A program made the position numbers and the translations under genes. The notes under the pieces are model-generated. The model made no database searches. It was not told the origin of the DNA and saw only the letters and a list, made by a program, of their open reading frames with translations. From positions 1-61,842 of IMG/VR virus record IMGVR_UViG_3300009466_000202: a stretch of DNA of 61,842 nt. The stretch is one strand, 5' to 3'. Origin of the DNA: a virus (Duplodnaviria; Caudoviricetes). Shown piece by piece: positions 1-61,842 of this stretch (its first letter is position 1; the number at the start of each line of letters is the position of its first letter).

Positions 1-3000
1 ATGTATACCTATCAAAATATAGGAGATAGTACCTACGCGGCATTTATACAAGATAACACAATCGAAAGTCCGGAGGCCGATGCAGGACAAAGATTTGGTC
101 ATAGAATGTGTATCAATGATAATGGAGATATTTTAGCAGTGTCATCGGTTGATCCAGGCAGTGCTGGTAAAGTTGAAATTTTTGTAAGAAATAGTCAAAG
201 CAACGATGATAGCACTGCACTAAGTTTTAGACACGTTCAAACATTGAGAGGAACACCATCGGATGGTAGTTCCTTGAACACATCTTTTGGTGATGCTATT
301 GCAATGAGCAAGGACGGTACAACATTAGTAATATCTGCCCCTGGAATAGATAATGGTTTACAAGTTGATGCCGGTGCTGTTTACGAATACAAATGGAACG
401 ATGACGGATCAACTGATTCATACACTTTAAAACAAGTGCTACAGGCACCCGAAGATGCTACAAATATGAGATTTGGATCTACACTAGCGATCAATTCTGC
501 AGGCGATCGGTTAGTAATCGGTGCCGATCAATTTGCAACGCGGTTACCTGTATTGTTTGATTTTGGTGCCACGACATTTGACCTACAAGACACAAACATA
601 GTCGAGTTGAACAAAAATTCCGGTACAGTTTTTACAGCAACCAAATATGATACATTATTTGTTATAGATGATAAACTCACGACATCATCTATCAGTGAAA
701 ATGATAATTTTGGAAAAGGTATTGCTATAATTGACAATGCTTTATTTGTTGGTTCGCCGTATGACGATAACTTAAATGATGACGGATCAACTAGAAGATC
801 CAACGACGGTTCCGTAACAGTATATGATTTAAAAACACAAGGTTCGTATGCTTGGAAAAAATTAGTTGAAGAGGATAACTTAATAGACGAGAGAAAAATA
901 AATTCTGCCTTTATATTCAATTCTGCTGATAACAAAATTATTGATTATCTCGACTACTACGACCCGATCAAGGGCAGAATATTGGGCATAGCAGATAGAG
1001 AAATCAATTATAAAACAGAATGGGATCCTGCGATATACAATTATGGAACATCTGAGCAGACAGTTGACAACAATACTGCATGGGGAGAAGAACATATCGG
1101 TGAAGTCTGGTGGGATCTATCTACTGCAAGATGGGTATGGTACGAGCAAGGAGATCAAGAATACAAAACTAAAAATTGGGGTAAACTATTTCCGGGATCA
1201 ACTATTGACATTTATGAGTGGATTGAAACAAAATTATTGCCATCCGAGTGGGCAACAAGAGCAGATACAATAACTGGGTTGTCACAAAAAGTTTCGGGTA
1301 GTCCTTTATATGGTGACAACACAATTTTCACAGTAAAACAAAAATATAATTCAAATTCTGGAGTATTTGAAAATTATTATTATTATTGGGTGAAAAATTC
1401 TGTATTTTTACCTTCTATTAATAAATCTGTCACGTCAAGAAAAAATACAACTTCGTATATTTCTAATCTAATCACAAATCCTTTACAATCAGATATCAAA
1501 TATTTTGCGGTTACTAATAAAAATTCTTTAATCACGTTCAATGTCAAAGCAAGTTTGGTGAACGAAAATACAGTCTTAAATTTAAGTTATAAAAATAATT
1601 TAAATGAGGGAGATGTGCATTCCGTATGGAGATTAATTAAAGAAGGCGATAAAGATGATAGGCCATCTTCTATTATAGAGAAAAAATGGTGGGATAGTTT
1701 GACAGGCTCGGATGAGCTAGGCAATCAAGTACCCGATATTAATCTACCTTTAAATCAAAGGTATGGTACACTGATTAGACCTCGACAAAGTTGGTATATC
1801 GATAGATTCTCAGCATTAAAAGAAATAATTCAATACACAAACGAAGTTATATCAAAATACGAAATAGCCAATCAAATTAGATATGATAATCTTAATTCCG
1901 CAGATCCAGAACCAACGGAATCATCGGGAGAATGGGATAGTGTTGTTGATTCGTATGCTGAACTGACCTATATAGATACTAAAGACATAAGCGGAAGAAT
2001 CAATGTTTTAGTTCGAAATGACGAACAAAATAGCGGAAACTTGTGGGCGGTATATAACTGGAACGGTACCGAGTGGAATAGAACAAAAGTTCAAACATAC
2101 AGAACAAATAGATATTACAAATTGGCAAACTGGTATGCACAAGGAACAGACGCAAATACAATTATTAATGCTCAATTAAATTATCAATATGAGCTAGAAA
2201 GTCTAATACTCGATAATGAAAAACACGTTAAGGTTCTTTATGGAGACACAGGTGGCTGGAAGATCTACAAGAAAACATCAAACGGCTTCATTAATGTAGC
2301 AACAGAAAACGGAACAATTCAATTTTTATCAACATTATATGACTACTCCATTGATGCTACAGGATTCGACGGGGACGATACCTATGACACAAACTTTTTC
2401 GATCAAGAACCTAGGATTGAAACGAGAAAAATTTTACAGGCATTAAGAGATGATATATTTGTAGGTGATCTGAGGGGAGAATATAACAACATATTCTTTA
2501 TTGGATTGAGAAAAGTACTTGAGGAACAATTATACGTAGACTGGTTAGTTAAAACTTCTTTTATAAACGTTTCGAATACATTTAAACCTTTGACCCAACG
2601 AAAAACATACACTATCGGCACTGAAAACTATGTTGAGGAATACATCAATGAGATAAAACCCTTTCATACAAAAATCAGAGAGTACAAATTAGGATACACT
2701 GCAAACGAGATTCAAGACGGGATTTATACAGACTTCGATATTCCGGCATTTTATGATGGAACAACTTTAAGAAATATTAATCTAACATCGGATGTAGCAT
2801 TGTTATCTCAATATCCATATAGATTTTGGAATGAAAATTATAAAAAATATGTTCATACAATTTCCGTCAGTCACTCGGGTAGCGGATACATTACCGATCC
2901 AACGGTCACTTTGGTGGGCGGAACCTCAAAATCGGTTGGACCGTTCGCAGTGTTAGGGACGAATAACATCGGAGCAAGTTCGGGAACATTTGGATATTTT

Positions 3001-6000
3001 TATCCTTTGTATACAGCATCTGTCGATGCCAACATAGCAGACACTCAAAATAACGGTGACGGCACAAGTATTGAATTTAGATTTAATGAATATCCTGGTG
3101 TTAAATTTTATATGCCAACTTCCAAACAGTACATAGGTATTGCATCGAGACCATCGGGTTACGATGTATATTCCGCTACGGATACTCTTCAGGCCACTGC
3201 CCGAGCAATAATTAAGGAAGGAAAAGTGGTCGAGATCAAAGTATTGACGCCGGGTATGAATTATACTGCCACACCTGCTGTAGTAATTACTGGTGGTGGC
3301 GAAAACGGTTCAACACCGATCGACACTGCTCGTGCTTATGCCAATCTAAGAAATGACGCAGTAAGAGATATAGATGTAAGCATCAAGTTTGATAGAGTCT
3401 CTAGGTCTGCCTCGGTTATAGAATGGAGTAAAAATACTTCTTATGCTGTCAACGACTTAATTAGATATCAAAACGATTTTTACAAAGTTAATGTTGCTTT
3501 TACAAGTACCACTAATTTTAAAAATGATCTAGGAAAACTTACAAAATTAAGAGGCGATGAATCATTTATAACTGCCTCAGAAAGAACACTGGGATTATAT
3601 GCTCCAGTATCAGGAATGCCTGGCAACGAATTATCACAAATCATGACAGGGGTTGATTACGGGGGAGTAATGGTTACCGGTTTAGATTTTGATCATAACA
3701 AAGGTTGGGACGCTTCTCCTTGGTACGACATGCCATGGGACAATTTTGGTTTAGAGAACAGAATAGTATTTTATGGCGATGGTTACACTACACAATTTAC
3801 TTTACCTAAGATTTTACAAAAGACGGACACATACACGGTTTATTTTACTGACATTAGTGATTCTTCTATGTCGTCGATACCGTCTATAGAATATCTTTCA
3901 AACACCACAAGAAAAAGACAAATATCTCAGGTTGTCAAGGGAGACGGATCAACAACAACATTTACTATTGTGGGAGATAATGGAAACCCTGCAAACAATG
4001 AAACATTGATAGAATTAATACCTTTCGAAGAAGACGGTGTATTGACACCAACAGATGACAAAACATTAGACAGTTTGATTAGCGGAGGTTTATTTAAATC
4101 TGTGCTGGGACAAAGTCCTTCGGACATCAACATCGACGGAGATGCTTTTATTACTCCAGAAACATCTTACGCACCCGAAGAAAATTTACCAGGTTCTATA
4201 TTTGATACAGTGGACATCAAAGTTTATACAACACCACAATCTGGAAAACCTTTTATATTACAAAAAATATATAGTGGTGATGGGTCAACAACTACATTTA
4301 ATATAGGACAAATTCCAGGAACACAAGAATCTGTTTTAGTAACTGTTGGTACAGAACACCAAACTTTAAATATTGATTATACTGTAAATATTAATGATAA
4401 AACAATTACATTTACTACCGCTCCAACGATAGATTCATTAATAACAATTAAAAGTTTTGCTGTATCTGGTCTAAATCTCATGGTTGTAGATAATTTTACA
4501 GGAGATGGTTCAACGTCCACATTCATTACTCACGCTAGGGAAACATTCCAATTGGATAGTGCTGGCAGTCAATTATATGTAACCGTTGATGGCGTACCGA
4601 CCTCAAATTTTACATATACTGTACAAAATAAATTGTTATCGGTATTTTTACATTCCGGGGATGGTTCAACTGCTAACCCTCCTTTATCGGGTAAATCTGT
4701 ACAAATTTCTTCTTATAACCTTCCTATAGGAGACGGTAAAGCATATGCCGAAATTAGAACACAAGAATTCACGTATGATGGCAGTTCGACAAGATTAGAT
4801 CTGACCTGGCCTCCGGGAGCAGTGGGTCCATATTCGGGTCTTGCCATAGTTGAACTAAATGGAAAAATATTAAGAGGTCCGGATAATGTTTATTATTCAG
4901 GTGACGGAAGCACTTCGGGGTTCTCTTATAGAAATTTTGCCGGGGGGACATTACCTCCACCGTCTTCTTCTTATGTAGACACAAAATCTGGAGAGAAAAC
5001 AAATATTTTAGACTTGGCAACAACAGTGGATTCTTTTGGAATAGGAACCTACGATAGTGCTTGGTACTTGGCCGTAACACGAGATGAAGTGAGTGGTGAG
5101 TTGGCAACAGCAAAATATTCTCTGGTTCATAATGGATCTAATGCATTCGTTTCCACAACAAGTATTACAAAAACAGGATCCAGCAGTCAATTATCGGTCG
5201 ATGCTGATGTTCTGGCAGGCGAAGTTAGATTGTTAGGAACCGGTGCCAGTGCATTAAACTCGATGTCTTATCTCCGTATTGGATTAGGATCTAACACATC
5301 GGCATTATCGGGTGCTACGGTTTCTTTATTAGAAAATTTAGACATCGACAGTGCAAACGAATTATTAGATACATTTGATAAAACTGTTTACAGAGGTGCA
5401 AAATATTTTATCAGTGTCAAAAATGCTTCTAAAAACGAATATAGTAATATCGAGGCCGTGGTCGTTCATGACGGGACAGATGCCTACATTACACAATATA
5501 ATAACGTGAATTCGGCAAATAGTACTCTTTTAACATTGACAGCCGATGTCAGTGGTTCGAATGTGAGATTGATTGCTTCGGCCAATGAGCCAAATTGTAA
5601 AGTGGTTGTTTATAAAATTGCTCTATCGGACAACGATACAACAGATGGTTCAAATCTAATAGGAGCAAGTAGCGTCGATAGTACTCTTACCACTATAGAT
5701 AGTTTTTTAATATCAGAATATCTCGGAGCCCACTATATTGTGACTAGTTATGACAGTGATTCCGGAACAGCATCTATCAATGAAGTAACACTTATCACAG
5801 ATGGCACTAATACCTATGTCTCTACAGCACCGGAATTGAGTAGTGACGATAATACTCAACTATCGTTTAATGCTTCCATATCAGGAAATACTGTTTCATT
5901 CAAAGCATTATCAAACGTAGGATCCAACACAACTGTATCTGTTTATAGAATGGGACTATTAAGAACACAAGCCGGGGCCACAATATTACCTCAAGATATT

Positions 6001-7179
6001 AAAGTTTATCAAAATGGTTCTCTTAAAACTTTATATTCTGATTATGTGGTCAATGCCGCGACATCAAATGTGGTGTTTAATATTCCTCCTTTAGATAATG
6101 ACGTAATAGCAATAACAACATTTGCGGGTAATCATTATTTCGACGAAGGAGATGATATTATTTTAAAACCAACAGAAATCGCCACTGATGGTTATACTTT
6201 GACAAATGGATCGAAAGTAAATGTAACAACATTTAATAATTCTTCAGGCATGAGAGTAAGAAGAGAGATATTTGTGGGAGATTCATCAGCAGAATTTAGT
6301 TTGTCAGAAAATCCTCTGAACACCGATTACATATTTGTATGGTTAAACGGAGAATCGTTAACATACGGTCACAATTTTTCGATTTCCGATAACGTAATTA
6401 AAATTTATGGATATACATTAACAGAAAATGATAGAATAGATGTAATGTATTTCTCTATTACGTCAGCACAGCAGTCGGTTGGTTTTAGAATATTCAAAGA
6501 TATGTTAAACAGAACATTCTATAAGAGAATTAGTGAAAGTCATACGACAAAGTTGGCAAAGTCTTTAAATTTAGAAGATAAAGAAATCTTAGTCGAGGAT
6601 GGATCAAAATTAAATCCTGTCGACGGCAGTACTTTGAATCCGGGGGTTATTTTTATTAATAAAGAACGTATCGAATATTTTTACAAAAACGGAAATACAT
6701 TAGGTAACCTGAGAAGAGGGACTCTGGGAACAGGTATTAAAGTACATTCATCAGGGTCTTGGGTCATTGACTCGTCGTCACAACAAACGATTCCATATGC
6801 AGACACTGTTTACAATAAAACACATCTAGGAGACGGTAGCACAGTCACGTTCGAAACTAGATTTGTGGCTACACCTGCTTATAAAACAGATAACTCAACT
6901 ATAAATGCCGAGTATGATTTAGATGTATTTGTAGGAGGGCAAAGATTGCCATTCAGGAATTACGACGGAACTAGAAACTATATTGTTGACGGAAGCACCA
7001 ACAGTGTTACTCTGATGTCGGCACCTAGAGATGGAGAACAAGTAAAAATATTACAAAAACGTGGTAAAGTTTGGTATAATACGGGAAATTCTACAGCATC
7101 CGACGGTTTAGGGTTACAAAATGCAACAACTATTCAAGCAAAATTCATAGCGGGAGAGCCAACAAATGCACCTGAATAA
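1..7179 (+). CDS. Giant virion structural protein (baseplate/tail-associated), probably 5'-truncated by the window edge
   Basis: 2392-aa ORF. N-terminal FG-GAP/beta-propeller-like repeats (FGHRMCINDNGDILAVS, FGDAIAMSKDGTTLVISAP, FGSTLAINSAGDRLVIGA), many GDGST-type repeats and three tandem ~75-aa domains; lies upstream of tail-like genes. Confidence 0.75.
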   Translation: MYTYQNIGDSTYAAFIQDNTIESPEADAGQRFGHRMCINDNGDILAVSSVDPGSAGKVEIFVRNSQSNDDSTALSFRHVQTLRGTPSDGSSLNTSFGDAIAMSKDGTTLVISAPGIDNGLQVDAGAVYEYKWNDDGSTDSYTLKQVLQAPEDATNMRFGSTLAINSAGDRLVIGADQFATRLPVLFDFGATTFDLQDTNIVELNKNSGTVFTATKYDTLFVIDDKLTTSSISENDNFGKGIAIIDNALFVGSPYDDNLNDDGSTRRSNDGSVTVYDLKTQGSYAWKKLVEEDNLIDERKINSAFIFNSADNKIIDYLDYYDPIKGRILGIADREINYKTEWDPAIYNYGTSEQTVDNNTAWGEEHIGEVWWDLSTARWVWYEQGDQEYKTKNWGKLFPGSTIDIYEWIETKLLPSEWATRADTITGLSQKVSGSPLYGDNTIFTVKQKYNSNSGVFENYYYYWVKNSVFLPSINKSVTSRKNTTSYISNLITNPLQSDIKYFAVTNKNSLITFNVKASLVNENTVLNLSYKNNLNEGDVHSVWRLIKEGDKDDRPSSIIEKKWWDSLTGSDELGNQVPDINLPLNQRYGTLIRPRQSWYIDRFSALKEIIQYTNEVISKYEIANQIRYDNLNSADPEPTESSGEWDSVVDSYAELTYIDTKDISGRINVLVRNDEQNSGNLWAVYNWNGTEWNRTKVQTYRTNRYYKLANWYAQGTDANTIINAQLNYQYELESLILDNEKHVKVLYGDTGGWKIYKKTSNGFINVATENGTIQFLSTLYDYSIDATGFDGDDTYDTNFFDQEPRIETRKILQALRDDIFVGDLRGEYNNIFFIGLRKVLEEQLYVDWLVKTSFINVSNTFKPLTQRKTYTIGTENYVEEYINEIKPFHTKIREYKLGYTANEIQDGIYTDFDIPAFYDGTTLRNINLTSDVALLSQYPYRFWNENYKKYVHTISVSHSGSGYITDPTVTLVGGTSKSVGPFAVLGTNNIGASSGTFGYFYPLYTASVDANIADTQNNGDGTSIEFRFNEYPGVKFYMPTSKQYIGIASRPSGYDVYSATDTLQATARAIIKEGKVVEIKVLTPGMNYTATPAVVITGGGENGSTPIDTARAYANLRNDAVRDIDVSIKFDRVSRSASVIEWSKNTSYAVNDLIRYQNDFYKVNVAFTSTTNFKNDLGKLTKLRGDESFITASERTLGLYAPVSGMPGNELSQIMTGVDYGGVMVTGLDFDHNKGWDASPWYDMPWDNFGLENRIVFYGDGYTTQFTLPKILQKTDTYTVYFTDISDSSMSSIPSIEYLSNTTRKRQISQVVKGDGSTTTFTIVGDNGNPANNETLIELIPFEEDGVLTPTDDKTLDSLISGGLFKSVLGQSPSDINIDGDAFITPETSYAPEENLPGSIFDTVDIKVYTTPQSGKPFILQKIYSGDGSTTTFNIGQIPGTQESVLVTVGTEHQTLNIDYTVNINDKTITFTTAPTIDSLITIKSFAVSGLNLMVVDNFTGDGSTSTFITHARETFQLDSAGSQLYVTVDGVPTSNFTYTVQNKLLSVFLHSGDGSTANPPLSGKSVQISSYNLPIGDGKAYAEIRTQEFTYDGSSTRLDLTWPPGAVGPYSGLAIVELNGKILRGPDNVYYSGDGSTSGFSYRNFAGGTLPPPSSSYVDTKSGEKTNILDLATTVDSFGIGTYDSAWYLAVTRDEVSGELATAKYSLVHNGSNAFVSTTSITKTGSSSQLSVDADVLAGEVRLLGTGASALNSMSYLRIGLGSNTSALSGATVSLLENLDIDSANELLDTFDKTVYRGAKYFISVKNASKNEYSNIEAVVVHDGTDAYITQYNNVNSANSTLLTLTADVSGSNVRLIASANEPNCKVVVYKIALSDNDTTDGSNLIGASSVDSTLTTIDSFLISEYLGAHYIVTSYDSDSGTASINEVTLITDGTNTYVSTAPELSSDDNTQLSFNASISGNTVSFKALSNVGSNTTVSVYRMGLLRTQAGATILPQDIKVYQNGSLKTLYSDYVVNAATSNVVFNIPPLDNDVIAITTFAGNHYFDEGDDIILKPTEIATDGYTLTNGSKVNVTTFNNSSGMRVRREIFVGDSSAEFSLSENPLNTDYIFVWLNGESLTYGHNFSISDNVIKIYGYTLTENDRIDVMYFSITSAQQSVGFRIFKDMLNRTFYKRISESHTTKLAKSLNLEDKEILVEDGSKLNPVDGSTLNPGVIFINKERIEYFYKNGNTLGNLRRGTLGTGIKVHSSGSWVIDSSSQQTIPYADTVYNKTHLGDGSTVTFETRFVATPAYKTDNSTINAEYDLDVFVGGQRLPFRNYDGTRNYIVDGSTNSVTLMSAPRDGEQVKILQKRGKVWYNTGNSTASDGLGLQNATTIQAKFIAGEPTNAPE

Positions 7180-7182
7180 ATA
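7175..7182 (+). promoter_or_regulatory. Late-promoter-like motif AATAAATA
   Basis: Resembles the T4 late promoter TATAAATA; 7 nt before ATG 7190; recurs before other genes. Confidence 0.55.
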
Positions 7183-7189
7183 CAACGTC

Positions 7190-7846
7190 ATGACAGAAGA
7201 AAAACAAATTGAAAATATCGAATCAGAAAATAAGAAACCCCAAGATAAATCAGGTATCAAAGTAGAGGGTCATATTAAAATATGGGATCCTGAATCTGGC
7301 GAAATTATCATAGATAAAAGAAATGCAATACATTATGAAAATATGAGCATCGCATTGGCAAATTCTTTAGCCAATAAGAGCACAGGATTTATTCATGAGA
7401 TGGCATTCGGTAATGGTGGTACAACTGTTGACCCAACAGGTATTATCACTTATCTAACTCCTAATACAACAGGAACCAATGCCACATTATACAACCAAAC
7501 ATATTATAAAGTTGTAGATGATAATTCAACAACCAACAAGGATACAACAAGAAATAAAATTGAAACAAGACATACAGCGGGTAACAAATATACCGACATA
7601 GTTATAACTTGTACATTGGATTACGGTGAACCTGCCGGACAGGCGGCATTTGATAATACAACAGATTTCAATGGTGATTTTGTTTTTGACGAGCTGGGAT
7701 TAAAAAGTTGGGAAGGCACCGAAAATGGTTCGACAAATAAGTTGTTGACTCATGTCATCTTCCATCCAGTACAAAAATCTTTGAATAGATTGATACAGAT
7801 CGATTACACATTAAGAATACAAAGTTTAACAACATTTACGGAATAA
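7190..7846 (+). CDS. Virion structural protein (baseplate/tail-associated)
   Basis: Start refined to ATG 7190 (MTEEKQ). Motifs FDELGL and THVIFHPVQKSLNRLIQIDYTLRI are typical of large-myovirus baseplate-region proteins; structural context. Confidence 0.65.
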   Translation: MTEEKQIENIESENKKPQDKSGIKVEGHIKIWDPESGEIIIDKRNAIHYENMSIALANSLANKSTGFIHEMAFGNGGTTVDPTGIITYLTPNTTGTNATLYNQTYYKVVDDNSTTNKDTTRNKIETRHTAGNKYTDIVITCTLDYGEPAGQAAFDNTTDFNGDFVFDELGLKSWEGTENGSTNKLLTHVIFHPVQKSLNRLIQIDYTLRIQSLTTFTE

Positions 7847-7849
7847 TAA

Positions 7850-9097
7850 ATGTCTTACATAGTAAACAAATCAAATTCATTAGCATCGCCAAATCAATAT
7901 GTGGTCGAGGATAATATTCTTAATACACAGACAGATTTATCATTTGTAGGTAAAGGATATGCTGGGTATGGAGAAATTATAGCCGAAAATTTTTTACATC
8001 TACTAGAAAATTTCTCAAGCTCGACTGAACCTTCTAAACCTATCAAAGGGCAATTATGGTTCGACGAGTCGCAAGGAAAATTAAAAGTCTATGCCGGCAC
8101 TAGTTTTCAACCCACCGGTGGAGCGAATTATCAAGCAACTGCTCCGGCAAATATGTTGTCTGGAGATTTATGGATCAACTCCTCAACCCAGCAATTATAT
8201 TTTAATAATGGAACAACTAACGTATTGGTTGGACCACCATCGTCATCGGATAGCGGTTTAAAATTTGATCAAATATTGGACGCCACGGATGCCACAAAAA
8301 ATTTACAAAGTTTAAAAAGTAATGGACAGACTCTTGCCACGATCAGCGATGAAGAGTACACACCAAAGGTCGACATAGCAGGATTCAAATCTATTAAAAA
8401 AGGTATTAGTTTATACGGCGCGGCGGCATCATCCATCGGAAAAACATCAACATATAAATTTTATGGATCGGCAACCAATGCTGATTCTTTAGGTGACTAC
8501 CTTGCTAATGAATATGTTTTAAAAACCGCTGGAACGACCAATGTGATGGATACCAACTTAACAATCGCAGTGAATACCGGATTATCGGTCGGAACCAACA
8601 GAGATTTTGCTTTCATCGTGGGTGATGACTCGGTTACAGGAATAGTACAAAATAGACAGAACAATGGAGATATAATATTTAGAATCAACGATGGTGGTGT
8701 AACAAATACTATCATGACGATCGACGGTTCGGAATCTAGAATAGGTATCGGGACGTCAACTCCGTCAACTAAATTAGATGTCCTAGGCACAGTGAAAGCA
8801 ACTGCTTTCTCAGGCTCGCTTACTGGATCAGTTTCTTCATCATCTGTTTATGTTTCCGCTGGAGGAACTATTAGTTTTGAAGGTGCTTCGGAAAACGTTT
8901 ATAAAACAACTTTAACAGTTCAAGACCCAACAAGCAACAACACAATTACATTACCTAACAGGACAGGTACAGTAATAACAAGTGCCGATACTGACACAGT
9001 GAACAAAGATATGTTGTATAATTTACAAACATTACAAATTTTAGATTCATCTGGTGCCGTATTAAAAACTATCTATGGTGTTGGAGACGCAAGTTAA
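7850..9097 (+). CDS. Tail fibre/baseplate-attached protein, paralogue 1
   Basis: N-terminus (GKGYAGYGE..AENFLHLLENFS..P..KGQLWFD) is shared with 10322 and 15298; contains the RIGIGTSTPSTKLDVLG fibre motif. Confidence 0.7.
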   Translation: MSYIVNKSNSLASPNQYVVEDNILNTQTDLSFVGKGYAGYGEIIAENFLHLLENFSSSTEPSKPIKGQLWFDESQGKLKVYAGTSFQPTGGANYQATAPANMLSGDLWINSSTQQLYFNNGTTNVLVGPPSSSDSGLKFDQILDATDATKNLQSLKSNGQTLATISDEEYTPKVDIAGFKSIKKGISLYGAAASSIGKTSTYKFYGSATNADSLGDYLANEYVLKTAGTTNVMDTNLTIAVNTGLSVGTNRDFAFIVGDDSVTGIVQNRQNNGDIIFRINDGGVTNTIMTIDGSESRIGIGTSTPSTKLDVLGTVKATAFSGSLTGSVSSSSVYVSAGGTISFEGASENVYKTTLTVQDPTSNNTITLPNRTGTVITSADTDTVNKDMLYNLQTLQILDSSGAVLKTIYGVGDAS

Positions 9098-9120
9098 TTT
9101 GTTTTTAAGGACATTTGATT

Positions 9121-10101
9121 ATGGCAGTTAGAACTCCTTTGTACTACGATTCAGGTTTAGGCAATCCTAGAAAAATGAATTCCGCACAGATCAATGCAAT
9201 TAAATTAAGAATGAAATATCTTTACTACAGCAATCCCTCTGTGTCGTTGGTTGTTTATGATGACGATGGATCCACAGTACCTGCTGGATCTTCTATAGGT
9301 TCCATGATAGATACGAGATTACAAGCAGGAGAAAGCATTTCAGACACAAGAAAACCCACACCCGAGGAAACACCAAACATCACTACGATATCAAATACAT
9401 ATGCTAGGATATATCAATCGGTTGCGACAGAAGAAGAACCCCAAGATACAAACAGAACACAATTTCCTGTGTATTATGATACAAACGAAACAGGAGCAAT
9501 TATAATTAGATCTATGACATTACAAGATATGTACGATACTTTTGCTTATGATGTTATTAATGGATGGACAGATCACACATCAACGTTTGTTCCGGGTTTA
9601 AACGATGATGGAGAAGTGTACACAGTTTGGACATCGTCAACACCTCCGACAAATTACACACTGGTTAGTAATACTCCAATTTTCATAGATACAAGAGCAA
9701 ACACGTCAGCATACTCTGCCTCTGGTATTCCAGAAACTTTAGACCAACCCACTGTAGTACAAAATTATTATCTTCATAAAAAATCTAAAATCGAAAGTTA
9801 TAGTGCTGTACCATTAAAAATTACAACACAAGGAAATTTACTTGAATTAAGCACAGCCGACTGGGACACTACATTTGGTAGTATAATTAAATACCTTGCT
9901 CAGAGCGTGACCGGATATAAGTTAAGGTATGGTATAAATGGTTCGGGTAACACCTGTGGATCTTCCATGATCAACACAAAATTAGATGGCAACGGAGAAT
10001 ACAATTTTATACGTTCGGCGCCTTATTGGATTGCTCAAAAATTCCCCAATGGAACAGCAACAACAGTATCAACATACAATCTAACTGTGGAACAGTCATA
10101 A
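9121..10101 (+). CDS. Virion structural protein (hypothetical)
   Basis: Thr/Ser-rich ORF beginning MAVRTPLY, with AAGGA upstream, inside the structural operon. Confidence 0.6.
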   Translation: MAVRTPLYYDSGLGNPRKMNSAQINAIKLRMKYLYYSNPSVSLVVYDDDGSTVPAGSSIGSMIDTRLQAGESISDTRKPTPEETPNITTISNTYARIYQSVATEEEPQDTNRTQFPVYYDTNETGAIIIRSMTLQDMYDTFAYDVINGWTDHTSTFVPGLNDDGEVYTVWTSSTPPTNYTLVSNTPIFIDTRANTSAYSASGIPETLDQPTVVQNYYLHKKSKIESYSAVPLKITTQGNLLELSTADWDTTFGSIIKYLAQSVTGYKLRYGINGSGNTCGSSMINTKLDGNGEYNFIRSAPYWIAQKFPNGTATTVSTYNLTVEQS

Positions 10102-10304
10102 TGCAGTTAGTCAATGGTAGATTTATAAAGGCTTATTATATTAATAATAAATCCTTAATTTCCGCAGTGTGGCTTAATGAAGCATCAAATGAGGAATGTC
10201 AAATTTTCATAAACAATAAAGAAAACAGTAAATTATACCAGGAACTGATAAAAGACATCAGTATAAAAGATATTGAAAATACTACTAATGAAAAAGTCTA
10301 TTAA
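10101..10304 (+). CDS. Hypothetical protein (67 aa)
   Basis: ATG overlaps the upstream stop (TAATG); begins MQLVNGRF. Confidence 0.55.
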   Translation: MQLVNGRFIKAYYINNKSLISAVWLNEASNEECQIFINNKENSKLYQELIKDISIKDIENTTNEKVY

Positions 10305-10308
10305 AAAC

Positions 10309-10316
10309 AATAAATA
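10309..10316 (+). promoter_or_regulatory. Late-promoter-like motif AATAAATA
   Basis: Intergenic, 5 nt before ATG 10322. Confidence 0.55.
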
Positions 10317-10321
10317 GTGTT

Positions 10322-11785
10322 ATGGCATATACAGTTAACAAAACAGATGGTTCGGTAGTCACAACTATAGTTGATGGTACTATTGATAACACCACTTCAT
10401 TAACACTTTTTGGTAAAAGTTATTCAGGTTTTGGTGAATTATTGAACGAAGATTTAGTAAAATTATTAGAAAATTCAGCGTCAACCTCATCTCCGATTGC
10501 ACCACTAACTGGTGAATTATGGTTTGACACGTCGACAAAGCAAATAAAAGTTTATGATGGATCGAGTTTTAAACCAACAGGCGGTGCGAAATCACAGTCA
10601 TCAGCGCCGAGTTCTCCATCCTCTGGAGACCTATGGACAGATTCGTCAAACAATCAATTGTATTTTTATACAGGATCTGCTTGGCAACTAGTAGGACCAC
10701 TTTACACTTCAGGACAGACACTATCGGGTTGGAAAATTGAAACAATCAACAATTCATTGGGTGTCGCCAAAGTAATCAGTTCGATGTATAATGGCAATCA
10801 AAGAGTTGCAATTTTAAGCACAGAGACTTTCACTCCGGCATCTCCTCCAACAGGGTTTGCTGAAATTTATGCGGGTATCACTCTTAATTCTACATTAGGA
10901 GCAAAATTTGCCGGAACAACAGATTCGGCATCCTATGTTGACATATCAGGGACAACAAATACTTCTGCTACACTAATTGCCGGTGGTAACTTTTTAAGAT
11001 CCGATACAGCAGACACAACTACAGGAAGAATTACAATCCTTTCCGACGAGGGATTAGTACTAGGCGCAAGTTCAGATTTAGAGTTAACAGTATCAGGGAT
11101 TAATTCTACAATCAGAAATACATCAACCAACGGAAATTTAAATCTTGGCATCAATTACGGAGGAGATCCTAGAACTCCAATAGTTCTTGATGGTACAAAT
11201 AATAGAGTAGGAATATTCACAAGTTCTCCTACTGTTCCTTTAGAAATCACAGGTGATGTTAAAATCACAGGTAATCTAACCATCTCGGGAGAATATAATT
11301 CTTCAACATCAAATGTCAGTACGTATGATGACGTCTATATTAAAGTCAACAACGGAAATGCCACTGATGCGGATTCGGGATTAATAGTTGAAAAGGCAAC
11401 CGGTGATGCAAGAATGTATTGGAATTCAACAGCCGGACAATGGTATGCTGGTACAGGTACATATTCGCAAGTTATTAGATTAGCAGACGCAGTCGTCGAC
11501 GGTGATGCCAACAAAGAAAAAGTTTTAAAAACAGATTCATCAGGAAATGTTATAGTGACAACAGTAACATTGGCTAACGTTGGATCAAATATATCTACAT
11601 CATCTACTTCTAACAAAGTTGTTGCTACAGTTGGACAAGTAGCAGAATCTATCACTAGATGGGGTGGTAGTGTTATAACAGCCGACGGTAGTAATACAGT
11701 GGCCGGAAAGAGATATATTGAAACTGTCGCTCCTACTGATGCTCAGGGCGATGACGGAGATCTTTGGTTCGTAAGGGAGTCGTAA
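10322..11785 (+). CDS. Tail fibre/baseplate-attached protein, paralogue 2
   Basis: Shared N-terminal module (MAYTVNKTDGS..GKSYSGFGE..LLENSAS..GELWFD); RVGIFTSSPTVPLEITG motif; C-terminal APTDAQGDDGDLWF. Confidence 0.7.
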   Translation: MAYTVNKTDGSVVTTIVDGTIDNTTSLTLFGKSYSGFGELLNEDLVKLLENSASTSSPIAPLTGELWFDTSTKQIKVYDGSSFKPTGGAKSQSSAPSSPSSGDLWTDSSNNQLYFYTGSAWQLVGPLYTSGQTLSGWKIETINNSLGVAKVISSMYNGNQRVAILSTETFTPASPPTGFAEIYAGITLNSTLGAKFAGTTDSASYVDISGTTNTSATLIAGGNFLRSDTADTTTGRITILSDEGLVLGASSDLELTVSGINSTIRNTSTNGNLNLGINYGGDPRTPIVLDGTNNRVGIFTSSPTVPLEITGDVKITGNLTISGEYNSSTSNVSTYDDVYIKVNNGNATDADSGLIVEKATGDARMYWNSTAGQWYAGTGTYSQVIRLADAVVDGDANKEKVLKTDSSGNVIVTTVTLANVGSNISTSSTSNKVVATVGQVAESITRWGGSVITADGSNTVAGKRYIETVAPTDAQGDDGDLWFVRES

Positions 11786-11789
11786 TCCC

Positions 11790-13235
11790 ATGCCAGAAAT
11801 TATCAAAACATTAAATTACACAGGTACAGTTCAAAGTACAGTTATTCCTGCGGGTGCCGCATCGGTAACAGTTAAGTTATGGGGCGGCGGTGGTGGAGGC
11901 GGTGGAAGTGATTCCTCTGGCCCAGGTAGACCGGGAGCGGGTGGACAATATTTAGAATCTACTATTGATTTGACAGGTAATGTTGGAAACACATTAACAA
12001 TCGGCGTCGGTGGTGGAGGAGGCGGTGGATCATCGGGTGGTGGAGCCGCTGGTGGTACCAATGGTAAGAGTTTAACAGGGTATTCAGGTGGACGAGGAGG
12101 AAACTCGGGTCCAGCACCATTCTCAGGAGCAGGAGGTGGTGGAGGAGGAGCCACAGTAGTTTTATTAAACGGAACGCTTGTAGCAGTTGCCGGCGGCGGA
12201 GGAGGAGGTGCCGGCGATGGGCAACATTCTACTGGTACTCCGGGTATTGCAACAAATTCAGCCACATCAAATACACCAGGCACGTTGGGAGAAAACGGTG
12301 CTGATCACTCAGGCGACGGAGCCGGGGGTGGCGGTGGTGGTGGTGGAGCCGACGGCGGTCGAGGTGGTTCGGGAGGATCTGGTGATAATGGAGGTACTGG
12401 TGGTTATTCAGGATCAAGTGGTACTTCGGGTACTTTAATTGTAACATCTCCGGCATCAGGACGAACACCTGCAGGATCTCCACCTTCTGGAATAGCAAAT
12501 GGAGCCTCGGCAAGTTCATCAGGCGCCAACGGGTTGGCAATATTAGTGTTTACTATAGGAACAGATACCTATACCAAAGTAGGTGGCACCTGGAAAAAAA
12601 TTAAAGCAAAGGTCGACTCCGATGGAGGATCGGGAATAAGATTTAAAAAAGACGGCGTGTGGCATAATATTAAAGAAGTTTATGCTAAAATTGGCGGAAC
12701 TTGGAAAGCGGTATTTAATGCTGGAATAGATTTTATTAGTAACGCTTCAGGATTTGGAGACAATGTAGGTACTGCATCATCGGGTACACCAGGATCCGGT
12801 GGCGGATGTTTCCTTGCAGGCACATTGATCACAATGGCAGATGGTTCAACTAAACCAGTCGAACAAGTAGATCTAAGAGATGAAGTTGCTGTGGGAGGAT
12901 ACGTATTTGCTACAGGTAAGTTTTTAATTGATAATCTCTATGACTATAAAGGTATAAAAGTGTCAGGTGAGCATATGGTAAAAGAAAATGGTAATTGGAT
13001 GAGGGTCAAAGATAGTTCTTACGCTGTATCAATGGGAGACGACGAACACATAGTATACGTTTTTGGAACAGAGTATAGAAGAATCGTTATTAATGGTATA
13101 GAGTTTACTGACTATTTTGAAATAAGTGAGAAAGAAGAATTATACAATCACGGTGATAAATTTTTTGGTATTTGGCAAGAACATGATAGACAAATTCATG
13201 ATGAAAATGTTAAAATACTGAATGATGGAAATTAG
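11790..13235 (+). CDS. Glycine-rich fibre/receptor-binding-like protein with C-terminal Hint domain
   Basis: WGGGGGGG...AGGGGG Gly-rich domain and KVGGTWK/KIGGTWK repeats, then G|CFLAGTLITMADGSTKPVEQV (Hint block A, Cys340 at nt 12807) and VSGEH (block B-like). Confidence 0.75.
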   Translation: MPEIIKTLNYTGTVQSTVIPAGAASVTVKLWGGGGGGGGSDSSGPGRPGAGGQYLESTIDLTGNVGNTLTIGVGGGGGGGSSGGGAAGGTNGKSLTGYSGGRGGNSGPAPFSGAGGGGGGATVVLLNGTLVAVAGGGGGGAGDGQHSTGTPGIATNSATSNTPGTLGENGADHSGDGAGGGGGGGGADGGRGGSGGSGDNGGTGGYSGSSGTSGTLIVTSPASGRTPAGSPPSGIANGASASSSGANGLAILVFTIGTDTYTKVGGTWKKIKAKVDSDGGSGIRFKKDGVWHNIKEVYAKIGGTWKAVFNAGIDFISNASGFGDNVGTASSGTPGSGGGCFLAGTLITMADGSTKPVEQVDLRDEVAVGGYVFATGKFLIDNLYDYKGIKVSGEHMVKENGNWMRVKDSSYAVSMGDDEHIVYVFGTEYRRIVINGIEFTDYFEISEKEELYNHGDKFFGIWQEHDRQIHDENVKILNDGN

Positions 13236-13899
13236 TTTTTTTCAAGGTAAACAAGGCGAGTGTTTTAAAGAATTAGAACACAATTTCAACAAGATCAAAC
13301 AAGAATATATCAACAAGGTAGACAAAGTTTTTCTTGATCCAGAAGATTTCAGTGATGGAGTGAGAGGTCTTGCTGATGATTTTTCAGAAACAGATCGTCC
13401 GGGAGATTATGTCAAGGGAGATTGGCGTGCATTGGGTATCAGTTCTGGAGACCACGAAGGGCAGGCCTACGAAGATTTTCCAACACTTTATGATATATTG
13501 AGGAAGTTTCCGTACAAAACCAATGTTGCGTTCATGGTAGTGGGACCAAATACCAGCATAGGTACGCATCAAGACGACGAAGGTGGCTGGAGATTCCAGA
13601 TGTGTTTTGACGATGGTGGTGGAACAGAAAGTGGAATGTACTATCAGGATCTGATAACCAAAGAAAAACGATTACACACATTCAAAACAGGTAATATGTT
13701 TGCCTTCAAACCCGGAGAACAACCACATAATGGATTTAATCGAAATCCGGGAGAAAGATTGACATTATTGATAGATTTTTACAAGGAATCAGAGTATACC
13801 CCCGAAGCATACGATGCCTATCTAAAAAATTATGATGAGAAGTTCGAAGGATTGAAAGAACTAGCGGAGTTGTATGAACAGCGAAAACAAAAAGCCTAA
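13222..13899 (+). CDS. Aspartyl/asparaginyl beta-hydroxylase-like Fe(II)/2OG dioxygenase
   Basis: HxD motif (IGTHQD), distal His (QPHNGFN) and RLTLLIDF end strand. Confidence 0.7.
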   Translation: MMEISFFQGKQGECFKELEHNFNKIKQEYINKVDKVFLDPEDFSDGVRGLADDFSETDRPGDYVKGDWRALGISSGDHEGQAYEDFPTLYDILRKFPYKTNVAFMVVGPNTSIGTHQDDEGGWRFQMCFDDGGGTESGMYYQDLITKEKRLHTFKTGNMFAFKPGEQPHNGFNRNPGERLTLLIDFYKESEYTPEAYDAYLKNYDEKFEGLKELAELYEQRKQKA

Positions 13900-14458
13900 A
13901 GTACTAGTAACAGGACACACTCGAGGAATTGGCAAAGCCGTATTCTATCTCCTCACAGAGGAAGGACATGATTGTCACGGAGTGAGCAAAAGTACAGGCG
14001 ATGATGTATTGGAGAAGGAAGATGCCATTGTTGATATGATTGAGGATTTTGACCACGTGGTGTTGAATGCCTATGCTGGTAGTTCGCAACTGAATATGCT
14101 CAAAAAAATAATTTACAGATACAAAGACCAACCAAAAAGAATCGCTGTGATAACCAGTACTAGCGGCACATCAGCGGGCGAGGACACAGATGATGCTGGC
14201 GGAGAAGATTACAGGGAATACAAAAAGCACAAGAGACAGTTGATTGACTATATCGGTGATATACAACAGTTGTTAATAGATAAACCTCTACATATTTTTG
14301 ATGTGTGTCCGGATACCGTTTACACAGACATGACAGTGGGATTATGGGAAGAATATCCAAAATTGCAACCACGAGATGTGGCAGAATGTGTGAGCTTGTG
14401 TTTTCGTACAAAATCATATAACATCAACAAGATAGTGATACAAAAAAATGCAAATTAG
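13874..14458 (+). CDS. Short-chain dehydrogenase/reductase-like protein
   Basis: VLVTGHTRGIG Rossmann motif, LNA and YxxxK (YKKHK). Confidence 0.75.
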   Translation: MNSENKKPKVLVTGHTRGIGKAVFYLLTEEGHDCHGVSKSTGDDVLEKEDAIVDMIEDFDHVVLNAYAGSSQLNMLKKIIYRYKDQPKRIAVITSTSGTSAGEDTDDAGGEDYREYKKHKRQLIDYIGDIQQLLIDKPLHIFDVCPDTVYTDMTVGLWEEYPKLQPRDVAECVSLCFRTKSYNINKIVIQKNAN

Positions 14459-14918
14459 ACCGTGGAATCTAGACAAAGATTATAACACCCTGGTGCATTG
14501 GTGGACGCAACATGAATTTGGCACAGTACCACAAGAATGCCTGCCACCCGACGGAATTATTGTGGAAAATGATGGTGTTCCTATCTGTGCAGGTGGACTA
14601 TATATCGGAATAGGCACACAATTTGCATTTATGGAATGGATTGTGGGCGATAAAAGAGCAGACAAGAAGAAGTTACACACAGCATTAAAACTGTGCATAG
14701 ACGCCATAATGGAACTTGCAAGAACAAAAAATATGCGTTTGGTGTTTACGGTGACGGCAGAGCAGGCACTACAGAAGCGTTATACTAAATTTCATGGCAT
14801 GGAATTGACCGAAAACAACGTCAAAACCTACCTTAAGGATCTCACAGGAAACACCTACAAAAATCTTGACTGGATCTCGGATGACACACAAATAAGCAAA
14901 CAAAGATCTAATAAATAG
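14448..14918 (+). CDS. Putative GNAT-like acyltransferase
   Basis: MQIRPW start, GIIVENDGVPICAGGLY strands and a size consistent with the GNAT fold; no diagnostic motif. Confidence 0.45.
   Translation: MQIRPWNLDKDYNTLVHWWTQHEFGTVPQECLPPDGIIVENDGVPICAGGLYIGIGTQFAFMEWIVGDKRADKKKLHTALKLCIDAIMELARTKNMRLVFTVTAEQALQKRYTKFHGMELTENNVKTYLKDLTGNTYKNLDWISDDTQISKQRSNK
14910..14917 (+). promoter_or_regulatory. Late-promoter-like motif AATAAATA
   Basis: Followed by RBS AAGGAG and ATG 14941. Confidence 0.5.
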
Positions 14919-14940
14919 CAGTAAGGAGAATTAACTTTCA

Positions 14941-15117
14941 ATGGCAACCAAAGCAGAAATAGCAGAATACATTAATAACAGTTGGTCTACTATTTGGTCA
15001 AAAGATAAAGAAGATAAAATTGATCAAATGCTGACTCCAGAATTGGCCGCTATTTTAATCAAATTGGTAGGAGATGTTGAGTTCCTAGTAGAAGTTAAAA
15101 ATAATAAGAGTAATTAA
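14941..15117 (+). CDS. Small hypothetical protein A (58 aa; not in ORF track)
   Basis: Hand-translated MATKAEIAEYINNSWSTIWSKDKEDKIDQMLTPELAAILIKLVGDVEFLVEVKNNKSN; strong AAGGAG RBS. Confidence 0.75.
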   Translation: MATKAEIAEYINNSWSTIWSKDKEDKIDQMLTPELAAILIKLVGDVEFLVEVKNNKSN

Positions 15118-15118
15118 T

Positions 15119-15292
15119 ATGGCTTTAACAAAACAACAAGTATCTGATTATATTAATCAACATTATCACGTTGTTCTGAATGAGTCGGAAATAAACAAAT
15201 TAAAAACTGCTATCACACCACAATTAGCAGAAATACTCATAGAGTTAGTAGGTGATGTTGTTTTTTTAATAGAGATTAGAGATAGAGGATAA
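15119..15292 (+). CDS. Small hypothetical protein B (57 aa; not in ORF track), paralogue of A
   Basis: Hand-translated MALTKQQVSDYINQHYHVVLNESEINKLKTAITPQLAEILIELVGDVVFLIEIRDRG; shares YIN and TPxLAxILIxLVGDVxFLxE with A. Confidence 0.75.
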   Translation: MALTKQQVSDYINQHYHVVLNESEINKLKTAITPQLAEILIELVGDVVFLIEIRDRG

Positions 15293-15297
15293 TAAAA

Positions 15298-16899
15298 ATG
15301 TCTTATACCATTAACAAAACCGACGGAACAAAATTAGTCACACTACAAGATGGCACGATTGATATCGAGACTAGTGACCTAGCATTATTCGGAAAAGGCT
15401 ATGCTGGATTTGGAGAAAGATTAAATGAAAACTTTGTTAAAATTTTAGAAAATTTTTCAAATAGTACCGCCCCGGCAAATAAACTCAAAGGTCAATTATG
15501 GTACGACACTATAGACAATCAGATAAAAGTTTGGACCGGTAACAAATTCAAACCTGTAGGTTCTAGTACAAATAGTTCTTCACAACCAACCAATTCTAAT
15601 ACGGGTGACACTTGGTTCGATACCAACAACAATCAGTTATATGTTTATAATGGTGTAACTTGGACATTAATTGGTCCAACAACGGTAGCAGGTTCTGGTG
15701 TAACACAAGTAGTGGCCGATACAATCAAAGATACTGTAGGAGTCAACAGATCGATTTTAAAATTTATTACAAACGATATCATCGTAGCAATCGTAAGTCA
15801 AACCCAATTCACACCACAAACGGCTATTCCTGGTTTTTCTACAATTTTTATTGGAATTACAATGAACTCTACAACACTGGCCGGTGCAAAATTTGTAGGA
15901 ACTTCTACAGATGCTGATGCATTAGATGGTGTATCTGGTTATTTAAAATTGACCGGAGGCACAATATCGGGAAGTCTCGTTGTCACAGGCAATTTAAATA
16001 TTGGATCGTCTTCACAAGTATCCCTAAAATTGGTCAGTGGAGATACCGTGCTTCAAAATGATTTTACAAATGGAGACATAATTTTTAACGTTGACAGTTC
16101 AGGAGTCCAGACAACAGCCCTTACTATAGATGGAACCACAGCAGGGGTTAACGTAGCCAATAATTTAACAGTAAACGGAAATCTAACAGTAAAAGGCACT
16201 CAAACAGTTATCAATACTCAGACGTTATCTATAGAAGATAACATTATTGAATTGAACAGAAATATTTCTACCTCGGCCGCGATGCCGACATATTCGGGAT
16301 TAAAAGTTAATAGAGGTGAGAACGTAGATGCCACAGAACAAGATTTATATTGGGTATGGGACGAGTCTTTTGCCGATGACGGAACAACGGCATATGGTAA
16401 TGCAGGAGGAGCCTGGACAGCATATAGAAGTCAAACAGATAATCTAGCAGTAAAAACACTTGTAGATGTAAGGGCAAACATAGTACACGCAACATCAACA
16501 TCGGCACAATATGCCGATTTGGCAGAACGTTATGAATCTGATATGCCTTTGGAGGTTGGTGATGTGGTAATTTTAGGTGGATCAAAAGAAGTTACTAAAT
16601 CCAGCAAAGAATTAGACAATGCTGTATTTGGAGTAGTTTCCGAAAATCCAGCATTTTTAATGAACAAGGACGCAGGAAATAATGAATCTCATCCTATGAT
16701 CGCACTAAAAGGACGAGTAAAGGTTAAATTAATAGGAACCGGCAAAAAGGGAGATCGTATTGTCAGTTCTAACGTGGCAGGAGTAGCAAAAACAGCACAT
16801 ATTGAAGATTGTACGCCGTTTAATGTGCTAGGAAGACTGTTATGTGATAAATATTCGGTAGAAACACAGTTAACTGAAGTTGCAATAGGAGTTAAATAA
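15298..16899 (+). CDS. Tail fibre protein, paralogue 3, with C-terminal Peptidase_G2-like (intramolecular chaperone) domain
   Basis: Shared N-terminal module; AQYADLAERY...VGDVVILGG...GVVS..PA...IALKGRVKVK...KGD.IVSS is the typical autocleaving chaperone pattern. Confidence 0.75.
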   Translation: MSYTINKTDGTKLVTLQDGTIDIETSDLALFGKGYAGFGERLNENFVKILENFSNSTAPANKLKGQLWYDTIDNQIKVWTGNKFKPVGSSTNSSSQPTNSNTGDTWFDTNNNQLYVYNGVTWTLIGPTTVAGSGVTQVVADTIKDTVGVNRSILKFITNDIIVAIVSQTQFTPQTAIPGFSTIFIGITMNSTTLAGAKFVGTSTDADALDGVSGYLKLTGGTISGSLVVTGNLNIGSSSQVSLKLVSGDTVLQNDFTNGDIIFNVDSSGVQTTALTIDGTTAGVNVANNLTVNGNLTVKGTQTVINTQTLSIEDNIIELNRNISTSAAMPTYSGLKVNRGENVDATEQDLYWVWDESFADDGTTAYGNAGGAWTAYRSQTDNLAVKTLVDVRANIVHATSTSAQYADLAERYESDMPLEVGDVVILGGSKEVTKSSKELDNAVFGVVSENPAFLMNKDAGNNESHPMIALKGRVKVKLIGTGKKGDRIVSSNVAGVAKTAHIEDCTPFNVLGRLLCDKYSVETQLTEVAIGVK

Positions 16900-16900
16900 C

Positions 16901-17869
16901 ATGGGATATAAAGCCGGTGAAACAATTTTAGACGATCAATATAACAATTTCGTCGCAAGTTCCTCATCACCATATGGAATCAATCACGTATTTGGTACAG
17001 GATCTTTACAATATGGATTAGGACAAACAGCATTAGCACAAACGTCGGCAGGAACGACAATCAGTGCTTCTCAATGGAACAGTTTATTTTCGGCAATGAA
17101 TAACGTTGCCAACCACACAAACGATTCAATAACATCAACAACATCAAGATCGGCCGGAGATCCTATTGCAGTTATTTCAGCACTGCAAGGAGATCTTAAT
17201 ACTTTGGCGGCATCAGTAGCGGCTGGGTCACCAAACGCAACAGCAATATCAACATCAGCGACTCTCGTGACATCGAATTCATCAACTAGATGGGCAGGAT
17301 CTCACGTAGTTGAACAATCGACAACGTTCTCAAATGCTAATCACATGAGATGGTTCTTTAATGCAGGCGGAAAAATTCAAATTAATTTATCGAGATTAGG
17401 AAATGGCGGTTCGTCAGCAACATCAAAAGATACTTCATTTGATCAATTGATTTCTGCTATTGGTACTTTTTTAATTAAATCTCAAACTTCTACAAGATCT
17501 GGATCAGGTGAAACCGTATCAACAAACGGATTGGCCAACGGATTTTATGATTTAGGTACAGGTTATACAACATTATTGAGATTGACTCAAGATTCTGGTA
17601 CATATACTTCTAACTACATACAGATTGAAGCGAAATTAAATGCGGCACCAGGCACTGCAACAGTAATCACTGTAAAAACATCATTAGTTGACGCCGATGG
17701 CGGAGACGGTACATTCACTTCTGGTAACACATCAGGCGTGGATCAGTATGCGAACTTCGTTGGACAGACTTCGGTTATATTAAAAAATGTTGATCCAACA
17801 ACTGCTGAAGGTCTTTCACAAGTTTACACAAGATCGGGTGCGGCGCAGGTAACTAACGCTACTGCTTAA
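16901..17869 (+). CDS. Virion structural protein (hypothetical)
   Basis: Ser/Thr-rich, RWFFNAGG motif; last gene of the structural module. Confidence 0.6.
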   Translation: MGYKAGETILDDQYNNFVASSSSPYGINHVFGTGSLQYGLGQTALAQTSAGTTISASQWNSLFSAMNNVANHTNDSITSTTSRSAGDPIAVISALQGDLNTLAASVAAGSPNATAISTSATLVTSNSSTRWAGSHVVEQSTTFSNANHMRWFFNAGGKIQINLSRLGNGGSSATSKDTSFDQLISAIGTFLIKSQTSTRSGSGETVSTNGLANGFYDLGTGYTTLLRLTQDSGTYTSNYIQIEAKLNAAPGTATVITVKTSLVDADGGDGTFTSGNTSGVDQYANFVGQTSVILKNVDPTTAEGLSQVYTRSGAAQVTNATA

Positions 17870-17902
17870 TAATTTTACCACTAGGATTTCTAGCCATAAT
17901 TA

Positions 17903-17911
17903 TGTTATAAT
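17903..17911 (+). promoter_or_regulatory. Extended -10 promoter (TGnTATAAT) heading the glycan cluster
   Basis: TGTTATAAT ends 6 nt before ATG 17918; no RBS and a poor -35. Confidence 0.45.
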
Positions 17912-17917
17912 TGTGGT

Positions 17918-18232
17918 ATGGACCTTTCTGAATTAAAAAAAGAATCAGATCTCAGTTTTGATATCGCAAATGCAAAAAAGAATGCATTGGAAAGAGCAGA
18001 ATCTAGGAAATTGATTGTTTATAACTATTCAATTTTCTCGGCCGATCCTGAGACAATCAATTTAGTAAATGTACTAAAGCAACATTTTGATACATTCATA
18101 ATATTAGACAATAATTCTAATCCTTGTAAAATTGATAATCCTGATGAATTTTTGAACATATTAATACAAAGAAATCAAGAGGCATTAAACGAATATCATC
18201 GGTTATACGAAACACTTAAAAGGAAATCTTAA
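17918..18232 (+). CDS. Hypothetical protein
   Basis: 104-aa ORF, translationally coupled to the next gene. Confidence 0.6.
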   Translation: MDLSELKKESDLSFDIANAKKNALERAESRKLIVYNYSIFSADPETINLVNVLKQHFDTFIILDNNSNPCKIDNPDEFLNILIQRNQEALNEYHRLYETLKRKS

Positions 18233-18981
18233 TGTCTGCCGGAGTACTGATTTATTGTTTTGATACTGATAAAATCAAGTACCATCTTACTACTAATTTT
18301 TGTATCAAACAAATCAAACAACATCTAAGTCTACCGGTCACTGTTGTTACTAATCTTGCTACAAAGGATTACATACAGGGAGCAGATTCTTTTGAAATAA
18401 TCGAAAATAAAAAAGGTAATAAAAGATTTTATAAAGGAGAAATAATAGATTGGTTTAACCTCGAAAGATCAAATGCCTATGAATATTCTCCGTATGATAT
18501 CACAATACTTTTAGATTCTGATTATTTTGTTTACACAGACAATCTTCTACAATTATTAGATTCAAAATATGATTTTTTATTACATAATAAAGTCTTTGAT
18601 CTTACTGGAAGATCAACATTCGAATACAAAAATAAATCCCTTATAGATCTTGTCTGGGCAACTGTTACAATCTTTAAAAAAAATTCTAAAACTAAAAAAA
18701 TATTTGATTTGATAAAACACATACAAAATAACTATCAGTATTTTTGCAATTTATATCGTATCGATTTTAAAAATTATCGTAATGACTATGCTTTTGCTAT
18801 AGCATTACATCAATTAAACATCAAAGATTTTATTCCTATTAAGATGTCTATGTTACCTGCAGATGCCAATATCATGGAAATTGACTCATACAACATAAAA
18901 TTTAGATGGTTAAATTCTTTTGGAACATTACAAAAACAAGATGTTCATGTATTAAACAAGGAGATACCATTCAATGTCTAA
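18232..18981 (+). CDS. GT-A-fold glycosyltransferase-like protein
   Basis: SPYDITILLDSD (DxD) and YRNDYAFAIAL; paralogous to the next gene. Confidence 0.65.
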   Translation: MSAGVLIYCFDTDKIKYHLTTNFCIKQIKQHLSLPVTVVTNLATKDYIQGADSFEIIENKKGNKRFYKGEIIDWFNLERSNAYEYSPYDITILLDSDYFVYTDNLLQLLDSKYDFLLHNKVFDLTGRSTFEYKNKSLIDLVWATVTIFKKNSKTKKIFDLIKHIQNNYQYFCNLYRIDFKNYRNDYAFAIALHQLNIKDFIPIKMSMLPADANIMEIDSYNIKFRWLNSFGTLQKQDVHVLNKEIPFNV

Positions 18982-19780
18982 GGGTTTTCTTTGGTTCGCA
19001 CAAAATAATAGTGATACCGACTATACTGAAATTAGTATTGAATTGGCAAAGTCTATTAAAAAATACAATAGAAAATCTGAGATTTGTGTTATTACAGATT
19101 CTAAAACACAAATCAAAAGTTCTCATATTGACATAGTAAAAATATTAGAGAACGATGAAAGCAAGGAAGACAAATTAAAATTTTCAAACGAATACAAAGC
19201 ATTTTCATTAACGCCTTTCGTTCACACTGTAAAATTGGAAGCAGATATGTTATTTACAAGTTCAACAGATTGGTGGTGGAATCATTTATGTCAGCATGAT
19301 ATGGTATTTTCTATTAATTGTAAAAATTACAAAGATGAGACAATAAAACATACGCCATATAGAAAACTTTTCGTGCAGAATTTTTTGCCTAATATATACA
19401 ATGGACTATTTTATTTTCGTAAAAGTCAGACTTCTAAAAAGTTTTTTGACATTTGTAAAACCTTAAGTAAAAATTGGACGGAAGTCAAACAAACATTTTT
19501 AATCAATTGTCACGACGAATATCCCACCACTGATGTAATTTATGCTCTTGCTCTAAGGATAATGGATCCTAGCAATAAAATGTTGATAGATTATCCTTGG
19601 TTTAAATTTATACACGGTAAACCCGGAATCAATTATGCAGAAATGGCATCGGAACAATACAATTATCTATATCCTGTGAGGACCGATGATAGAATTTATT
19701 TGGGCGGACAACGTTTGAATAGAATTTGGCACTATTATGAAAAAAATACAAAGGAGATTTTAAATGCCAGGGTTTTTTGA
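18974..19780 (+). CDS. GT-A-fold glycosyltransferase-like protein
   Basis: TPFVHTVKLEAD (ExD), NIYNGLFYF and PTTDVIYALAL. Confidence 0.6.
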   Translation: MSKGFLWFAQNNSDTDYTEISIELAKSIKKYNRKSEICVITDSKTQIKSSHIDIVKILENDESKEDKLKFSNEYKAFSLTPFVHTVKLEADMLFTSSTDWWWNHLCQHDMVFSINCKNYKDETIKHTPYRKLFVQNFLPNIYNGLFYFRKSQTSKKFFDICKTLSKNWTEVKQTFLINCHDEYPTTDVIYALALRIMDPSNKMLIDYPWFKFIHGKPGINYAEMASEQYNYLYPVRTDDRIYLGGQRLNRIWHYYEKNTKEILNARVF

Positions 19781-20063
19781 AGCAAGAGATAATTTTAAAA
19801 CTAAAAATAAAAAACATTTTGTTACCATTGATGGAAAAACAGTGGAAGTATCTCTAGAACAAAAAATAGAAATTTTACAGTCGGGAGAAAGTGCATGGAA
19901 ATGGGAAAATAATGAAATTGTAAAAAAACCTCAGAAAAAACTAGGAAGATATTATACAGAGTTAACAAAAACAGATAAGGGTTATCATTTTATAGATTCG
20001 GATCCTTACTGGCCAAGCGAATTCAAAGAAGGAGGTTACACATGGCAACAACCTTCCGAGTAA
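19764..20063 (+). CDS. Hypothetical protein
   Basis: 99-aa ORF overlapping both neighbours in the operon. Confidence 0.55.
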   Translation: MPGFFEARDNFKTKNKKHFVTIDGKTVEVSLEQKIEILQSGESAWKWENNEIVKKPQKKLGRYYTELTKTDKGYHFIDSDPYWPSEFKEGGYTWQQPSE

Positions 20064-20935
20064 CCGATTTAGACTTTGTTTTTATCAGTTTCAGGGAACC
20101 CAATAAGGAGTACAATTATGCCGATCTGCTCAACAAAGTTCCTTGGGCCAAACGTGTGGACGGTGTCGTGGGATTCGACAACGCACATAAGGCCGCGGCC
20201 GAACTTTCCGAAACGGAGTTTTTTATCAGTATAGACGGTGATAACATATTAGATCCTAAATTTCTTTTAGAGACATTGGATTTTACAAAAACAGACCCAA
20301 CAGCAGTACATCGTTGGAGGGCACGTAATTCTGTCAATGGACTTGTATATGGCAACGGTGGTATAGTGGGATGGCCTAAAAAAACTTGTCTGCAGATGAA
20401 GACACACGAAAATGCCAACACAAAAGAAAACGAGATAGATTTTTGTTGGGGAGTGCCCCATGAGAATTTACATAATGTTTATTCAGAAACAGTTATAAAC
20501 AGTTCTCCGGATCAGGCGTTTGTGGCAGGATTCAGAGAAGGAGTCAAGATGAGTCTCGACAGAGGAGAAGTGATAAATCCTGCGGAATTCTTGGACAAGG
20601 TTCATAAACCCAATCTAAAAGTACTGACGACCTGGATGAGCGTGGGCTCCGATGTAGACAATGGTGATTATGCCATGTTAGGAGCAAGAATGGGGTGTTG
20701 GTATACCACAGTAAAAGGTATGGAACTCAAAAAGGTGAGAGACCTAGATTTTATAAGGGAGATTTATTTCAATAGAATCACGAATATTGAGGAAACTTTG
20801 CTTACTTACGGAAATTCTCTGAGACAGAGATTAGGCATACCGGTTGCCGATTTTGATGCGGATGAGAGTCGTTTTTTTAAATTCTGTCAACCACAATGGC
20901 GAAATAATGGAGTGCAAGACCGTGAACAAAAGTAA
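20042..20935 (+). CDS. GT-A-like glycosyltransferase
   Basis: LDFVFISFREPN, AHKAAAELSETEFFISIDGD (DxD) and AGFREGVKM. Confidence 0.65.
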   Translation: MATTFRVTDLDFVFISFREPNKEYNYADLLNKVPWAKRVDGVVGFDNAHKAAAELSETEFFISIDGDNILDPKFLLETLDFTKTDPTAVHRWRARNSVNGLVYGNGGIVGWPKKTCLQMKTHENANTKENEIDFCWGVPHENLHNVYSETVINSSPDQAFVAGFREGVKMSLDRGEVINPAEFLDKVHKPNLKVLTTWMSVGSDVDNGDYAMLGARMGCWYTTVKGMELKKVRDLDFIREIYFNRITNIEETLLTYGNSLRQRLGIPVADFDADESRFFKFCQPQWRNNGVQDREQK

Positions 20936-22289
20936 ATATAAATCTCAAGCGGAAGAAATTAAAAAAGAATTAGATTTCATATCGCCTTCCATGTGTTTGG
21001 CCAAATGGAATCAGGTATCCTTGCATCTACCAACAGGACTGACAAATTCTTGTTATCATCCTCCATTGCACGAGATAGATGCTTCGTTGTTGACAGATAA
21101 TCCGGCCGCGTTACACAACACAGAACAAAAGTTGGAACAGCGTCGGCAAATGATAAAAGGAGAAAGACCCACAGGGTGTTCCTATTGTTGGAAACTGGAA
21201 GATGCAGGAGAGATGTCGGACAGACATTATCGTTCTGGAGAACCCTGGGCATCGGAGGATTTAAAAAAAATCGCCGGCAATCCTTTTGATAAAAAACATG
21301 TGCCTCGTTACGTAGAGGTTAATTTTAATCATGCCTGCAACTTCAAATGCAGTTATTGTAGTCCTCAATTTTCTACAACTTGGGCACAGGAAATAGATAC
21401 CTATGGACACTACCCTACAGATCCACCACACAACTCATCCGAGCACTTCCAGGGTCGTAGACAACCTATACCCAACAGAGAATCAAATCCATACGTGGAA
21501 GCATTCTGGCGATGGTGGCCCGATCTGTATCCGCATTTAAAACACTTCCGTATGACGGGCGGAGAACCCATGATGGATAAAAATACCTATAGAGTATTTG
21601 ATTATATCATAAAAAATCCCAAAAAGGATCTACATCTCAATGTTACTTCCAATATGTGTCCTCCCGAAGACAAATTAAAGAACAAATATTTTGATCAAGT
21701 CAAAAGAATGTGCCTCGAGGAAAAAATAGAGCATTTTATGCAATTTGCATCAATAGATGCACATGGTAAAAGAGCAGAATACATACGTCACGGATTAAAT
21801 TATAATCGTTTCATGGACAATGTACATGAATTTTTACATCGTGTTCCTGTGCGTAATTCCATAACCTTCATTATCACGTACAATAATCTATCAGTGACTT
21901 CCTTGGAGCCGTTGTTAAAAGATATACAAAAATTGAGATCGGAACATTCTAAAGATTATCAGCGAGTGTGGTTTGACATACCACTATTGCGTCAACCAGA
22001 ATGGCAACAGATCACACTGTTACCCGAAGCATATCAGCAGATTCATCTCGAGAACATGGAATGGATGCAGGCAAATTCTGGCGAGGACAACTACAGTCAA
22101 TTCAAGGACTTCGAAGTTCAAAAAATGCAACGCAATTTAGCATATTGGCAAAAAAATTACGCTGACGATAAAACGCAAAAAAAGAACTTTTACGCATTTT
22201 TTAACGAACACGATCGCAGACGCAGAACAAACTTTTTAAACACATTTCCAGAAATGGACGAGTTTTGGCAGGAGTGTAAAAATCTATGA
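20922..22289 (+). CDS. Radical SAM enzyme 1 with N-terminal SPASM/Twitch-like domain
   Basis: CNFKCSYC, GGEP and N-terminal CLAKW..SCYHPP..CSYCW; start refined to GTG 20922. Confidence 0.9.
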   Translation: MNKSKYKSQAEEIKKELDFISPSMCLAKWNQVSLHLPTGLTNSCYHPPLHEIDASLLTDNPAALHNTEQKLEQRRQMIKGERPTGCSYCWKLEDAGEMSDRHYRSGEPWASEDLKKIAGNPFDKKHVPRYVEVNFNHACNFKCSYCSPQFSTTWAQEIDTYGHYPTDPPHNSSEHFQGRRQPIPNRESNPYVEAFWRWWPDLYPHLKHFRMTGGEPMMDKNTYRVFDYIIKNPKKDLHLNVTSNMCPPEDKLKNKYFDQVKRMCLEEKIEHFMQFASIDAHGKRAEYIRHGLNYNRFMDNVHEFLHRVPVRNSITFIITYNNLSVTSLEPLLKDIQKLRSEHSKDYQRVWFDIPLLRQPEWQQITLLPEAYQQIHLENMEWMQANSGEDNYSQFKDFEVQKMQRNLAYWQKNYADDKTQKKNFYAFFNEHDRRRRTNFLNTFPEMDEFWQECKNL

Positions 22290-22900
22290 AAACAATAGGT
22301 TATTTTGGAGATAGTTTCTGTGCCGGAAGAGAATCGGAGAGCTGGTGTGTACTTTTATCAAAAAAATTAAATGCTAATATAGTACATTGGGGAGAGCCGG
22401 GTAGAAGTGTATGGACCTCTATGATAAAATTTAATAGATTAAACCAACAAGGTCGTTTACCAGATATTTGTATATTCTGTTGGAGCGAACCTTATAGATT
22501 ATATCACCCTTCTCTTATTCTAAGTGCAAATACACAACCGTTGCCAGAAGTGGATCCTAGAGTGTACAAAGCATTAGACGATTATTGGAAATACCTACAT
22601 TCTTATGAAAAAGACGAACTTGTTTATGAATATTCTATAAAATGGTTCGACCAAAATATATTGTCAAACATAGATAAAAAAATTATTCAAATGTGGAGTT
22701 TTAAACCTTTCGAAACTGCAAATAAGAATATTGATATCCATTTAACAACAGGAACATTTATTAATGAAAGTATGTTTGCTTTTTCAAAAAAAGACGGAGT
22801 TGAACCAGGAGGTTGGGGACCTGGCACAATTAATCATATGACAATAGAACAAAATAAACAATGGGCAGAGAAAGTATATGAAAGATATAAATTATCGTAG
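22286..22900 (+). CDS. SGNH/GDSL-like hydrolase or acyltransferase
   Basis: GYFGDSF block I and C-terminal INHM. Confidence 0.6.
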   Translation: MKTIGYFGDSFCAGRESESWCVLLSKKLNANIVHWGEPGRSVWTSMIKFNRLNQQGRLPDICIFCWSEPYRLYHPSLILSANTQPLPEVDPRVYKALDDYWKYLHSYEKDELVYEYSIKWFDQNILSNIDKKIIQMWSFKPFETANKNIDIHLTTGTFINESMFAFSKKDGVEPGGWGPGTINHMTIEQNKQWAEKVYERYKLS

Positions 22901-24224
22901 AAAAATATTAGATTCATTATCTCCTTCGTTTTGTGGAGCAAAATGGTACAACGCCACTATATGGTTAGGATCTGGGATGACTACAAGTTGTCACCATCCA
23001 CCAGCACACAAAGTTGATCTTGCTAAAGTAACGCAGAACCCAAAACTGCTACACAACACTCCGCAAAAGAAGCAGGATCGTGCCAAGATGATTGCGGGCG
23101 AAAGACCTGCAGGTTGTGAGTATTGTTGGAAGATAGAAGATATGGGCAGAGATGCTGTGAGCGATCGTGTCTATAAGAGTCGAATTTACAAAACAGAAGA
23201 TTTACACACTGCTAAAAACACCCCTATTACAGATGATGTAGATTTAAAGACACTAGAAATTGCGTTTGACAGGACCTGCAACTTCGCTTGTTCGTATTGC
23301 AATCCTGCATTCTCAACCACGTGGGTGAGGGATATCAAACAGAAGGGTCCATACCAGAATTTGATATCGGATGGTAGAAACCATTTCACTCACCCACACG
23401 ATGGCGCACAGTTATACAAACAGGACGAGACCAATCCCTATGTGGAAGCATTTTTTAAATGGTGGGATTCTGATCTACACAGAACATTAGAGGAATTACG
23501 AATAACGGGCGGAGAGCCAATGATGTCTCCACATCTATGGAGATTGCTGGATTGGTTTGAAACCGAAAAACACAGAGTGAATCCCAATATGAGATTTGCT
23601 ATTAATTCTAATCTTGTACCTAAACGAGATTTGTTTTCTAAATTTATTGAGAAATGTAAAAATGTTCCTAATTTACACATATACACTTCTAATGAAGCCA
23701 CGTTTGCCCAGTCGGATTATATTAGAGATGGTATGAATTTTTCAGAATGGTACATGAACTTTGCTAATATTATTAATCAATTGAAGCCTGCAGGGGTTCA
23801 TAATATGTGTACTATAAATGCATTGTGTCTCGAATCACTGCCCGAGTTCTTGGACAAAATTGTTGAAAATAAAATTAGTGCCAAAAGAGTATATGGTGTC
23901 GATGTAAATTTTACTTTAAATATTTTGAGATTTCCTAGTTTTCAATCTCCGTTGGTGTTACCAGACACACTAAGAACTGAATTTAAAAACAATCTTAATG
24001 ATTGGTTATCTAGACAGATAGATTATCTGGAACCCATGGAGGTAGCACATACGCAAAGATTGATAGATTATCTCGATATAGTAAAAACACCGCATTCTGA
24101 ATCGTTTGATTTACCAAGACTGAGATCAGATTTCAAAAATTTTTATAAACAATATAATGAGAGACGGGGTAAAAATTTAATCAAAACGTTTCCAAAAATA
24201 GGAGAGTGGTATAATGGCTTATGA
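22878..24224 (+). CDS. Radical SAM enzyme 2 with N-terminal SPASM/Twitch-like domain
   Basis: CNFACSYC, GGEP and CGAKW..SCHHPP..CEYCW. Confidence 0.9.
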   Translation: MKDINYRRKILDSLSPSFCGAKWYNATIWLGSGMTTSCHHPPAHKVDLAKVTQNPKLLHNTPQKKQDRAKMIAGERPAGCEYCWKIEDMGRDAVSDRVYKSRIYKTEDLHTAKNTPITDDVDLKTLEIAFDRTCNFACSYCNPAFSTTWVRDIKQKGPYQNLISDGRNHFTHPHDGAQLYKQDETNPYVEAFFKWWDSDLHRTLEELRITGGEPMMSPHLWRLLDWFETEKHRVNPNMRFAINSNLVPKRDLFSKFIEKCKNVPNLHIYTSNEATFAQSDYIRDGMNFSEWYMNFANIINQLKPAGVHNMCTINALCLESLPEFLDKIVENKISAKRVYGVDVNFTLNILRFPSFQSPLVLPDTLRTEFKNNLNDWLSRQIDYLEPMEVAHTQRLIDYLDIVKTPHSESFDLPRLRSDFKNFYKQYNERRGKNLIKTFPKIGEWYNGL

Positions 24225-25515
24225 GTATGGTGCTAAAGAACCAGTAAAATTAAAAATAAAAGACATGACAGATAAACAGAAAGAACTGTTGTTGGATTCC
24301 GATACATTTTGTATGTTACCATGGATGCATCTCCATGCATATCCAGACGGCCGTGCCTATCCTTGCTGTTTCGCCTTTGATGCATATCACGTGGGTAATC
24401 TAAATCAAAATAGTTTAGAGGAAGTTTTTAATGGTGAAAAGATGAAAAAGATGCGTCTCAATATGTTGGAGAATAAACCTTGCAAGGAATGTGGCAAGTG
24501 TTATGACCAGGAAAAGGCAGGTTTCTTCTCTCTGCGTCTAAGTTCAAATAAACATTTTGGACACAACATAGATCTTGTGGAATCAACACAGCCAGACGGC
24601 TCTGCAGATTTTATAATCAAATATTGGGATATACGTTTTTCAAATCTGTGTAATATGGCCTGCCGTAGTTGTGGCACTTGGTTCTCGTCTAACTGGTATG
24701 AAGATCATAAGAAGTTAACTGGACGTCCACCAGATCACGCAAAAATTCTTAAAGTGGGAAGATCTTCAGATGATATGTGGGAACAGATGTTAGCACAGTT
24801 TGATCACGTGGAGCAGTTTTATTTTGCCGGAGGCGAACCGCTCATTATGGAAGAACATTATAGGATATTGAAAGAATTAGATCGTAGAAAAATGTATCAC
24901 GTGAGATTGATATACAACACAAACTTTTCTAAACTTAAATTTAAAGATATGGATGTGTTGGAGTTATGGAATAAATTTGATTCAGTATCGGTTGGAGCAA
25001 GTCTTGATGCCGAGGGAGCCAGAGCAGAACTTATGCGTAAAGGCACGAAGTGGGAAGAAACAGTGGCCAATAGAAAAAAGATGATGGAAGTATGTCCTAA
25101 AGTAGACTTTTATATCAGTGCCACAGTGGGATTGATAAATGCACTCCACGTAACTGATTTCCATAAGAGTTGGACAGAGCAAGGTTTGATCAAAGCACAG
25201 GATTTTAACTTTAATTTACTACAATGGCCTAAATGGCAAAGGATGGATAATCTTCCACAGGAATACAAGGAGCAAGTAGATAAAAAATACAAGGAACATA
25301 TAGAATGGCTCAAAGACAAAGACCCATTAACAAGAGCGATCAAAGGATATCAAAGTGCTCTTAATTGGATGTGGATGAAAGATAATACAAAAAATTTAGA
25401 ATTATTTTTTGAACAGACAAGAAAATATGACGCAATAAGAAATGAAAATATTATAGAGGTGTTTCCTGAATTAAAAGATTTATTTGACAAATATGAAAAG
25501 AATAAAACCGTCTGA
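24214..25515 (+). CDS. Radical SAM enzyme 3 with N-terminal SPASM/Twitch-like domain
   Basis: CNMACRSC, GGEP and CMLPWMH..PCC..CGKC. Confidence 0.9.
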   Translation: MAYEYGAKEPVKLKIKDMTDKQKELLLDSDTFCMLPWMHLHAYPDGRAYPCCFAFDAYHVGNLNQNSLEEVFNGEKMKKMRLNMLENKPCKECGKCYDQEKAGFFSLRLSSNKHFGHNIDLVESTQPDGSADFIIKYWDIRFSNLCNMACRSCGTWFSSNWYEDHKKLTGRPPDHAKILKVGRSSDDMWEQMLAQFDHVEQFYFAGGEPLIMEEHYRILKELDRRKMYHVRLIYNTNFSKLKFKDMDVLELWNKFDSVSVGASLDAEGARAELMRKGTKWEETVANRKKMMEVCPKVDFYISATVGLINALHVTDFHKSWTEQGLIKAQDFNFNLLQWPKWQRMDNLPQEYKEQVDKKYKEHIEWLKDKDPLTRAIKGYQSALNWMWMKDNTKNLELFFEQTRKYDAIRNENIIEVFPELKDLFDKYEKNKTV

Positions 25516-26797
25516 GGGTAACGAAACATTCTGCATGGCGCCGTGGACGCACACCTATCTGTCTCCACAGACCGAGAGAAGAATGTGCTGTGCTTCACGC
25601 GAACCAGCACAAAGTTTCCGACAATACATTGACCGAGAAGGTGAATTAAAAGAATATAGACCAGAAACATTGGAACAACATTGGAACAATCCACATATGA
25701 GAAGTGTGCGAAGACGTATGTTAGAAGGGGAAACATTACCTGAATGCGAAGTATGTAATGATAAACTGCTCAATACAGATGTATATAGAAGTTATTTTAA
25801 TAATCTTTTTGGGAATAAAATAGATCAAGCATACGAAAGTACAGACGACACAGGATATACTACAATGAAAACTGTGAGCTTTGATTATCGTTTCAATAAT
25901 CTTTGTAACTTTAAATGTCGTCAATGCGGAGATATGCTTTCTAGCAGTTGGGAAGCAGAACAGAGGAACCACGATATGTGGTCACCAGAGCGTCAACCTT
26001 GGATGGCACCCCCTCTACGACAGGAGATCTCTTATTTTCAAGATGGGCAAGTGGTCCGAGAATTTATGGATGCTGTGGAACAGAAAAGAATGGAAGAGAT
26101 CTATTGGGTGGGTGGAGAACCATTAATGTGGGAGATACATTGGAAAGCCATGTCACGCATCATTGAGTTAGGATATACTGATAAAGTATACGTGAGATAT
26201 AATACTAATCTAAGCAGAACGGAATTTCGAGGGCAAAAACTTTTTGAGATGTTACCTAAATTCCGAGATTGGCAGGTATGTGCTTCTATCGATGGTACAG
26301 GAGAAATAGGAGAGTATATTAGAACTGGATTAGATTACAATAAATTTATTGAGAACTTTAGAGAAGGATTAGCAGTAACAAGAAATAAACGACAGATGCA
26401 GTTGGATTTTACAATTACAATGCCAGGCTTACAAGAAATAAGAAATATGTTTGATTTGAGCCAACAATTAAATGCCAAACTGTTGACTAAGGTCACATTT
26501 GCTTTTGATTCACAACAGATAATGTCACCTATGTGTTTACCAAAAACTTTATTAAATGAAATTATTGACGAGTGTCTAGATTATATTAAACCGAGGGTTA
26601 CACCACTACAACAGAGTTTGGTAGATGTTTTAGAACATATGAAAACAAGACCCACGTTCTGGGAAGAGTTTCCAAAAGCAGAAATAGGCATACGCTCGGG
26701 CAAGGCAAGATGCGAAAAAATTGACAGAATACGAAAAACAAATATTAAACAAATATTAACAGATAAAAGGTTATTGGAATGGTGGACAAATATATAA
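25493..26797 (+). CDS. Radical SAM enzyme 4 with N-terminal SPASM/Twitch-like domain
   Basis: CNFKCRQC, GGEP and CMAPWTH..MCC..CEVC. Confidence 0.9.
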   Translation: MKRIKPSEGNETFCMAPWTHTYLSPQTERRMCCASREPAQSFRQYIDREGELKEYRPETLEQHWNNPHMRSVRRRMLEGETLPECEVCNDKLLNTDVYRSYFNNLFGNKIDQAYESTDDTGYTTMKTVSFDYRFNNLCNFKCRQCGDMLSSSWEAEQRNHDMWSPERQPWMAPPLRQEISYFQDGQVVREFMDAVEQKRMEEIYWVGGEPLMWEIHWKAMSRIIELGYTDKVYVRYNTNLSRTEFRGQKLFEMLPKFRDWQVCASIDGTGEIGEYIRTGLDYNKFIENFREGLAVTRNKRQMQLDFTITMPGLQEIRNMFDLSQQLNAKLLTKVTFAFDSQQIMSPMCLPKTLLNEIIDECLDYIKPRVTPLQQSLVDVLEHMKTRPTFWEEFPKAEIGIRSGKARCEKIDRIRKTNIKQILTDKRLLEWWTNI

Positions 26798-27945
26798 AAT
26801 CTAATATATGTGTGTTACCATGGACGCACCTAGAAATAGATGTGAATGGATCAGCATCACCTTGTTGTTTATATAAAGGTACTATAGACAAATATAAAGT
26901 TTATGAAACAGATTTAAAATCCATACAACAATCAGATTACATGAACAATTTAAGAGATCGTTTTAGATCTGGAGAAAAACCACCAGGGTGTGCTAACTGC
27001 TGGATGGAGGAGGATGCTGGTAAAATATCAAAAAGACAAAACTCAATTTATAAAATGAAAAATAGTTTAAAAGACTGGACTCCCGACAGCGAGCCAAAAT
27101 TGCAATTCATTGATTTTAAGTTAGGCAATGTATGCAATTTAAAATGTAGAATATGTGGTAGTTGGAGTTCTAGCAAATGGGCACAAGAAGAGTTGGATTA
27201 TGGACCCAATGATTTAGCACGTAAACAATTACTCGAAGGCGGGTGGCCCAAGCGAAATCCTCAATTTTTTGAAGACATAAAAAATGTTTTAGCAGATGTA
27301 GAATACTTTGAATTTACAGGTGGCGAACCTTTTATGATACAAAATCATCTTCGTATATTAGAACATTGTGTTGAACAAGGATATGCCAAAAACCAAGATA
27401 TACACTATAATACCAATGGAACACAATTACCTGATGATAAAATATTCAAATTATTAAGTAATTTTAAACACATCGAGGTTGCATTTAGTATCGATGATGT
27501 AGGAGATCAATTTGAATATCAAAGACATCCAGCAAATTGGAAAGAAGTAAATGAAAATATTCATCAGTGGAAATCCAAAAATCCGGGTAATATAGATTTT
27601 CAAATATGCAGTACTATAAGCATATTTAATATTTTCAGTTTGGCAAAAATTATACTATGGGTAAAACAAATAAATCCAAAATATTTTTATGTTAATACTT
27701 GCTTCGACCCGGAATATTTTTGTGTACAAACACTACCACAACAAGTCAAGGCAATTGCTACAGAACGTTATAGCGACATCAAAGAATTTCGAGGTATTAT
27801 AGATTTTATGAATTCTTCAGATAGATATACAGACATAATTCAGCAACAAAGAAAACAAAGAATATTACAAGCAGATCGTTATAGAAAAGAAAATTTCTCT
27901 TTGATATTTCCAACTTTAAATAACTTACTAAACATTTATGAATAA
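26779..27945 (+). CDS. Radical SAM enzyme 5 with N-terminal SPASM/Twitch-like domain
   Basis: CNLKCRIC, GGEP and CVLPWTH..PCC..CANCW. Confidence 0.9.
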   Translation: MVDKYIKSNICVLPWTHLEIDVNGSASPCCLYKGTIDKYKVYETDLKSIQQSDYMNNLRDRFRSGEKPPGCANCWMEEDAGKISKRQNSIYKMKNSLKDWTPDSEPKLQFIDFKLGNVCNLKCRICGSWSSSKWAQEELDYGPNDLARKQLLEGGWPKRNPQFFEDIKNVLADVEYFEFTGGEPFMIQNHLRILEHCVEQGYAKNQDIHYNTNGTQLPDDKIFKLLSNFKHIEVAFSIDDVGDQFEYQRHPANWKEVNENIHQWKSKNPGNIDFQICSTISIFNIFSLAKIILWVKQINPKYFYVNTCFDPEYFCVQTLPQQVKAIATERYSDIKEFRGIIDFMNSSDRYTDIIQQQRKQRILQADRYRKENFSLIFPTLNNLLNIYE

Positions 27946-28732
27946 AAAAATACTTTCAGGTGGATGTTCGTTTACATTTGGTAATGAATTATCAGACGAC
28001 GATGGAAAAACCCCTTCAAAAAACTCTTGGGCAAGTTTAATGGCTAAACAAAATGATTGCGAACATATTTGCCTTGCAAAAGGAGGCATAGGAAATTCGG
28101 GTATTGCAAGAAAAATATTTCAATATATTTCTAACAATGATATGAATAATACGTCGGTATTAGTAATGTGGACTTTTTGTTCGAGATATGACTGGGCAAT
28201 GCCTCGTCATAGAAGTTTAGAAGATACAAGATGGGCAACTATAACTCCATGGGATACTACTATCAATCAAAAAGAGGTGTACGAAAAATTAAAAGATAAT
28301 AAAATTGTATTGGACGATTGGAAAAAAAGATTAAAAATTTTTGAAGAGAACAATGTAATGCCTTTTGCTGATGCTTTATACAAGTATGCCGCAAATAGAT
28401 ATCACGAGATCTATCTTAGTTGGAAGAGTATAATTTGGCTACAAAATATTTTAGAAAAGAAAAATATATCATATATGTTCACTCTAGCAGATAATACTCT
28501 TTTTTATGACGAGTTTAAACTAGTAAACGATAAAGACGAATTACTAACTTCATTATATAATGAAATTGATTTTTCAAAATGGTTTAGTTTTGGAGAAAGA
28601 TTAATGGGATTTAACCAATGGGCGTCGCTAAATGATTATGAATATGCTACTACCCACCCATTAGATAAAGCACATCAAGATGCTGTGAAATTAATGCAAG
28701 ATAAATTCAAACAAATAATCAAAGGAGAATAA
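27938..28732 (+). CDS. SGNH-like hydrolase or acyltransferase
   Basis: SGGCSFTFG block I, GIGNSGI block II and C-terminal THPLDKAH. Confidence 0.6.
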   Translation: MNKKILSGGCSFTFGNELSDDDGKTPSKNSWASLMAKQNDCEHICLAKGGIGNSGIARKIFQYISNNDMNNTSVLVMWTFCSRYDWAMPRHRSLEDTRWATITPWDTTINQKEVYEKLKDNKIVLDDWKKRLKIFEENNVMPFADALYKYAANRYHEIYLSWKSIIWLQNILEKKNISYMFTLADNTLFYDEFKLVNDKDELLTSLYNEIDFSKWFSFGERLMGFNQWASLNDYEYATTHPLDKAHQDAVKLMQDKFKQIIKGE

Positions 28733-28733
28733 C

Positions 28734-28838
28734 ATGATAAAATGGATAAAATCTCTAATTACAAAAATCAAGCAGGAATTAGCCTATAGAAAAAGATTGA
28801 GAGATTTAAAAAAGAAAGATCCTTTCATCTACAAGTAG
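28734..28838 (+). CDS. Small basic peptide (34 aa; not in ORF track)
   Basis: MIKWIKSLITKIKQELAYRKRLRDLKKKDPFIYK; AAAGGAG RBS; fills the gap exactly. Confidence 0.7.
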   Translation: MIKWIKSLITKIKQELAYRKRLRDLKKKDPFIYK

Positions 28839-28839
28839 A

Positions 28840-29493
28840 ATGAAGAAAGTAAACAACTGGTACCTACCTGATTATGACAAACACTATGAGGAGTGGATGA
28901 ATGCCAATGGTGAAAAAACCTATCAGAGGCCACAGAGAGAGTTTGCTCTGAACAAAGTTAAAAAGTTTAGGAGAGCCATAGACATTGGAGGCAACATAGG
29001 ATTTTGGAGTCACGATTTTTGTCAAAGATTCGAAGATGTACAGATATTCGAACCGGACAGTTCTAATTTGGAATGCCTGCGAGCAAACATAGATTCCTTT
29101 ACTAACTTTACCATACACGAGGTAGGATTGGGCAAAGAAAAGATAACGAAGAAATTTTACACTTCTCCAACGACATCCGGAGGACACAGTTTCTATAGAG
29201 ATCAGATATTTGAGGAAGTTGTGGGACAGACCGAATGCGATATACACGTATTAGATGATTACAATTTTACTGATGTGGATCTCATCAAGATAGACACACA
29301 GGGCAGTGAATATGACATATTACAAGGAGCAAAGAACACATTGATCGACAACGATCCTATACTCAATGTTGAGATCGAACACAAGAACGAACAACAGAGA
29401 GAACGCGGTCGATTAATCATCAGTTTCTTGAACGGGCTAGGTTACAAAGAGCGAGGACGTTCTAGGAAGAAAGAAGTTGTATTCAGCAAATGA
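28840..29493 (+). CDS. FkbM-family SAM-dependent methyltransferase
   Basis: AIDIGGNIG, FEP and DLIKIDTQGSEYDILQGA. Confidence 0.85.
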   Translation: MKKVNNWYLPDYDKHYEEWMNANGEKTYQRPQREFALNKVKKFRRAIDIGGNIGFWSHDFCQRFEDVQIFEPDSSNLECLRANIDSFTNFTIHEVGLGKEKITKKFYTSPTTSGGHSFYRDQIFEEVVGQTECDIHVLDDYNFTDVDLIKIDTQGSEYDILQGAKNTLIDNDPILNVEIEHKNEQQRERGRLIISFLNGLGYKERGRSRKKEVVFSK

Positions 29494-30977
29494 GAATATT
29501 AGGGATAAACTGTCTAAATCATGACGCCGCAATGGCCGTGGTGGATGGCTCTGAGATATTGTGGGCCGCACACTCCGAACGTTATTCCAAGGTCAAGAAT
29601 GATCATTATCTCAATCATGATATTGTTAGAGAGGCCTATAGATATGGTCCGTTCGACAAGGTTGTGTACTACGAGAGGCCGTTCTCCAAGAAGATGCGAC
29701 AGATCCGGGCAGGACAATGGTCAGAGGTGTTCCAAACAAAGAACCTACCCTCACAACACCTACGACAGTTCGGCATCAAGATAGATCAATATGTGGATCA
29801 TCACGAGTCACACGCCGCTGGATCGTTCTTCACATCACCGTTCACGGATGCCATAGTGCTGTGCGTGGATGCCATAGGCGAGTGGGACACAATGACTGTA
29901 TGGACTGGAAGGGGTCGACAATTACACAAACAAGACTCAATGCAATATCCGCACTCTGTGGGATTGTTGTATTCGGCTTTCACCCAACGTGTGGGGCTCA
30001 AACCCTGTGAGGAAGAATACATCCTTATGGGAATGTCAGCATATGGAGAACACCGATATCGAGATGCTATCTATCACGATCTCATAGATCATAGGACTTT
30101 CAAACTGAAACGCAATCTACATCGGGGACTGGGAGATTGGATGCCGGGTGCTGATCCCATGGATCTCGCCGCTTCCATACAGAAGGTCACGGAAGAGATA
30201 CTGTTGGGTATGTGGAGGCACAGTGCCAGATTCATACCACAGGGACAGCGAGCGGTCAGTCCTTTTGGAGACAAACGAAATCTATGCTATTCTGGTGGAG
30301 TGTCCCTCAATTGTGTGGCCAATGCCGTGCTGATGAATCAAGGAGTATTTGAGGACTGTTGGATAATGCCCAATCCGGGAGATGCCGGAAGCAGTTTAGG
30401 CTGTATAGCGGCCTCGGAGAAAAGACACCTTAATTGGAAGAATCCCTTCCTGGGACACAACATCGATGGTGAATATCCCATAGACACGATCATCAAAGAA
30501 CTGACAGAAAACAAGATGGTGGGAGTGGCCAACGGCAGGGCGGAATTTGGTCCCAGAGCACTTGGTAATAGATCTCTGCTGGCAGATCCAAGAGGACCAG
30601 AAATCAAAGATTTGGTAAATCAAATTAAACGCAGACAGGCATTTAGACCGTTTGCACCAGCCATTCTAGAAGAGGATGTAAACGACTATTTTGAGCTACC
30701 TAAAGGGGTTATAAACACCCCTTATATGCAACATACAGCCCTTTGTTTGCGTGGTAATGAGTTTCCGGGCATCTTACACTGCGACGGCACATCACGTGTA
30801 CAAACCGTTAATAAGCAGGATAATCCAGGGTTCTACGAGCTGTTAAAACAGTGGAAAAAACGCACAGGCTGTCCTATGCTTCTAAATACCAGTCTCAACA
30901 TAAAGGGTGAGCCCATAGTGAACGACAAAATGGATGCAAAAAGATTCGAAACCAAGTATAATGTAAGGGTAGTATGA
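29490..30977 (+). CDS. Carbamoyltransferase (NodU/CmcH family)
   Basis: ILGINCLNHDAA, HHESHAA, PGDAGSSLG, EFGPRALGNRS, RPFAP and LLNTSLN. Confidence 0.92.
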   Translation: MRILGINCLNHDAAMAVVDGSEILWAAHSERYSKVKNDHYLNHDIVREAYRYGPFDKVVYYERPFSKKMRQIRAGQWSEVFQTKNLPSQHLRQFGIKIDQYVDHHESHAAGSFFTSPFTDAIVLCVDAIGEWDTMTVWTGRGRQLHKQDSMQYPHSVGLLYSAFTQRVGLKPCEEEYILMGMSAYGEHRYRDAIYHDLIDHRTFKLKRNLHRGLGDWMPGADPMDLAASIQKVTEEILLGMWRHSARFIPQGQRAVSPFGDKRNLCYSGGVSLNCVANAVLMNQGVFEDCWIMPNPGDAGSSLGCIAASEKRHLNWKNPFLGHNIDGEYPIDTIIKELTENKMVGVANGRAEFGPRALGNRSLLADPRGPEIKDLVNQIKRRQAFRPFAPAILEEDVNDYFELPKGVINTPYMQHTALCLRGNEFPGILHCDGTSRVQTVNKQDNPGFYELLKQWKKRTGCPMLLNTSLNIKGEPIVNDKMDAKRFETKYNVRVV

Positions 30978-31306
30978 AGATAGAAGGAAATTTCAATGTG
31001 GGTGGAGAGATCGTCAAGCAGGATGAACGCTATGTTGTCCAGGACAACCGATTGCTCAAGAACTTAATTTTAAGCAGTACTCGATTGAATCCTGGTAAGG
31101 AGACCACGGGACATCGCCACGAGGGACAGGAAGAAGTGTATATGTTCGTGGAAGGCACAGGAGAGATGCTGTTGGACGAAAAACGCTTCGCAGTCAAACA
31201 GGGAGACATAGTTCTGATAGAGGACGGAGTATTTCATCGAGTGTACAACACTAGCGACAAGGAACTGTATTTCGTCTGTGTGTTTGACGGCCAAAGGAGA
31301 CACTAA
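30974..31306 (+). CDS. Cupin-domain protein
   Basis: GHRHEGQEEVYMF...GDIVLIEDGVFHRV. Confidence 0.85.
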   Translation: MKIEGNFNVGGEIVKQDERYVVQDNRLLKNLILSSTRLNPGKETTGHRHEGQEEVYMFVEGTGEMLLDEKRFAVKQGDIVLIEDGVFHRVYNTSDKELYFVCVFDGQRRH

Positions 31307-32259
31307 TGAGAATATTGGTCACAGGCGGAGAAGGATTTATTGGATCGTGGATAGTGGAAAAACTATGCGAACAGAAGCATCAGGTTTACACACTAGATAA
31401 CCACGACACCTATGGACTTATAGATTCCAAACAACTACAGCATCTACACAATTGGCGCCAAAGAAATTGGGCAGAAAAGGTTTATAAATCCAGAGGCTCG
31501 GTCACAGACAGAGACAAAGTTCTGGCGGTATTCCAACATCGCCCAGAAGTGGTGATACATCTTGCCTCGTATCCTCGAGCAAAGATTGTACATCAAAATC
31601 CTTTATTGGGTACAGATAATATCATAGGTGGTACAATAAATCTTTTAGAACACTGTCAAAAATTTGGTACAAAAAGATTTGTGTTTGTTTCTTCGTCGAT
31701 GATATATGGAAACTTCCAAGACGGTGTCAAGGAAGGCGATGACACAAAACCATTGAACATATACGGCGAGGCCAAACTGTCCGCAGAAAGATTCTGCAAA
31801 CACTATCAGAAGTTCCACGGAGTGGAATATGTGATAGCAAGGCCTTCGGGTGTTTATGGCCCCGGCGACATACCAGACCGAGTGGTGACAACATTCTATG
31901 ATCAAGCGATCAAAAATGAAAAGATAACAGTTCACAAGGGCATAGGTGCCGTGGACTTCACCTATGTAGAGGATGCCGCAGACGGAATCATACGATGTGC
32001 CACTATACCAGGAGCGGCAAATCTAAGTTTTAATATATCATCTGGTGAAGGTACAAAATTAAAAAGTTTAGCAGAACACATAGTATCAATAACAGATTCA
32101 AAATCTGAAATCATAGAAGAAGGACGCAATCAGATGTATCCTGCCAGAGGAGCATTGGATATCTCAAGAGCACGTGATTTATTAGGATATAATCCACAAA
32201 CATCTTTACTCAAAGGATTAAACAATTATCATGAGTGGTACCAAGCAAATCAAATTTAA
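31306..32259 (+). CDS. NAD-dependent NDP-sugar epimerase/dehydratase
   Basis: ILVTGGEGFIGS, YGEAK (YxxxK), VYGPG and DFTYVED. Confidence 0.88.
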   Translation: MRILVTGGEGFIGSWIVEKLCEQKHQVYTLDNHDTYGLIDSKQLQHLHNWRQRNWAEKVYKSRGSVTDRDKVLAVFQHRPEVVIHLASYPRAKIVHQNPLLGTDNIIGGTINLLEHCQKFGTKRFVFVSSSMIYGNFQDGVKEGDDTKPLNIYGEAKLSAERFCKHYQKFHGVEYVIARPSGVYGPGDIPDRVVTTFYDQAIKNEKITVHKGIGAVDFTYVEDAADGIIRCATIPGAANLSFNISSGEGTKLKSLAEHIVSITDSKSEIIEEGRNQMYPARGALDISRARDLLGYNPQTSLLKGLNNYHEWYQANQI

Positions 32260-33310
32260 CGGAATAGATAGATTGTACGATGCCTACAGTTGGCGTCTTA
32301 CTCGTCGTGCGAAAAAAGTCTGGCGTACGGGACAGGTGCTACAGGGACCTGAACTCAATGAGCTGGAAGAACGCTTCAAGAAAAAATATAGAAGAAAATA
32401 TGCCGTGGGTGTAGGATCGGCCACTGATGGATTATATTTTGCCCTTGCCGGACACGGCATCAATAAAGGGTCTACTGTGATCTGTCCTGTGGTGAGTTAT
32501 GTTGCCACAGCGGGAGCAATACGGAGAACAGGTGCCAAATTGAACTTCTGTGATACTGATAATAGAGGAAACTTAGGCAGTTTAAATTTACAACAAAAAC
32601 CACAAGCGGTAGTATATGTCAATCTCTATGGCAACTGTGCTGACTATGACAGGATAAGAAAATACTGTGATGAGAACAAAGCGGTATTGATAGAAGATGC
32701 CGCTCAGTCCATGGGTGCCTATTATAAAAAAACCTGGACCAAGAGTTTGCAGTCCGGACAGATGGGGGACACATCTGTGTTCAGTTTTGACCCTACGAAA
32801 AACTTACCTTGTTTTGGTTCGGGAGGAATGATACTGACAGATTCATTAGCAGTCTATGAAAAGGCAATAGCATTAAGAAGGCATGGATTACAAGGTACAT
32901 CTGTTGTATACGGATATAATAGTTTACCATCAGAAGATCATTGTTCTCAACTCAACTTTTTGTTTGATCGTTTTACCTCTCTACAAAAAATGAGAGAGAA
33001 CGTATTTAAATGGTATAAAGAATATCTACCCATAGGCACGATAATTCAGGCAGATAAAAATACAGTGAGTAGTCATCATAAATTAGTGATCATCACAGGA
33101 AGTAGAGACAGATTAAAAGATTTTCTCACCAAACATGGTATTGAAACACGAGTTCATTATTCTAAGACACTAGATAATGGGTCATTGAATCATTACCCAA
33201 ATGCAGACTATCTATGTGCTAACTGTCTTAGTCTTCCAATATATCCTTTTCTTGAGAAAGTAGAAGTAAAATATATTTGTGATAAGATAAGAGAGTTCAA
33301 TGGCATTTGA
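32231..33310 (+). CDS. DegT/DnrJ/EryC1/StrS PLP-dependent sugar aminotransferase
   Basis: VGSATDGL, IEDAAQS, FSFDPTKNL (catalytic Lys) and LSLPIYP. Confidence 0.9.
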   Translation: MSGTKQIKFNGIDRLYDAYSWRLTRRAKKVWRTGQVLQGPELNELEERFKKKYRRKYAVGVGSATDGLYFALAGHGINKGSTVICPVVSYVATAGAIRRTGAKLNFCDTDNRGNLGSLNLQQKPQAVVYVNLYGNCADYDRIRKYCDENKAVLIEDAAQSMGAYYKKTWTKSLQSGQMGDTSVFSFDPTKNLPCFGSGGMILTDSLAVYEKAIALRRHGLQGTSVVYGYNSLPSEDHCSQLNFLFDRFTSLQKMRENVFKWYKEYLPIGTIIQADKNTVSSHHKLVIITGSRDRLKDFLTKHGIETRVHYSKTLDNGSLNHYPNADYLCANCLSLPIYPFLEKVEVKYICDKIREFNGI

Positions 33311-34604
33311 TTGTATATTTGTAGATTTTCAAGAAAATAATCCCACTAGAGAAAGAGTATTAGAACAATTTCCTTATGCTCGAAAAACTCCTTTTATATC
33401 AAGTTATTTTGATATTATTAAAAGTTATATTAATGAAATAAGAACAGAATATTTTTGGTTTGTAAGTGATCTTGTAAATTTGCAACACTTTGATTTTGAC
33501 TACATACCAGAACAATACGAAGATAAGCAAATACACGTCTGGAATGGGTCTTACCAAACAGAGGGCGATGTCATGCTTATACCTACACAAGAATTTCGTA
33601 AGCAAATAAATTCAATTAAATTTTTAAGAGATTACAAGGATATAAATTATCACGTAGATTCTACCATAACTTTCAATGCTTGGCCTTCGCATCCTTTTTC
33701 ATTTGATAATTTAATTGAACAAATACGTTCGCAGAAATCAAGATATGTAAATTATTATCTACGTGATATTAAAAATATAACTCCTAGTTTTTGGGAAGAT
33801 CAAAAACTCTACATTCATGATTGTAATAAATTTAATATTTTAGTACCCAAATTTTCAATTAAAGAAGAATTATACGAATACACACCTCGATACAGTTTAA
33901 ACAATATTAGTGAACCCATTTACTTTGATGTATGTTATATACACAATGGAGAACCACAAGCATTAGATAATTTAAAATTATTGAAAAAACATCTTAAAGG
34001 AAGACCAAATAAATTACACGTGATAGAAGGAGTCAAGGGCCGTAAAGAGGCCTATCAGACAGCCGCACGAGCCAGCACCACAGAATACTTCTATGCTGTG
34101 TTCGCTAAACTCAAAGTAGACAAGAATTTTGCTTTTAACTTTGTGCCGGATATTTTAAAATCTCCAAGACATTATATATTTGATTGTTACAATCCTGTGA
34201 TCGATTACACCTATGGTCATCAAGCAGTTATACTGTATAATAAAAAGTTAGTGTTAGAAAACGATGGTACAGGATTAGATTTCACACTGGCACAGAAGCA
34301 CGATCACATAACTTTGTTGAGTGCAGAGACAACTTTTTATACAGATCCTCGTGTGTGTTATAGGACAGCATTTAGAGAAATAGTCAAATTAATATATAAT
34401 AAAAAAATAAAACCCACGGTCGAAAATGACTTCATACTGAAAAAATGGTTGGACCCAGATATCGGTCCCGGTGCCTCATATGTAAGAGATGCCGGCATTG
34501 ATGCAAAAGAATTTGTGCATTCGCATGGTCACGATTTCGATTCAATGTTTAAAAGTTATGAATGGGAATTTGTTGATAAAAAATTTGATCAACGTTATAG
34601 TTAA
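33300..34604 (+). CDS. Two-domain glycosyltransferase-like protein; C-terminal half is a paralogue of 20042-20935
   Basis: FDVCYIHNGEP, GVKGRKEAYQTAARASTTEYF and TAFREIVKL align by eye with the 20042 product, but the DxD position reads VFAK. Confidence 0.55.
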   Translation: MAFDCIFVDFQENNPTRERVLEQFPYARKTPFISSYFDIIKSYINEIRTEYFWFVSDLVNLQHFDFDYIPEQYEDKQIHVWNGSYQTEGDVMLIPTQEFRKQINSIKFLRDYKDINYHVDSTITFNAWPSHPFSFDNLIEQIRSQKSRYVNYYLRDIKNITPSFWEDQKLYIHDCNKFNILVPKFSIKEELYEYTPRYSLNNISEPIYFDVCYIHNGEPQALDNLKLLKKHLKGRPNKLHVIEGVKGRKEAYQTAARASTTEYFYAVFAKLKVDKNFAFNFVPDILKSPRHYIFDCYNPVIDYTYGHQAVILYNKKLVLENDGTGLDFTLAQKHDHITLLSAETTFYTDPRVCYRTAFREIVKLIYNKKIKPTVENDFILKKWLDPDIGPGASYVRDAGIDAKEFVHSHGHDFDSMFKSYEWEFVDKKFDQRYS

Positions 34605-34960
34605 TTTTTACGGAAAGCCTTGGATAAAATCTTATTTGTTTTTGATTCCATGTCTTCTTTAAGTTTAGGAACATCAAATTTTATGTCTACAGTTTTAATA
34701 TTAATTCTATTTTGATTTATATAATCTTTCAAATTTTTTGCTACTGAATTTTGAGATTTAGTTTGTAAATCTTTTGAGACGTCAATATGAATAACTACAT
34801 TATTCTTTAAAAAAATATCAACCCATAAAACATATTTTATAGGCATAGAAGATAATTTTATTTCATCAAGAATTTCTGGCCATTCCTTAACAAAATCTTT
34901 TGTAACCTGGATCCAGGAAAGATTACTTTTTGGATTTTGTGGTTTTTTTTGTAGAGGCAT
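34601..34960 (-). CDS. Hypothetical protein
   Basis: 119-aa ORF; last gene of the minus-strand arm, with a stop overlapping the + arm stop. Confidence 0.6.
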   Translation of the reverse strand: MPLQKKPQNPKSNLSWIQVTKDFVKEWPEILDEIKLSSMPIKYVLWVDIFLKNNVVIHIDVSKDLQTKSQNSVAKNLKDYINQNRINIKTVDIKFDVPKLKEDMESKTNKILSKAFRKN

Positions 34961-35426
34961 CTGCTTTAGGTTGTTCTAAATTAGAAAGTTCTAACACAGT
35001 GATGCCTTTTTCTTCTGCTATTAATTTGTTTAACTCGTCCAACTGTACTTGTCCATCGTTGCCGGCACCCATGGTCACAATAACATTGTTAGTGGGAATT
35101 TTTTTTAAAAAGTTGTTTTGATGAAGGTAAGGAAGCATTTCAACACCGTCGTTAAATCTTGACTTTGCTAAATGAGTACCAAGTTCAAAACTATTTTGAC
35201 CTTCTGCTGATTCTAGAGCCTTCATGAATGAATCATGATAGTTATTGTCTAAAAATTTAGGTCCGATTACTAAAGCATTTTCTGGCTCTCCGGGAACAGT
35301 TCTAAAAATTATTGCCACATTAGCATTTGAATCTTTTAACTTTCCTATATGTTTAATTTGCTTTCTGTTTGCCGCTATATTTTCTGCTGTACCTTGGACA
35401 TCCATTGGCATCATTTGTTGTACCAT
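34923..35426 (-). CDS. Hypothetical protein
   Basis: 167-aa ORF with an AGGAG RBS. Confidence 0.7.
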   Translation of the reverse strand: MVQQMMPMDVQGTAENIAANRKQIKHIGKLKDSNANVAIIFRTVPGEPENALVIGPKFLDNNYHDSFMKALESAEGQNSFELGTHLAKSRFNDGVEMLPYLHQNNFLKKIPTNNVIVTMGAGNDGQVQLDELNKLIAEEKGITVLELSNLEQPKADASTKKTTKSKK

Positions 35427-35435
35427 TATGTTCTC

Positions 35436-35732
35436 CTATTTTTGAGCCTCTGCTGTTGCAGTTGCGTTTGTTTCATCTGATTTTTGTTCTTGTGGTGCTA
35501 CTTTAGATAAAAATGCTTGTAATTTATTAAACATTACACCCACGGTTGCCATTTCATTTGCTCTGAAAGCACCTCTTGTAGAAGCAACATCGATAATAGT
35601 TGCTAGATTTTTTAAATCACCTATAGAAAGATCTGCCACCGGTTGTTGACTCGCAGTTGATTGAGCCGCAGGTGATTGATCGGTTGTCTTAGATACTTCT
35701 TCTTTTTTATTTGTTTTTTTTGCTTTTGCCAT
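35436..35732 (-). CDS. Hypothetical protein
   Basis: AAGGAG RBS; IIDVASTRGAFRANEM core. Confidence 0.7.
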   Translation of the reverse strand: MAKAKKTNKKEEVSKTTDQSPAAQSTASQQPVADLSIGDLKNLATIIDVASTRGAFRANEMATVGVMFNKLQAFLSKVAPQEQKSDETNATATAEAQK

Positions 35733-35765
35733 TTTATTTTCTCCTTAATTGCAATTAAGAATTAT

Positions 35766-35795
35766 AGTATACTATAATGTAGTTATATAAGTCAA
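35766..35795 (-). promoter_or_regulatory. Sigma70-like promoter TTGACT-18-TATACT
   Basis: Intergenic, upstream of the RBS and ATG 35732. Confidence 0.5.
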
Positions 35796-35801
35796 CAAAT
35801 G

Positions 35802-36068
35802 TTATTGACGTATCTGAGCCATTCCTGCTAGGGCAAATATGGTAAGATCGCTTGGCTCTTCAAATCCAATATTGGTAAAAGTTTTCACTTGGTCTTCTTT
35901 CCAAATAGGGACATCAACTATTCCAAATCGACCATTACAGTTTGCATATATCCATCTGGATAATATATCCTTTTGTGGTTCATGAATCAGTTTCAGAGTT
36001 GTTTTGGTAAAATGGGGCGGTATATGCTCTAATTTTCTTTTATAAAAATTTCTTGGATTTATTCTCAT
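35802..36068 (-). CDS. Hypothetical protein
   Basis: 88-aa ORF. Confidence 0.6.
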   Translation of the reverse strand: MRINPRNFYKRKLEHIPPHFTKTTLKLIHEPQKDILSRWIYANCNGRFGIVDVPIWKEDQVKTFTNIGFEEPSDLTIFALAGMAQIRQ

Positions 36069-36172
36069 AGGAGTCCAATCAATCCAGATAATAACAACAA
36101 AATCACTATCCAGACAAACGGTTCGCTAAACCAGTCTTTTGCAAACTCGTATAAAAAATTTTTAATTTTCAT
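36065..36172 (-). CDS. Small membrane peptide (35 aa; not in ORF track)
   Basis: MKIKNFLYEFAKDWFSEPFVWIVILLLLSGLIGLL; ATGA overlap with the downstream gene and overlap with the upstream stop. Confidence 0.55.
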   Translation of the reverse strand: MKIKNFLYEFAKDWFSEPFVWIVILLLLSGLIGLL

Positions 36173-37400
36173 ATTGTACTGTCAATCCAAAAGGCGCTTC
36201 GATGTTTCTTTCATATGTATTGTTTATAAGAAACACGGTATCACAATAGTTAGGATCGCCCCAACTATCAAACGGCCACCCGTCGGTAAACATTATAAAT
36301 TTCTTAGGTTCGATTCCTTCCGATTTCATATATTCCCAGTTACATTCAAATTCTGTACCCCCTCCAGAACCCAACACATAATCTTCAAGCTCGTCTGCAT
36401 TATCTGGTGTAAAAACTTTGGGGTTAAACACTTCGGTATCAAAACTCCATAAATGTATATTAAAGTCTTTATATTGATCCATTATGCCTTTTACTTCTGA
36501 AAGAAATTCTTTACATTGTTCATTACTAATAGATCCAGATGCATCCAAAGCCAAACAGATATCTATTTTATCTGTGTTCAGCATACCGGGTAATATAGCA
36601 TCCATATGCCAACTTCTTCTACTAGGTTTCATGAAAGTGTAGTCCGATTTCATTGTAGAAACGATCTGCTGTTGTATGATCTCTCTCCAGTTCATTTTTG
36701 GTTCTGTTAATTCTTGAATCATTCTTTGTATAGCACCTGGAAGATTTCCAGCACCAACCGATTGTGCCGCTGACACCATGGCCTCTTTCATCTCGTCTCG
36801 AATTTTCTTTAATTCTTCCTTTGAGTATTTTGGAGCAGAACCACCCTTGCCTTTCCCTTCTTGCTCTTTGTTGCCTTGCGAATCTTTGTCCCAGTCTATG
36901 TGTTCGTCTAATAGTTCTCCTAATTTCTTAAGATCATCCTTAAATTTATTGCCGTTCTTTTTTGCCTTTTTATATAATTCATCATAGATAGCCTCGGACG
37001 CCCAATCCTTGTACTTGTCGTCTTGGAAGCCTTTGTCCTTGCCCTTGTCGTCCTTGGGCATCTCGCCTACACGATAATCTTTAAGAATTTGATTCACAGC
37101 ATAGTCGCAGGCAACATTCCACAATTGGTGTTCTCTTTTACCAGCTCTTAATTGGAAATGATCGAACACACAATGTAAAACTTCGTGACCAAACAAGAAT
37201 TCAGTTTCTTTTGGAGTCAATGAATTAATAAATCCTGTGTTGAAATAAAAGTGTCTGCCGTCTGTGGCCGCTGTTGGACACCAATCGTCTGCATTGACGA
37301 TCTTGAGTCTAGTGGCAAGGTTGCCGAAGAAAGGTTGTTTCAACAGCAGTGCTATCCTTGCCGTGACCAGTTTGTCGATGATCTTTGCGTCTGAACTCAT
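36162..37400 (-). CDS. vWA-domain protein with HExxH putative metallopeptidase (DUF2201-like)
   Basis: TAATDG, HEVLH, MIDAS DASGS, GGGTEF and FTDG. Confidence 0.85.
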   Translation of the reverse strand: MSSDAKIIDKLVTARIALLLKQPFFGNLATRLKIVNADDWCPTAATDGRHFYFNTGFINSLTPKETEFLFGHEVLHCVFDHFQLRAGKREHQLWNVACDYAVNQILKDYRVGEMPKDDKGKDKGFQDDKYKDWASEAIYDELYKKAKKNGNKFKDDLKKLGELLDEHIDWDKDSQGNKEQEGKGKGGSAPKYSKEELKKIRDEMKEAMVSAAQSVGAGNLPGAIQRMIQELTEPKMNWREIIQQQIVSTMKSDYTFMKPSRRSWHMDAILPGMLNTDKIDICLALDASGSISNEQCKEFLSEVKGIMDQYKDFNIHLWSFDTEVFNPKVFTPDNADELEDYVLGSGGGTEFECNWEYMKSEGIEPKKFIMFTDGWPFDSWGDPNYCDTVFLINNTYERNIEAPFGLTVQYEN

Positions 37401-38503
37401 TATTTAGACTCCATAGCAGTGATGACGTATTTGCCAAACTTTTTATGGAATCTATCAAATGATTTGAGTTTGCTGGGATCGAAAGGTAACTGATAGTTTG
37501 TGAGGGCGATCTTCGCACCCATGACAACCAACTCTGTCTCAAAGTTGTCCATCATATAATCAAAAAACCTATCTGCTAGTGAGTTCCAATCTTTCACTTT
37601 GTTCTCGTGTGCCTGTCTAAGCTCGTAGCATAGACTCACTGTTAAAGAATACATCGCTGATATTTCCTTGCATTTCAGATCTTTGACTTTACCTGATAAT
37701 ATGTCGCTGGGATTAGGAAGTTGGCCGCTGATTTTACGATGATTCATAAACTTCACGGCCAACCCTTCTCCTACTGCGCCTGCAACGAGGTCAGTGAGCG
37801 TACTTTCAGGCAGGTCATCAGTTAGAAGCTCGGATACGAAACTCCAACTTCTCGGAGTCGCAAAACTTCTTGATGCGCCTCGAGGATCAAAATCATATAG
37901 ATCCTGTTTGGCGAATGTTACGTAACCCACGACATCTGCGTGTACTTGGTTGTTCGTGGCCCAAGTCATCCAGTCGTCGTAGTCTACTCTTAGTTCAATG
38001 TGAACAAATCTGTTCGCAAGTGGTGATGGCATCCTGTATGTCACACCCTTGTCTGCGTCCCTGTTACCTGCGGCAACGATCGCGACGCCTTCTGGCAGTT
38101 TATACTGCCCAACTCTCCTGTTCAGGATCAACTGGTAAGCCGCCGCCTGTACTGCCGGTGCCGCCGAATTGATTTCGTCCAAGAACAATATTGCTGTGGA
38201 TTTGGGATCTGTTGGCAATTCCGCCGGTGATGCCCAAACCATATTATTTTCTTTTTGATTGTAATAAGGTATACCTTTGATATCTGTGGGTTCCCACAGC
38301 GGAAGTCTAATATCGATTACTTCTCGGTCCTGTTCATCACCAATTTGTTTTACAATGTCAGATTTACCAATACCCGGAGCACCCCACATCATTATGGGTC
38401 TCTTTAATTGAATACAATGCTGTAATGCTTTCTTTGCCTCGTTTGGAGTAACTGTTCTGTTTTGCGAACCAACTACTGCCTTATCTTTGTCTTTTTTAAC
38501 CAT
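37400..38503 (-). CDS. MoxR-like AAA+ ATPase
   Basis: Walker A GAPGIGKS, Walker B LFLDE, AAGN and LANRF; adjacent to the vWA gene. Confidence 0.88.
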   Translation of the reverse strand: MVKKDKDKAVVGSQNRTVTPNEAKKALQHCIQLKRPIMMWGAPGIGKSDIVKQIGDEQDREVIDIRLPLWEPTDIKGIPYYNQKENNMVWASPAELPTDPKSTAILFLDEINSAAPAVQAAAYQLILNRRVGQYKLPEGVAIVAAGNRDADKGVTYRMPSPLANRFVHIELRVDYDDWMTWATNNQVHADVVGYVTFAKQDLYDFDPRGASRSFATPRSWSFVSELLTDDLPESTLTDLVAGAVGEGLAVKFMNHRKISGQLPNPSDILSGKVKDLKCKEISAMYSLTVSLCYELRQAHENKVKDWNSLADRFFDYMMDNFETELVVMGAKIALTNYQLPFDPSKLKSFDRFHKKFGKYVITAMESK

Positions 38504-38536
38504 TTAGTACACTCCTGTTTAAATGTTTATAATATC

Positions 38537-38564
38537 ATTATAGCAGGATTGTGTTGTGTGTCAA
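38537..38564 (-). promoter_or_regulatory. Consensus sigma70 promoter TTGACA-16-TATAAT with extended -10
   Basis: Perfect hexamers upstream of RBS AGGAG and ATG 38503. Confidence 0.75.
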
Positions 38565-38584
38565 CTGGTAATAAGTTGTTGATT

Positions 38585-38983
38585 TTATTGACTTTTTTCC
38601 TCGTCGGCTTTGCTCATTGCCCTTGCAAGACCGTATTTGGTGATATCCCCAGCGAACATCATGAGTTGTAGAGCCATTTTTTCCATGGTCACAATGATCT
38701 GTTTCTTGTCTACAAAATATGGACAATCCACAAATTCATCCAGCCAAAGATAGGTCTGTGGAGTGAATATGATCTTGTCTGGGAATTTAATTGTATAAAT
38801 TTTAATATCTAATTTTTCTATGATTTCTAAACCTTGTTTAGTAAGCCTTAATGATCTTGCCTGATAGCTCTCTCTAACATTCTGCCACCAGGTATAATAA
38901 TTGGTTTTAATGGTTTCGTCGTGAATTGGCAATTCTAGCAACGTCATGAACGTGCGAGTATACGCAGTTTTTGTATCCATCAC
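38585..38983 (-). CDS. Hypothetical protein
   Basis: 132-aa ORF (WWQN..SLRLT..G..DCPYF). Confidence 0.65.
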   Translation of the reverse strand: MMDTKTAYTRTFMTLLELPIHDETIKTNYYTWWQNVRESYQARSLRLTKQGLEIIEKLDIKIYTIKFPDKIIFTPQTYLWLDEFVDCPYFVDKKQIIVTMEKMALQLMMFAGDITKYGLARAMSKADEEKSQ

Positions 38984-38989
38984 TGTTAG

Positions 38990-39277
38990 TTATCGTTTAT
39001 ATTTGATACCGGTCTTTAAAAGATAAACTTCGAACTTGTCAGTCTTATGCTGTGTGTTTAGTTTTTTTGCCAAGTTCTCCGCGTGTCCGGGATTAGAAAA
39101 ACTTACTTTTTTATATTTTGGTCCAGGATAGTTAGAGACAAAACTTGATGTTTTTAAATTGATAGGTTTACTATCATAAAACACCGCCCATATGCCCTCC
39201 GCGGCAAGAACGTCGTCTTGCTTGTAGGTTTCTTTATTGCTGATAGTTAACAGCACTTGGGGCTTTGGTCTACTCAT
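38990..39277 (-). CDS. Hypothetical protein
   Basis: Start refined to MSRPKP; YKKVSFSNPGHA motif; GTAAATA late-like motif at 39289-39295. Confidence 0.65.
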   Translation of the reverse strand: MSRPKPQVLLTISNKETYKQDDVLAAEGIWAVFYDSKPINLKTSSFVSNYPGPKYKKVSFSNPGHAENLAKKLNTQHKTDKFEVYLLKTGIKYKR

Positions 39278-39309
39278 TTTAGTAAGTATATTTACCAAAA
39301 GTTATTAAA

Positions 39310-39552
39310 CTATTTTTTGAAAAAGTTTCCGCCGTCCATTTCGATGTTGATCGTTTGTGACTCTTTTGCTGTTTTTAGTGCTTCGATTATCTCTTCCTGC
39401 ACAGAAACCAATCTTGTCATAGTTTGTGATAAACTTTGAGCAAGAGCTTCTGCTTCTCTAATTGGCATACTGATTATTTGCTCATTTTTAGCTCGAGCAG
39501 TTCGGTACTTCGCTATAAAATTTTCAATAGGTTGTGTTTGTATTTTAGACAT
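39310..39552 (-). CDS. Hypothetical protein
   Basis: 80-aa ORF ending IEMDGGNF. Confidence 0.6.
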   Translation of the reverse strand: MSKIQTQPIENFIAKYRTARAKNEQIISMPIREAEALAQSLSQTMTRLVSVQEEIIEALKTAKESQTINIEMDGGNFFKK

Positions 39553-39555
39553 ATG

Positions 39556-40170
39556 TTAGATACTTATCTGTAATTTTCTACAGTCTGGATAATCTATTTT
39601 TTGTGCTTGACCTGTGAATGTTTTTATTAATTCCAATCCATTGCTACAATCTTCCAAAGTTGGACAATAATGAAAAGCAGGCCCAAAACTTTGTTGTTCC
39701 GCCCATTCTGTAGGACCTGTCAAAGGATAAGTCTGTAGATCTCTACCATCAGCTCTCATTTTGCTTAATTCTTTGTAGGCAGTTTCGTCATCTAATAGTA
39801 TTGCTCCGACTTTTCCCAAACTCATTGGTTTATTAATTCCAAAACTTAAACATTGTACTTGTCCATTTCTGTACATTTTTTTAACAAGTTTTCTAGCAGA
39901 ATCCCAGATGTTGGTACCACCAAAACGATATTCGCCTATCCATTGTTCATCTGTGAGTTCTAACTCTATACCTATTTTTTTTAAACATTGAATGACTGAA
40001 ACATATGTAAATGCTGTAGAAGAACATTTTTTAATGTTATAGTATCTCATACACAGTTCTATGGCGTGAGTACATCCATCGGTCAAAACTACAAAAGGTG
40101 CCCCGGTAAAATCGGCCAATGATTTTTCAAAATCAAATATTGGTTGGTATGTAATTTTTGTTGGCTTCAT
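39556..40170 (-). CDS. Short DegT/DnrJ-like PLP-dependent protein
   Basis: FEKSLADFTGAPFVVLTDGCTHAI, WDSA and CLSFGINKP..GKVGAIL. Confidence 0.7.
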   Translation of the reverse strand: MKPTKITYQPIFDFEKSLADFTGAPFVVLTDGCTHAIELCMRYYNIKKCSSTAFTYVSVIQCLKKIGIELELTDEQWIGEYRFGGTNIWDSARKLVKKMYRNGQVQCLSFGINKPMSLGKVGAILLDDETAYKELSKMRADGRDLQTYPLTGPTEWAEQQSFGPAFHYCPTLEDCSNGLELIKTFTGQAQKIDYPDCRKLQISI

Positions 40171-40648
40171 TTAATATTTGTTGCATCTCTATTTTTGTTT
40201 TGATAGGACCTTTGTAAGAATATCTTTGTAATGTAATTAGTTTTGGACAGTAGGCCTTCCTCCAACCTTTTGGAAACTGTATAATATAATAACCAGCACA
40301 AAATTGACTTTTACTTTTTGGTGCTTTTGTATATACAGGAAGTTTTTTTTGCACATCGTAAACAGGATTATACGGTTCTTGATTAACAGAATATCCATGC
40401 ACCTCCCATTCTATTTTTTCCTCGTTGTCATTTATGGTTTCGTCGACTGTGTTTTTTAAATCATTTTCAAATATTTTAGAACCAAATCTATCATATAAAC
40501 TTTTTTCTGTAGGAAATTCCTCTCTTTTATCTCTTTTGCTTAAAAAAATCCATCCGTTATTATCTTGTTTTTGTAATGTACCTAATTTTTCTCCGTTTTC
40601 CTCCATGATCCAGAAACGGTCTTTTACAAGTGTTTTTGCATTTATCAT
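40133..40648 (-). CDS. Hypothetical protein
   Basis: 171-aa ORF (SKSQFCAGYY..YCPKLITL). Confidence 0.65.
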   Translation of the reverse strand: MINAKTLVKDRFWIMEENGEKLGTLQKQDNNGWIFLSKRDKREEFPTEKSLYDRFGSKIFENDLKNTVDETINDNEEKIEWEVHGYSVNQEPYNPVYDVQKKLPVYTKAPKSKSQFCAGYYIIQFPKGWRKAYCPKLITLQRYSYKGPIKTKIEMQQILNEANKNYIPTNI

Positions 40649-41628
40649 ATTAATCTCGCATTAAATGGTTCAACATATAATTGTGCTTGATCGGTTATTT
40701 TTACCAAATCATATTTGGCACAAAATTTCATAAAACGTATGCCCACTTGGCTAATTTGTTTGCCTTCGGCTTTGGCTTGATCAATAGTATGATCTAATTC
40801 TTGTATTATAACTTCTGGTTGTGCGTGTAAATCAACTAGTTGCATATTTCTTGTGTAATCTTCTAGGACTCTATGTTCTTGTCCATCTGCGTCCACCCAT
40901 TTACTTAACATTAAATTATTCCATGCGTATCCACGAGAATCCTTGTCTGCAAATGCTTCTGTTAACCCAACTTTATTCTTAGTTCCTTTTGTTCTAACAC
41001 CCGGATATGCCGAAAAGATGTTATCCGAAGGATCACCCCTCATGGCTTTTTGGAACAGCATCCATTCCGGAGGATCTAATCGTTTTGGTTCTTTTGTTTT
41101 ATTATCTATTACGGGTTTTCCTTTCTTGTCAAAAATTCCCTTTATTGTCATTGTTTCTTCTGTTACTCCGTTATATTGAGATACTCTTTCATTCACTAAT
41201 TGATTTAAATCTTTATCTGTACTGATGATCACACATTTTTGATCTGGGTGTCTGTCGATCCAACGAGCAATTAAATCGTCTGCCTCTACTCTAGAATTTT
41301 GTAGCACAGTGGCATTGGTTTTGGTTTTAACGAATTCACAAAAATCATCATAGCACTCCCAGAACAATTTGTTTTCTTCCTGTTCCGCAGTTGTCATTGC
41401 ATCTACTGTTTCTTTTCTATTGGCCTTATAACGAGGATAATAGTCCTTGCGCCAACTCCTGCCTTCTAAACAGAACACAAGATGAGAACCATCAAAATCT
41501 GCCCAGGCTTTCTTAATAGAGTTTAAAGTGATATGCATAGCAAGTCCGATCTTCTCAGATGTATCTCCTCGAAAAACGTGCCTTGCTCTAAAAAAAGTAT
41601 TTGCAGTATCAACTAGTATATGAGTCAT
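40645..41628 (-). CDS. rnh: T4 RNase H-like 5'-3' exonuclease/flap endonuclease
   Basis: LVDTAN, SWRK..YP.YKANR, EADD, STDKD and GDPSDNI. Confidence 0.85.
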   Translation of the reverse strand: MTHILVDTANTFFRARHVFRGDTSEKIGLAMHITLNSIKKAWADFDGSHLVFCLEGRSWRKDYYPRYKANRKETVDAMTTAEQEENKLFWECYDDFCEFVKTKTNATVLQNSRVEADDLIARWIDRHPDQKCVIISTDKDLNQLVNERVSQYNGVTEETMTIKGIFDKKGKPVIDNKTKEPKRLDPPEWMLFQKAMRGDPSDNIFSAYPGVRTKGTKNKVGLTEAFADKDSRGYAWNNLMLSKWVDADGQEHRVLEDYTRNMQLVDLHAQPEVIIQELDHTIDQAKAEGKQISQVGIRFMKFCAKYDLVKITDQAQLYVEPFNARLI

Positions 41629-41635
41629 ACTGTAT

Positions 41636-41663
41636 ATTATAACAGATTGTGTTGTAAAGTCAA
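41636..41663 (-). promoter_or_regulatory. Sigma70-like promoter TTGACT-16-TATAAT (leaderless)
   Basis: Extended -10; ATG 41628 lies 7 nt downstream; no RBS. Confidence 0.7.
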
Positions 41664-41975
41664 TTAAGAAACTTCGGTTTTGCCGTCGTTTCTTCTGTTA
41701 ACTTGAACATAACCACCAGTAACATCTCCTAACCCTTGTTCATTACCGATAGTACGGCACAACGATTGGAACCAACGATCCACAATCTCTTCATGGGATT
41801 CTCCTGTGTATCCATTCTGAGTCAGCATATTGACAAACTCATCATTCCAATCTAACTCAAAGAATCCATTCCTTGGATTGTCTGGATTGACGTTGACATT
41901 GAGAACTTTAACCATGGGCTCTTCGCTCTTGTTTTTTTTCTTCTCAGTTTTCTTTGTGGTTTTTTTAACTTTCAT
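41664..41975 (-). CDS. Hypothetical protein
   Basis: GFFELDWN..IVDRWF core; start refined using promoter spacing. Confidence 0.65.
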   Translation of the reverse strand: MKVKKTTKKTEKKKNKSEEPMVKVLNVNVNPDNPRNGFFELDWNDEFVNMLTQNGYTGESHEEIVDRWFQSLCRTIGNEQGLGDVTGGYVQVNRRNDGKTEVS

Positions 41976-41981
41976 ATTCAT

Positions 41982-42010
41982 AGTATATATTCTTTTTGTT
42001 TGTTAGTCAA
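41982..42010 (-). promoter_or_regulatory. Sigma70-like promoter TTGACT-17-TATACT (leaderless)
   Basis: ATG 41975 lies 6 nt downstream of the -10. Confidence 0.6.
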
Positions 42011-42011
42011 A

Positions 42012-42908
42012 TCAAGTTCCAATTAAATTACCAAACAAGTGAACGTGTACCCTTGCCGCCACATTATAGCCTCTCTGGAACGCTCTTCTCGCCACTTCTC
42101 CTGCTGTGGCCGCCTGTTCTTCCTCTCGGGCACCCACTGGCATTATCCACACGGGGTAGTGTACACCCGCATCTCGGAACAGTTTCAGAACCTCTTCCAT
42201 CTCCTGCCATTGCTCGTCTCGGTCGCCCAGTACAAATTTTAGTTGTCCATTGGGACTGTGTGCCACATAATCCGCCACCACCTCTGGTCGTATCGCTTTC
42301 TCTCGCTTCTCGCCCGACACCATCCACAGTTTGGGAGATACAGAAAAGAATATCTCCGTGCTGATGGGGGATGATATCAGATCTGCGAACTCTGCCGTCA
42401 GCGCCTGCGTTCCATTGGTCTCGAATGTGATGGAAGCGGGAAGATTGTCTCTCTTCTCCAACTCTCGATACACACCAACGAAGGCCTGTTGTGATTGGGG
42501 CATTAGGGGCTCACCACCTGTGATACATAGATGTTGGTGCTGTCCTGACACAGGATGTAGGAACAGACCTTGGGGATTTGAATCGTTCTTCAATATGTCG
42601 ATGACCCGGTCCGCTAACTCTGAGGGAGTGGCCTGACCCATCAGATGCTTGTATTTCTTGGCCCAGGTATAGGAGGAGTCACAGCCCTTGTTCCACACTG
42701 GCAAGTCTTCCACCCGTTTCACCGTGCTGACATCAAATGTGTCGTAGGGCAATTCGTATGTGCTGGGATCTGTGGGATTGATCTGCCCAAATCCATCACA
42801 TTGTAGATTACACAAGAAGAAACGTATCCAGGCAGTGGGCACACCTGTGTAGTGTCCTTCTCCCTGTATGGAATAAAATATTTCTGAATAGTAATATTTT
42901 TTCTCCAT
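42012..42908 (-). CDS. queE: 7-carboxy-7-deazaguanine synthase (radical SAM)
   Basis: SEIFYSIQGEG..TGVP..WIRF..CNLQC...CDS, ITGGEPL, ETNGT and SVSPKL. Confidence 0.92.
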   Translation of the reverse strand: MEKKYYYSEIFYSIQGEGHYTGVPTAWIRFFLCNLQCDGFGQINPTDPSTYELPYDTFDVSTVKRVEDLPVWNKGCDSSYTWAKKYKHLMGQATPSELADRVIDILKNDSNPQGLFLHPVSGQHQHLCITGGEPLMPQSQQAFVGVYRELEKRDNLPASITFETNGTQALTAEFADLISSPISTEIFFSVSPKLWMVSGEKREKAIRPEVVADYVAHSPNGQLKFVLGDRDEQWQEMEEVLKLFRDAGVHYPVWIMPVGAREEEQAATAGEVARRAFQRGYNVAARVHVHLFGNLIGT

Positions 42909-43291
42909 TATTTTTTCTTTTTAGTATCTAACCTAACTATGTTATCGTCTTTAAGATGTCCTACAGATTCTCTTATGATGTCGTCATGATTGAATTCTGC
43001 CCAGTACAATTCAAATGCCTGTCCATCTTCCAGTCCTTCAAAACTATGATACAATCCGGGTTTTACTCGAGTAAAATCACCTGGCTCCAATATAGTCTCG
43101 TCAACTAACTCATAATCTTTTTGCCATACTTTGATCTTCATTTTTCCCGAAATCACATAAAAGCCGTTCCATTTGTATGCGTGATAGTGTTTACTACACA
43201 CCCCGCCCTTTACATAATCTATCTTGTGAAACTCAAGTACACCATTGGCGTGTATCAGTTCTGTTTGTCCCCAAATTTTTCCTGCCTTCAT
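42908..43291 (-). CDS. Cupin-domain protein
   Basis: CSKHYHAYKWNGFYVISG...VKPGLYHSF. Confidence 0.75.
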   Translation of the reverse strand: MKAGKIWGQTELIHANGVLEFHKIDYVKGGVCSKHYHAYKWNGFYVISGKMKIKVWQKDYELVDETILEPGDFTRVKPGLYHSFEGLEDGQAFELYWAEFNHDDIIRESVGHLKDDNIVRLDTKKKK

Positions 43292-43327
43292 GCTCTTATA
43301 CTAACATCCTTTTTCTAGATTGTAAAG

Positions 43328-43795
43328 TTATTTGTCCCATTCTTCCCATGGAAATACTACCCATTGTGGATTTAATGACTTATCTATTTCGTAACCCCAG
43401 TAATCGACTTGGAAGGGAGATGGTTTATTGTTTATTACAGCCGCATATCTAACATTTGAATTGTTCACACAATTATGCCTAATATATTCAAAAGTAGCAC
43501 CAGTATCATTAATATCGTCAATGATTAATATCTTTTCGTTTTTATCTATTGCACGATACAAAGCATTCAAATCAGTTTTATCTGCATGATCTCTTAATCT
43601 TACATCAACCGGTATATGTCTTTTACCTATTCTATGGGATAGATATACTCCGGGAATCACCCCTCCTCTGTTAACACCCATGATGACATCTGGCATCCAA
43701 TTAGAGTGTACCAAATTATCTTCAATCAGAATCAAAGAATTACGCATTTGAATGGTTGTAAAGTATAATTTATTTTTCAGTTTCGTATCTATCAT
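43328..43795 (-). CDS. Purine (xanthine/guanine-type) phosphoribosyltransferase
   Basis: GVNRGG, PRPP loop ILIIDDINDTGAT and WVVFPWE. Confidence 0.88.
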   Translation of the reverse strand: MIDTKLKNKLYFTTIQMRNSLILIEDNLVHSNWMPDVIMGVNRGGVIPGVYLSHRIGKRHIPVDVRLRDHADKTDLNALYRAIDKNEKILIIDDINDTGATFEYIRHNCVNNSNVRYAAVINNKPSPFQVDYWGYEIDKSLNPQWVVFPWEEWDK

Positions 43796-44825
43796 AAACT
43801 CGGTTAATTACATTGTTCACTCTCACAAAATGAGCACATTTGGGCATATCTTTGATCCTTCTTGCTCCGATGTAAGTGCAGGTACTTCTCACTCCTCCTA
43901 GTATCTGCTCAACAGTATCTCGAACAGGACCTCTATCATCTAACACAACGGTCTTACCTTCTGTGCCTCTGTATCCATCTTTTCTCGCACCGTGTGCATT
44001 AAAAGCGGATTCTGAACTCATACCATAAAAATATCTCTTGCCATCTCTCAATTCTGTTTCACCTTCTGCGTGTCCTGCCAGCATTCCACCCAGCATCACA
44101 AAATGAGCACCAGCGGCAAGTGCTTTGGCAACGTCTCCAGATTGTGTGCATCCGCCATCTGCCATTATGTGTCCACCCACGCCATTGGCGGCATCGGCAC
44201 ATTCTATTATGGCTGAAAATTGTGGCACACCTACACCTGTTTGTGTTCTTGTGGTACAAACAGATCCCGGTCCTATGCCCACTTTGACAATGTCGGCACC
44301 GTTGATTATCAACTCTTCTGTCATCTCGGGTGACACCACATTACCCGCTATAATAACTTTGTCTGGATATTCGGTTCTTATTCTATGTAGAAAATCTACA
44401 AATTGTTCGTGATATGCATTAGCGACATCTATGGTTATAGCTGGTACATCTGGAAATAGTTCCATAACTTGTTTCAGTGTTTGATAATCCAAAGATTTCT
44501 CGTCCCATATAGCACCAGTACCTGTACAAGCAGAAACATATTTAAATTTAATGCCCGAACCTGCGGCCTGTTTCCAATCTTCTATTGTGTAGTGTTTTCT
44601 CAACACTGTGAGCATTTTATATTCCTGTAAAACTCTAGCCATGGAGAAAGTACCCACGCCATCCATATTGGATGCCACTATTGGTACGTAGGTTAATTTC
44701 TTTCTAGAATTAATAAAATTAAATTCTCTGTCAATGTCTACATCTCGTCTCGATGACAGTGTGCTTCTTTTAGGTTTTAGTAATACGTCAGAATAATCCA
44801 GATGTACATTATAATCAATTCTCAC
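43770..44825 (-). CDS. guaC: GMP reductase
   Basis: LDYSDVLLKPKRSTLSSR, IDVANAY, KVGIGPGSVCTTR, ADGG, FYGMSS and STCTY. Confidence 0.92.
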   Translation of the reverse strand: MRIDYNVHLDYSDVLLKPKRSTLSSRRDVDIDREFNFINSRKKLTYVPIVASNMDGVGTFSMARVLQEYKMLTVLRKHYTIEDWKQAAGSGIKFKYVSACTGTGAIWDEKSLDYQTLKQVMELFPDVPAITIDVANAYHEQFVDFLHRIRTEYPDKVIIAGNVVSPEMTEELIINGADIVKVGIGPGSVCTTRTQTGVGVPQFSAIIECADAANGVGGHIMADGGCTQSGDVAKALAAGAHFVMLGGMLAGHAEGETELRDGKRYFYGMSSESAFNAHGARKDGYRGTEGKTVVLDDRGPVRDTVEQILGGVRSTCTYIGARRIKDMPKCAHFVRVNNVINRVYDRYETEK

Positions 44826-45084
44826 TTTCTGCCTCCTTTGCTCGGCACATTTTTAGTACCACTCGATAGTGATCCCAGGCCTGTTGTAGTGCAGGATATT
44901 TCTTTTTTAATTCTGTATATTCTTGTATGGCAAACATATCTGGGGTAGCGTGGTCGAATGGACCCACTGTGAACATTTCCGAGTGTGTGGCAGTATAGGT
45001 AGGCCATTCGTTGTCCAAACTCCATACGTCTGGATCATAATTGTTAGTTAGGGATTCAGTCGCCCAATCTTTGTTCTTACCCAT
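44815..45084 (-). CDS. Hypothetical protein
   Basis: 89-aa ORF coupled between folE and guaC. Confidence 0.55.
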   Translation of the reverse strand: MGKNKDWATESLTNNYDPDVWSLDNEWPTYTATHSEMFTVGPFDHATPDMFAIQEYTELKKKYPALQQAWDHYRVVLKMCRAKEAESEN

Positions 45085-45790
45085 GGCCTTTCATACTCAT
45101 ACAAATTTTATAAAACTCGTCTCTGGTTGCAGGATCTTCTTTGAAAGCACCTAGCATAATTGCTGTGGTCATGTCTGATTCGTGTTCTTTGACCCCTCTG
45201 TGTGTCATACAGTGATGTTCTGCTTTGACTACCACTGCTATGTTTGTGGTCTTTGCATATTCTTGCAGTGCTTCGGCAATCTGTGTAGTCATCTCTTCTT
45301 GAATCTGAGGACGTTCTGCGATATGATGCACGATCCTATTGAATTTACTCAATCCAATTACTTCACCGTTTGGAATGATACCCACCCAGGCATTACCCAC
45401 AATGTTTTGGAAGTGGTGAGCACAGGTTGAACGAACAGATATCGGACCTGACGTGTACATACTCTTGTAACCCATGTTTGGGAAACTGGTCACTTTGGGC
45501 ATTGGTGCGTATCTACCACCAAATGTTTCTTTGAGCCACATCTTGGCTACCCTTCTTGCTGTTTCTTGAGTATTATGATCGTTCTCTGTGTCAATTACAA
45601 GGCTATCCAGAAGTGATTGAACTTTGTTTTCCACTTCAATTTGAAGTTTATCTAGTTCACCTTCCTTGATATGTTTTGATATATTATCGTTCGCATGATA
45701 TCGATCGCCGGAATCTTTAATTCTTTTTTTTAAAATTTCTGATATCGATTCTGTTGGTAGCCAACTATCTTTTAGTAGATTTTCTTCCAT
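45077..45790 (-). CDS. folE: GTP cyclohydrolase I
   Basis: TARRVAKM, STCAHH, IGLSKF.R, PQIQE.MT.QI and AEHHCM..RG. Confidence 0.95.
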   Translation of the reverse strand: MEENLLKDSWLPTESISEILKKRIKDSGDRYHANDNISKHIKEGELDKLQIEVENKVQSLLDSLVIDTENDHNTQETARRVAKMWLKETFGGRYAPMPKVTSFPNMGYKSMYTSGPISVRSTCAHHFQNIVGNAWVGIIPNGEVIGLSKFNRIVHHIAERPQIQEEMTTQIAEALQEYAKTTNIAVVVKAEHHCMTHRGVKEHESDMTTAIMLGAFKEDPATRDEFYKICMSMKGHG

Positions 45791-46812
45791 TAGTTTATTT
45801 TCTCCGAATTTGTCTTGTTATACCATTTTACAGCAGTTTGTATTATATTGTCAATAGAACTGTGTTTTGGTTTCCAATTGAGTTCCTTTAATGTTTGTGA
45901 TATGTCTGCAATTAGCGAAGGAGGATCTCCCGGTCTTCTTTCCGATTTCACTATTTTTATAGGACCTACATATTTTTCAATAGTGGATAATATTTCTAAA
46001 TTTGATATCCCAATTCCTGTGCCCAGATTATATCTTTCGCAAATATTTTCGTCATTAATTTTCAATAAAGATTGAATATGTCCATCTGCTAGATCTGTAA
46101 CGTGTATATAATCTCTTACGCAAGACCCATCCGGTGTATCAAAATCGGTTCCGTATAATTTAAACACCGTTTCTTTTTTTGCGGCTTCTATGGCCACCGG
46201 TATAATATGTGTAAATTTTTCGTTTGTTTCATACTGACCAATTTCATTATCTATATCTGCTCCCGATGCATTAAAATATCGAAGACTTACACTTCTCATA
46301 TTATAAGCGACAAAATAATCTTTAAGTATTTCCTCGACAATAAATTTTGTTCTACCATATGGATTTATGGGTTGTGGAATATCGTTAGTTTTACCTATCC
46401 CGTTTTTAGGTATGCCATATGTGGCCGCACTAGATGAGAACACAAATTTACTAACACCCAACGATCTCAACTTGTCTAATAATCTCAAAGTCATAACAAC
46501 ATTGTTGAGATAGTATTTAGATGGATCCGACACACTCTCACCAACTCTAGTGTAAGCCGCAAAATGAATACAACTGTCTATATTGTATCTTTTGATAATC
46601 TCGTCTAACAAATCAATATCTCTAGGCAGATTGATTTCAAAAGCAGGACCATATTGTGTGGCCCATGGTTTAGATTTAATATCTCTATCTACAACTACAG
46701 GCGTAAATCCATTTTTCTTTAACTGCTTGGCTGTATGAGAGCCGATATATCCTGCTCCACCCACAACCAATACTGACTTGTGTATTGTATTAATATTTAG
46801 ACTCTGCGACAT
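45790..46812 (-). CDS. galE: UDP-glucose 4-epimerase
   Basis: GGAGYIGSH, HFAAY..VGESV, SSSAATYG, PYGRTK, LRYFN and DGSCVRDYIHV.DLA. Confidence 0.9.
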   Translation of the reverse strand: MSQSLNINTIHKSVLVVGGAGYIGSHTAKQLKKNGFTPVVVDRDIKSKPWATQYGPAFEINLPRDIDLLDEIIKRYNIDSCIHFAAYTRVGESVSDPSKYYLNNVVMTLRLLDKLRSLGVSKFVFSSSAATYGIPKNGIGKTNDIPQPINPYGRTKFIVEEILKDYFVAYNMRSVSLRYFNASGADIDNEIGQYETNEKFTHIIPVAIEAAKKETVFKLYGTDFDTPDGSCVRDYIHVTDLADGHIQSLLKINDENICERYNLGTGIGISNLEILSTIEKYVGPIKIVKSERRPGDPPSLIADISQTLKELNWKPKHSSIDNIIQTAVKWYNKTNSEKIN

Positions 46813-47959
46813 AATCTCTGTATCTATTGCCATCTCTTCTCCATTTTTCTCCTTTGCCTGTCATGATATCAACCATTCTATCAATAGTACCATCGGTCCA
46901 GTCTGATATTTTTCCTTGATTAACAGGACGTTGTAATAAAATTGTCAATTTGGTATATGCGTCTTCCTTGCTCCATGGAATATACATTCTATCTTTATCA
47001 TTAGCAAATGTTTCTGGAAAAGATCGATATGCCGGAAACAACACATTGCAACCTAGTGTATCTGCTTCAGACACTGTATTAGAAACCCAATCTTGTAAAG
47101 CACAATTAAACATAACTCTCGAATCATTTAATAATTCATAATATTTGTTTTTATTTAGATTATCATAGATCATGAGATCTCCTTTTGCTTGTAATTCATT
47201 GGCTCTAGACAAATATTTTTCATTATTAGATCTTAAAGGTCCTCCTGAGAACACAGCAAATTCAATATCCGGATTAGATTTTTTAACTCTTTGAGCAATG
47301 TCCATAAAAAAGTCTGGTTGTTTTTCCTGATCAAAACGAGCCGCAAAACAAACTCTTTTTGTTCTTTGATCAAACGGTTTTACAACATTATTAACACGTT
47401 CTAAAACTTCTTGTTTACCAAAACTTAATCCTGATATGTTGTAGATAGGAGCTCGCCAATTGGCAATTCTCATATGAGCGATCATTTCTTCATTGGTTGC
47501 TAGAATATGCACATTAGGAATTTCATTACACATCTGTTCGTACAGACTCATCCATTTGCTCATACCCCAAACGTGTACAAAATCATCTGGATCAATTGCC
47601 TGTGCTAGGCATCTTAAAAATATTTTTGGACGATACTGTTCTGGTGATTGTTGAATAATGTATGGTAGTGATTCCATACCTGGTTGAAACATATCCTCAA
47701 AGAATATTGCATCATCGGAGGTAATCTCACCATTCTTCATCATTCTAACTAGATTCATCATTTGACTCATACCAAAGTATGAACGACCGTGTGCATCTAA
47801 CACCTGTCCTGTAACGATTGCTTTAGAATTATCTATGGTTTCGCCTGGCACAACCACATAGTCTATGCCTCTTCTTTTATAAACTCTCTCAGTCCAATCT
47901 GTTAGTTGTAGTGTATATCTACCTTCGTAGGGTTCTAAACCCATGTAAAATATTTTCAT
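46790..47959 (-). CDS. GT-B (GT4-like) glycosyltransferase inside the deazaguanine cluster
   Basis: FAARFDQEKQP and YELL..SRV..NCALQDWVSNTVSEA..LGC.VLFP....FPE form the GT-B C-terminal donor-binding pattern. Confidence 0.8.
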   Translation of the reverse strand: MKIFYMGLEPYEGRYTLQLTDWTERVYKRRGIDYVVVPGETIDNSKAIVTGQVLDAHGRSYFGMSQMMNLVRMMKNGEITSDDAIFFEDMFQPGMESLPYIIQQSPEQYRPKIFLRCLAQAIDPDDFVHVWGMSKWMSLYEQMCNEIPNVHILATNEEMIAHMRIANWRAPIYNISGLSFGKQEVLERVNNVVKPFDQRTKRVCFAARFDQEKQPDFFMDIAQRVKKSNPDIEFAVFSGGPLRSNNEKYLSRANELQAKGDLMIYDNLNKNKYYELLNDSRVMFNCALQDWVSNTVSEADTLGCNVLFPAYRSFPETFANDKDRMYIPWSKEDAYTKLTILLQRPVNQGKISDWTDGTIDRMVDIMTGKGEKWRRDGNRYRDYVAESKY

Positions 47960-48309
47960 TATATTCCTTCTCCTCTGATATAAGGGTTTTCTTTAAAATC
48001 TAATAATTTTTCGTTTTCATTCGGCATACCTACTGATATGTGTGTATGATAACCGTGCATTGGATTAATTTTAACATATTCTTTAATCTGCGTCAATAAT
48101 ATATCTGTGGCATCTATGGCAAGAAATTGATACAGAGGTTCTCCTGCGGCACCATCGTTATATTTCATGTCGAAAACATTCATCACAATGTATCCACCCC
48201 ATTTGAATTGTGGAAAATCTGATAGATAGTTTTCTGCATAGCAACGAAACATTTCGTTCACATTGCACATCACACCTGGTTTAGGTTCGAACATTAATCG
48301 TATTCTCAT
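47959..48309 (-). CDS. Hypothetical protein
   Basis: 116-aa ORF, coupled on both sides. Confidence 0.55.
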   Translation of the reverse strand: MRIRLMFEPKPGVMCNVNEMFRCYAENYLSDFPQFKWGGYIVMNVFDMKYNDGAAGEPLYQFLAIDATDILLTQIKEYVKINPMHGYHTHISVGMPNENEKLLDFKENPYIRGEGI

Positions 48310-48656
48310 TTTCCTACCTTTCTCAATACCACACCACCGTCTTTGGTGTGTTTGATATCATAATCACAGCCCGCAGATAGATGTAGCCAACTGCGTATCT
48401 TGTCGTCTTTTACAAACAAGGTCACAGTGTCTTCCATATCTTCGTTATAACCATTATAGGCCCATATGTAATCTCGACCATATTTGTAACCAGCACTACC
48501 CATATGTGAGCAGACATTGGCCACAGCATCTACGAATGTGTATGAAGCATTGAGGGCACCACCGCCTATGGGTAGATAGCCCATTCTTCGAGTTAATTTC
48601 TTAACTGGTATATTGACTTCCAAATTAACTTCGTTCGTATTTCGCTTTCGAGCCAT
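48306..48656 (-). CDS. Hypothetical protein
   Basis: ORF coupled in the operon; start uncertain. Confidence 0.55.
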   Translation of the reverse strand: MARKRNTNEVNLEVNIPVKKLTRRMGYLPIGGGALNASYTFVDAVANVCSHMGSAGYKYGRDYIWAYNGYNEDMEDTVTLFVKDDKIRSWLHLSAGCDYDIKHTKDGGVVLRKVGK

Positions 48657-49050
48657 TCTCACCATCCTCTGATACTTCTATTTCTATTGTCCTACCCGGA
48701 TATCTCTTTGCGATTTCAACATAGAGATCGTCTGAAATCATCTCACAGCTCTTGAAATCCAACTGTAGAGTCTTTTCTGTGTACAACTTCTCCATCCATC
48801 TCTTGAACTGTATAAATTCTATGTCTCGATCGTCGTGGAACACTTCTATGGCCACTCGGAAGTGGAATATGTGTCTGTGCGGATAGCCCAGGAATGACAC
48901 ATCGTATTCGTCTCCTGTTGCCAGTTTGGGATCTGTCAGTGCGGCAGGGTATTTGTGTATGCCTTCCTTGCGAAAGGTCACCCAAATCATTTTAGATCCT
49001 TGTTTTGCTCTTTCTATTAATGCTTGTTGGTGTTGGTGCTCAATGTCCAT
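48625..49050 (-). CDS. QueD-like T-fold protein, DpdL-type (putative CDG decarboxylase)
   Basis: EGIH, LGYPHRHIF (LxxxHRHxF instead of QueD CxxxHGH), IEF, SCE and VSEDGENG. Confidence 0.7.
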   Translation of the reverse strand: MDIEHQHQQALIERAKQGSKMIWVTFRKEGIHKYPAALTDPKLATGDEYDVSFLGYPHRHIFHFRVAIEVFHDDRDIEFIQFKRWMEKLYTEKTLQLDFKSCEMISDDLYVEIAKRYPGRTIEIEVSEDGENGSKAKYERS

Positions 49051-49601
49051 GATGCTTCCTTTTCTTCTTTGCTTGGTCCTGTTTGATGTAATGGTTCGTC
49101 ATTTCTATAATCTTCCCATTTTGTAAATCCTGCTTGTTCTTTGAATTTAGACATTGTGCTGGTCCATACTCCTGGATTGGATTTGTTAAAATCAATGTCG
49201 TCTATTTTAAAACACAGTTGAGTGTCTTCTTCTATATTGGGGAATATTATAGAACAGAACGGTATAAACTTTGGATGACTCCACACTGTGGAAAACTTTT
49301 GTTTTACTTCTTTGTGCAGATTGTACGGATAGTCCACAGTAACATAGTAACCATCTGATAAAAATTTGTGTATCTGTGCTAGTTGTAAACCATGATTGTG
49401 CATATATGTTCTGTTAGCACCAAAATATATGGCTTCACAATCGTTTAATACAACTAGTTCTAGTATTTGATCTGTGGTTAAATCATTACGAGCAAGGAAC
49501 AGTGTTTTTTTGCCATATGCTTGAGTGTGTTCAATTTCTAATCCAACGAACGTTTTAACTTCGTCTTCTGCAAAAAAACCGTTTTTGTAAAATCGTTCCA
49601 T
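49017..49601 (-). CDS. Hypothetical protein heading the DpdL-like/glycosyltransferase operon
   Basis: 194-aa ORF (FVGLEIEHT..YGKKTLF, IYFGAN, KIDD..F..SNPGVW) with its own promoter. Confidence 0.65.
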   Translation of the reverse strand: MERFYKNGFFAEDEVKTFVGLEIEHTQAYGKKTLFLARNDLTTDQILELVVLNDCEAIYFGANRTYMHNHGLQLAQIHKFLSDGYYVTVDYPYNLHKEVKQKFSTVWSHPKFIPFCSIIFPNIEEDTQLCFKIDDIDFNKSNPGVWTSTMSKFKEQAGFTKWEDYRNDEPLHQTGPSKEEKEASWTLSTNTNKH

Positions 49602-49607
49602 AATATT

Positions 49608-49635
49608 ATTTTAACACTTTTTTATAACTTGTCAA
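49608..49635 (-). promoter_or_regulatory. Sigma70-like promoter TTGACA-16-TAAAAT (leaderless)
   Basis: Extended -10; ATG 49601 lies 6 nt downstream. Confidence 0.65.
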
Positions 49636-49829
49636 ATTCCTAAAGCCTGTTTCAGTTGCATTATTTTGGTTTTAGCATCTAATTTTAACTTCTTCATTTT
49701 AACTAATAATGCCTTACCATCCCAACTCCTGTCGTGTGCTCTTTCCTGTTCCATTTCCTCTACTTTATTTTTGTAGTAGGTATGTTCTTTCTCTAATTTT
49801 TTTAGACTTTTGCTTTTTGTTTTTGCCAT
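49632..49829 (-). CDS. Small coiled-coil protein (DUF465-like)
   Basis: GGAGG RBS; LEKEH...MKKLKLDAK pattern. Confidence 0.55.
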   Translation of the reverse strand: MAKTKSKSLKKLEKEHTYYKNKVEEMEQERAHDRSWDGKALLVKMKKLKLDAKTKIMQLKQALGI

Positions 49830-49837
49830 TTTTCCTC

Positions 49838-51280
49838 CTATTCAAATAAACTGCTGAAATTATTTTTGCCCTTGCCGCCCCCGGTTGCTCTCTGCCATCG
49901 TGTTCCTCTAATGTCTGCTAGGAAACTAGTTGCAGAATCTATTAGTTCCATGGGTTTCTCACTGGTAAACACCTCTTTTACAAAAGTGTTGAAATATAAT
50001 ATATTTCTAGGAACAAATACACTAGGTTCATCGGTGTTGTCGGAATCTTTGGTCTTCCTCCAATGTTTAACTTGTGGTTGATGCTTTATCATTTCTATAT
50101 CATTTAAATCATTGGCTAGATGTGTTGCCTTGATGTGATTATATACGTTGTGTGCCATCATTAACACATAAGAAAACGAATCCCAAGCAGTTTTGCCTTC
50201 CTTATTATTCTTGTTCAAATCTCCTTCACCATACCAGCATACGTCTCCCATAGTGAGCCTGTCTCCGATCACGCTAGAGAAAGGAAAAGGAATAGTGGAA
50301 CCTTTGAGTCTCTTGTCATCTGGAGCCTTTTCCATAATATAACTCCATCTCTTAGGTGTGAACAGATTGTGTGTATAAACTAAACCATTGGCTGTACTTA
50401 AGAATGCCGAGGCCGAATCAAAACTAATTGTAAAGTTTTCATTCACGTGTTCTCTTACCTGTCTCTGCACCTGTGTTAAGAAACACGCCCAATCTAATTG
50501 AGATGTGCCTAATACGTGCATCCAATTTTTTCCATCTAGTTTCTTCTCATCTCTCATTATGATCAATCTACGCAACATTACTTCCATATCGCACATATTA
50601 ATTCCACCCATCGCCCATCCTTCGAATTCAAAATCTTTCACAGCATCATACCAAATCTGTGCTGTCTCCCAGTCGTCACCTTGTAACACATTAAGAAACT
50701 TGGTTTGTCCTAATCTGTTCTTTTGGAAGAATTGGTTGTTGTATATTGTGCCATTCAATGTGTCTTTAAAACTTTTGAGTCCTGTCTTGGGACTATTTAG
50801 ATCATCCGCCGCCCACGTGGGAACATCTAATGTCATTGCCCAGTCCGATGTTAATTCTAACCAATTAAGTATATCTGATCTAACTTTATTTGCTTTGTTA
50901 CCTTCAAAATCCTGCCAATCAAAATTGATAACGCCTTTGCCTATCTGATAACCACCGGAATCACCAATGATAGTGGAAAACTTTCTATCTCTGTTCACGC
51001 ACATACTATCTCGATCGGGTGCTTTTTCTAGATCTAGGCAGGCATGGCCCGCTGAATATAATGCTGTGGGATATGTGAAATAACCCTCTTCAGGATTCAG
51101 GAAGTTTAATCCTTCCACTCCGTTTTCAAAACCTTTGGGTATCCTGTCCTCTGAGATGTGAGCACCTTCTGTGACCCTTTGTTTGCTTATGAAAGTGTTA
51201 TAGAAATTTGAAATAGCAGGCAAGAACACCGCGTAGTCTCTTTGAGTGTTACCTAGATGTTCTCGCCTTTTATTCGTCAT
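49838..51280 (-). CDS. dpdA: DpdA-like DNA-guanine transglycosylase (TGT superfamily)
   Basis: GDSGGYQ, MTLDVP, LNVLQG, GWAMGG, HVLG and SFDSAS are TGT-fold motifs; clustered with folE/queE and directly after the sliding clamp. Confidence 0.8.
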   Translation of the reverse strand: MTNKRREHLGNTQRDYAVFLPAISNFYNTFISKQRVTEGAHISEDRIPKGFENGVEGLNFLNPEEGYFTYPTALYSAGHACLDLEKAPDRDSMCVNRDRKFSTIIGDSGGYQIGKGVINFDWQDFEGNKANKVRSDILNWLELTSDWAMTLDVPTWAADDLNSPKTGLKSFKDTLNGTIYNNQFFQKNRLGQTKFLNVLQGDDWETAQIWYDAVKDFEFEGWAMGGINMCDMEVMLRRLIIMRDEKKLDGKNWMHVLGTSQLDWACFLTQVQRQVREHVNENFTISFDSASAFLSTANGLVYTHNLFTPKRWSYIMEKAPDDKRLKGSTIPFPFSSVIGDRLTMGDVCWYGEGDLNKNNKEGKTAWDSFSYVLMMAHNVYNHIKATHLANDLNDIEMIKHQPQVKHWRKTKDSDNTDEPSVFVPRNILYFNTFVKEVFTSEKPMELIDSATSFLADIRGTRWQRATGGGKGKNNFSSLFE

Positions 51281-52017
51281 TATTGCGCCTGTGCTGGGAT
51301 TATATAGTTGTACTCTCCCTGCCCGGAATCGACAGTTATCTGCATAGCACCTTCGTTAGAAAACTTCAGTGTCACTTTTGCCGAGTCGGAAAGTTTAAGT
51401 ATCTGTAGCACCTGTGCCACTGGCCAAGCCCAACCTTTGTTGATCGTGCCTGTTACACCCGTGGCAAATATGAACTCACCACCATGCGATGCCTGATCAC
51501 CAAATGTGAAAATTAAGTTTCCATCCTCGGTTCTCACAACAAAGGTGTTGTGCTCTGTGTTTGCTACTGTTTGGAAGTTGAATCTTTGCACACCCGCCAC
51601 TGTTGGCTCGATCTCAACGTCCCATTTGACACCCTTGAATTTGACTGTCTTGAGCTTCTCGTTGATGATCTCGGCATTCATGAATCTGTAATCATTTTTA
51701 AAATCACCCTTTTCGTTTTCGAAATGGATGCCTGTAGGAACGGTAGCACCATTCCTTTCGCCAGTGGTTACAGTAATGTTTGCCTTATCTTTATATTCGG
51801 GACATTTTAAATGTATGTCCAACTTGTTCAGTTGTGGCATACCAAAGGTGCCCTTCATATCAGTGTGTGGCTTGTGGAAAGATCCCTGCAGGATTACTGA
51901 TCTGTCTTCTGCCATCGAATCGATAGTAGTTTCAGTATCTGTGCCTGTTATCTTAACTAGGTCTAAGAATCCCAGACCGTGCGTGTGTTTGACTATGTCT
52001 TGTAAGATATCTTTCAT
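51280..52017 (-). CDS. Putative DNA polymerase sliding clamp (gp45-like)
   Basis: 245 aa, beta-rich, ends EGAMQITVDSGQGEYNYIIPA; close to the DNA polymerase gene. Confidence 0.6.
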   Translation of the reverse strand: MKDILQDIVKHTHGLGFLDLVKITGTDTETTIDSMAEDRSVILQGSFHKPHTDMKGTFGMPQLNKLDIHLKCPEYKDKANITVTTGERNGATVPTGIHFENEKGDFKNDYRFMNAEIINEKLKTVKFKGVKWDVEIEPTVAGVQRFNFQTVANTEHNTFVVRTEDGNLIFTFGDQASHGGEFIFATGVTGTINKGWAWPVAQVLQILKLSDSAKVTLKFSNEGAMQITVDSGQGEYNYIIPAQAQ

Positions 52018-52024
52018 AATATGT

Positions 52025-52053
52025 ATTATAAAAGATATTTAGATTTAAATCAA
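52025..52053 (-). promoter_or_regulatory. Sigma70-like promoter TTGATT-17-TATAAT (leaderless) with CTAAATA in the spacer
   Basis: ATG 52017 lies 7 nt downstream of the -10. Confidence 0.6.
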
Positions 52054-52062
52054 CCTTGAAAA

Positions 52063-52878
52063 TTATTTTTCTGCAGGTATCTCAAATGACTGGTAGAGTA
52101 CAGGATTCTCATTACCAGGTTTTTGAAATATAGCATAATTGGCTCCTGGTTTGAACTGATCCATTTCCAAAATCTTATAACCAGTTTCGTCAATGATTTT
52201 TTTCATTAATGATTTAGTATTATAATTCCAGTAACCTCTTTTTGATTCTTTTAAATCATAATCATATTCACAATTACAGTAATGAATAAAAACATAACCT
52301 CCTGGTAATATAACTCTGTTTATATCACTTAGGTATTCTTTAATGTGCTCTTGAGTAAAAAATGTAAAAGTGTCCCAACTGAAGACAAAATTTACAGCAT
52401 TATCTGGTATGTCCGGACAAGCGGTTCTATCGGTAGTATAAAATCTTATGTATTTGTGTTGTGCAGGATGGAATAATTTAAAAATTTTACTTTTAAACCA
52501 TGGCATTATATCTAAAAAATAATTTAATTTCCAAGCAAGGAAACATCTAGAAAATCTTCCATATCCTGGACCTATTTCTAAAGAATTAAAAAGTGGAGAT
52601 TGAGATCCCATTTTATTAAATTGTCCAATCTTACCAAATATTTTATCATAAAGTAATTGATCATATTGATCTTTTCTTTCATGTCTCCAATCCATGTCTT
52701 TGGCGTACCATTCTTTGGTTTTATCTAAACGATTTATTTCATGCTGATTTTTTATATCCACGGACTCTGCTAAACTTTTTAAAGTTGTAAGGCTATCGTC
52801 TATGATTTTTTTAAAATCGGATTCTTTGGCTTTCTCTAATTTTTCAATTAGTAATTTTATTTCTTCAATTGATAGCAT
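52063..52878 (-). CDS. Class I SAM-dependent methyltransferase
   Basis: LEIGPGYG, FLDI, FVFSWDTF and RVILPGG. Confidence 0.75.
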   Translation of the reverse strand: MLSIEEIKLLIEKLEKAKESDFKKIIDDSLTTLKSLAESVDIKNQHEINRLDKTKEWYAKDMDWRHERKDQYDQLLYDKIFGKIGQFNKMGSQSPLFNSLEIGPGYGRFSRCFLAWKLNYFLDIMPWFKSKIFKLFHPAQHKYIRFYTTDRTACPDIPDNAVNFVFSWDTFTFFTQEHIKEYLSDINRVILPGGYVFIHYCNCEYDYDLKESKRGYWNYNTKSLMKKIIDETGYKILEMDQFKPGANYAIFQKPGNENPVLYQSFEIPAEK

Positions 52879-55538
52879 TAAAATTCAAATAATTTATTAA
52901 AAGTATTAGTAGTTTCAGTAGATTGTATATCCCATTCCAAAACTCCTATAAGATTACTTATCTTTTGATCTACTATGGTTTCCTCCATTGCTTCCGCATC
53001 AAATGGTAATTCTTGGAACCATTGCGGAATACGCAATTCGTCGACAGGATATGCAATAGATGTATATCCAAGCGGATTATTTTTTAATTTACACACAATC
53101 ACTTTAGCACCATCAGTGATAGTCATGGAGTATCTATCACCATACATATCTCTACAGGTGTTCCAGTTAATACTTGCTCTTACGTGACCAGGCATATTAG
53201 TTTTACCTTTGGCTTTTTCCTTTTCCCAATACTCTGTGACGTTGTTTGCTCTTTTGGGAGATCCTTTCTCCCAACCCGGTCTCGCTTTGAATTCTGCCCT
53301 AAACTCTTTGATCCTGTCTAACACTTCTTGTTCAGTTTTATTTGTAAGTACCATCATTAGTAATTCAGATAAAAAATCTTGTACAAACACAGGAGTATCG
53401 GATCTTTTGAGATCGAGTCCCATGGCCTTCATCTTGCCTGGCTTACCTGCTATATCTACTCTTTCGCCTTCTTTATCAAAGTAAAGCACTGCGTATCTTT
53501 TCTTTGTAATGAACAATCCTTTGGAAGCCACAATCTCTCGACCACCTTTGATCACTTCTCCTCGTGTCTTTGGACAATGGAAGGCCTTTGTCATGAATGA
53601 TGTAAATGAAACATTAACTTCCTCTGCTATACGATCGTATAATTCCACAACGTTTTCTTTCTCCCAGGGTATTTTACCTGCTTCGATTTCTTTTTGTAGA
53701 GGTTTGTAAGCAGAAAAATACACAGAGTCTGTGTCGCCGTATATTATAGCATCGCCCCTGTGATCGTATTGTCCTGTTATGATCTCGTTTGTCTTTGCGG
53801 CCATGTGTTTAGTGATACATCTCCCAGTCAGTGTTACAGACTGTCCAATCCTCATATCAAAAAATCTGCAACCTGGATTCAAAATAGCACCATACAGGGA
53901 ATTTAAATTAATTTTTTTAACTAACTGTCTCTTATCCCAAAATTCTCTTTCAATTTCATTATCATTGCATTCTTGCATTTTTTTCTGCATCTCTTTTCTT
54001 TCAGCATACCAACGTTTTAGAAGTCCTGGAATAATTGCTTCATATTCGTAGGTAAAGATTGTACCATTGGCCGACAGCATCCATTGATTGTTGCCGTCAA
54101 AAATAATATCGTACAATTGAGCCGCAGACATTTTAACGGATGTACCATCTTCCCAATCTACAATAATCTCTGTTCCTCTGTCCTGTCGCATCACTGCTTG
54201 ATATTCCCAACTACCAAATTGATTGTCCCAGGCCTGAGCAAACGATTTCTTTTGATGTTTGGCTCTATTGACTTCTGCGGATGTTATTACTGGACGACAT
54301 TGTCCTACTATACTTTCTGGACCCATATTGAGAGCACGAATCACAGACGGATACAGTGAATTAATATCTATAGATCCAATCCAATCGTGTAAGCCTTTTT
54401 TAGGCGTGGCCACATAAGCACCCGCCGCCGCAACGTTCTCACCTTCTTCTCGTTTAATTCTACCTGGCACAATCATACCACGTCTGTGTGCTTCGTTTAC
54501 AATAGCCTGTTCTGTAACTGCTACAGCACCCATTGTAGTTTGTAGCAACACTGTGTTTTGGTGTGCGATCTCGTTAGCCAATTCAATAAATTTTAATTTC
54601 TTTTCTAATTTGGCCAGCAGTGCGGTGTCCTGTCTGTTGTATTCAATGAATAATCCAAAGTCGTTGTTGTAGAGAGCATCCAGTGATCCCTCATACACGG
54701 TCTTTTTCTCGTCTAACTCATATTCTCCTATGGCATCTAATCTATAACTGTGCCTTTCCTCATAGGTGTATTTTCTGTAAAGTTCTAATAGATCCAAATG
54801 TACCCTACCAATCAAATCATAACTGATCTGTTCCCGACCGTATTTTTCGTATGTTCTCTTCTTGGGCTTCTCACCCCAAAAGCACAATCGTCGTGTGTCA
54901 TCCGAACTCAACACTTTCTGTATCCTGCCCACTGTGTAGGGTATATCGTATCCTTCTGAGTTCCATCCTGACAGTATGTCGGCATCTTCGATCAGTGTGA
55001 GGAAAGCGTCCAGCATATCTTTTTCTCTTTCGAACAACATCACGTTGTCAAAACGTTCTGTGGCCATTCGTGCTGAACCCATATTCATACCACGCGGAGG
55101 AACAGCAAAAGTTACCAGTTGATCTGTCCAACTGAGATAACAAGTTATTGCTGTGATGGGCATAAATGGATCATCGGTGGTAGAATATCCACGTTCCGGA
55201 TCAAAGTCTACCTCGATGTCAAAGAACACCACATTGAGTTTAGGGGCGTCCTTGCCGAGATAATTCTCTTCCAGGCAACGGAACACAGGATTGATGTCCT
55301 GCTCGTATAATTTTTTATTTGATCTTATTTTTTGCTCTCGTATAAAATCTTTAAACGTAGCAGTTTGAACTTTTTGTAGTTTTTCACCAAATATACTTCT
55401 GTGTTTGCCGCGAGCATCTGGATAATAAAATATATAACGAGCATCATATTCCACGAACTTACGCTCGCCTTTGCTGTTTCTTTCCACGACATAGACTCGA
55501 TCTTCGTCTCTTTTATAGTAAGCGTCTATATAACTCAT
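52878..55538 (-). CDS. Family B DNA polymerase (gp43-like)
   Basis: Exonuclease motifs FDIEVD, GWNSEGYDIPY, YNRQD; polymerase motifs DINSLYPS, KINLNSLYG, YGDTDS and KKRY. Confidence 0.96.
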   Translation of the reverse strand: MSYIDAYYKRDEDRVYVVERNSKGERKFVEYDARYIFYYPDARGKHRSIFGEKLQKVQTATFKDFIREQKIRSNKKLYEQDINPVFRCLEENYLGKDAPKLNVVFFDIEVDFDPERGYSTTDDPFMPITAITCYLSWTDQLVTFAVPPRGMNMGSARMATERFDNVMLFEREKDMLDAFLTLIEDADILSGWNSEGYDIPYTVGRIQKVLSSDDTRRLCFWGEKPKKRTYEKYGREQISYDLIGRVHLDLLELYRKYTYEERHSYRLDAIGEYELDEKKTVYEGSLDALYNNDFGLFIEYNRQDTALLAKLEKKLKFIELANEIAHQNTVLLQTTMGAVAVTEQAIVNEAHRRGMIVPGRIKREEGENVAAAGAYVATPKKGLHDWIGSIDINSLYPSVIRALNMGPESIVGQCRPVITSAEVNRAKHQKKSFAQAWDNQFGSWEYQAVMRQDRGTEIIVDWEDGTSVKMSAAQLYDIIFDGNNQWMLSANGTIFTYEYEAIIPGLLKRWYAERKEMQKKMQECNDNEIEREFWDKRQLVKKINLNSLYGAILNPGCRFFDMRIGQSVTLTGRCITKHMAAKTNEIITGQYDHRGDAIIYGDTDSVYFSAYKPLQKEIEAGKIPWEKENVVELYDRIAEEVNVSFTSFMTKAFHCPKTRGEVIKGGREIVASKGLFITKKRYAVLYFDKEGERVDIAGKPGKMKAMGLDLKRSDTPVFVQDFLSELLMMVLTNKTEQEVLDRIKEFRAEFKARPGWEKGSPKRANNVTEYWEKEKAKGKTNMPGHVRASINWNTCRDMYGDRYSMTITDGAKVIVCKLKNNPLGYTSIAYPVDELRIPQWFQELPFDAEAMEETIVDQKISNLIGVLEWDIQSTETTNTFNKLFEF

Positions 55539-55816
55539 TCAAAAAATACTTTAAAATTTCCTATTATGTTCATTATAGTAAACCATGAAGCAAGAACACA
55601 AGTCCAAATAATACGCCTCCTGAAACTAGCATAGGCCAACGTGATGGATCCCATTAGGTATAAAGGAAACACCAATATCATGTTGGGATGGGGTGATGTG
55701 AACGTGAGAATGCAAGAACCAGAGACAGTCACCGCAACAGAAAATATTTCAAGATAAAATGCTAATTTGTCTGTTTGATAACTGTTTACCCAAAATTCTT
55801 TGAGTAACTTTATCAC
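55535..55816 (-). CDS. Small membrane protein
   Basis: 93 aa with about three hydrophobic segments. Confidence 0.65.
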   Translation of the reverse strand: MIKLLKEFWVNSYQTDKLAFYLEIFSVAVTVSGSCILTFTSPHPNMILVFPLYLMGSITLAYASFRRRIIWTCVLASWFTIMNIIGNFKVFFE

Positions 55817-56073
55817 TAAATTTTACCCGCCGCCGCCAATATCGAATCTAATAGATCCATATCATCTGACACAGACTTGTAATTGTCCTTGTGTGCAACA
55901 GTTATGGCCTTGTTCAACATACCAGGTTTTAATTCTAATTCCTCCGACACTGCTTTAACAGTGTCTTTTAATCCCGATCTTAAATCGTCAATTTCTCCTA
56001 GTACTTGTGAACCTTCTCTGATCAATTGTATCAGTTTTTGTTTTTCTGCTTCATTAAAGTTTCTGCCTGACAT
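55816..56073 (-). CDS. T4 DsbA-like dsDNA-binding protein
   Basis: Start refined to MSGRNF (AAGGAG RBS). LIQLIREGS...LKDTVKAVSEELELKPGMLNKAITVAHKDN resembles T4 DsbA as recalled. Confidence 0.65.
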   Translation of the reverse strand: MSGRNFNEAEKQKLIQLIREGSQVLGEIDDLRSGLKDTVKAVSEELELKPGMLNKAITVAHKDNYKSVSDDMDLLDSILAAAGKI

Positions 56074-56109
56074 CTTGTTCTCCTTGTTTATATGTATTAT
56101 ACAATAAAA

Positions 56110-56142
56110 AAAGGGTAAGAGCAATCTTTACTCTTACCCTTT
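56110..56142 (-). terminator. Rho-independent terminator overlapping a TTGCTC-17-TATAAT promoter
   Basis: 12-bp perfect stem AAAGGGTAAGAG/CTCTTACCCTTT followed by a T-run on the minus strand, just after the stop at 56155. Confidence 0.75.
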
Positions 56143-56154
56143 GTAAAAAATAAA

Positions 56155-56988
56155 TTATTTCCAATAAAGATTATAAGAATCGTTAATAAATTTTTTAATG
56201 TTGTCGATATCCTGAGTTGAAATATCATTGGTTTTTACATCACTATAGGCCGCCGTGTTTAAAAACTCTTTGAACTCATCTTTAACTACCGCTTGCCTTA
56301 ACTCTGCAATAAATTTAGGATCATTGCTGTTTGTATAAAACACTTTAACTATGGGCATATTTGATATTCTGATCTTTTTGAAATGATTACCTATAAAATT
56401 TGCTTCACGGAAATCTGTTGTGTAATCACATCGAATTAGGCCATTTGCTTCGGCCGGACCCGCCACACCTGATGCCACATATCCATAATCTATGTCATTG
56501 GCTACCAGTGCCTTCAATACACCCTTACTGCCACCGTATGGTACACCTTTCACTTTTATTCCCTCGGAGTTCCAGTCTGCTATCACTCCCTTGCTGAGAA
56601 TAACAGATGCCATTCCCATGGTGCTGGCCTTAAAAATATTATTAGTATTTGAAGCATTGGTGCAGACTTTTAGATAGGACTTACCAATAAAGATTGTTTT
56701 TTCTGCTTTTGCATTCAATGGACATTTCAACCCCTTGCTCAATGCCGCAATACCCACATCGGCATTGTACACCATGACAGCATCGGTTGTGTTATTAAAT
56801 TTTCGATCTGCTTGTTCACAATGATTTGCTTGATAAAAGTTTATTGATTTATCGTTTATTGTTTCTTCAAATTTTTTTGCTACAATAGTGCCTGGAGATG
56901 CTTTGTTGCTATGATTAACGATTGTTCTAGACTGTACGGAAGAGATCAAGAAAGTTAAAAACAACAATGATAATAGTATTTTTTTCAT
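56155..56988 (-). CDS. TctC/Bug-like periplasmic substrate-binding protein
   Basis: Signal peptide MKKILLSLLFL; VPYGGSKGVLKALVANDID resembles the Bug motif VPYxGxxxAxxxLxxGxxD; adjacent to a TctA-like gene. Confidence 0.65.
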   Translation of the reverse strand: MKKILLSLLFLTFLISSVQSRTIVNHSNKASPGTIVAKKFEETINDKSINFYQANHCEQADRKFNNTTDAVMVYNADVGIAALSKGLKCPLNAKAEKTIFIGKSYLKVCTNASNTNNIFKASTMGMASVILSKGVIADWNSEGIKVKGVPYGGSKGVLKALVANDIDYGYVASGVAGPAEANGLIRCDYTTDFREANFIGNHFKKIRISNMPIVKVFYTNSNDPKFIAELRQAVVKDEFKEFLNTAAYSDVKTNDISTQDIDNIKKFINDSYNLYWK

Positions 56989-57059
56989 TTTTTTTCCTTC
57001 TTTTTTGTTAGTTTATTTTATTTTATCATATTTTTTATACTGTTGTCAATAAAATGGTT

Positions 57060-58364
57060 TTAATTACCAAAATTGATTAGATAAAATTGCATGGAGGACC
57101 ATATAATGGTATCTCCCAATAACCATATGAACACAAAAGGCAACGAATTTATTTTAAAATGTCTAAAGATAAATCCCACGCATACATAAAAAACAAGTAA
57201 ACCAATATAATTTAAAATTGTAGTTTCTTGAATATAAATGTCCAACGAAATCATCAACACAATCATGATCAACAATAAAAATTTTAATTTGTACTGTGCT
57301 ATTCTCACCACTTTTACATACAAATTTATAAATCTTATACTGAGAAAGTAATAAAAAAGTACCGATAACATAGACAATAATACCACGCTTTCAAAAACAC
57401 TCAAATGTCCAATTATGTTGCTGTTACTCATGCCAAATGTCACTATGTTTATCAACTGAAGGTCCATTATGTTTGACACAATAATACTACTGGGAGTGAA
57501 AGGTAAACCCAATAAGAAGAATGGCAACAGCATCATGATCACGCCGGGATTGTTGGCCGTTTCGGCCGCTATAATTTTATCACTAACACTGGATCTAGTT
57601 GTATGATAGGCAGTGGCCGCGGATAGTTCGGCCGCCGACCCCGGCAACAAACTGATAATACATCCAAGCAATGAATTTTTTGCTATCAATTTTTTTGGTA
57701 GAGTTCCTGGGACAGGATTAAAAACCTCTGTTCCTTTATCAAGATAAGTTGTTTTATAGGATAACACATCTGGAATTACGATCATGGAAAGTATTAACAT
57801 GAAAAATGTGGTATTTTGAAAAATTAACGAGGCTCCATACCAAAAATTTGGTAATGCATAATTACTATCTGGTGCAATAAAAAGTGCCAAAGAACCAATA
57901 ATTGCAGAAATAATTTTATTAGAACTAGAAAAAATCATGAATAATATCACGATGTATAACAATAGCAATCTAACTCCCACCCCACTTAAAAAATTATAAT
58001 TATAGTTGGTATAGATATGATACATTACAAAAACCAAACAAAGAGCAAGAAAAGCACTGATTAGACTACCTCGACTTGTGTACCATAACAATTGATTTCT
58101 TTGATCCATGGTTAATTTTTTTATGTCATTGACATAAATCAAACTACTGGCGTCTCCAGGAATTCCGAGAGTGATTGTGGAAACACTGCAAAAAAATTGT
58201 GATCCTATACTGCTGACCGCCCAAAATAACAAAATTTGTTCGGGTGTTAAGAAACTTGCCGTAACATATAAAAGAAATGCTCCTAGATAGATAGGAAATA
58301 CCGGAAATAATCCTATGGCTATACCGGTCAATAATCCTAGAGCAAAAATAATTATAACTTCCAT
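57060..58364 (-). CDS. TctA-like tripartite tricarboxylate transporter permease
   Basis: Many transmembrane segments; TITLGIPGDASS, LLPG, AAETANN and LLGLP; start refined to MEVIII. Confidence 0.75.
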   Translation of the reverse strand: MEVIIIFALGLLTGIAIGLFPVFPIYLGAFLLYVTASFLTPEQILLFWAVSSIGSQFFCSVSTITLGIPGDASSLIYVNDIKKLTMDQRNQLLWYTSRGSLISAFLALCLVFVMYHIYTNYNYNFLSGVGVRLLLLYIVILFMIFSSSNKIISAIIGSLALFIAPDSNYALPNFWYGASLIFQNTTFFMLILSMIVIPDVLSYKTTYLDKGTEVFNPVPGTLPKKLIAKNSLLGCIISLLPGSAAELSAATAYHTTRSSVSDKIIAAETANNPGVIMMLLPFFLLGLPFTPSSIIVSNIMDLQLINIVTFGMSNSNIIGHLSVFESVVLLSMLSVLFYYFLSIRFINLYVKVVRIAQYKLKFLLLIMIVLMISLDIYIQETTILNYIGLLVFYVCVGFIFRHFKINSLPFVFIWLLGDTIIWSSMQFYLINFGN

Positions 58365-58365
58365 C

Positions 58366-58644
58366 TCAGCCTTTGTAATCCTCAAACATATCTAGTAATA
58401 TTTCCATGCAATAAGGTATGTCCTTCCATTGGTGTCCTTTAAAATTATAATCATAAATGAACGGATGCTGTCCGTTTCTGATATTAAATTTTTTTGATAA
58501 CACCAACCCGTTGCTAGTTTCCTTTCTTTTGTTTTCAAAGTACTCTTTGTCCTTGGTATACTCGTATATGTATTTTTTAATTTCTTGTTTATGAGTTTTT
58601 TTGAAATCCTTGGTAATAAATTTTAGATTATTTTTTTGACTCGT
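58366..58644 (-). other. Uninterrupted 92-codon frame with no canonical start at its 5' end
   Basis: Reads (T)SQKNNLKFITKDFKK...MFEDYKG; fills the gap between 58628 and the TctA-like start. Confidence 0.4.
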
Positions 58645-59266
58645 TTTTAGCGTCTTGTTGAGCCAGTTTTTGCTGAACGAATTTAAAAAGTTTTACCGCA
58701 AAATCTTTATCGTCTTGCTCTTCCGGAGTATGGGCAGGTTTTTGTTGTATCTGCTTTTCTATCTGCACCATTTTTAAATTTAGGTATTTCATTAGATCCT
58801 GTTGGAATGTTTTGTCGATATCGGCAACATCTTCCATGGTAGACAACAAATCATAATAGTCCAGTTTCTCGTTTAGATGGTCCAGGGCAATTTCCATAGC
58901 GGTGTTAAAATCCTTTGTGTGTTCTGCTTCTATCTTGATGCCATCTCTCAATTTTTCAATGATTGTCTTGACGCTGACTCCGTACTTGTTTGCCAGTTCC
59001 GGAACAGTTGGGGTCGGCACATCCAGTACTTTTTCTTCTATGCTGTTGGGATTGGGATTCGCAGGCCCCGGTCGTTGGTCCATATCCGTGTCTTCTCCCA
59101 TCATATGTACTGGCTCTTTTATAAATTCTTTTGTTCTTTGCAGTCCTCGAGATCCAGCACTTCTGGGAGATTTTTCTTGTATTGCCGAGTCAATGTGACC
59201 CTGTTGTTTCATTTTAGAAACATCGTCCAGATATTGCTTATAGGAAAATATTGGTATATGGCTCAT
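58628..59266 (-). CDS. Hypothetical protein with DUF5661-like domain
   Basis: GIKIEAEHT...AMEIALDHL.E..DYY..L; AATAAATA late-like motif at 59273-59280. Confidence 0.65.
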   Translation of the reverse strand: MSHIPIFSYKQYLDDVSKMKQQGHIDSAIQEKSPRSAGSRGLQRTKEFIKEPVHMMGEDTDMDQRPGPANPNPNSIEEKVLDVPTPTVPELANKYGVSVKTIIEKLRDGIKIEAEHTKDFNTAMEIALDHLNEKLDYYDLLSTMEDVADIDKTFQQDLMKYLNLKMVQIEKQIQQKPAHTPEEQDDKDFAVKLFKFVQQKLAQQDAKNESKK

Positions 59267-59340
59267 GTCCAGTATTTATTTAAAATAATTCGTAATCAAC
59301 GAGAATATCTAGCATGGTAATGCTACATTCATCCAAATAC

Positions 59341-59369
59341 TTGCTAACCTTATTTTTTTATTGTATAAT
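59341..59369 (+). promoter_or_regulatory. Sigma70-like promoter TTGCTA-17-TATAAT (leaderless)
   Basis: ATG 59378 lies 8 nt downstream; no RBS. Confidence 0.55.
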
Positions 59370-59377
59370 TATTTATT

Positions 59378-60064
59378 ATGTTTTATTTGTTGTATAATAA
59401 CAAAGATAATAGTTTTTATTCTTTATCTCGAAATTTAAAGACTATCAAGGTTTTACAATACTGGTTGGCAAAGCATCATGTTGTTTTTTCTACGGTAAAA
59501 CTTGACAGCGATGAATTGATAAATGAAAAAAATTATCATCTTTTCAAATTTGATGATCTTTTGCCGGGGAATTTACAATGGGATATTGACAATATTGTGT
59601 CCTTGTCTTTTTTAAAAACAGCAGACATAGTCAGAAAAACAAATGATGAAAAATTGGACAAAGATCTACTTTTAAAAATCAATATAATTACAAAATTTTT
59701 AGATAATTTTGTAAACTTTATCAATGTGGTCCGAGACAGGAGCATGAAAAATAACGAGCATTTTATCAAAAGTTTAGAGATATACAGAGATCTTTTAAAA
59801 TTAGATATAGGAAAAGATTCTAACATTGACAAAATTTTTAATGACGACATCGATAAAGAAAAAACTTTAATTATTATACTTGATAATATACTCAAAATTG
59901 TGATAAAAAAGATATTAGATATCGATTATAGAAACATAAATCCGACAGAATTAAAATGTATGTTCAACGATATAGATGCTTTTTTTAATTATAGATCGAT
60001 GGAACACATAGTTTATAGCAAATTTTTTAGAAATTTTTATAATGAACACAGAAAACAAATTTAA
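59378..60064 (+). CDS. Hypothetical protein (very AT-rich)
   Basis: 228-aa ORF oriented opposite to its neighbours. Confidence 0.6.
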   Translation: MFYLLYNNKDNSFYSLSRNLKTIKVLQYWLAKHHVVFSTVKLDSDELINEKNYHLFKFDDLLPGNLQWDIDNIVSLSFLKTADIVRKTNDEKLDKDLLLKINIITKFLDNFVNFINVVRDRSMKNNEHFIKSLEIYRDLLKLDIGKDSNIDKIFNDDIDKEKTLIIILDNILKIVIKKILDIDYRNINPTELKCMFNDIDAFFNYRSMEHIVYSKFFRNFYNEHRKQI

Positions 60065-61199
60065 AAATAGTGCCGTCATGAACGGTAGAGGAATATTATA
60101 TCTAATCGAAAATAACATCATCAGACCTGCGGCTCATATTCCATATTATTTCTTTTTGACAAGGTTAATCGTGGGGGGTGTGGATTTTCGTTCTAGAACA
60201 AAATTTCGTTCTAGAACAAAAGATTCGGATTTTTTTATAGGATTACCGGTTCATAAAATCAATCAGGGATTACACATAAACAAAACGTTCGATGCAAAAT
60301 TAAAAGATATAATGGATGAAAGAGCCCTGGGTTTAATAAAACAAGCAAAAGAACAAAATAAGAAAATCTATGTTAGTTGGAGTGGGGGTATCGACTCGAC
60401 AGCAGTACTAACAAGTTTATTAAAAAATAGTGATGAAACGTTCAAAGAAAATATAGAGGTGGTACTATCGTCGCATTCTATTTTAGAAAATATAGAATTT
60501 TATAAAAATCATATTTCCAATAAACTAACTTGTCATAGTTATAATTCTTTCTTTATCGACGAACATTTTTTAAAAAATAATATTTTTCTTTGTGGGGATT
60601 TGGCCGATTCGATATTTAATTCTTTTCCGTTCGAACGTACACTAGGGGAAGATTATTCCTCATTAACGGACAAAAAAAGCATCGTGGATATAATAAACAC
60701 GAAATCAAACAAAAATTATGGTATTTCCGATATGGGAGAATGGTTTTTTGATCTTTTAGAAAAAAACATCAGCGAATCGAACACAAGTTTTGATTTGAAA
60801 ACATTTAACGAGTATTGCTGGTGGATTAATTTGAATTTGAAATGGAACTTCGAATCTCAAAGATATCTTTTTTTCTTGAAAAGACGACCTTGGCAAACAC
60901 CTTTGGATTTAGATGTTGTTTCAAATTATATAAAAGATGTATTTTTTAATACGAAAGAATTTCAGAATTGGAGTTATATAAATTTGAAAAATAAAAACAA
61001 TCAAAAAGACGAATTAAAAAACTATATTTTCGATTTTGATAAAAATTTTATATATAGAAATTACAAATCGAAAGAAAGGGGATCTCCCCCCAATTTTAAA
61101 TTTAGAATTTATGAACATACTCCATTTCTTTTAGGAGATGATTACTGCGAAATATTTTCATCAAACAAAGAAATAGGCGATTTCTTATCAACTTTTTAA
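60042..61199 (+). CDS. PP-loop adenine nucleotide alpha-hydrolase (asparagine synthetase-like)
   Basis: YVSWSGGIDST, LCGDLADSIF and FFNTKEFQNWS. Confidence 0.7.
   Translation: MNTENKFKNSAVMNGRGILYLIENNIIRPAAHIPYYFFLTRLIVGGVDFRSRTKFRSRTKDSDFFIGLPVHKINQGLHINKTFDAKLKDIMDERALGLIKQAKEQNKKIYVSWSGGIDSTAVLTSLLKNSDETFKENIEVVLSSHSILENIEFYKNHISNKLTCHSYNSFFIDEHFLKNNIFLCGDLADSIFNSFPFERTLGEDYSSLTDKKSIVDIINTKSNKNYGISDMGEWFFDLLEKNISESNTSFDLKTFNEYCWWINLNLKWNFESQRYLFFLKRRPWQTPLDLDVVSNYIKDVFFNTKEFQNWSYINLKNKNNQKDELKNYIFDFDKNFIYRNYKSKERGSPPNFKFRIYEHTPFLLGDDYCEIFSSNKEIGDFLSTF
60186..60221 (+). repeat. Exact 18-bp tandem duplication (TTTCGTTCTAGAACAAAA x2)
   Basis: Read directly; encodes FRSRTK twice, in frame. 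Confidence 0.9.
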
Positions 61200-61218
61200 A
61201 ATTTTAACTTGTATAGAT

Positions 61219-61653
61219 TTATTTGTATTGTTCTTTAGGAAATGCCCGCTTGTGGTCGAACTCGTAGAGTTCTATTCCGAATAGGCTCTGTCCGTCTTGT
61301 TCTCGTATCCTAATATCTCGACCCTCTTTCATGGCACTGCCCATACTGTTTAATTCGTCTTCCAGTTTTTTGCTGTAAGGCACCACGTGTAGACGAGGAC
61401 CGTCTTCGTCCATGACCAATAGATATATTTGAGGTTTGGCTATCTTGGAATACAGTAATTTTGAATCTGTTGGTATTTCTTTAGAGGCATACCCTCGGAT
61501 CTTGTCATACAACAGGAATCCAAATCCCGCACTGAACAGCATCCACGGAGCCAATAATAATATCAACCATACTCGTGCCTCCATCCTGTAGAGAGCATAG
61601 ATGGCGATCAATGCTGTCATTATGATGCCTATGGCTACCACTGTCTCTATCAT
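61219..61653 (-). CDS. Membrane protein (hypothetical)
   Basis: Two N-terminal transmembrane segments and a soluble C-terminus. Confidence 0.65.
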   Translation of the reverse strand: MIETVVAIGIIMTALIAIYALYRMEARVWLILLLAPWMLFSAGFGFLLYDKIRGYASKEIPTDSKLLYSKIAKPQIYLLVMDEDGPRLHVVPYSKKLEDELNSMGSAMKEGRDIRIREQDGQSLFGIELYEFDHKRAFPKEQYK

Positions 61654-61841
61654 CCTGGATTCCTTGGGTTGGGTGGTGGTGCGTACATATTACTGGTCTT
61701 GTGAGTCATACCCACCGCGCTCTCGTTGCTGTTGTTTATGGTAGTGACCACTCCTTGCTCATTCACTGTGAATCTCACATAGTTGACTATTTGTCCTTCC
61801 GCAGTGAAATATTTTGTTCCCTCGTAGATGATGCTGTAGGG
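61650..61841 (-). CDS. 3' end of a hypothetical protein cut by the window edge
   Basis: Open frame PYSIIYEGTKYF...RFTVNEQG...PRNPG* with an ATGA overlap into 61653. Confidence 0.55.
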   Translation of the reverse strand, partial: PYSIIYEGTKYFTAEGQIVNYVRFTVNEQGVVTTINNSNESAVGMTHKTSNMYAPPPNPRNPG

Positions 61842-61842
61842 A

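Follow-up and report, generated by a model that had tools for sequence, protein, structure and literature searches.

The window, a 61,842-nt stretch of viral DNA, corresponds to about 17% of a jumbo myovirus. Located within it are 18 plus-strand genes, designated g01 to g18, that extend from position 17918 (start of g01) to position 34604 (stop of g18). These bounds are exactly those of the first-pass annotation, which had counted 19 genes where 18 were found (non-overlapping plus-strand ORFs of at least 99 aa). The genes overlap by 1-32 nt at 16 of the 17 junctions, and the sole gap, of 107 nt, lies just 5' of the FkbM gene g13. We regard the block as a module with the layout of an operon, carried by a jumbo myovirus from freshwater. 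It is not a chance assembly, as it was found again in 79 distinct loci of related viruses, in 56 of which all eight core genes lie on one strand. The genes of the module, and the structural pair that accompanies it, are as follows.

15298..17869, + strand: two structural baseplate/fibre-like genes, Ser/Thr-rich (PHROG virion structural matches)
17918..18232, + strand: g01, 104 aa, conserved across the near clade; RsoM2USA has a weak homologue
18232..18981, + strand: g02, GT8-like retaining GT-A glycosyltransferase, DxD D95/D97 (structure model)
18974..19780, + strand: g03, g02 paralogue (hhalign; phrog_1903)
19764..20063, + strand: g04, 99 aa (38/79 loci)
20042..20935, + strand: g05, GT-A N-terminal domain (residues ~4-152) and helical C-domain (structure model)
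20907..22289, + strand: g06, predicted N-terminal-twitch radical SAM enzyme (NF033640, 330 bits; 71/79 loci)
22286..22900, + strand: g07, small protein, SGNH-like by motif only, accessory (N-terminal G-D-S motif; 10/79 loci)
22878..24224, + strand: g08, predicted N-terminal-twitch radical SAM enzyme (NF033640, 288 bits; 73/79 loci)
24214..25515, + strand: g09, predicted N-terminal-twitch radical SAM enzyme (NF033640, 417.5 bits; 78/79 loci)
25484..26797, + strand: g10, predicted N-terminal-twitch radical SAM enzyme (NF033640, 314 bits; 73/79 loci)
26779..27945, + strand: g11, predicted N-terminal-twitch radical SAM enzyme (NF033640, 364.7 bits; 74/79 loci)
27938..28732, + strand: g12, DUF6071-like / SGNH-like protein (motif and ESM Atlas; 52/79 loci)
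28840..29493, + strand: g13, FkbM-family methyltransferase (PF05050, 63.3 bits; TIGR01444, 76.5 bits)
29490..30977, + strand: g14, NodU/CmcH-family carbamoyltransferase (Carbam_trans_N/C; 55/79 loci)
30974..31306, + strand: g15, small generic Cupin_2 protein, accessory (PF07883, 62.8 bits)
31306..32259, + strand: g16, extended SDR NDP-sugar epimerase/dehydratase, accessory (PF01370, 150 bits)
32231..33310, + strand: g17, DegT/DnrJ/EryC1 sugar aminotransferase, accessory (PF01041, 220 bits)
33300..34604, + strand: g18, two-part protein with a C-terminal half (204-434) paralogous to g05 (BLASTP, hhalign)

The glycosyltransferase (GT)-like genes, the five radical SAM (rSAM) genes, g12 and the carbamoyltransferase gene were found in 52-78 of the 79 loci. 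The GTs, the five rSAMs, the SGNH-like gene and the carbamoyltransferase form the conserved core; the amino-sugar genes are accessory, as is FkbM. The emphasis previously placed on the dehydratase, aminotransferase, cupin and FkbM genes was not borne out, as g16, g17, g15 and g13 occurred in 30, 22, 4 and 0 of the 79 loci, respectively. The small ORF g01, present in 41 loci, matched RsoM2USA ORF354 (tblastn, E 1.5e-8); Pfam and PHROG searches returned no family for either g01 or g04.

None of the four GT-like proteins (g02, g03, g05 and g18) had a Pfam match above threshold, and g05 fell below the GT2 threshold (14.3 vs 23.3 bits). All four had been described as GT-A-like, a claim that another fold would have overturned; the GT-A fold was upheld by structure models of g02 and g05 and by the paralogy of g03 and g18. 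The g02 model (AF2, pLDDT 95.7) retrieved retaining GT-A enzymes in Foldseek (335 matches at E<=1e-3), among them glycogenin (3.9e-6), UGGT, GlyE, alpha-1,3-GalT and LARGE1. D95 and D97 were invariant across 36 sequences, and g02 and g03 were each found in 62 of the 79 loci. The two proteins aligned at 98.7% in hhalign (E 2e-16), with g03 carrying E89-x-D91 at the DxD position. The N-domain of g05 (AF2, pLDDT 93.1) matched GT-A folds with VIA Z scores of 10.2 for B4GALNT1, the highest value, 9.4 for Leptospira GT 6p61, 8.4-8.5 for WrtF, SunS/ThuS and PBCV-1 A64R, and 8.1 for Mimivirus R699. Among the structural neighbours of g02 and g05 are thus enzymes that glycosylate proteins or peptides (glycogenin, UGGT, GlyE and SunS/ThuS), and those of g05 include capsid or fibril GTs of viruses (A64R and R699). 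The GT-A fold is, however, also common to nucleotidyltransferases, and g05 matched IspD/IspDF at Z 8-9.2. The residues D65-G66-D67 were invariant in g05, which was found in 70 of the 79 loci. The viral family to which it belongs has no name and is very abundant, with 4987 of 8000 scored candidates matching at E<=1e-3. In its C-terminal half, g18 was related to g05 by BLASTP (2e-9) and hhalign (99.9%, E 6.5e-32), yet it lacks the DxD motif, with F-A-K aligned to the D-G-D of g05; g18 was found in 33 loci.

Some GT8 enzymes are LPS core transferases, and this, together with the Leptospira match of g05, would fit enzymes that alter the glycans of the host envelope (LPS, capsule or S-layer glycan) during infection, which might for instance prevent superinfection or keep progeny from adhering to debris. 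Large "LPS gene clusters" are found in T4-like cyanophages, as are carbamoyltransferases without a known role, according to the available text of PMC3037559. Membrane helices were absent from all 18 proteins (Kyte-Doolittle mean >1.8 over 19 residues; highest value 1.74, in g11), and none of the 18 matched flippase, polymerase or phosphoglycosyl transferase families. The absence of any membrane-spanning protein, flippase, polymerase, ligase or priming phosphoglycosyl transferase among the 18 genes, and the tie of the module to tail/baseplate genes and not to early or host-takeover genes, make envelope remodelling distinctly improbable.

The five rSAM enzymes proposed previously were confirmed, as g06 and g08-g11 all scored above the NF033640 cut-off (288-417 bits vs 170). 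Their sequences place them in a single uncharacterised family in which the twitch domain is predicted to be N-terminal; in g09, Pfam assigned SPASM to residues 33-96 and Radical_SAM to residues 141-298. All five retain the CX3CX2C motif and four N-terminal Cys. For g06, an ATG start at 20907 was preferred over a TTG at 20844. We know of no characterised member of NF033640, and the substrates of SPASM/twitch enzymes are often peptides and not sugars, which counts against a role in sugar tailoring. A weak alignment (E 0.023) linked the N-terminal region to the twitch domain of BtrN, an enzyme acting on sugars; BlsE was matched at E 0.035, and weak secondary matches were to the peptide maturases StsB, PapB, WgkB, SkfB and CteB. 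Relatives carry 7-12 N-terminal-twitch rSAMs per record, and the extra copies adjoin unrelated genes (among them chaperonins, the DNA polymerase and Fe-S assembly), which counts against the glycosylation reading.

The BtrN and BlsE matches raise the alternative that the product is a soluble small molecule formed during infection, for example one that is aminoglycoside-, pseudo-oligosaccharide- or nucleoside-like, which could inhibit competitors or act as a signal. A twitch rSAM of the BtrN type, DegT, a TobZ/NodU-type carbamoyltransferase, an SDR, GTs and a methyltransferase are the enzymes typically used to make aminoglycoside and nucleoside antibiotics, and all 18 proteins are soluble. A cyanophage trio of DegT, rSAM and amidinotransferase genes is read as "antibiotic synthesis genes" in the accessible part of PMC12801897. 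We consider this alternative quite unlikely, as no scaffold-forming enzyme (e.g. 2-deoxy-scyllo-inosose synthase) or exporter was seen among the 18 genes, the amino-sugar genes are merely accessory, and the conserved linkage to structural genes would be left unexplained.

Two SGNH-like genes had been reported, and their support is limited to motifs in g07 and g12 and an ESM Atlas lead for g12. Invariant residues were G8, D9, S10, N183 and H184 in g07 (7 sequences), which had no Pfam or PDB match, and G9, S11, G50, N53 and H240 in g12 (36 sequences). The ESM Atlas neighbours of g12 were viral DUF6071 clusters (TM 0.72-0.74), in some of which 10-11% of the members carry Lipase_GDSL. The FkbM assignment of g13 was sustained by its PF05050 match; the gene was found in this window only. 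The NodU-type assignment of g14 was likewise confirmed (Carbam_trans_N 158 bits, Carbam_trans_C 181 bits); the protein was 44% identical to RsoM2USA ORF199 and 31% identical to a protein encoded beside N-twitch rSAMs in bacteria.

The previously proposed amino/deoxy NDP-sugar set was correct as to families, with Cupin_2 (g15), Epimerase (g16) and DegT aminotransferase (g17) all confirmed, but the set is accessory, the cupin is generic and the SDR misses the dehydratase cut-offs. Specifically, g16 scored below the TIGR01181 cut-off (125.9 vs 365 bits) and reached no 4,6-dehydratase equivalog cut-off, and g17 scored below that of the PseC model (148 vs 423 bits). A sugar ketoisomerase/epimerase was not recognisable in g15, a metal-type generic Cupin_2 protein whose best PDB matches were generic cupins. 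NTP_transferase was absent from 5 of 5 records, one of them a relative with 98% completeness, while 14 of 14 control genomes were positive. Host NDP-sugars are the probable starting material, as the phage yielded no sugar-1-phosphate nucleotidyltransferase.

The cluster had been placed downstream of virion genes, and indeed PHROG families labelled "virion structural protein" were matched by the upstream ORFs. For the 15298-16899 ORF, annotations of relatives read baseplate wedge/tail pin or virion structural protein. The two genes at 15298..17869 have S+T contents of 20% and 27% and were found in 51 and 57 of the 79 loci, and the module sits behind the same two genes in both clades. Replication and nucleotide-metabolism genes lie on the opposite strand, the module within the structural gene block. 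Contigs from two metatranscriptome libraries of one study matched 27/30 and 28/30 bins of the stretch, a weak hint of possible transcription, since contigs of RNA libraries can derive from DNA.

A version of the module, split in two and unannotated, was found beside virion genes in Ralstonia phage RsoM2USA, a jumbo phage that has been cultured. Its GT/rSAM part runs in the order ORF355, g01-like, g02-like, g03-like, ORF351, g05-like, rSAM and g05/g18-like, and ORF355 shares an N-terminal domain with the 15298 ORF. This part adjoins ORF356, ORF359 (sheath) and ORF361 (2541 aa), all three of which were found in virions by mass spectrometry; the available text of the same paper reports no glycosylation and does not mention the module genes (PMC8504454). 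The other part, ORF199-203, combines an rSAM, a g12-like protein and the carbamoyltransferase apart from the GTs; ORF202 is 49% identical to g08, and an rSAM is flanked by three g12 paralogues. This kernel also occurs in bacteria, where its chromosomal neighbours include GDSL, methyltransferase, GT2 and deacetylase genes. Predominant in these neighbourhoods were PhyH dioxygenases (5 of 35 ORFs) and B12-rSAMs (3 of 35), with one GT2 only; the neighbourhoods look like general tailoring clusters, which counts against the glycosylation reading.

The GT-free kernel of RsoM2USA suggests that the kernel might act directly on side chains of virion proteins (radical cross-links, epimerisation or hydroxyl carbamoylation) and not on sugars, with the GTs serving a separate glycosylation step or another substrate. 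The peptide-maturase matches of the rSAMs agree with this, as does the company of PhyH dioxygenases, B12-rSAMs and methyltransferases in bacteria, which resembles peptide-tailoring clusters. An Asp/Asn beta-hydroxylase-like gene also lies within the structural block (13222-13899). Neither a RiPP recognition element nor a precursor-like Cys-rich peptide was seen, however, and the nine Ser/Thr-rich upstream structural ORFs hold 0-2 Cys each, contrary to thioether links. Known NodU/CmcH enzymes carbamoylate hydroxyls of sugars or antibiotics, and g12 and g14 share a locus with GT genes in 52-55 of the 79 loci. Side-chain modification is therefore unlikely.

Phages are known to glycosylate their DNA and to modify bases by rSAM-dependent routes, and the module might instead hypermodify phage DNA, yielding a glycosylated, further tailored base that protects against restriction. 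The window also encodes GTP cyclohydrolase I and a QueE-like rSAM (7-deazaguanine-type), and a ThyA-family gene was found in 3 of 5 related records. That match (E 1e-105) scores as an ordinary thymidylate synthase, the module yielded no gene for a DNA-binding protein, a kinase or a hydroxymethylase, and it lies away from the replication and nucleotide-metabolism genes of the other strand; we consider DNA modification very improbable.

The product attributed to the module is most likely an elaborate, as yet uncharacterised glycan, and literature searches, in keeping with the first-pass annotation, found no characterised phage pathway with this enzyme set. Our tentative preference is for cytoplasmic glycosylation of the phage's own tail/baseplate proteins from host NDP-sugars. 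Virion proteins are favoured as the target because the 18 proteins lack membrane helices, because the upstream structural ORFs are Ser+Thr-rich (17-27%, vs 7-14% in the enzymes), because gene order is kept in RsoM2USA beside virion proteins confirmed by mass spectrometry, and because protein and capsid glycosyltransferases are among the structural neighbours. Against this, fibre proteins are commonly Ser/Thr-rich regardless of modification, adjacency to structural genes could be mere inherited synteny in one phage lineage, and we know of no glycan observed on virions of this lineage.

We infer the substrates, the order of steps and the acceptor of such a pathway as follows. Glycosylation would take place in the cytoplasm of the infected cell, on tail, baseplate or fibre proteins encoded directly upstream, and would start from host NDP-sugars. 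In this phage, part of the pool may be converted to an amino/deoxy sugar by the SDR g16 and the aminotransferase g17, perhaps with the cupin g15. Sugars would be transferred to the acceptor by g02 and g03, the GT8-like pair, and by the GT-A protein g05, for which g18, the DxD-less paralogue, may be a non-catalytic partner. The kernel, comprising five long-diverged N-terminal-twitch rSAMs, g12 (and g07) and g14, would then tailor the sugars. The rSAMs would act by radical H-abstraction leading to oxidation, epimerisation, dehydration or C-C coupling, and O-acyl handling by the SGNH-like proteins and O-carbamoylation by g14 would also be expected. O-methylation by the FkbM protein g13 would be an addition in this phage only.

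The window corresponds to a complete IMG/VR virus record (61,842 bases, linear) that CheckV scored as 17% complete, implying a genome of roughly 350 kb. Its family-B DNA polymerase shared 42-46% identity with those of the jumbo myoviruses Sinorhizobium phage Phosso, Agrobacterium phage Atu_ph07 and Klebsiella phage RaK2. Located between positions 17918 and 34604 is a set of 18 non-overlapping ORFs of at least 99 aa (g01 to g18, in order), every one on the + strand. The same-strand gene block described in the first-pass annotation was recovered, with a gene count of 18 in place of 19. Sixteen of the 17 junctions between these ORFs overlap, by 1-32 nt, and the sole gap, of 107 nt, lies just before the FkbM gene (g13). 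The GC content was 0.27-0.32 in g01-g04 and 0.40-0.47 in g13-g15, with 0.37 for the window. Scans for promoters (80 vs 73.2 +/- 9.0) and terminators (14 vs 10.3 +/- 3.2) were at chance level, so the operon boundaries rest on gene spacing only. No match to the 16.7-kb block was obtained by megablast among 50,697 phage records, and Pfam and PHROGs gave nothing over threshold for g01-g05, g07, g12 and g18. The possibility that g01 or g04 is a RiPP precursor was dropped; the two proteins have 1 and 0 Cys, respectively, neither contains a repeat, and a recognition element was not seen.

The IMG/VR database was scanned with g09 and g05, yielding 79 distinct related loci, in which gene presence was scored by exclusive assignment of tblastn matches at a coverage of at least 50%; many of the absences are contig ends and not true losses. 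Genes for radical SAM (rSAM) enzymes were present in 78 (g09), 74 (g11), 73 (g08 and g10 each) and 71 (g06) of the 79 loci, and glycosyltransferase (GT)-like genes in 70 (g05), 62 (g02 and g03 each) and 33 (g18). The carbamoyltransferase gene g14 was found in 55 of the loci, g12 and g07, which encode SGNH-like proteins, in 52 and 10, g01 in 41 and g04 in 38. Two structural genes upstream of the block, both encoding Ser/Thr-rich baseplate/fibre-like proteins (15298-16899 and 16901-17869), accompanied the module in 51/79 and 57/79 loci. These counts indicated that the conserved unit consists of the structural genes, two GT8-like genes, the GT-A gene g05, the five rSAM genes, the SGNH-like gene and the carbamoyltransferase gene. 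The amino-sugar genes and the FkbM gene, on which the first-pass annotation had placed its emphasis, proved instead to be an accessory, variable tail found in 30/79 loci or fewer (g16 in 30, g17 in 22, g15 in 4 and g13 in 0). The comparison of cluster content and position across related genomes that it had proposed was thereby run on all 79 loci, and the core was conserved together with the structural genes. All eight core genes lay on one strand in 56 loci, 36 of which kept the core-gene order of the window; in the remaining 20, all from the more distant of the two clades into which the loci fall, the g10-like and g11-like genes were swapped or parted by inserts. Dozens of contigs from uncultured jumbo phages, freshwater and marine, share the conserved module. 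The FkbM gene (28733-29493 with the gap before it), which is missing from every related locus, sits behind the only gap, opens the stretch of raised GC and looks like a recent insertion.

The claim that four of the genes encode GT-A-like proteins stood, including under the structure prediction that had been named as its refuting check, since g02 and g05 were modelled as GT-A folds and g03 and g18 are paralogues of these proteins. Alignments were built from the related loci, and AF2 models were made of g02 and g05. The g02 model (pLDDT 95.7) had the alpha/beta/alpha fold of a retaining GT-A enzyme, and Foldseek returned 335 matches at E<=1e-3, with a probability of 1.00 to glycogenin, UGGT, GlyE, alpha-1,3-GalT and LARGE1. 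D95 and D97 of its DxD motif were invariant (n=36 sequences). The paralogue g03 (hhalign E 2e-16) was assigned to GT-A by profile homology; at the site aligned with the DxD motif, E89 was nearly invariant and D91 invariant. Neither g02 nor g03 matched a Pfam family at E<=0.01, the best being Glyco_transf_21 at 11.5 bits vs a cut-off of 21.7. The g05 model (pLDDT 93.1) comprised a GT-A N-domain (residues ~4-152) followed by a helical domain. The N-domain aligned by VIA with B4GALNT1 (Z 10.2, rmsd 3.0, 141 aligned) and, at Z 8-9.4, with many GT2-type enzymes; WrtF, SunS/ThuS, a Leptospira GT, PBCV-1 A64R, Mimivirus R699 and IspD-type nucleotidyltransferases all matched in this range. Its DxD motif, D65-G66-D67, was invariant (n=38 sequences), and its score against Pfam Glycos_transf_2 (14.3 bits) was under the gathering score of 23.3. 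The C-terminal half of g18 is a g05 paralogue (hhalign E 6.5e-32) in which the DxD motif is absent, F-A-K being aligned to D-G-D of g05. Searches of the PDB with single sequences (g02, g05 and g18) and with profiles (the g05 and g02 alignments) gave nothing meaningful. The g05 family comprised 4,987 matching clusters among 8,000 scored candidates; among the 120 matches listed, nearly all were unnamed and 2 carried PF13641. Many of these relatives (P0003-P0054) are ~530-540 aa long, roughly twice the length of g05, which suggests fused or duplicated domain forms comparable to the two-part g18.

A plausible membrane helix was absent from all 18 proteins (highest 19-residue hydropathy 1.74, in g11), and no match to flippase, polymerase or priming transferase families was found among them. 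A sugar-1-phosphate nucleotidyltransferase was found in 0/5 records, while the control matched in 14/14 genomes, so the host pool must supply the sugar donors. Ser and Thr together make up 17-27% of the upstream structural ORFs and 7-14% of the enzymes, and relatives of the ORF at 15298 carry the annotation baseplate wedge/tail pin or virion structural protein. The reading that we favour, tentatively, is a cytoplasmic pathway that attaches sugars to tail, baseplate or fibre proteins of the phage itself and afterwards tailors these sugars. Tailoring would proceed by radical chemistry, acyl handling and carbamoylation, with methylation and amino-sugar formation as extras in the window's phage. 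Set beside the same hydropathy and family searches, remodelling of the host envelope by these enzymes was judged quite improbable. DNA hypermodification by the module was rated lowest and very improbable. A ThyA-family match, which does not tell a synthase from a hydroxymethylase, was present in 3/5 records, and a Tet_JBP search gave no match, but its control likewise matched nowhere. Within the structural block, positions 13222-13899 (+ strand) encode an Asp/Asn beta-hydroxylase-like 2OG oxygenase (PF05118, 27.7 bits), which could be a virion-protein-modifying enzyme.

In the virion-glycosylation reading, radical chemistry would fall to g06 and g08-g11. All five belong to a single NCBIfam family, NF033640 (N_Twi_rSAM), scoring 330.3 (g06), 288.2 (g08), 417.5 (g09), 314.0 (g10) and 364.7 bits (g11) vs a cut-off of 170, with near full-length alignments (model positions 1-2 to 392-398). 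In this family the radical SAM core is preceded by an N-terminal Cys domain of SPASM/twitch type, and in g09-g11 Pfam SPASM was placed at residues 11-96, ahead of Radical_SAM. The CX3CX2C motif (C146, C150, C153) and four N-terminal Cys (C33, C52, C93, C96) were invariant in the five paralogues, the other four of which are merely 20-27% identical to g09. A PDB search with g09 alone gave nothing meaningful. A profile of all five gave weak matches to an uncharacterised rSAM enzyme (8vpo, 3e-6), viperin (5e-4), MoaA, CteB and SkfB, as well as to BlsE (E 0.035), and aligned the N-terminal Cys region with the twitch domain of BtrN (E 0.023). These profile matches do not decide between a sugar, a nucleotide and a peptide as the predicted substrate.

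Five long related records (55-98% complete) each contained 10-13 NF033640 matches, 7-12 of them over the cut-off, and 0/14 control genomes had one over it. The 98%-complete, 354-kb relative carries 11 copies over the cut-off, five in the cluster and the rest scattered. The 42 neighbour ORFs of seven scattered copies were heterogeneous, including GroEL/GroES, NifU-/IscA-type Fe-S assembly proteins and DNA polymerase; only four were sugar- or methyl-related (one each of cupin, Gly_transf_sug, DUF6492 and methyltransferase), and no common partner gene was found among the 42. The NifU-like, IscA-like and GroEL/GroES genes near scattered copies (loci L090-L095 of this relative) may mean that the phage brings its own Fe-S cluster assembly and folding aid for the many rSAM enzymes it encodes. 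Four distant N-twitch-like rSAM genes also lie within 6.7 kb in the cultured Vibrio phage K566 (161.5-168.3 kb), three on one strand and one opposite, and the ORFs around them had no similarity to g02, g03, g05, g12 or g18.

The family is rare in bacteria: 4/401 sampled genomes from the phylum of a Flavobacterium MAG, that MAG included, had a match over the cut-off, and the bacterial genes are likewise grouped, 2-4 together. A scan of genome contigs recovered near relatives of the cluster rSAM genes (38-72% identity) only on three short contigs (L087, L088 and L089; 2-7.6 kb, GTDB), which are binned into Flavobacterium, Polynucleobacter and Halobacteriovoraceae MAGs that have 4-8 NF033640 matches on small contigs. 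These three are probably pieces of phage genomes placed in the MAG bins by mistake, and carry no host information. The 35 neighbour ORFs at three bacterial chromosomal loci included five PhyH dioxygenases, three B12-binding rSAM enzymes, three methyltransferases and three GDSL lipases, together with one each of a carbamoyltransferase (31% identical to g14), a GT2, a polysaccharide deacetylase and a WelO5-like halogenase. A further reading, in which the module makes a soluble small molecule, leaves its link to the structural genes unexplained, and we consider it distinctly unlikely.

For the favoured pathway of virion-protein glycosylation, the remaining genes of the block supply candidate tailoring and sugar enzymes. 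The enzyme families first proposed for the block were confirmed by curated models for the five rSAM enzymes, FkbM, carbamoyltransferase, cupin, SDR and DegT, while two more specific labels, a dehydratase equivalog (g16) and a NodU equivalog (g14), were not reached, and for a third, a sugar-type cupin (g15), generic cupins alone were matched. The FkbM methyltransferase g13 scored 63.3 bits vs 22.7 for PF05050 and 76.5 vs 37.7 for TIGR01444. The carbamoyltransferase g14 has both domains of the NodU/CmcH family (Carbam_trans_N, 158 bits vs 24; Carbam_trans_C, 181.2 vs 27) and fell short of the NodU equivalog NF041651 (144.6 bits, cut-off 1000), and is therefore a family member and not a NodU orthologue. 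When g15 was compared for likeness to FdtA/QdtA/RmlC-type sugar cupins, only Cupin_2 and generic cupins were matched, and the 51 PDB matches at E<=0.01 were oxalate decarboxylase-like proteins, dioxygenases, phosphoglucose or mannose-6-P isomerases and uncharacterised cupins. An extended SDR of the Epimerase family (150 bits), g16 was under all 4,6-dehydratase equivalog cut-offs (TIGR01181, 125.9/365.1; TIGR01472, 32.7/415; TIGR02622, 72.3/278). The DegT/DnrJ/EryC1 aminotransferase g17 (PF01041, 220.1 bits vs 19.8) reached no equivalog model (PseC, 148 vs 423.5).

Two SGNH-like proteins had also been proposed. The SGNH motif consists of Ser in block I, Gly in block II, Asn in block III and His in block V. 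In g12, S11, G50, N53 and H240 were invariant, and in g07 G8-D9-S10 and N183-H184 were invariant among just 7 close sequences, the blocks being assigned by eye. The ESM Atlas neighbours of g12 were viral DUF6071 clusters (TM 0.72-0.74), in two of which 10-11% of members carry Lipase_GDSL. Profile searches of Pfam and the PDB gave no meaningful match for either protein, and hhalign related g07 to g12 with a probability of merely 10.5%. SGNH identity of g07 and g12 thus remains a lead, from the candidate motifs in both and the Atlas neighbours of g12.

Among the 50,697 phage records, a g05 homologue (41% identity) was found only in the cultured Ralstonia jumbo phage RsoM2USA. ORF355-348 of this phage match the first part of the module, with homologues of g01, g02, g03, g05, g06 and g05/g18 in window order adjoining structural genes, and an SDR (ORF358) is nearby.

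Counterparts of the window's genes in RsoM2USA ORF355-348
ORF355: N-terminal domain of the ORF at 15298 (tblastn 1.2e-11)
ORF354: g01-like (tblastn 1.5e-8)
ORF353: g02-like (hhalign 4.4e-36)
ORF352: g03-like (hhalign 2.3e-42)
ORF351: no counterpart found in the window
ORF350: g05-like (41% identity)
ORF349: g06-like rSAM (36% identity, E 3e-94)
ORF348: g05/g18-like (hhalign 1.7e-38)

A second block, ~90 kb off, holds a carbamoyltransferase (ORF199, 44% identity), a g08-like rSAM (ORF202, 49% identity) and three g12-like genes (ORF200, 201 and 203; hhalign 1e-11 to 5e-16). This block indicated that rSAM, g12-like and carbamoyltransferase genes form a recurring kernel, separable from the GTs. 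A kernel that modifies proteins directly is a reading to be weighed here, with this separate block on one side and the GT genes that share a locus with g12 and g14 on the other; we consider it unlikely, and the remaining probability falls to something outside the readings listed. RsoM2USA has two loci with two rSAM genes in these blocks, whereas the window has five in tandem, and DegT, FkbM and cupin genes, all three of which are in the window block, were not seen in those of RsoM2USA. ORF348-355 and ORF199-203 are all deposited as 'hypothetical protein'. LC-MS/MS detected ORF356, ORF359 (tail sheath) and ORF361 (2541 aa) in virions, and the available portion of that paper mentions "radical SAM" and "carbamoyl" 0 times and leaves the module genes undiscussed (PMC8504454). 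A reduced version of the module in a cultured phage makes the question open to experiment.

Giant eukaryotic viruses and a few mycobacteriophages are established cases of virus-encoded glycosylation. The PBCV-1, Mimivirus and mycobacteriophage systems employ virus-encoded soluble GT-A GTs and NDP-sugar tailoring enzymes. Like PBCV-1 (A64R), Mimivirus with its fibril glycan clusters and the mycobacteriophages with capsid/tail glycosylation, the virus of the window has its own soluble GT-A GTs and NDP-sugar tailoring enzymes, here linked to structural genes; g05 has A64R and Mimivirus R699 among its structural neighbours (Z 8.1-8.5). We know of no rSAM enzymes, carbamoyltransferase or SGNH-like proteins in those glycosylation systems, whereas the window has genes for all three. 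Its rSAM enzymes resemble the sugar-acting BtrN and BlsE in having a radical SAM core and one auxiliary Cys cluster domain, but the twitch domain is N-terminal in the window and C-terminal in BtrN/BlsE, and matches this weak fall far short of indicating orthology. With the NodU/CmcH/TobZ O-carbamoyltransferases, g14 shares both Pfam domains at strong scores, as a family member only. T4-like cyanophages carry clusters of LPS and sugar-pathway genes, along with carbamoyltransferases of the NodU type to which no role has been assigned; the part of the paper available places the clusters near hli03, phoH and tRNAs (PMC3037559). By that description they are, like the virus of the window, large aquatic myoviruses with sugar clusters and carbamoyltransferases, but the same part does not describe them as conserved tandem rSAM arrays beside tail genes, such as the window has.

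The literature searched, with supplements (which may hold gene lists) outside its scope, gave no description of the rSAM family or of such an enzyme combination in phages, in agreement with the initial statement that no phage pathway with this enzyme set had been characterised. What is new, within that scope, is a conserved array of N-terminal-twitch rSAM enzymes with GT-A transferases, SGNH-like proteins and a carbamoyltransferase beside tail genes, that is, a phage pathway coupling GTs to an rSAM array. The GT-A component falls in a nameless family that numbers thousands of sequence clusters from metagenomes. For NF033640 the literature searched gave no characterised member, yet this family reaches about ten copies per phage record. 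Solving the chemistry would assign function to a large rSAM family, could reveal new sugar or protein modifications, and would make clear how large phages benefit from devoting genome space to tailoring pathways. A bolder proposal, which we regard as doubtful, is that N-twitch rSAM enzymes, DUF6071/SGNH-like proteins and NodU-type carbamoyltransferases form an unrecognised system, common to aquatic jumbo phages and some bacteria, that would perform serial, distinct radical transformations on virion-protein glycans. If true, the virions would bear a class of glycan, tailored by radical chemistry and carbamoylated, for which no counterpart is known; it might act as a variable coat on the particle surface that governs adsorption or evasion.

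The runs that matched most strongly (word shares 0.93, 0.91 and 0.57) are labelled aquatic or freshwater metagenomes, and for these strong matches the habitat is 'aquatic/freshwater'. Contigs of two metatranscriptome libraries, from one study that also supplied the best-matching DNA runs, matched at >=99% in 27/30 and 28/30 bins. These contigs are a weak hint that the block is transcribed, as RNA libraries can contain DNA; uncovered bins carry no meaning.

Several other genes of the window were recorded. An ORF of 2392 aa that runs from base 1 (1-7179, + strand) has an FG-GAP repeat and a weak CBM5/12 match, and is comparable to the RsoM2USA virion protein ORF361, a likeness of size and position only, taken from the available portion of the RsoM2USA paper. 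Positions 11790-13235 (+ strand) encode a 481-aa protein with 25% Gly and long poly-Gly/Ser runs, for which no family match was obtained; its C-terminal part opens with C-F-L-A-G-T, which looks like the start of what we take to be a Hint/intein-type autoprocessing domain. Further nucleotide and sugar genes, forming a second set outside the 17918-34604 block, lie on the - strand at 42012-47959 and suggest a 7-deazaguanine-type pathway with further sugar chemistry.

Genes of the set at 42012-47959
42012-42908, - strand, QueE-like radical SAM
42908-43291, - strand, cupin
43328-43795, - strand, phosphoribosyltransferase
43770-44825, - strand, IMPDH/GMP-reductase-like
45077-45790, - strand, GTP cyclohydrolase I
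45790-46833, - strand, SDR epimerase/dehydratase
46790-47959, - strand, GT-B Glycos_transf_1
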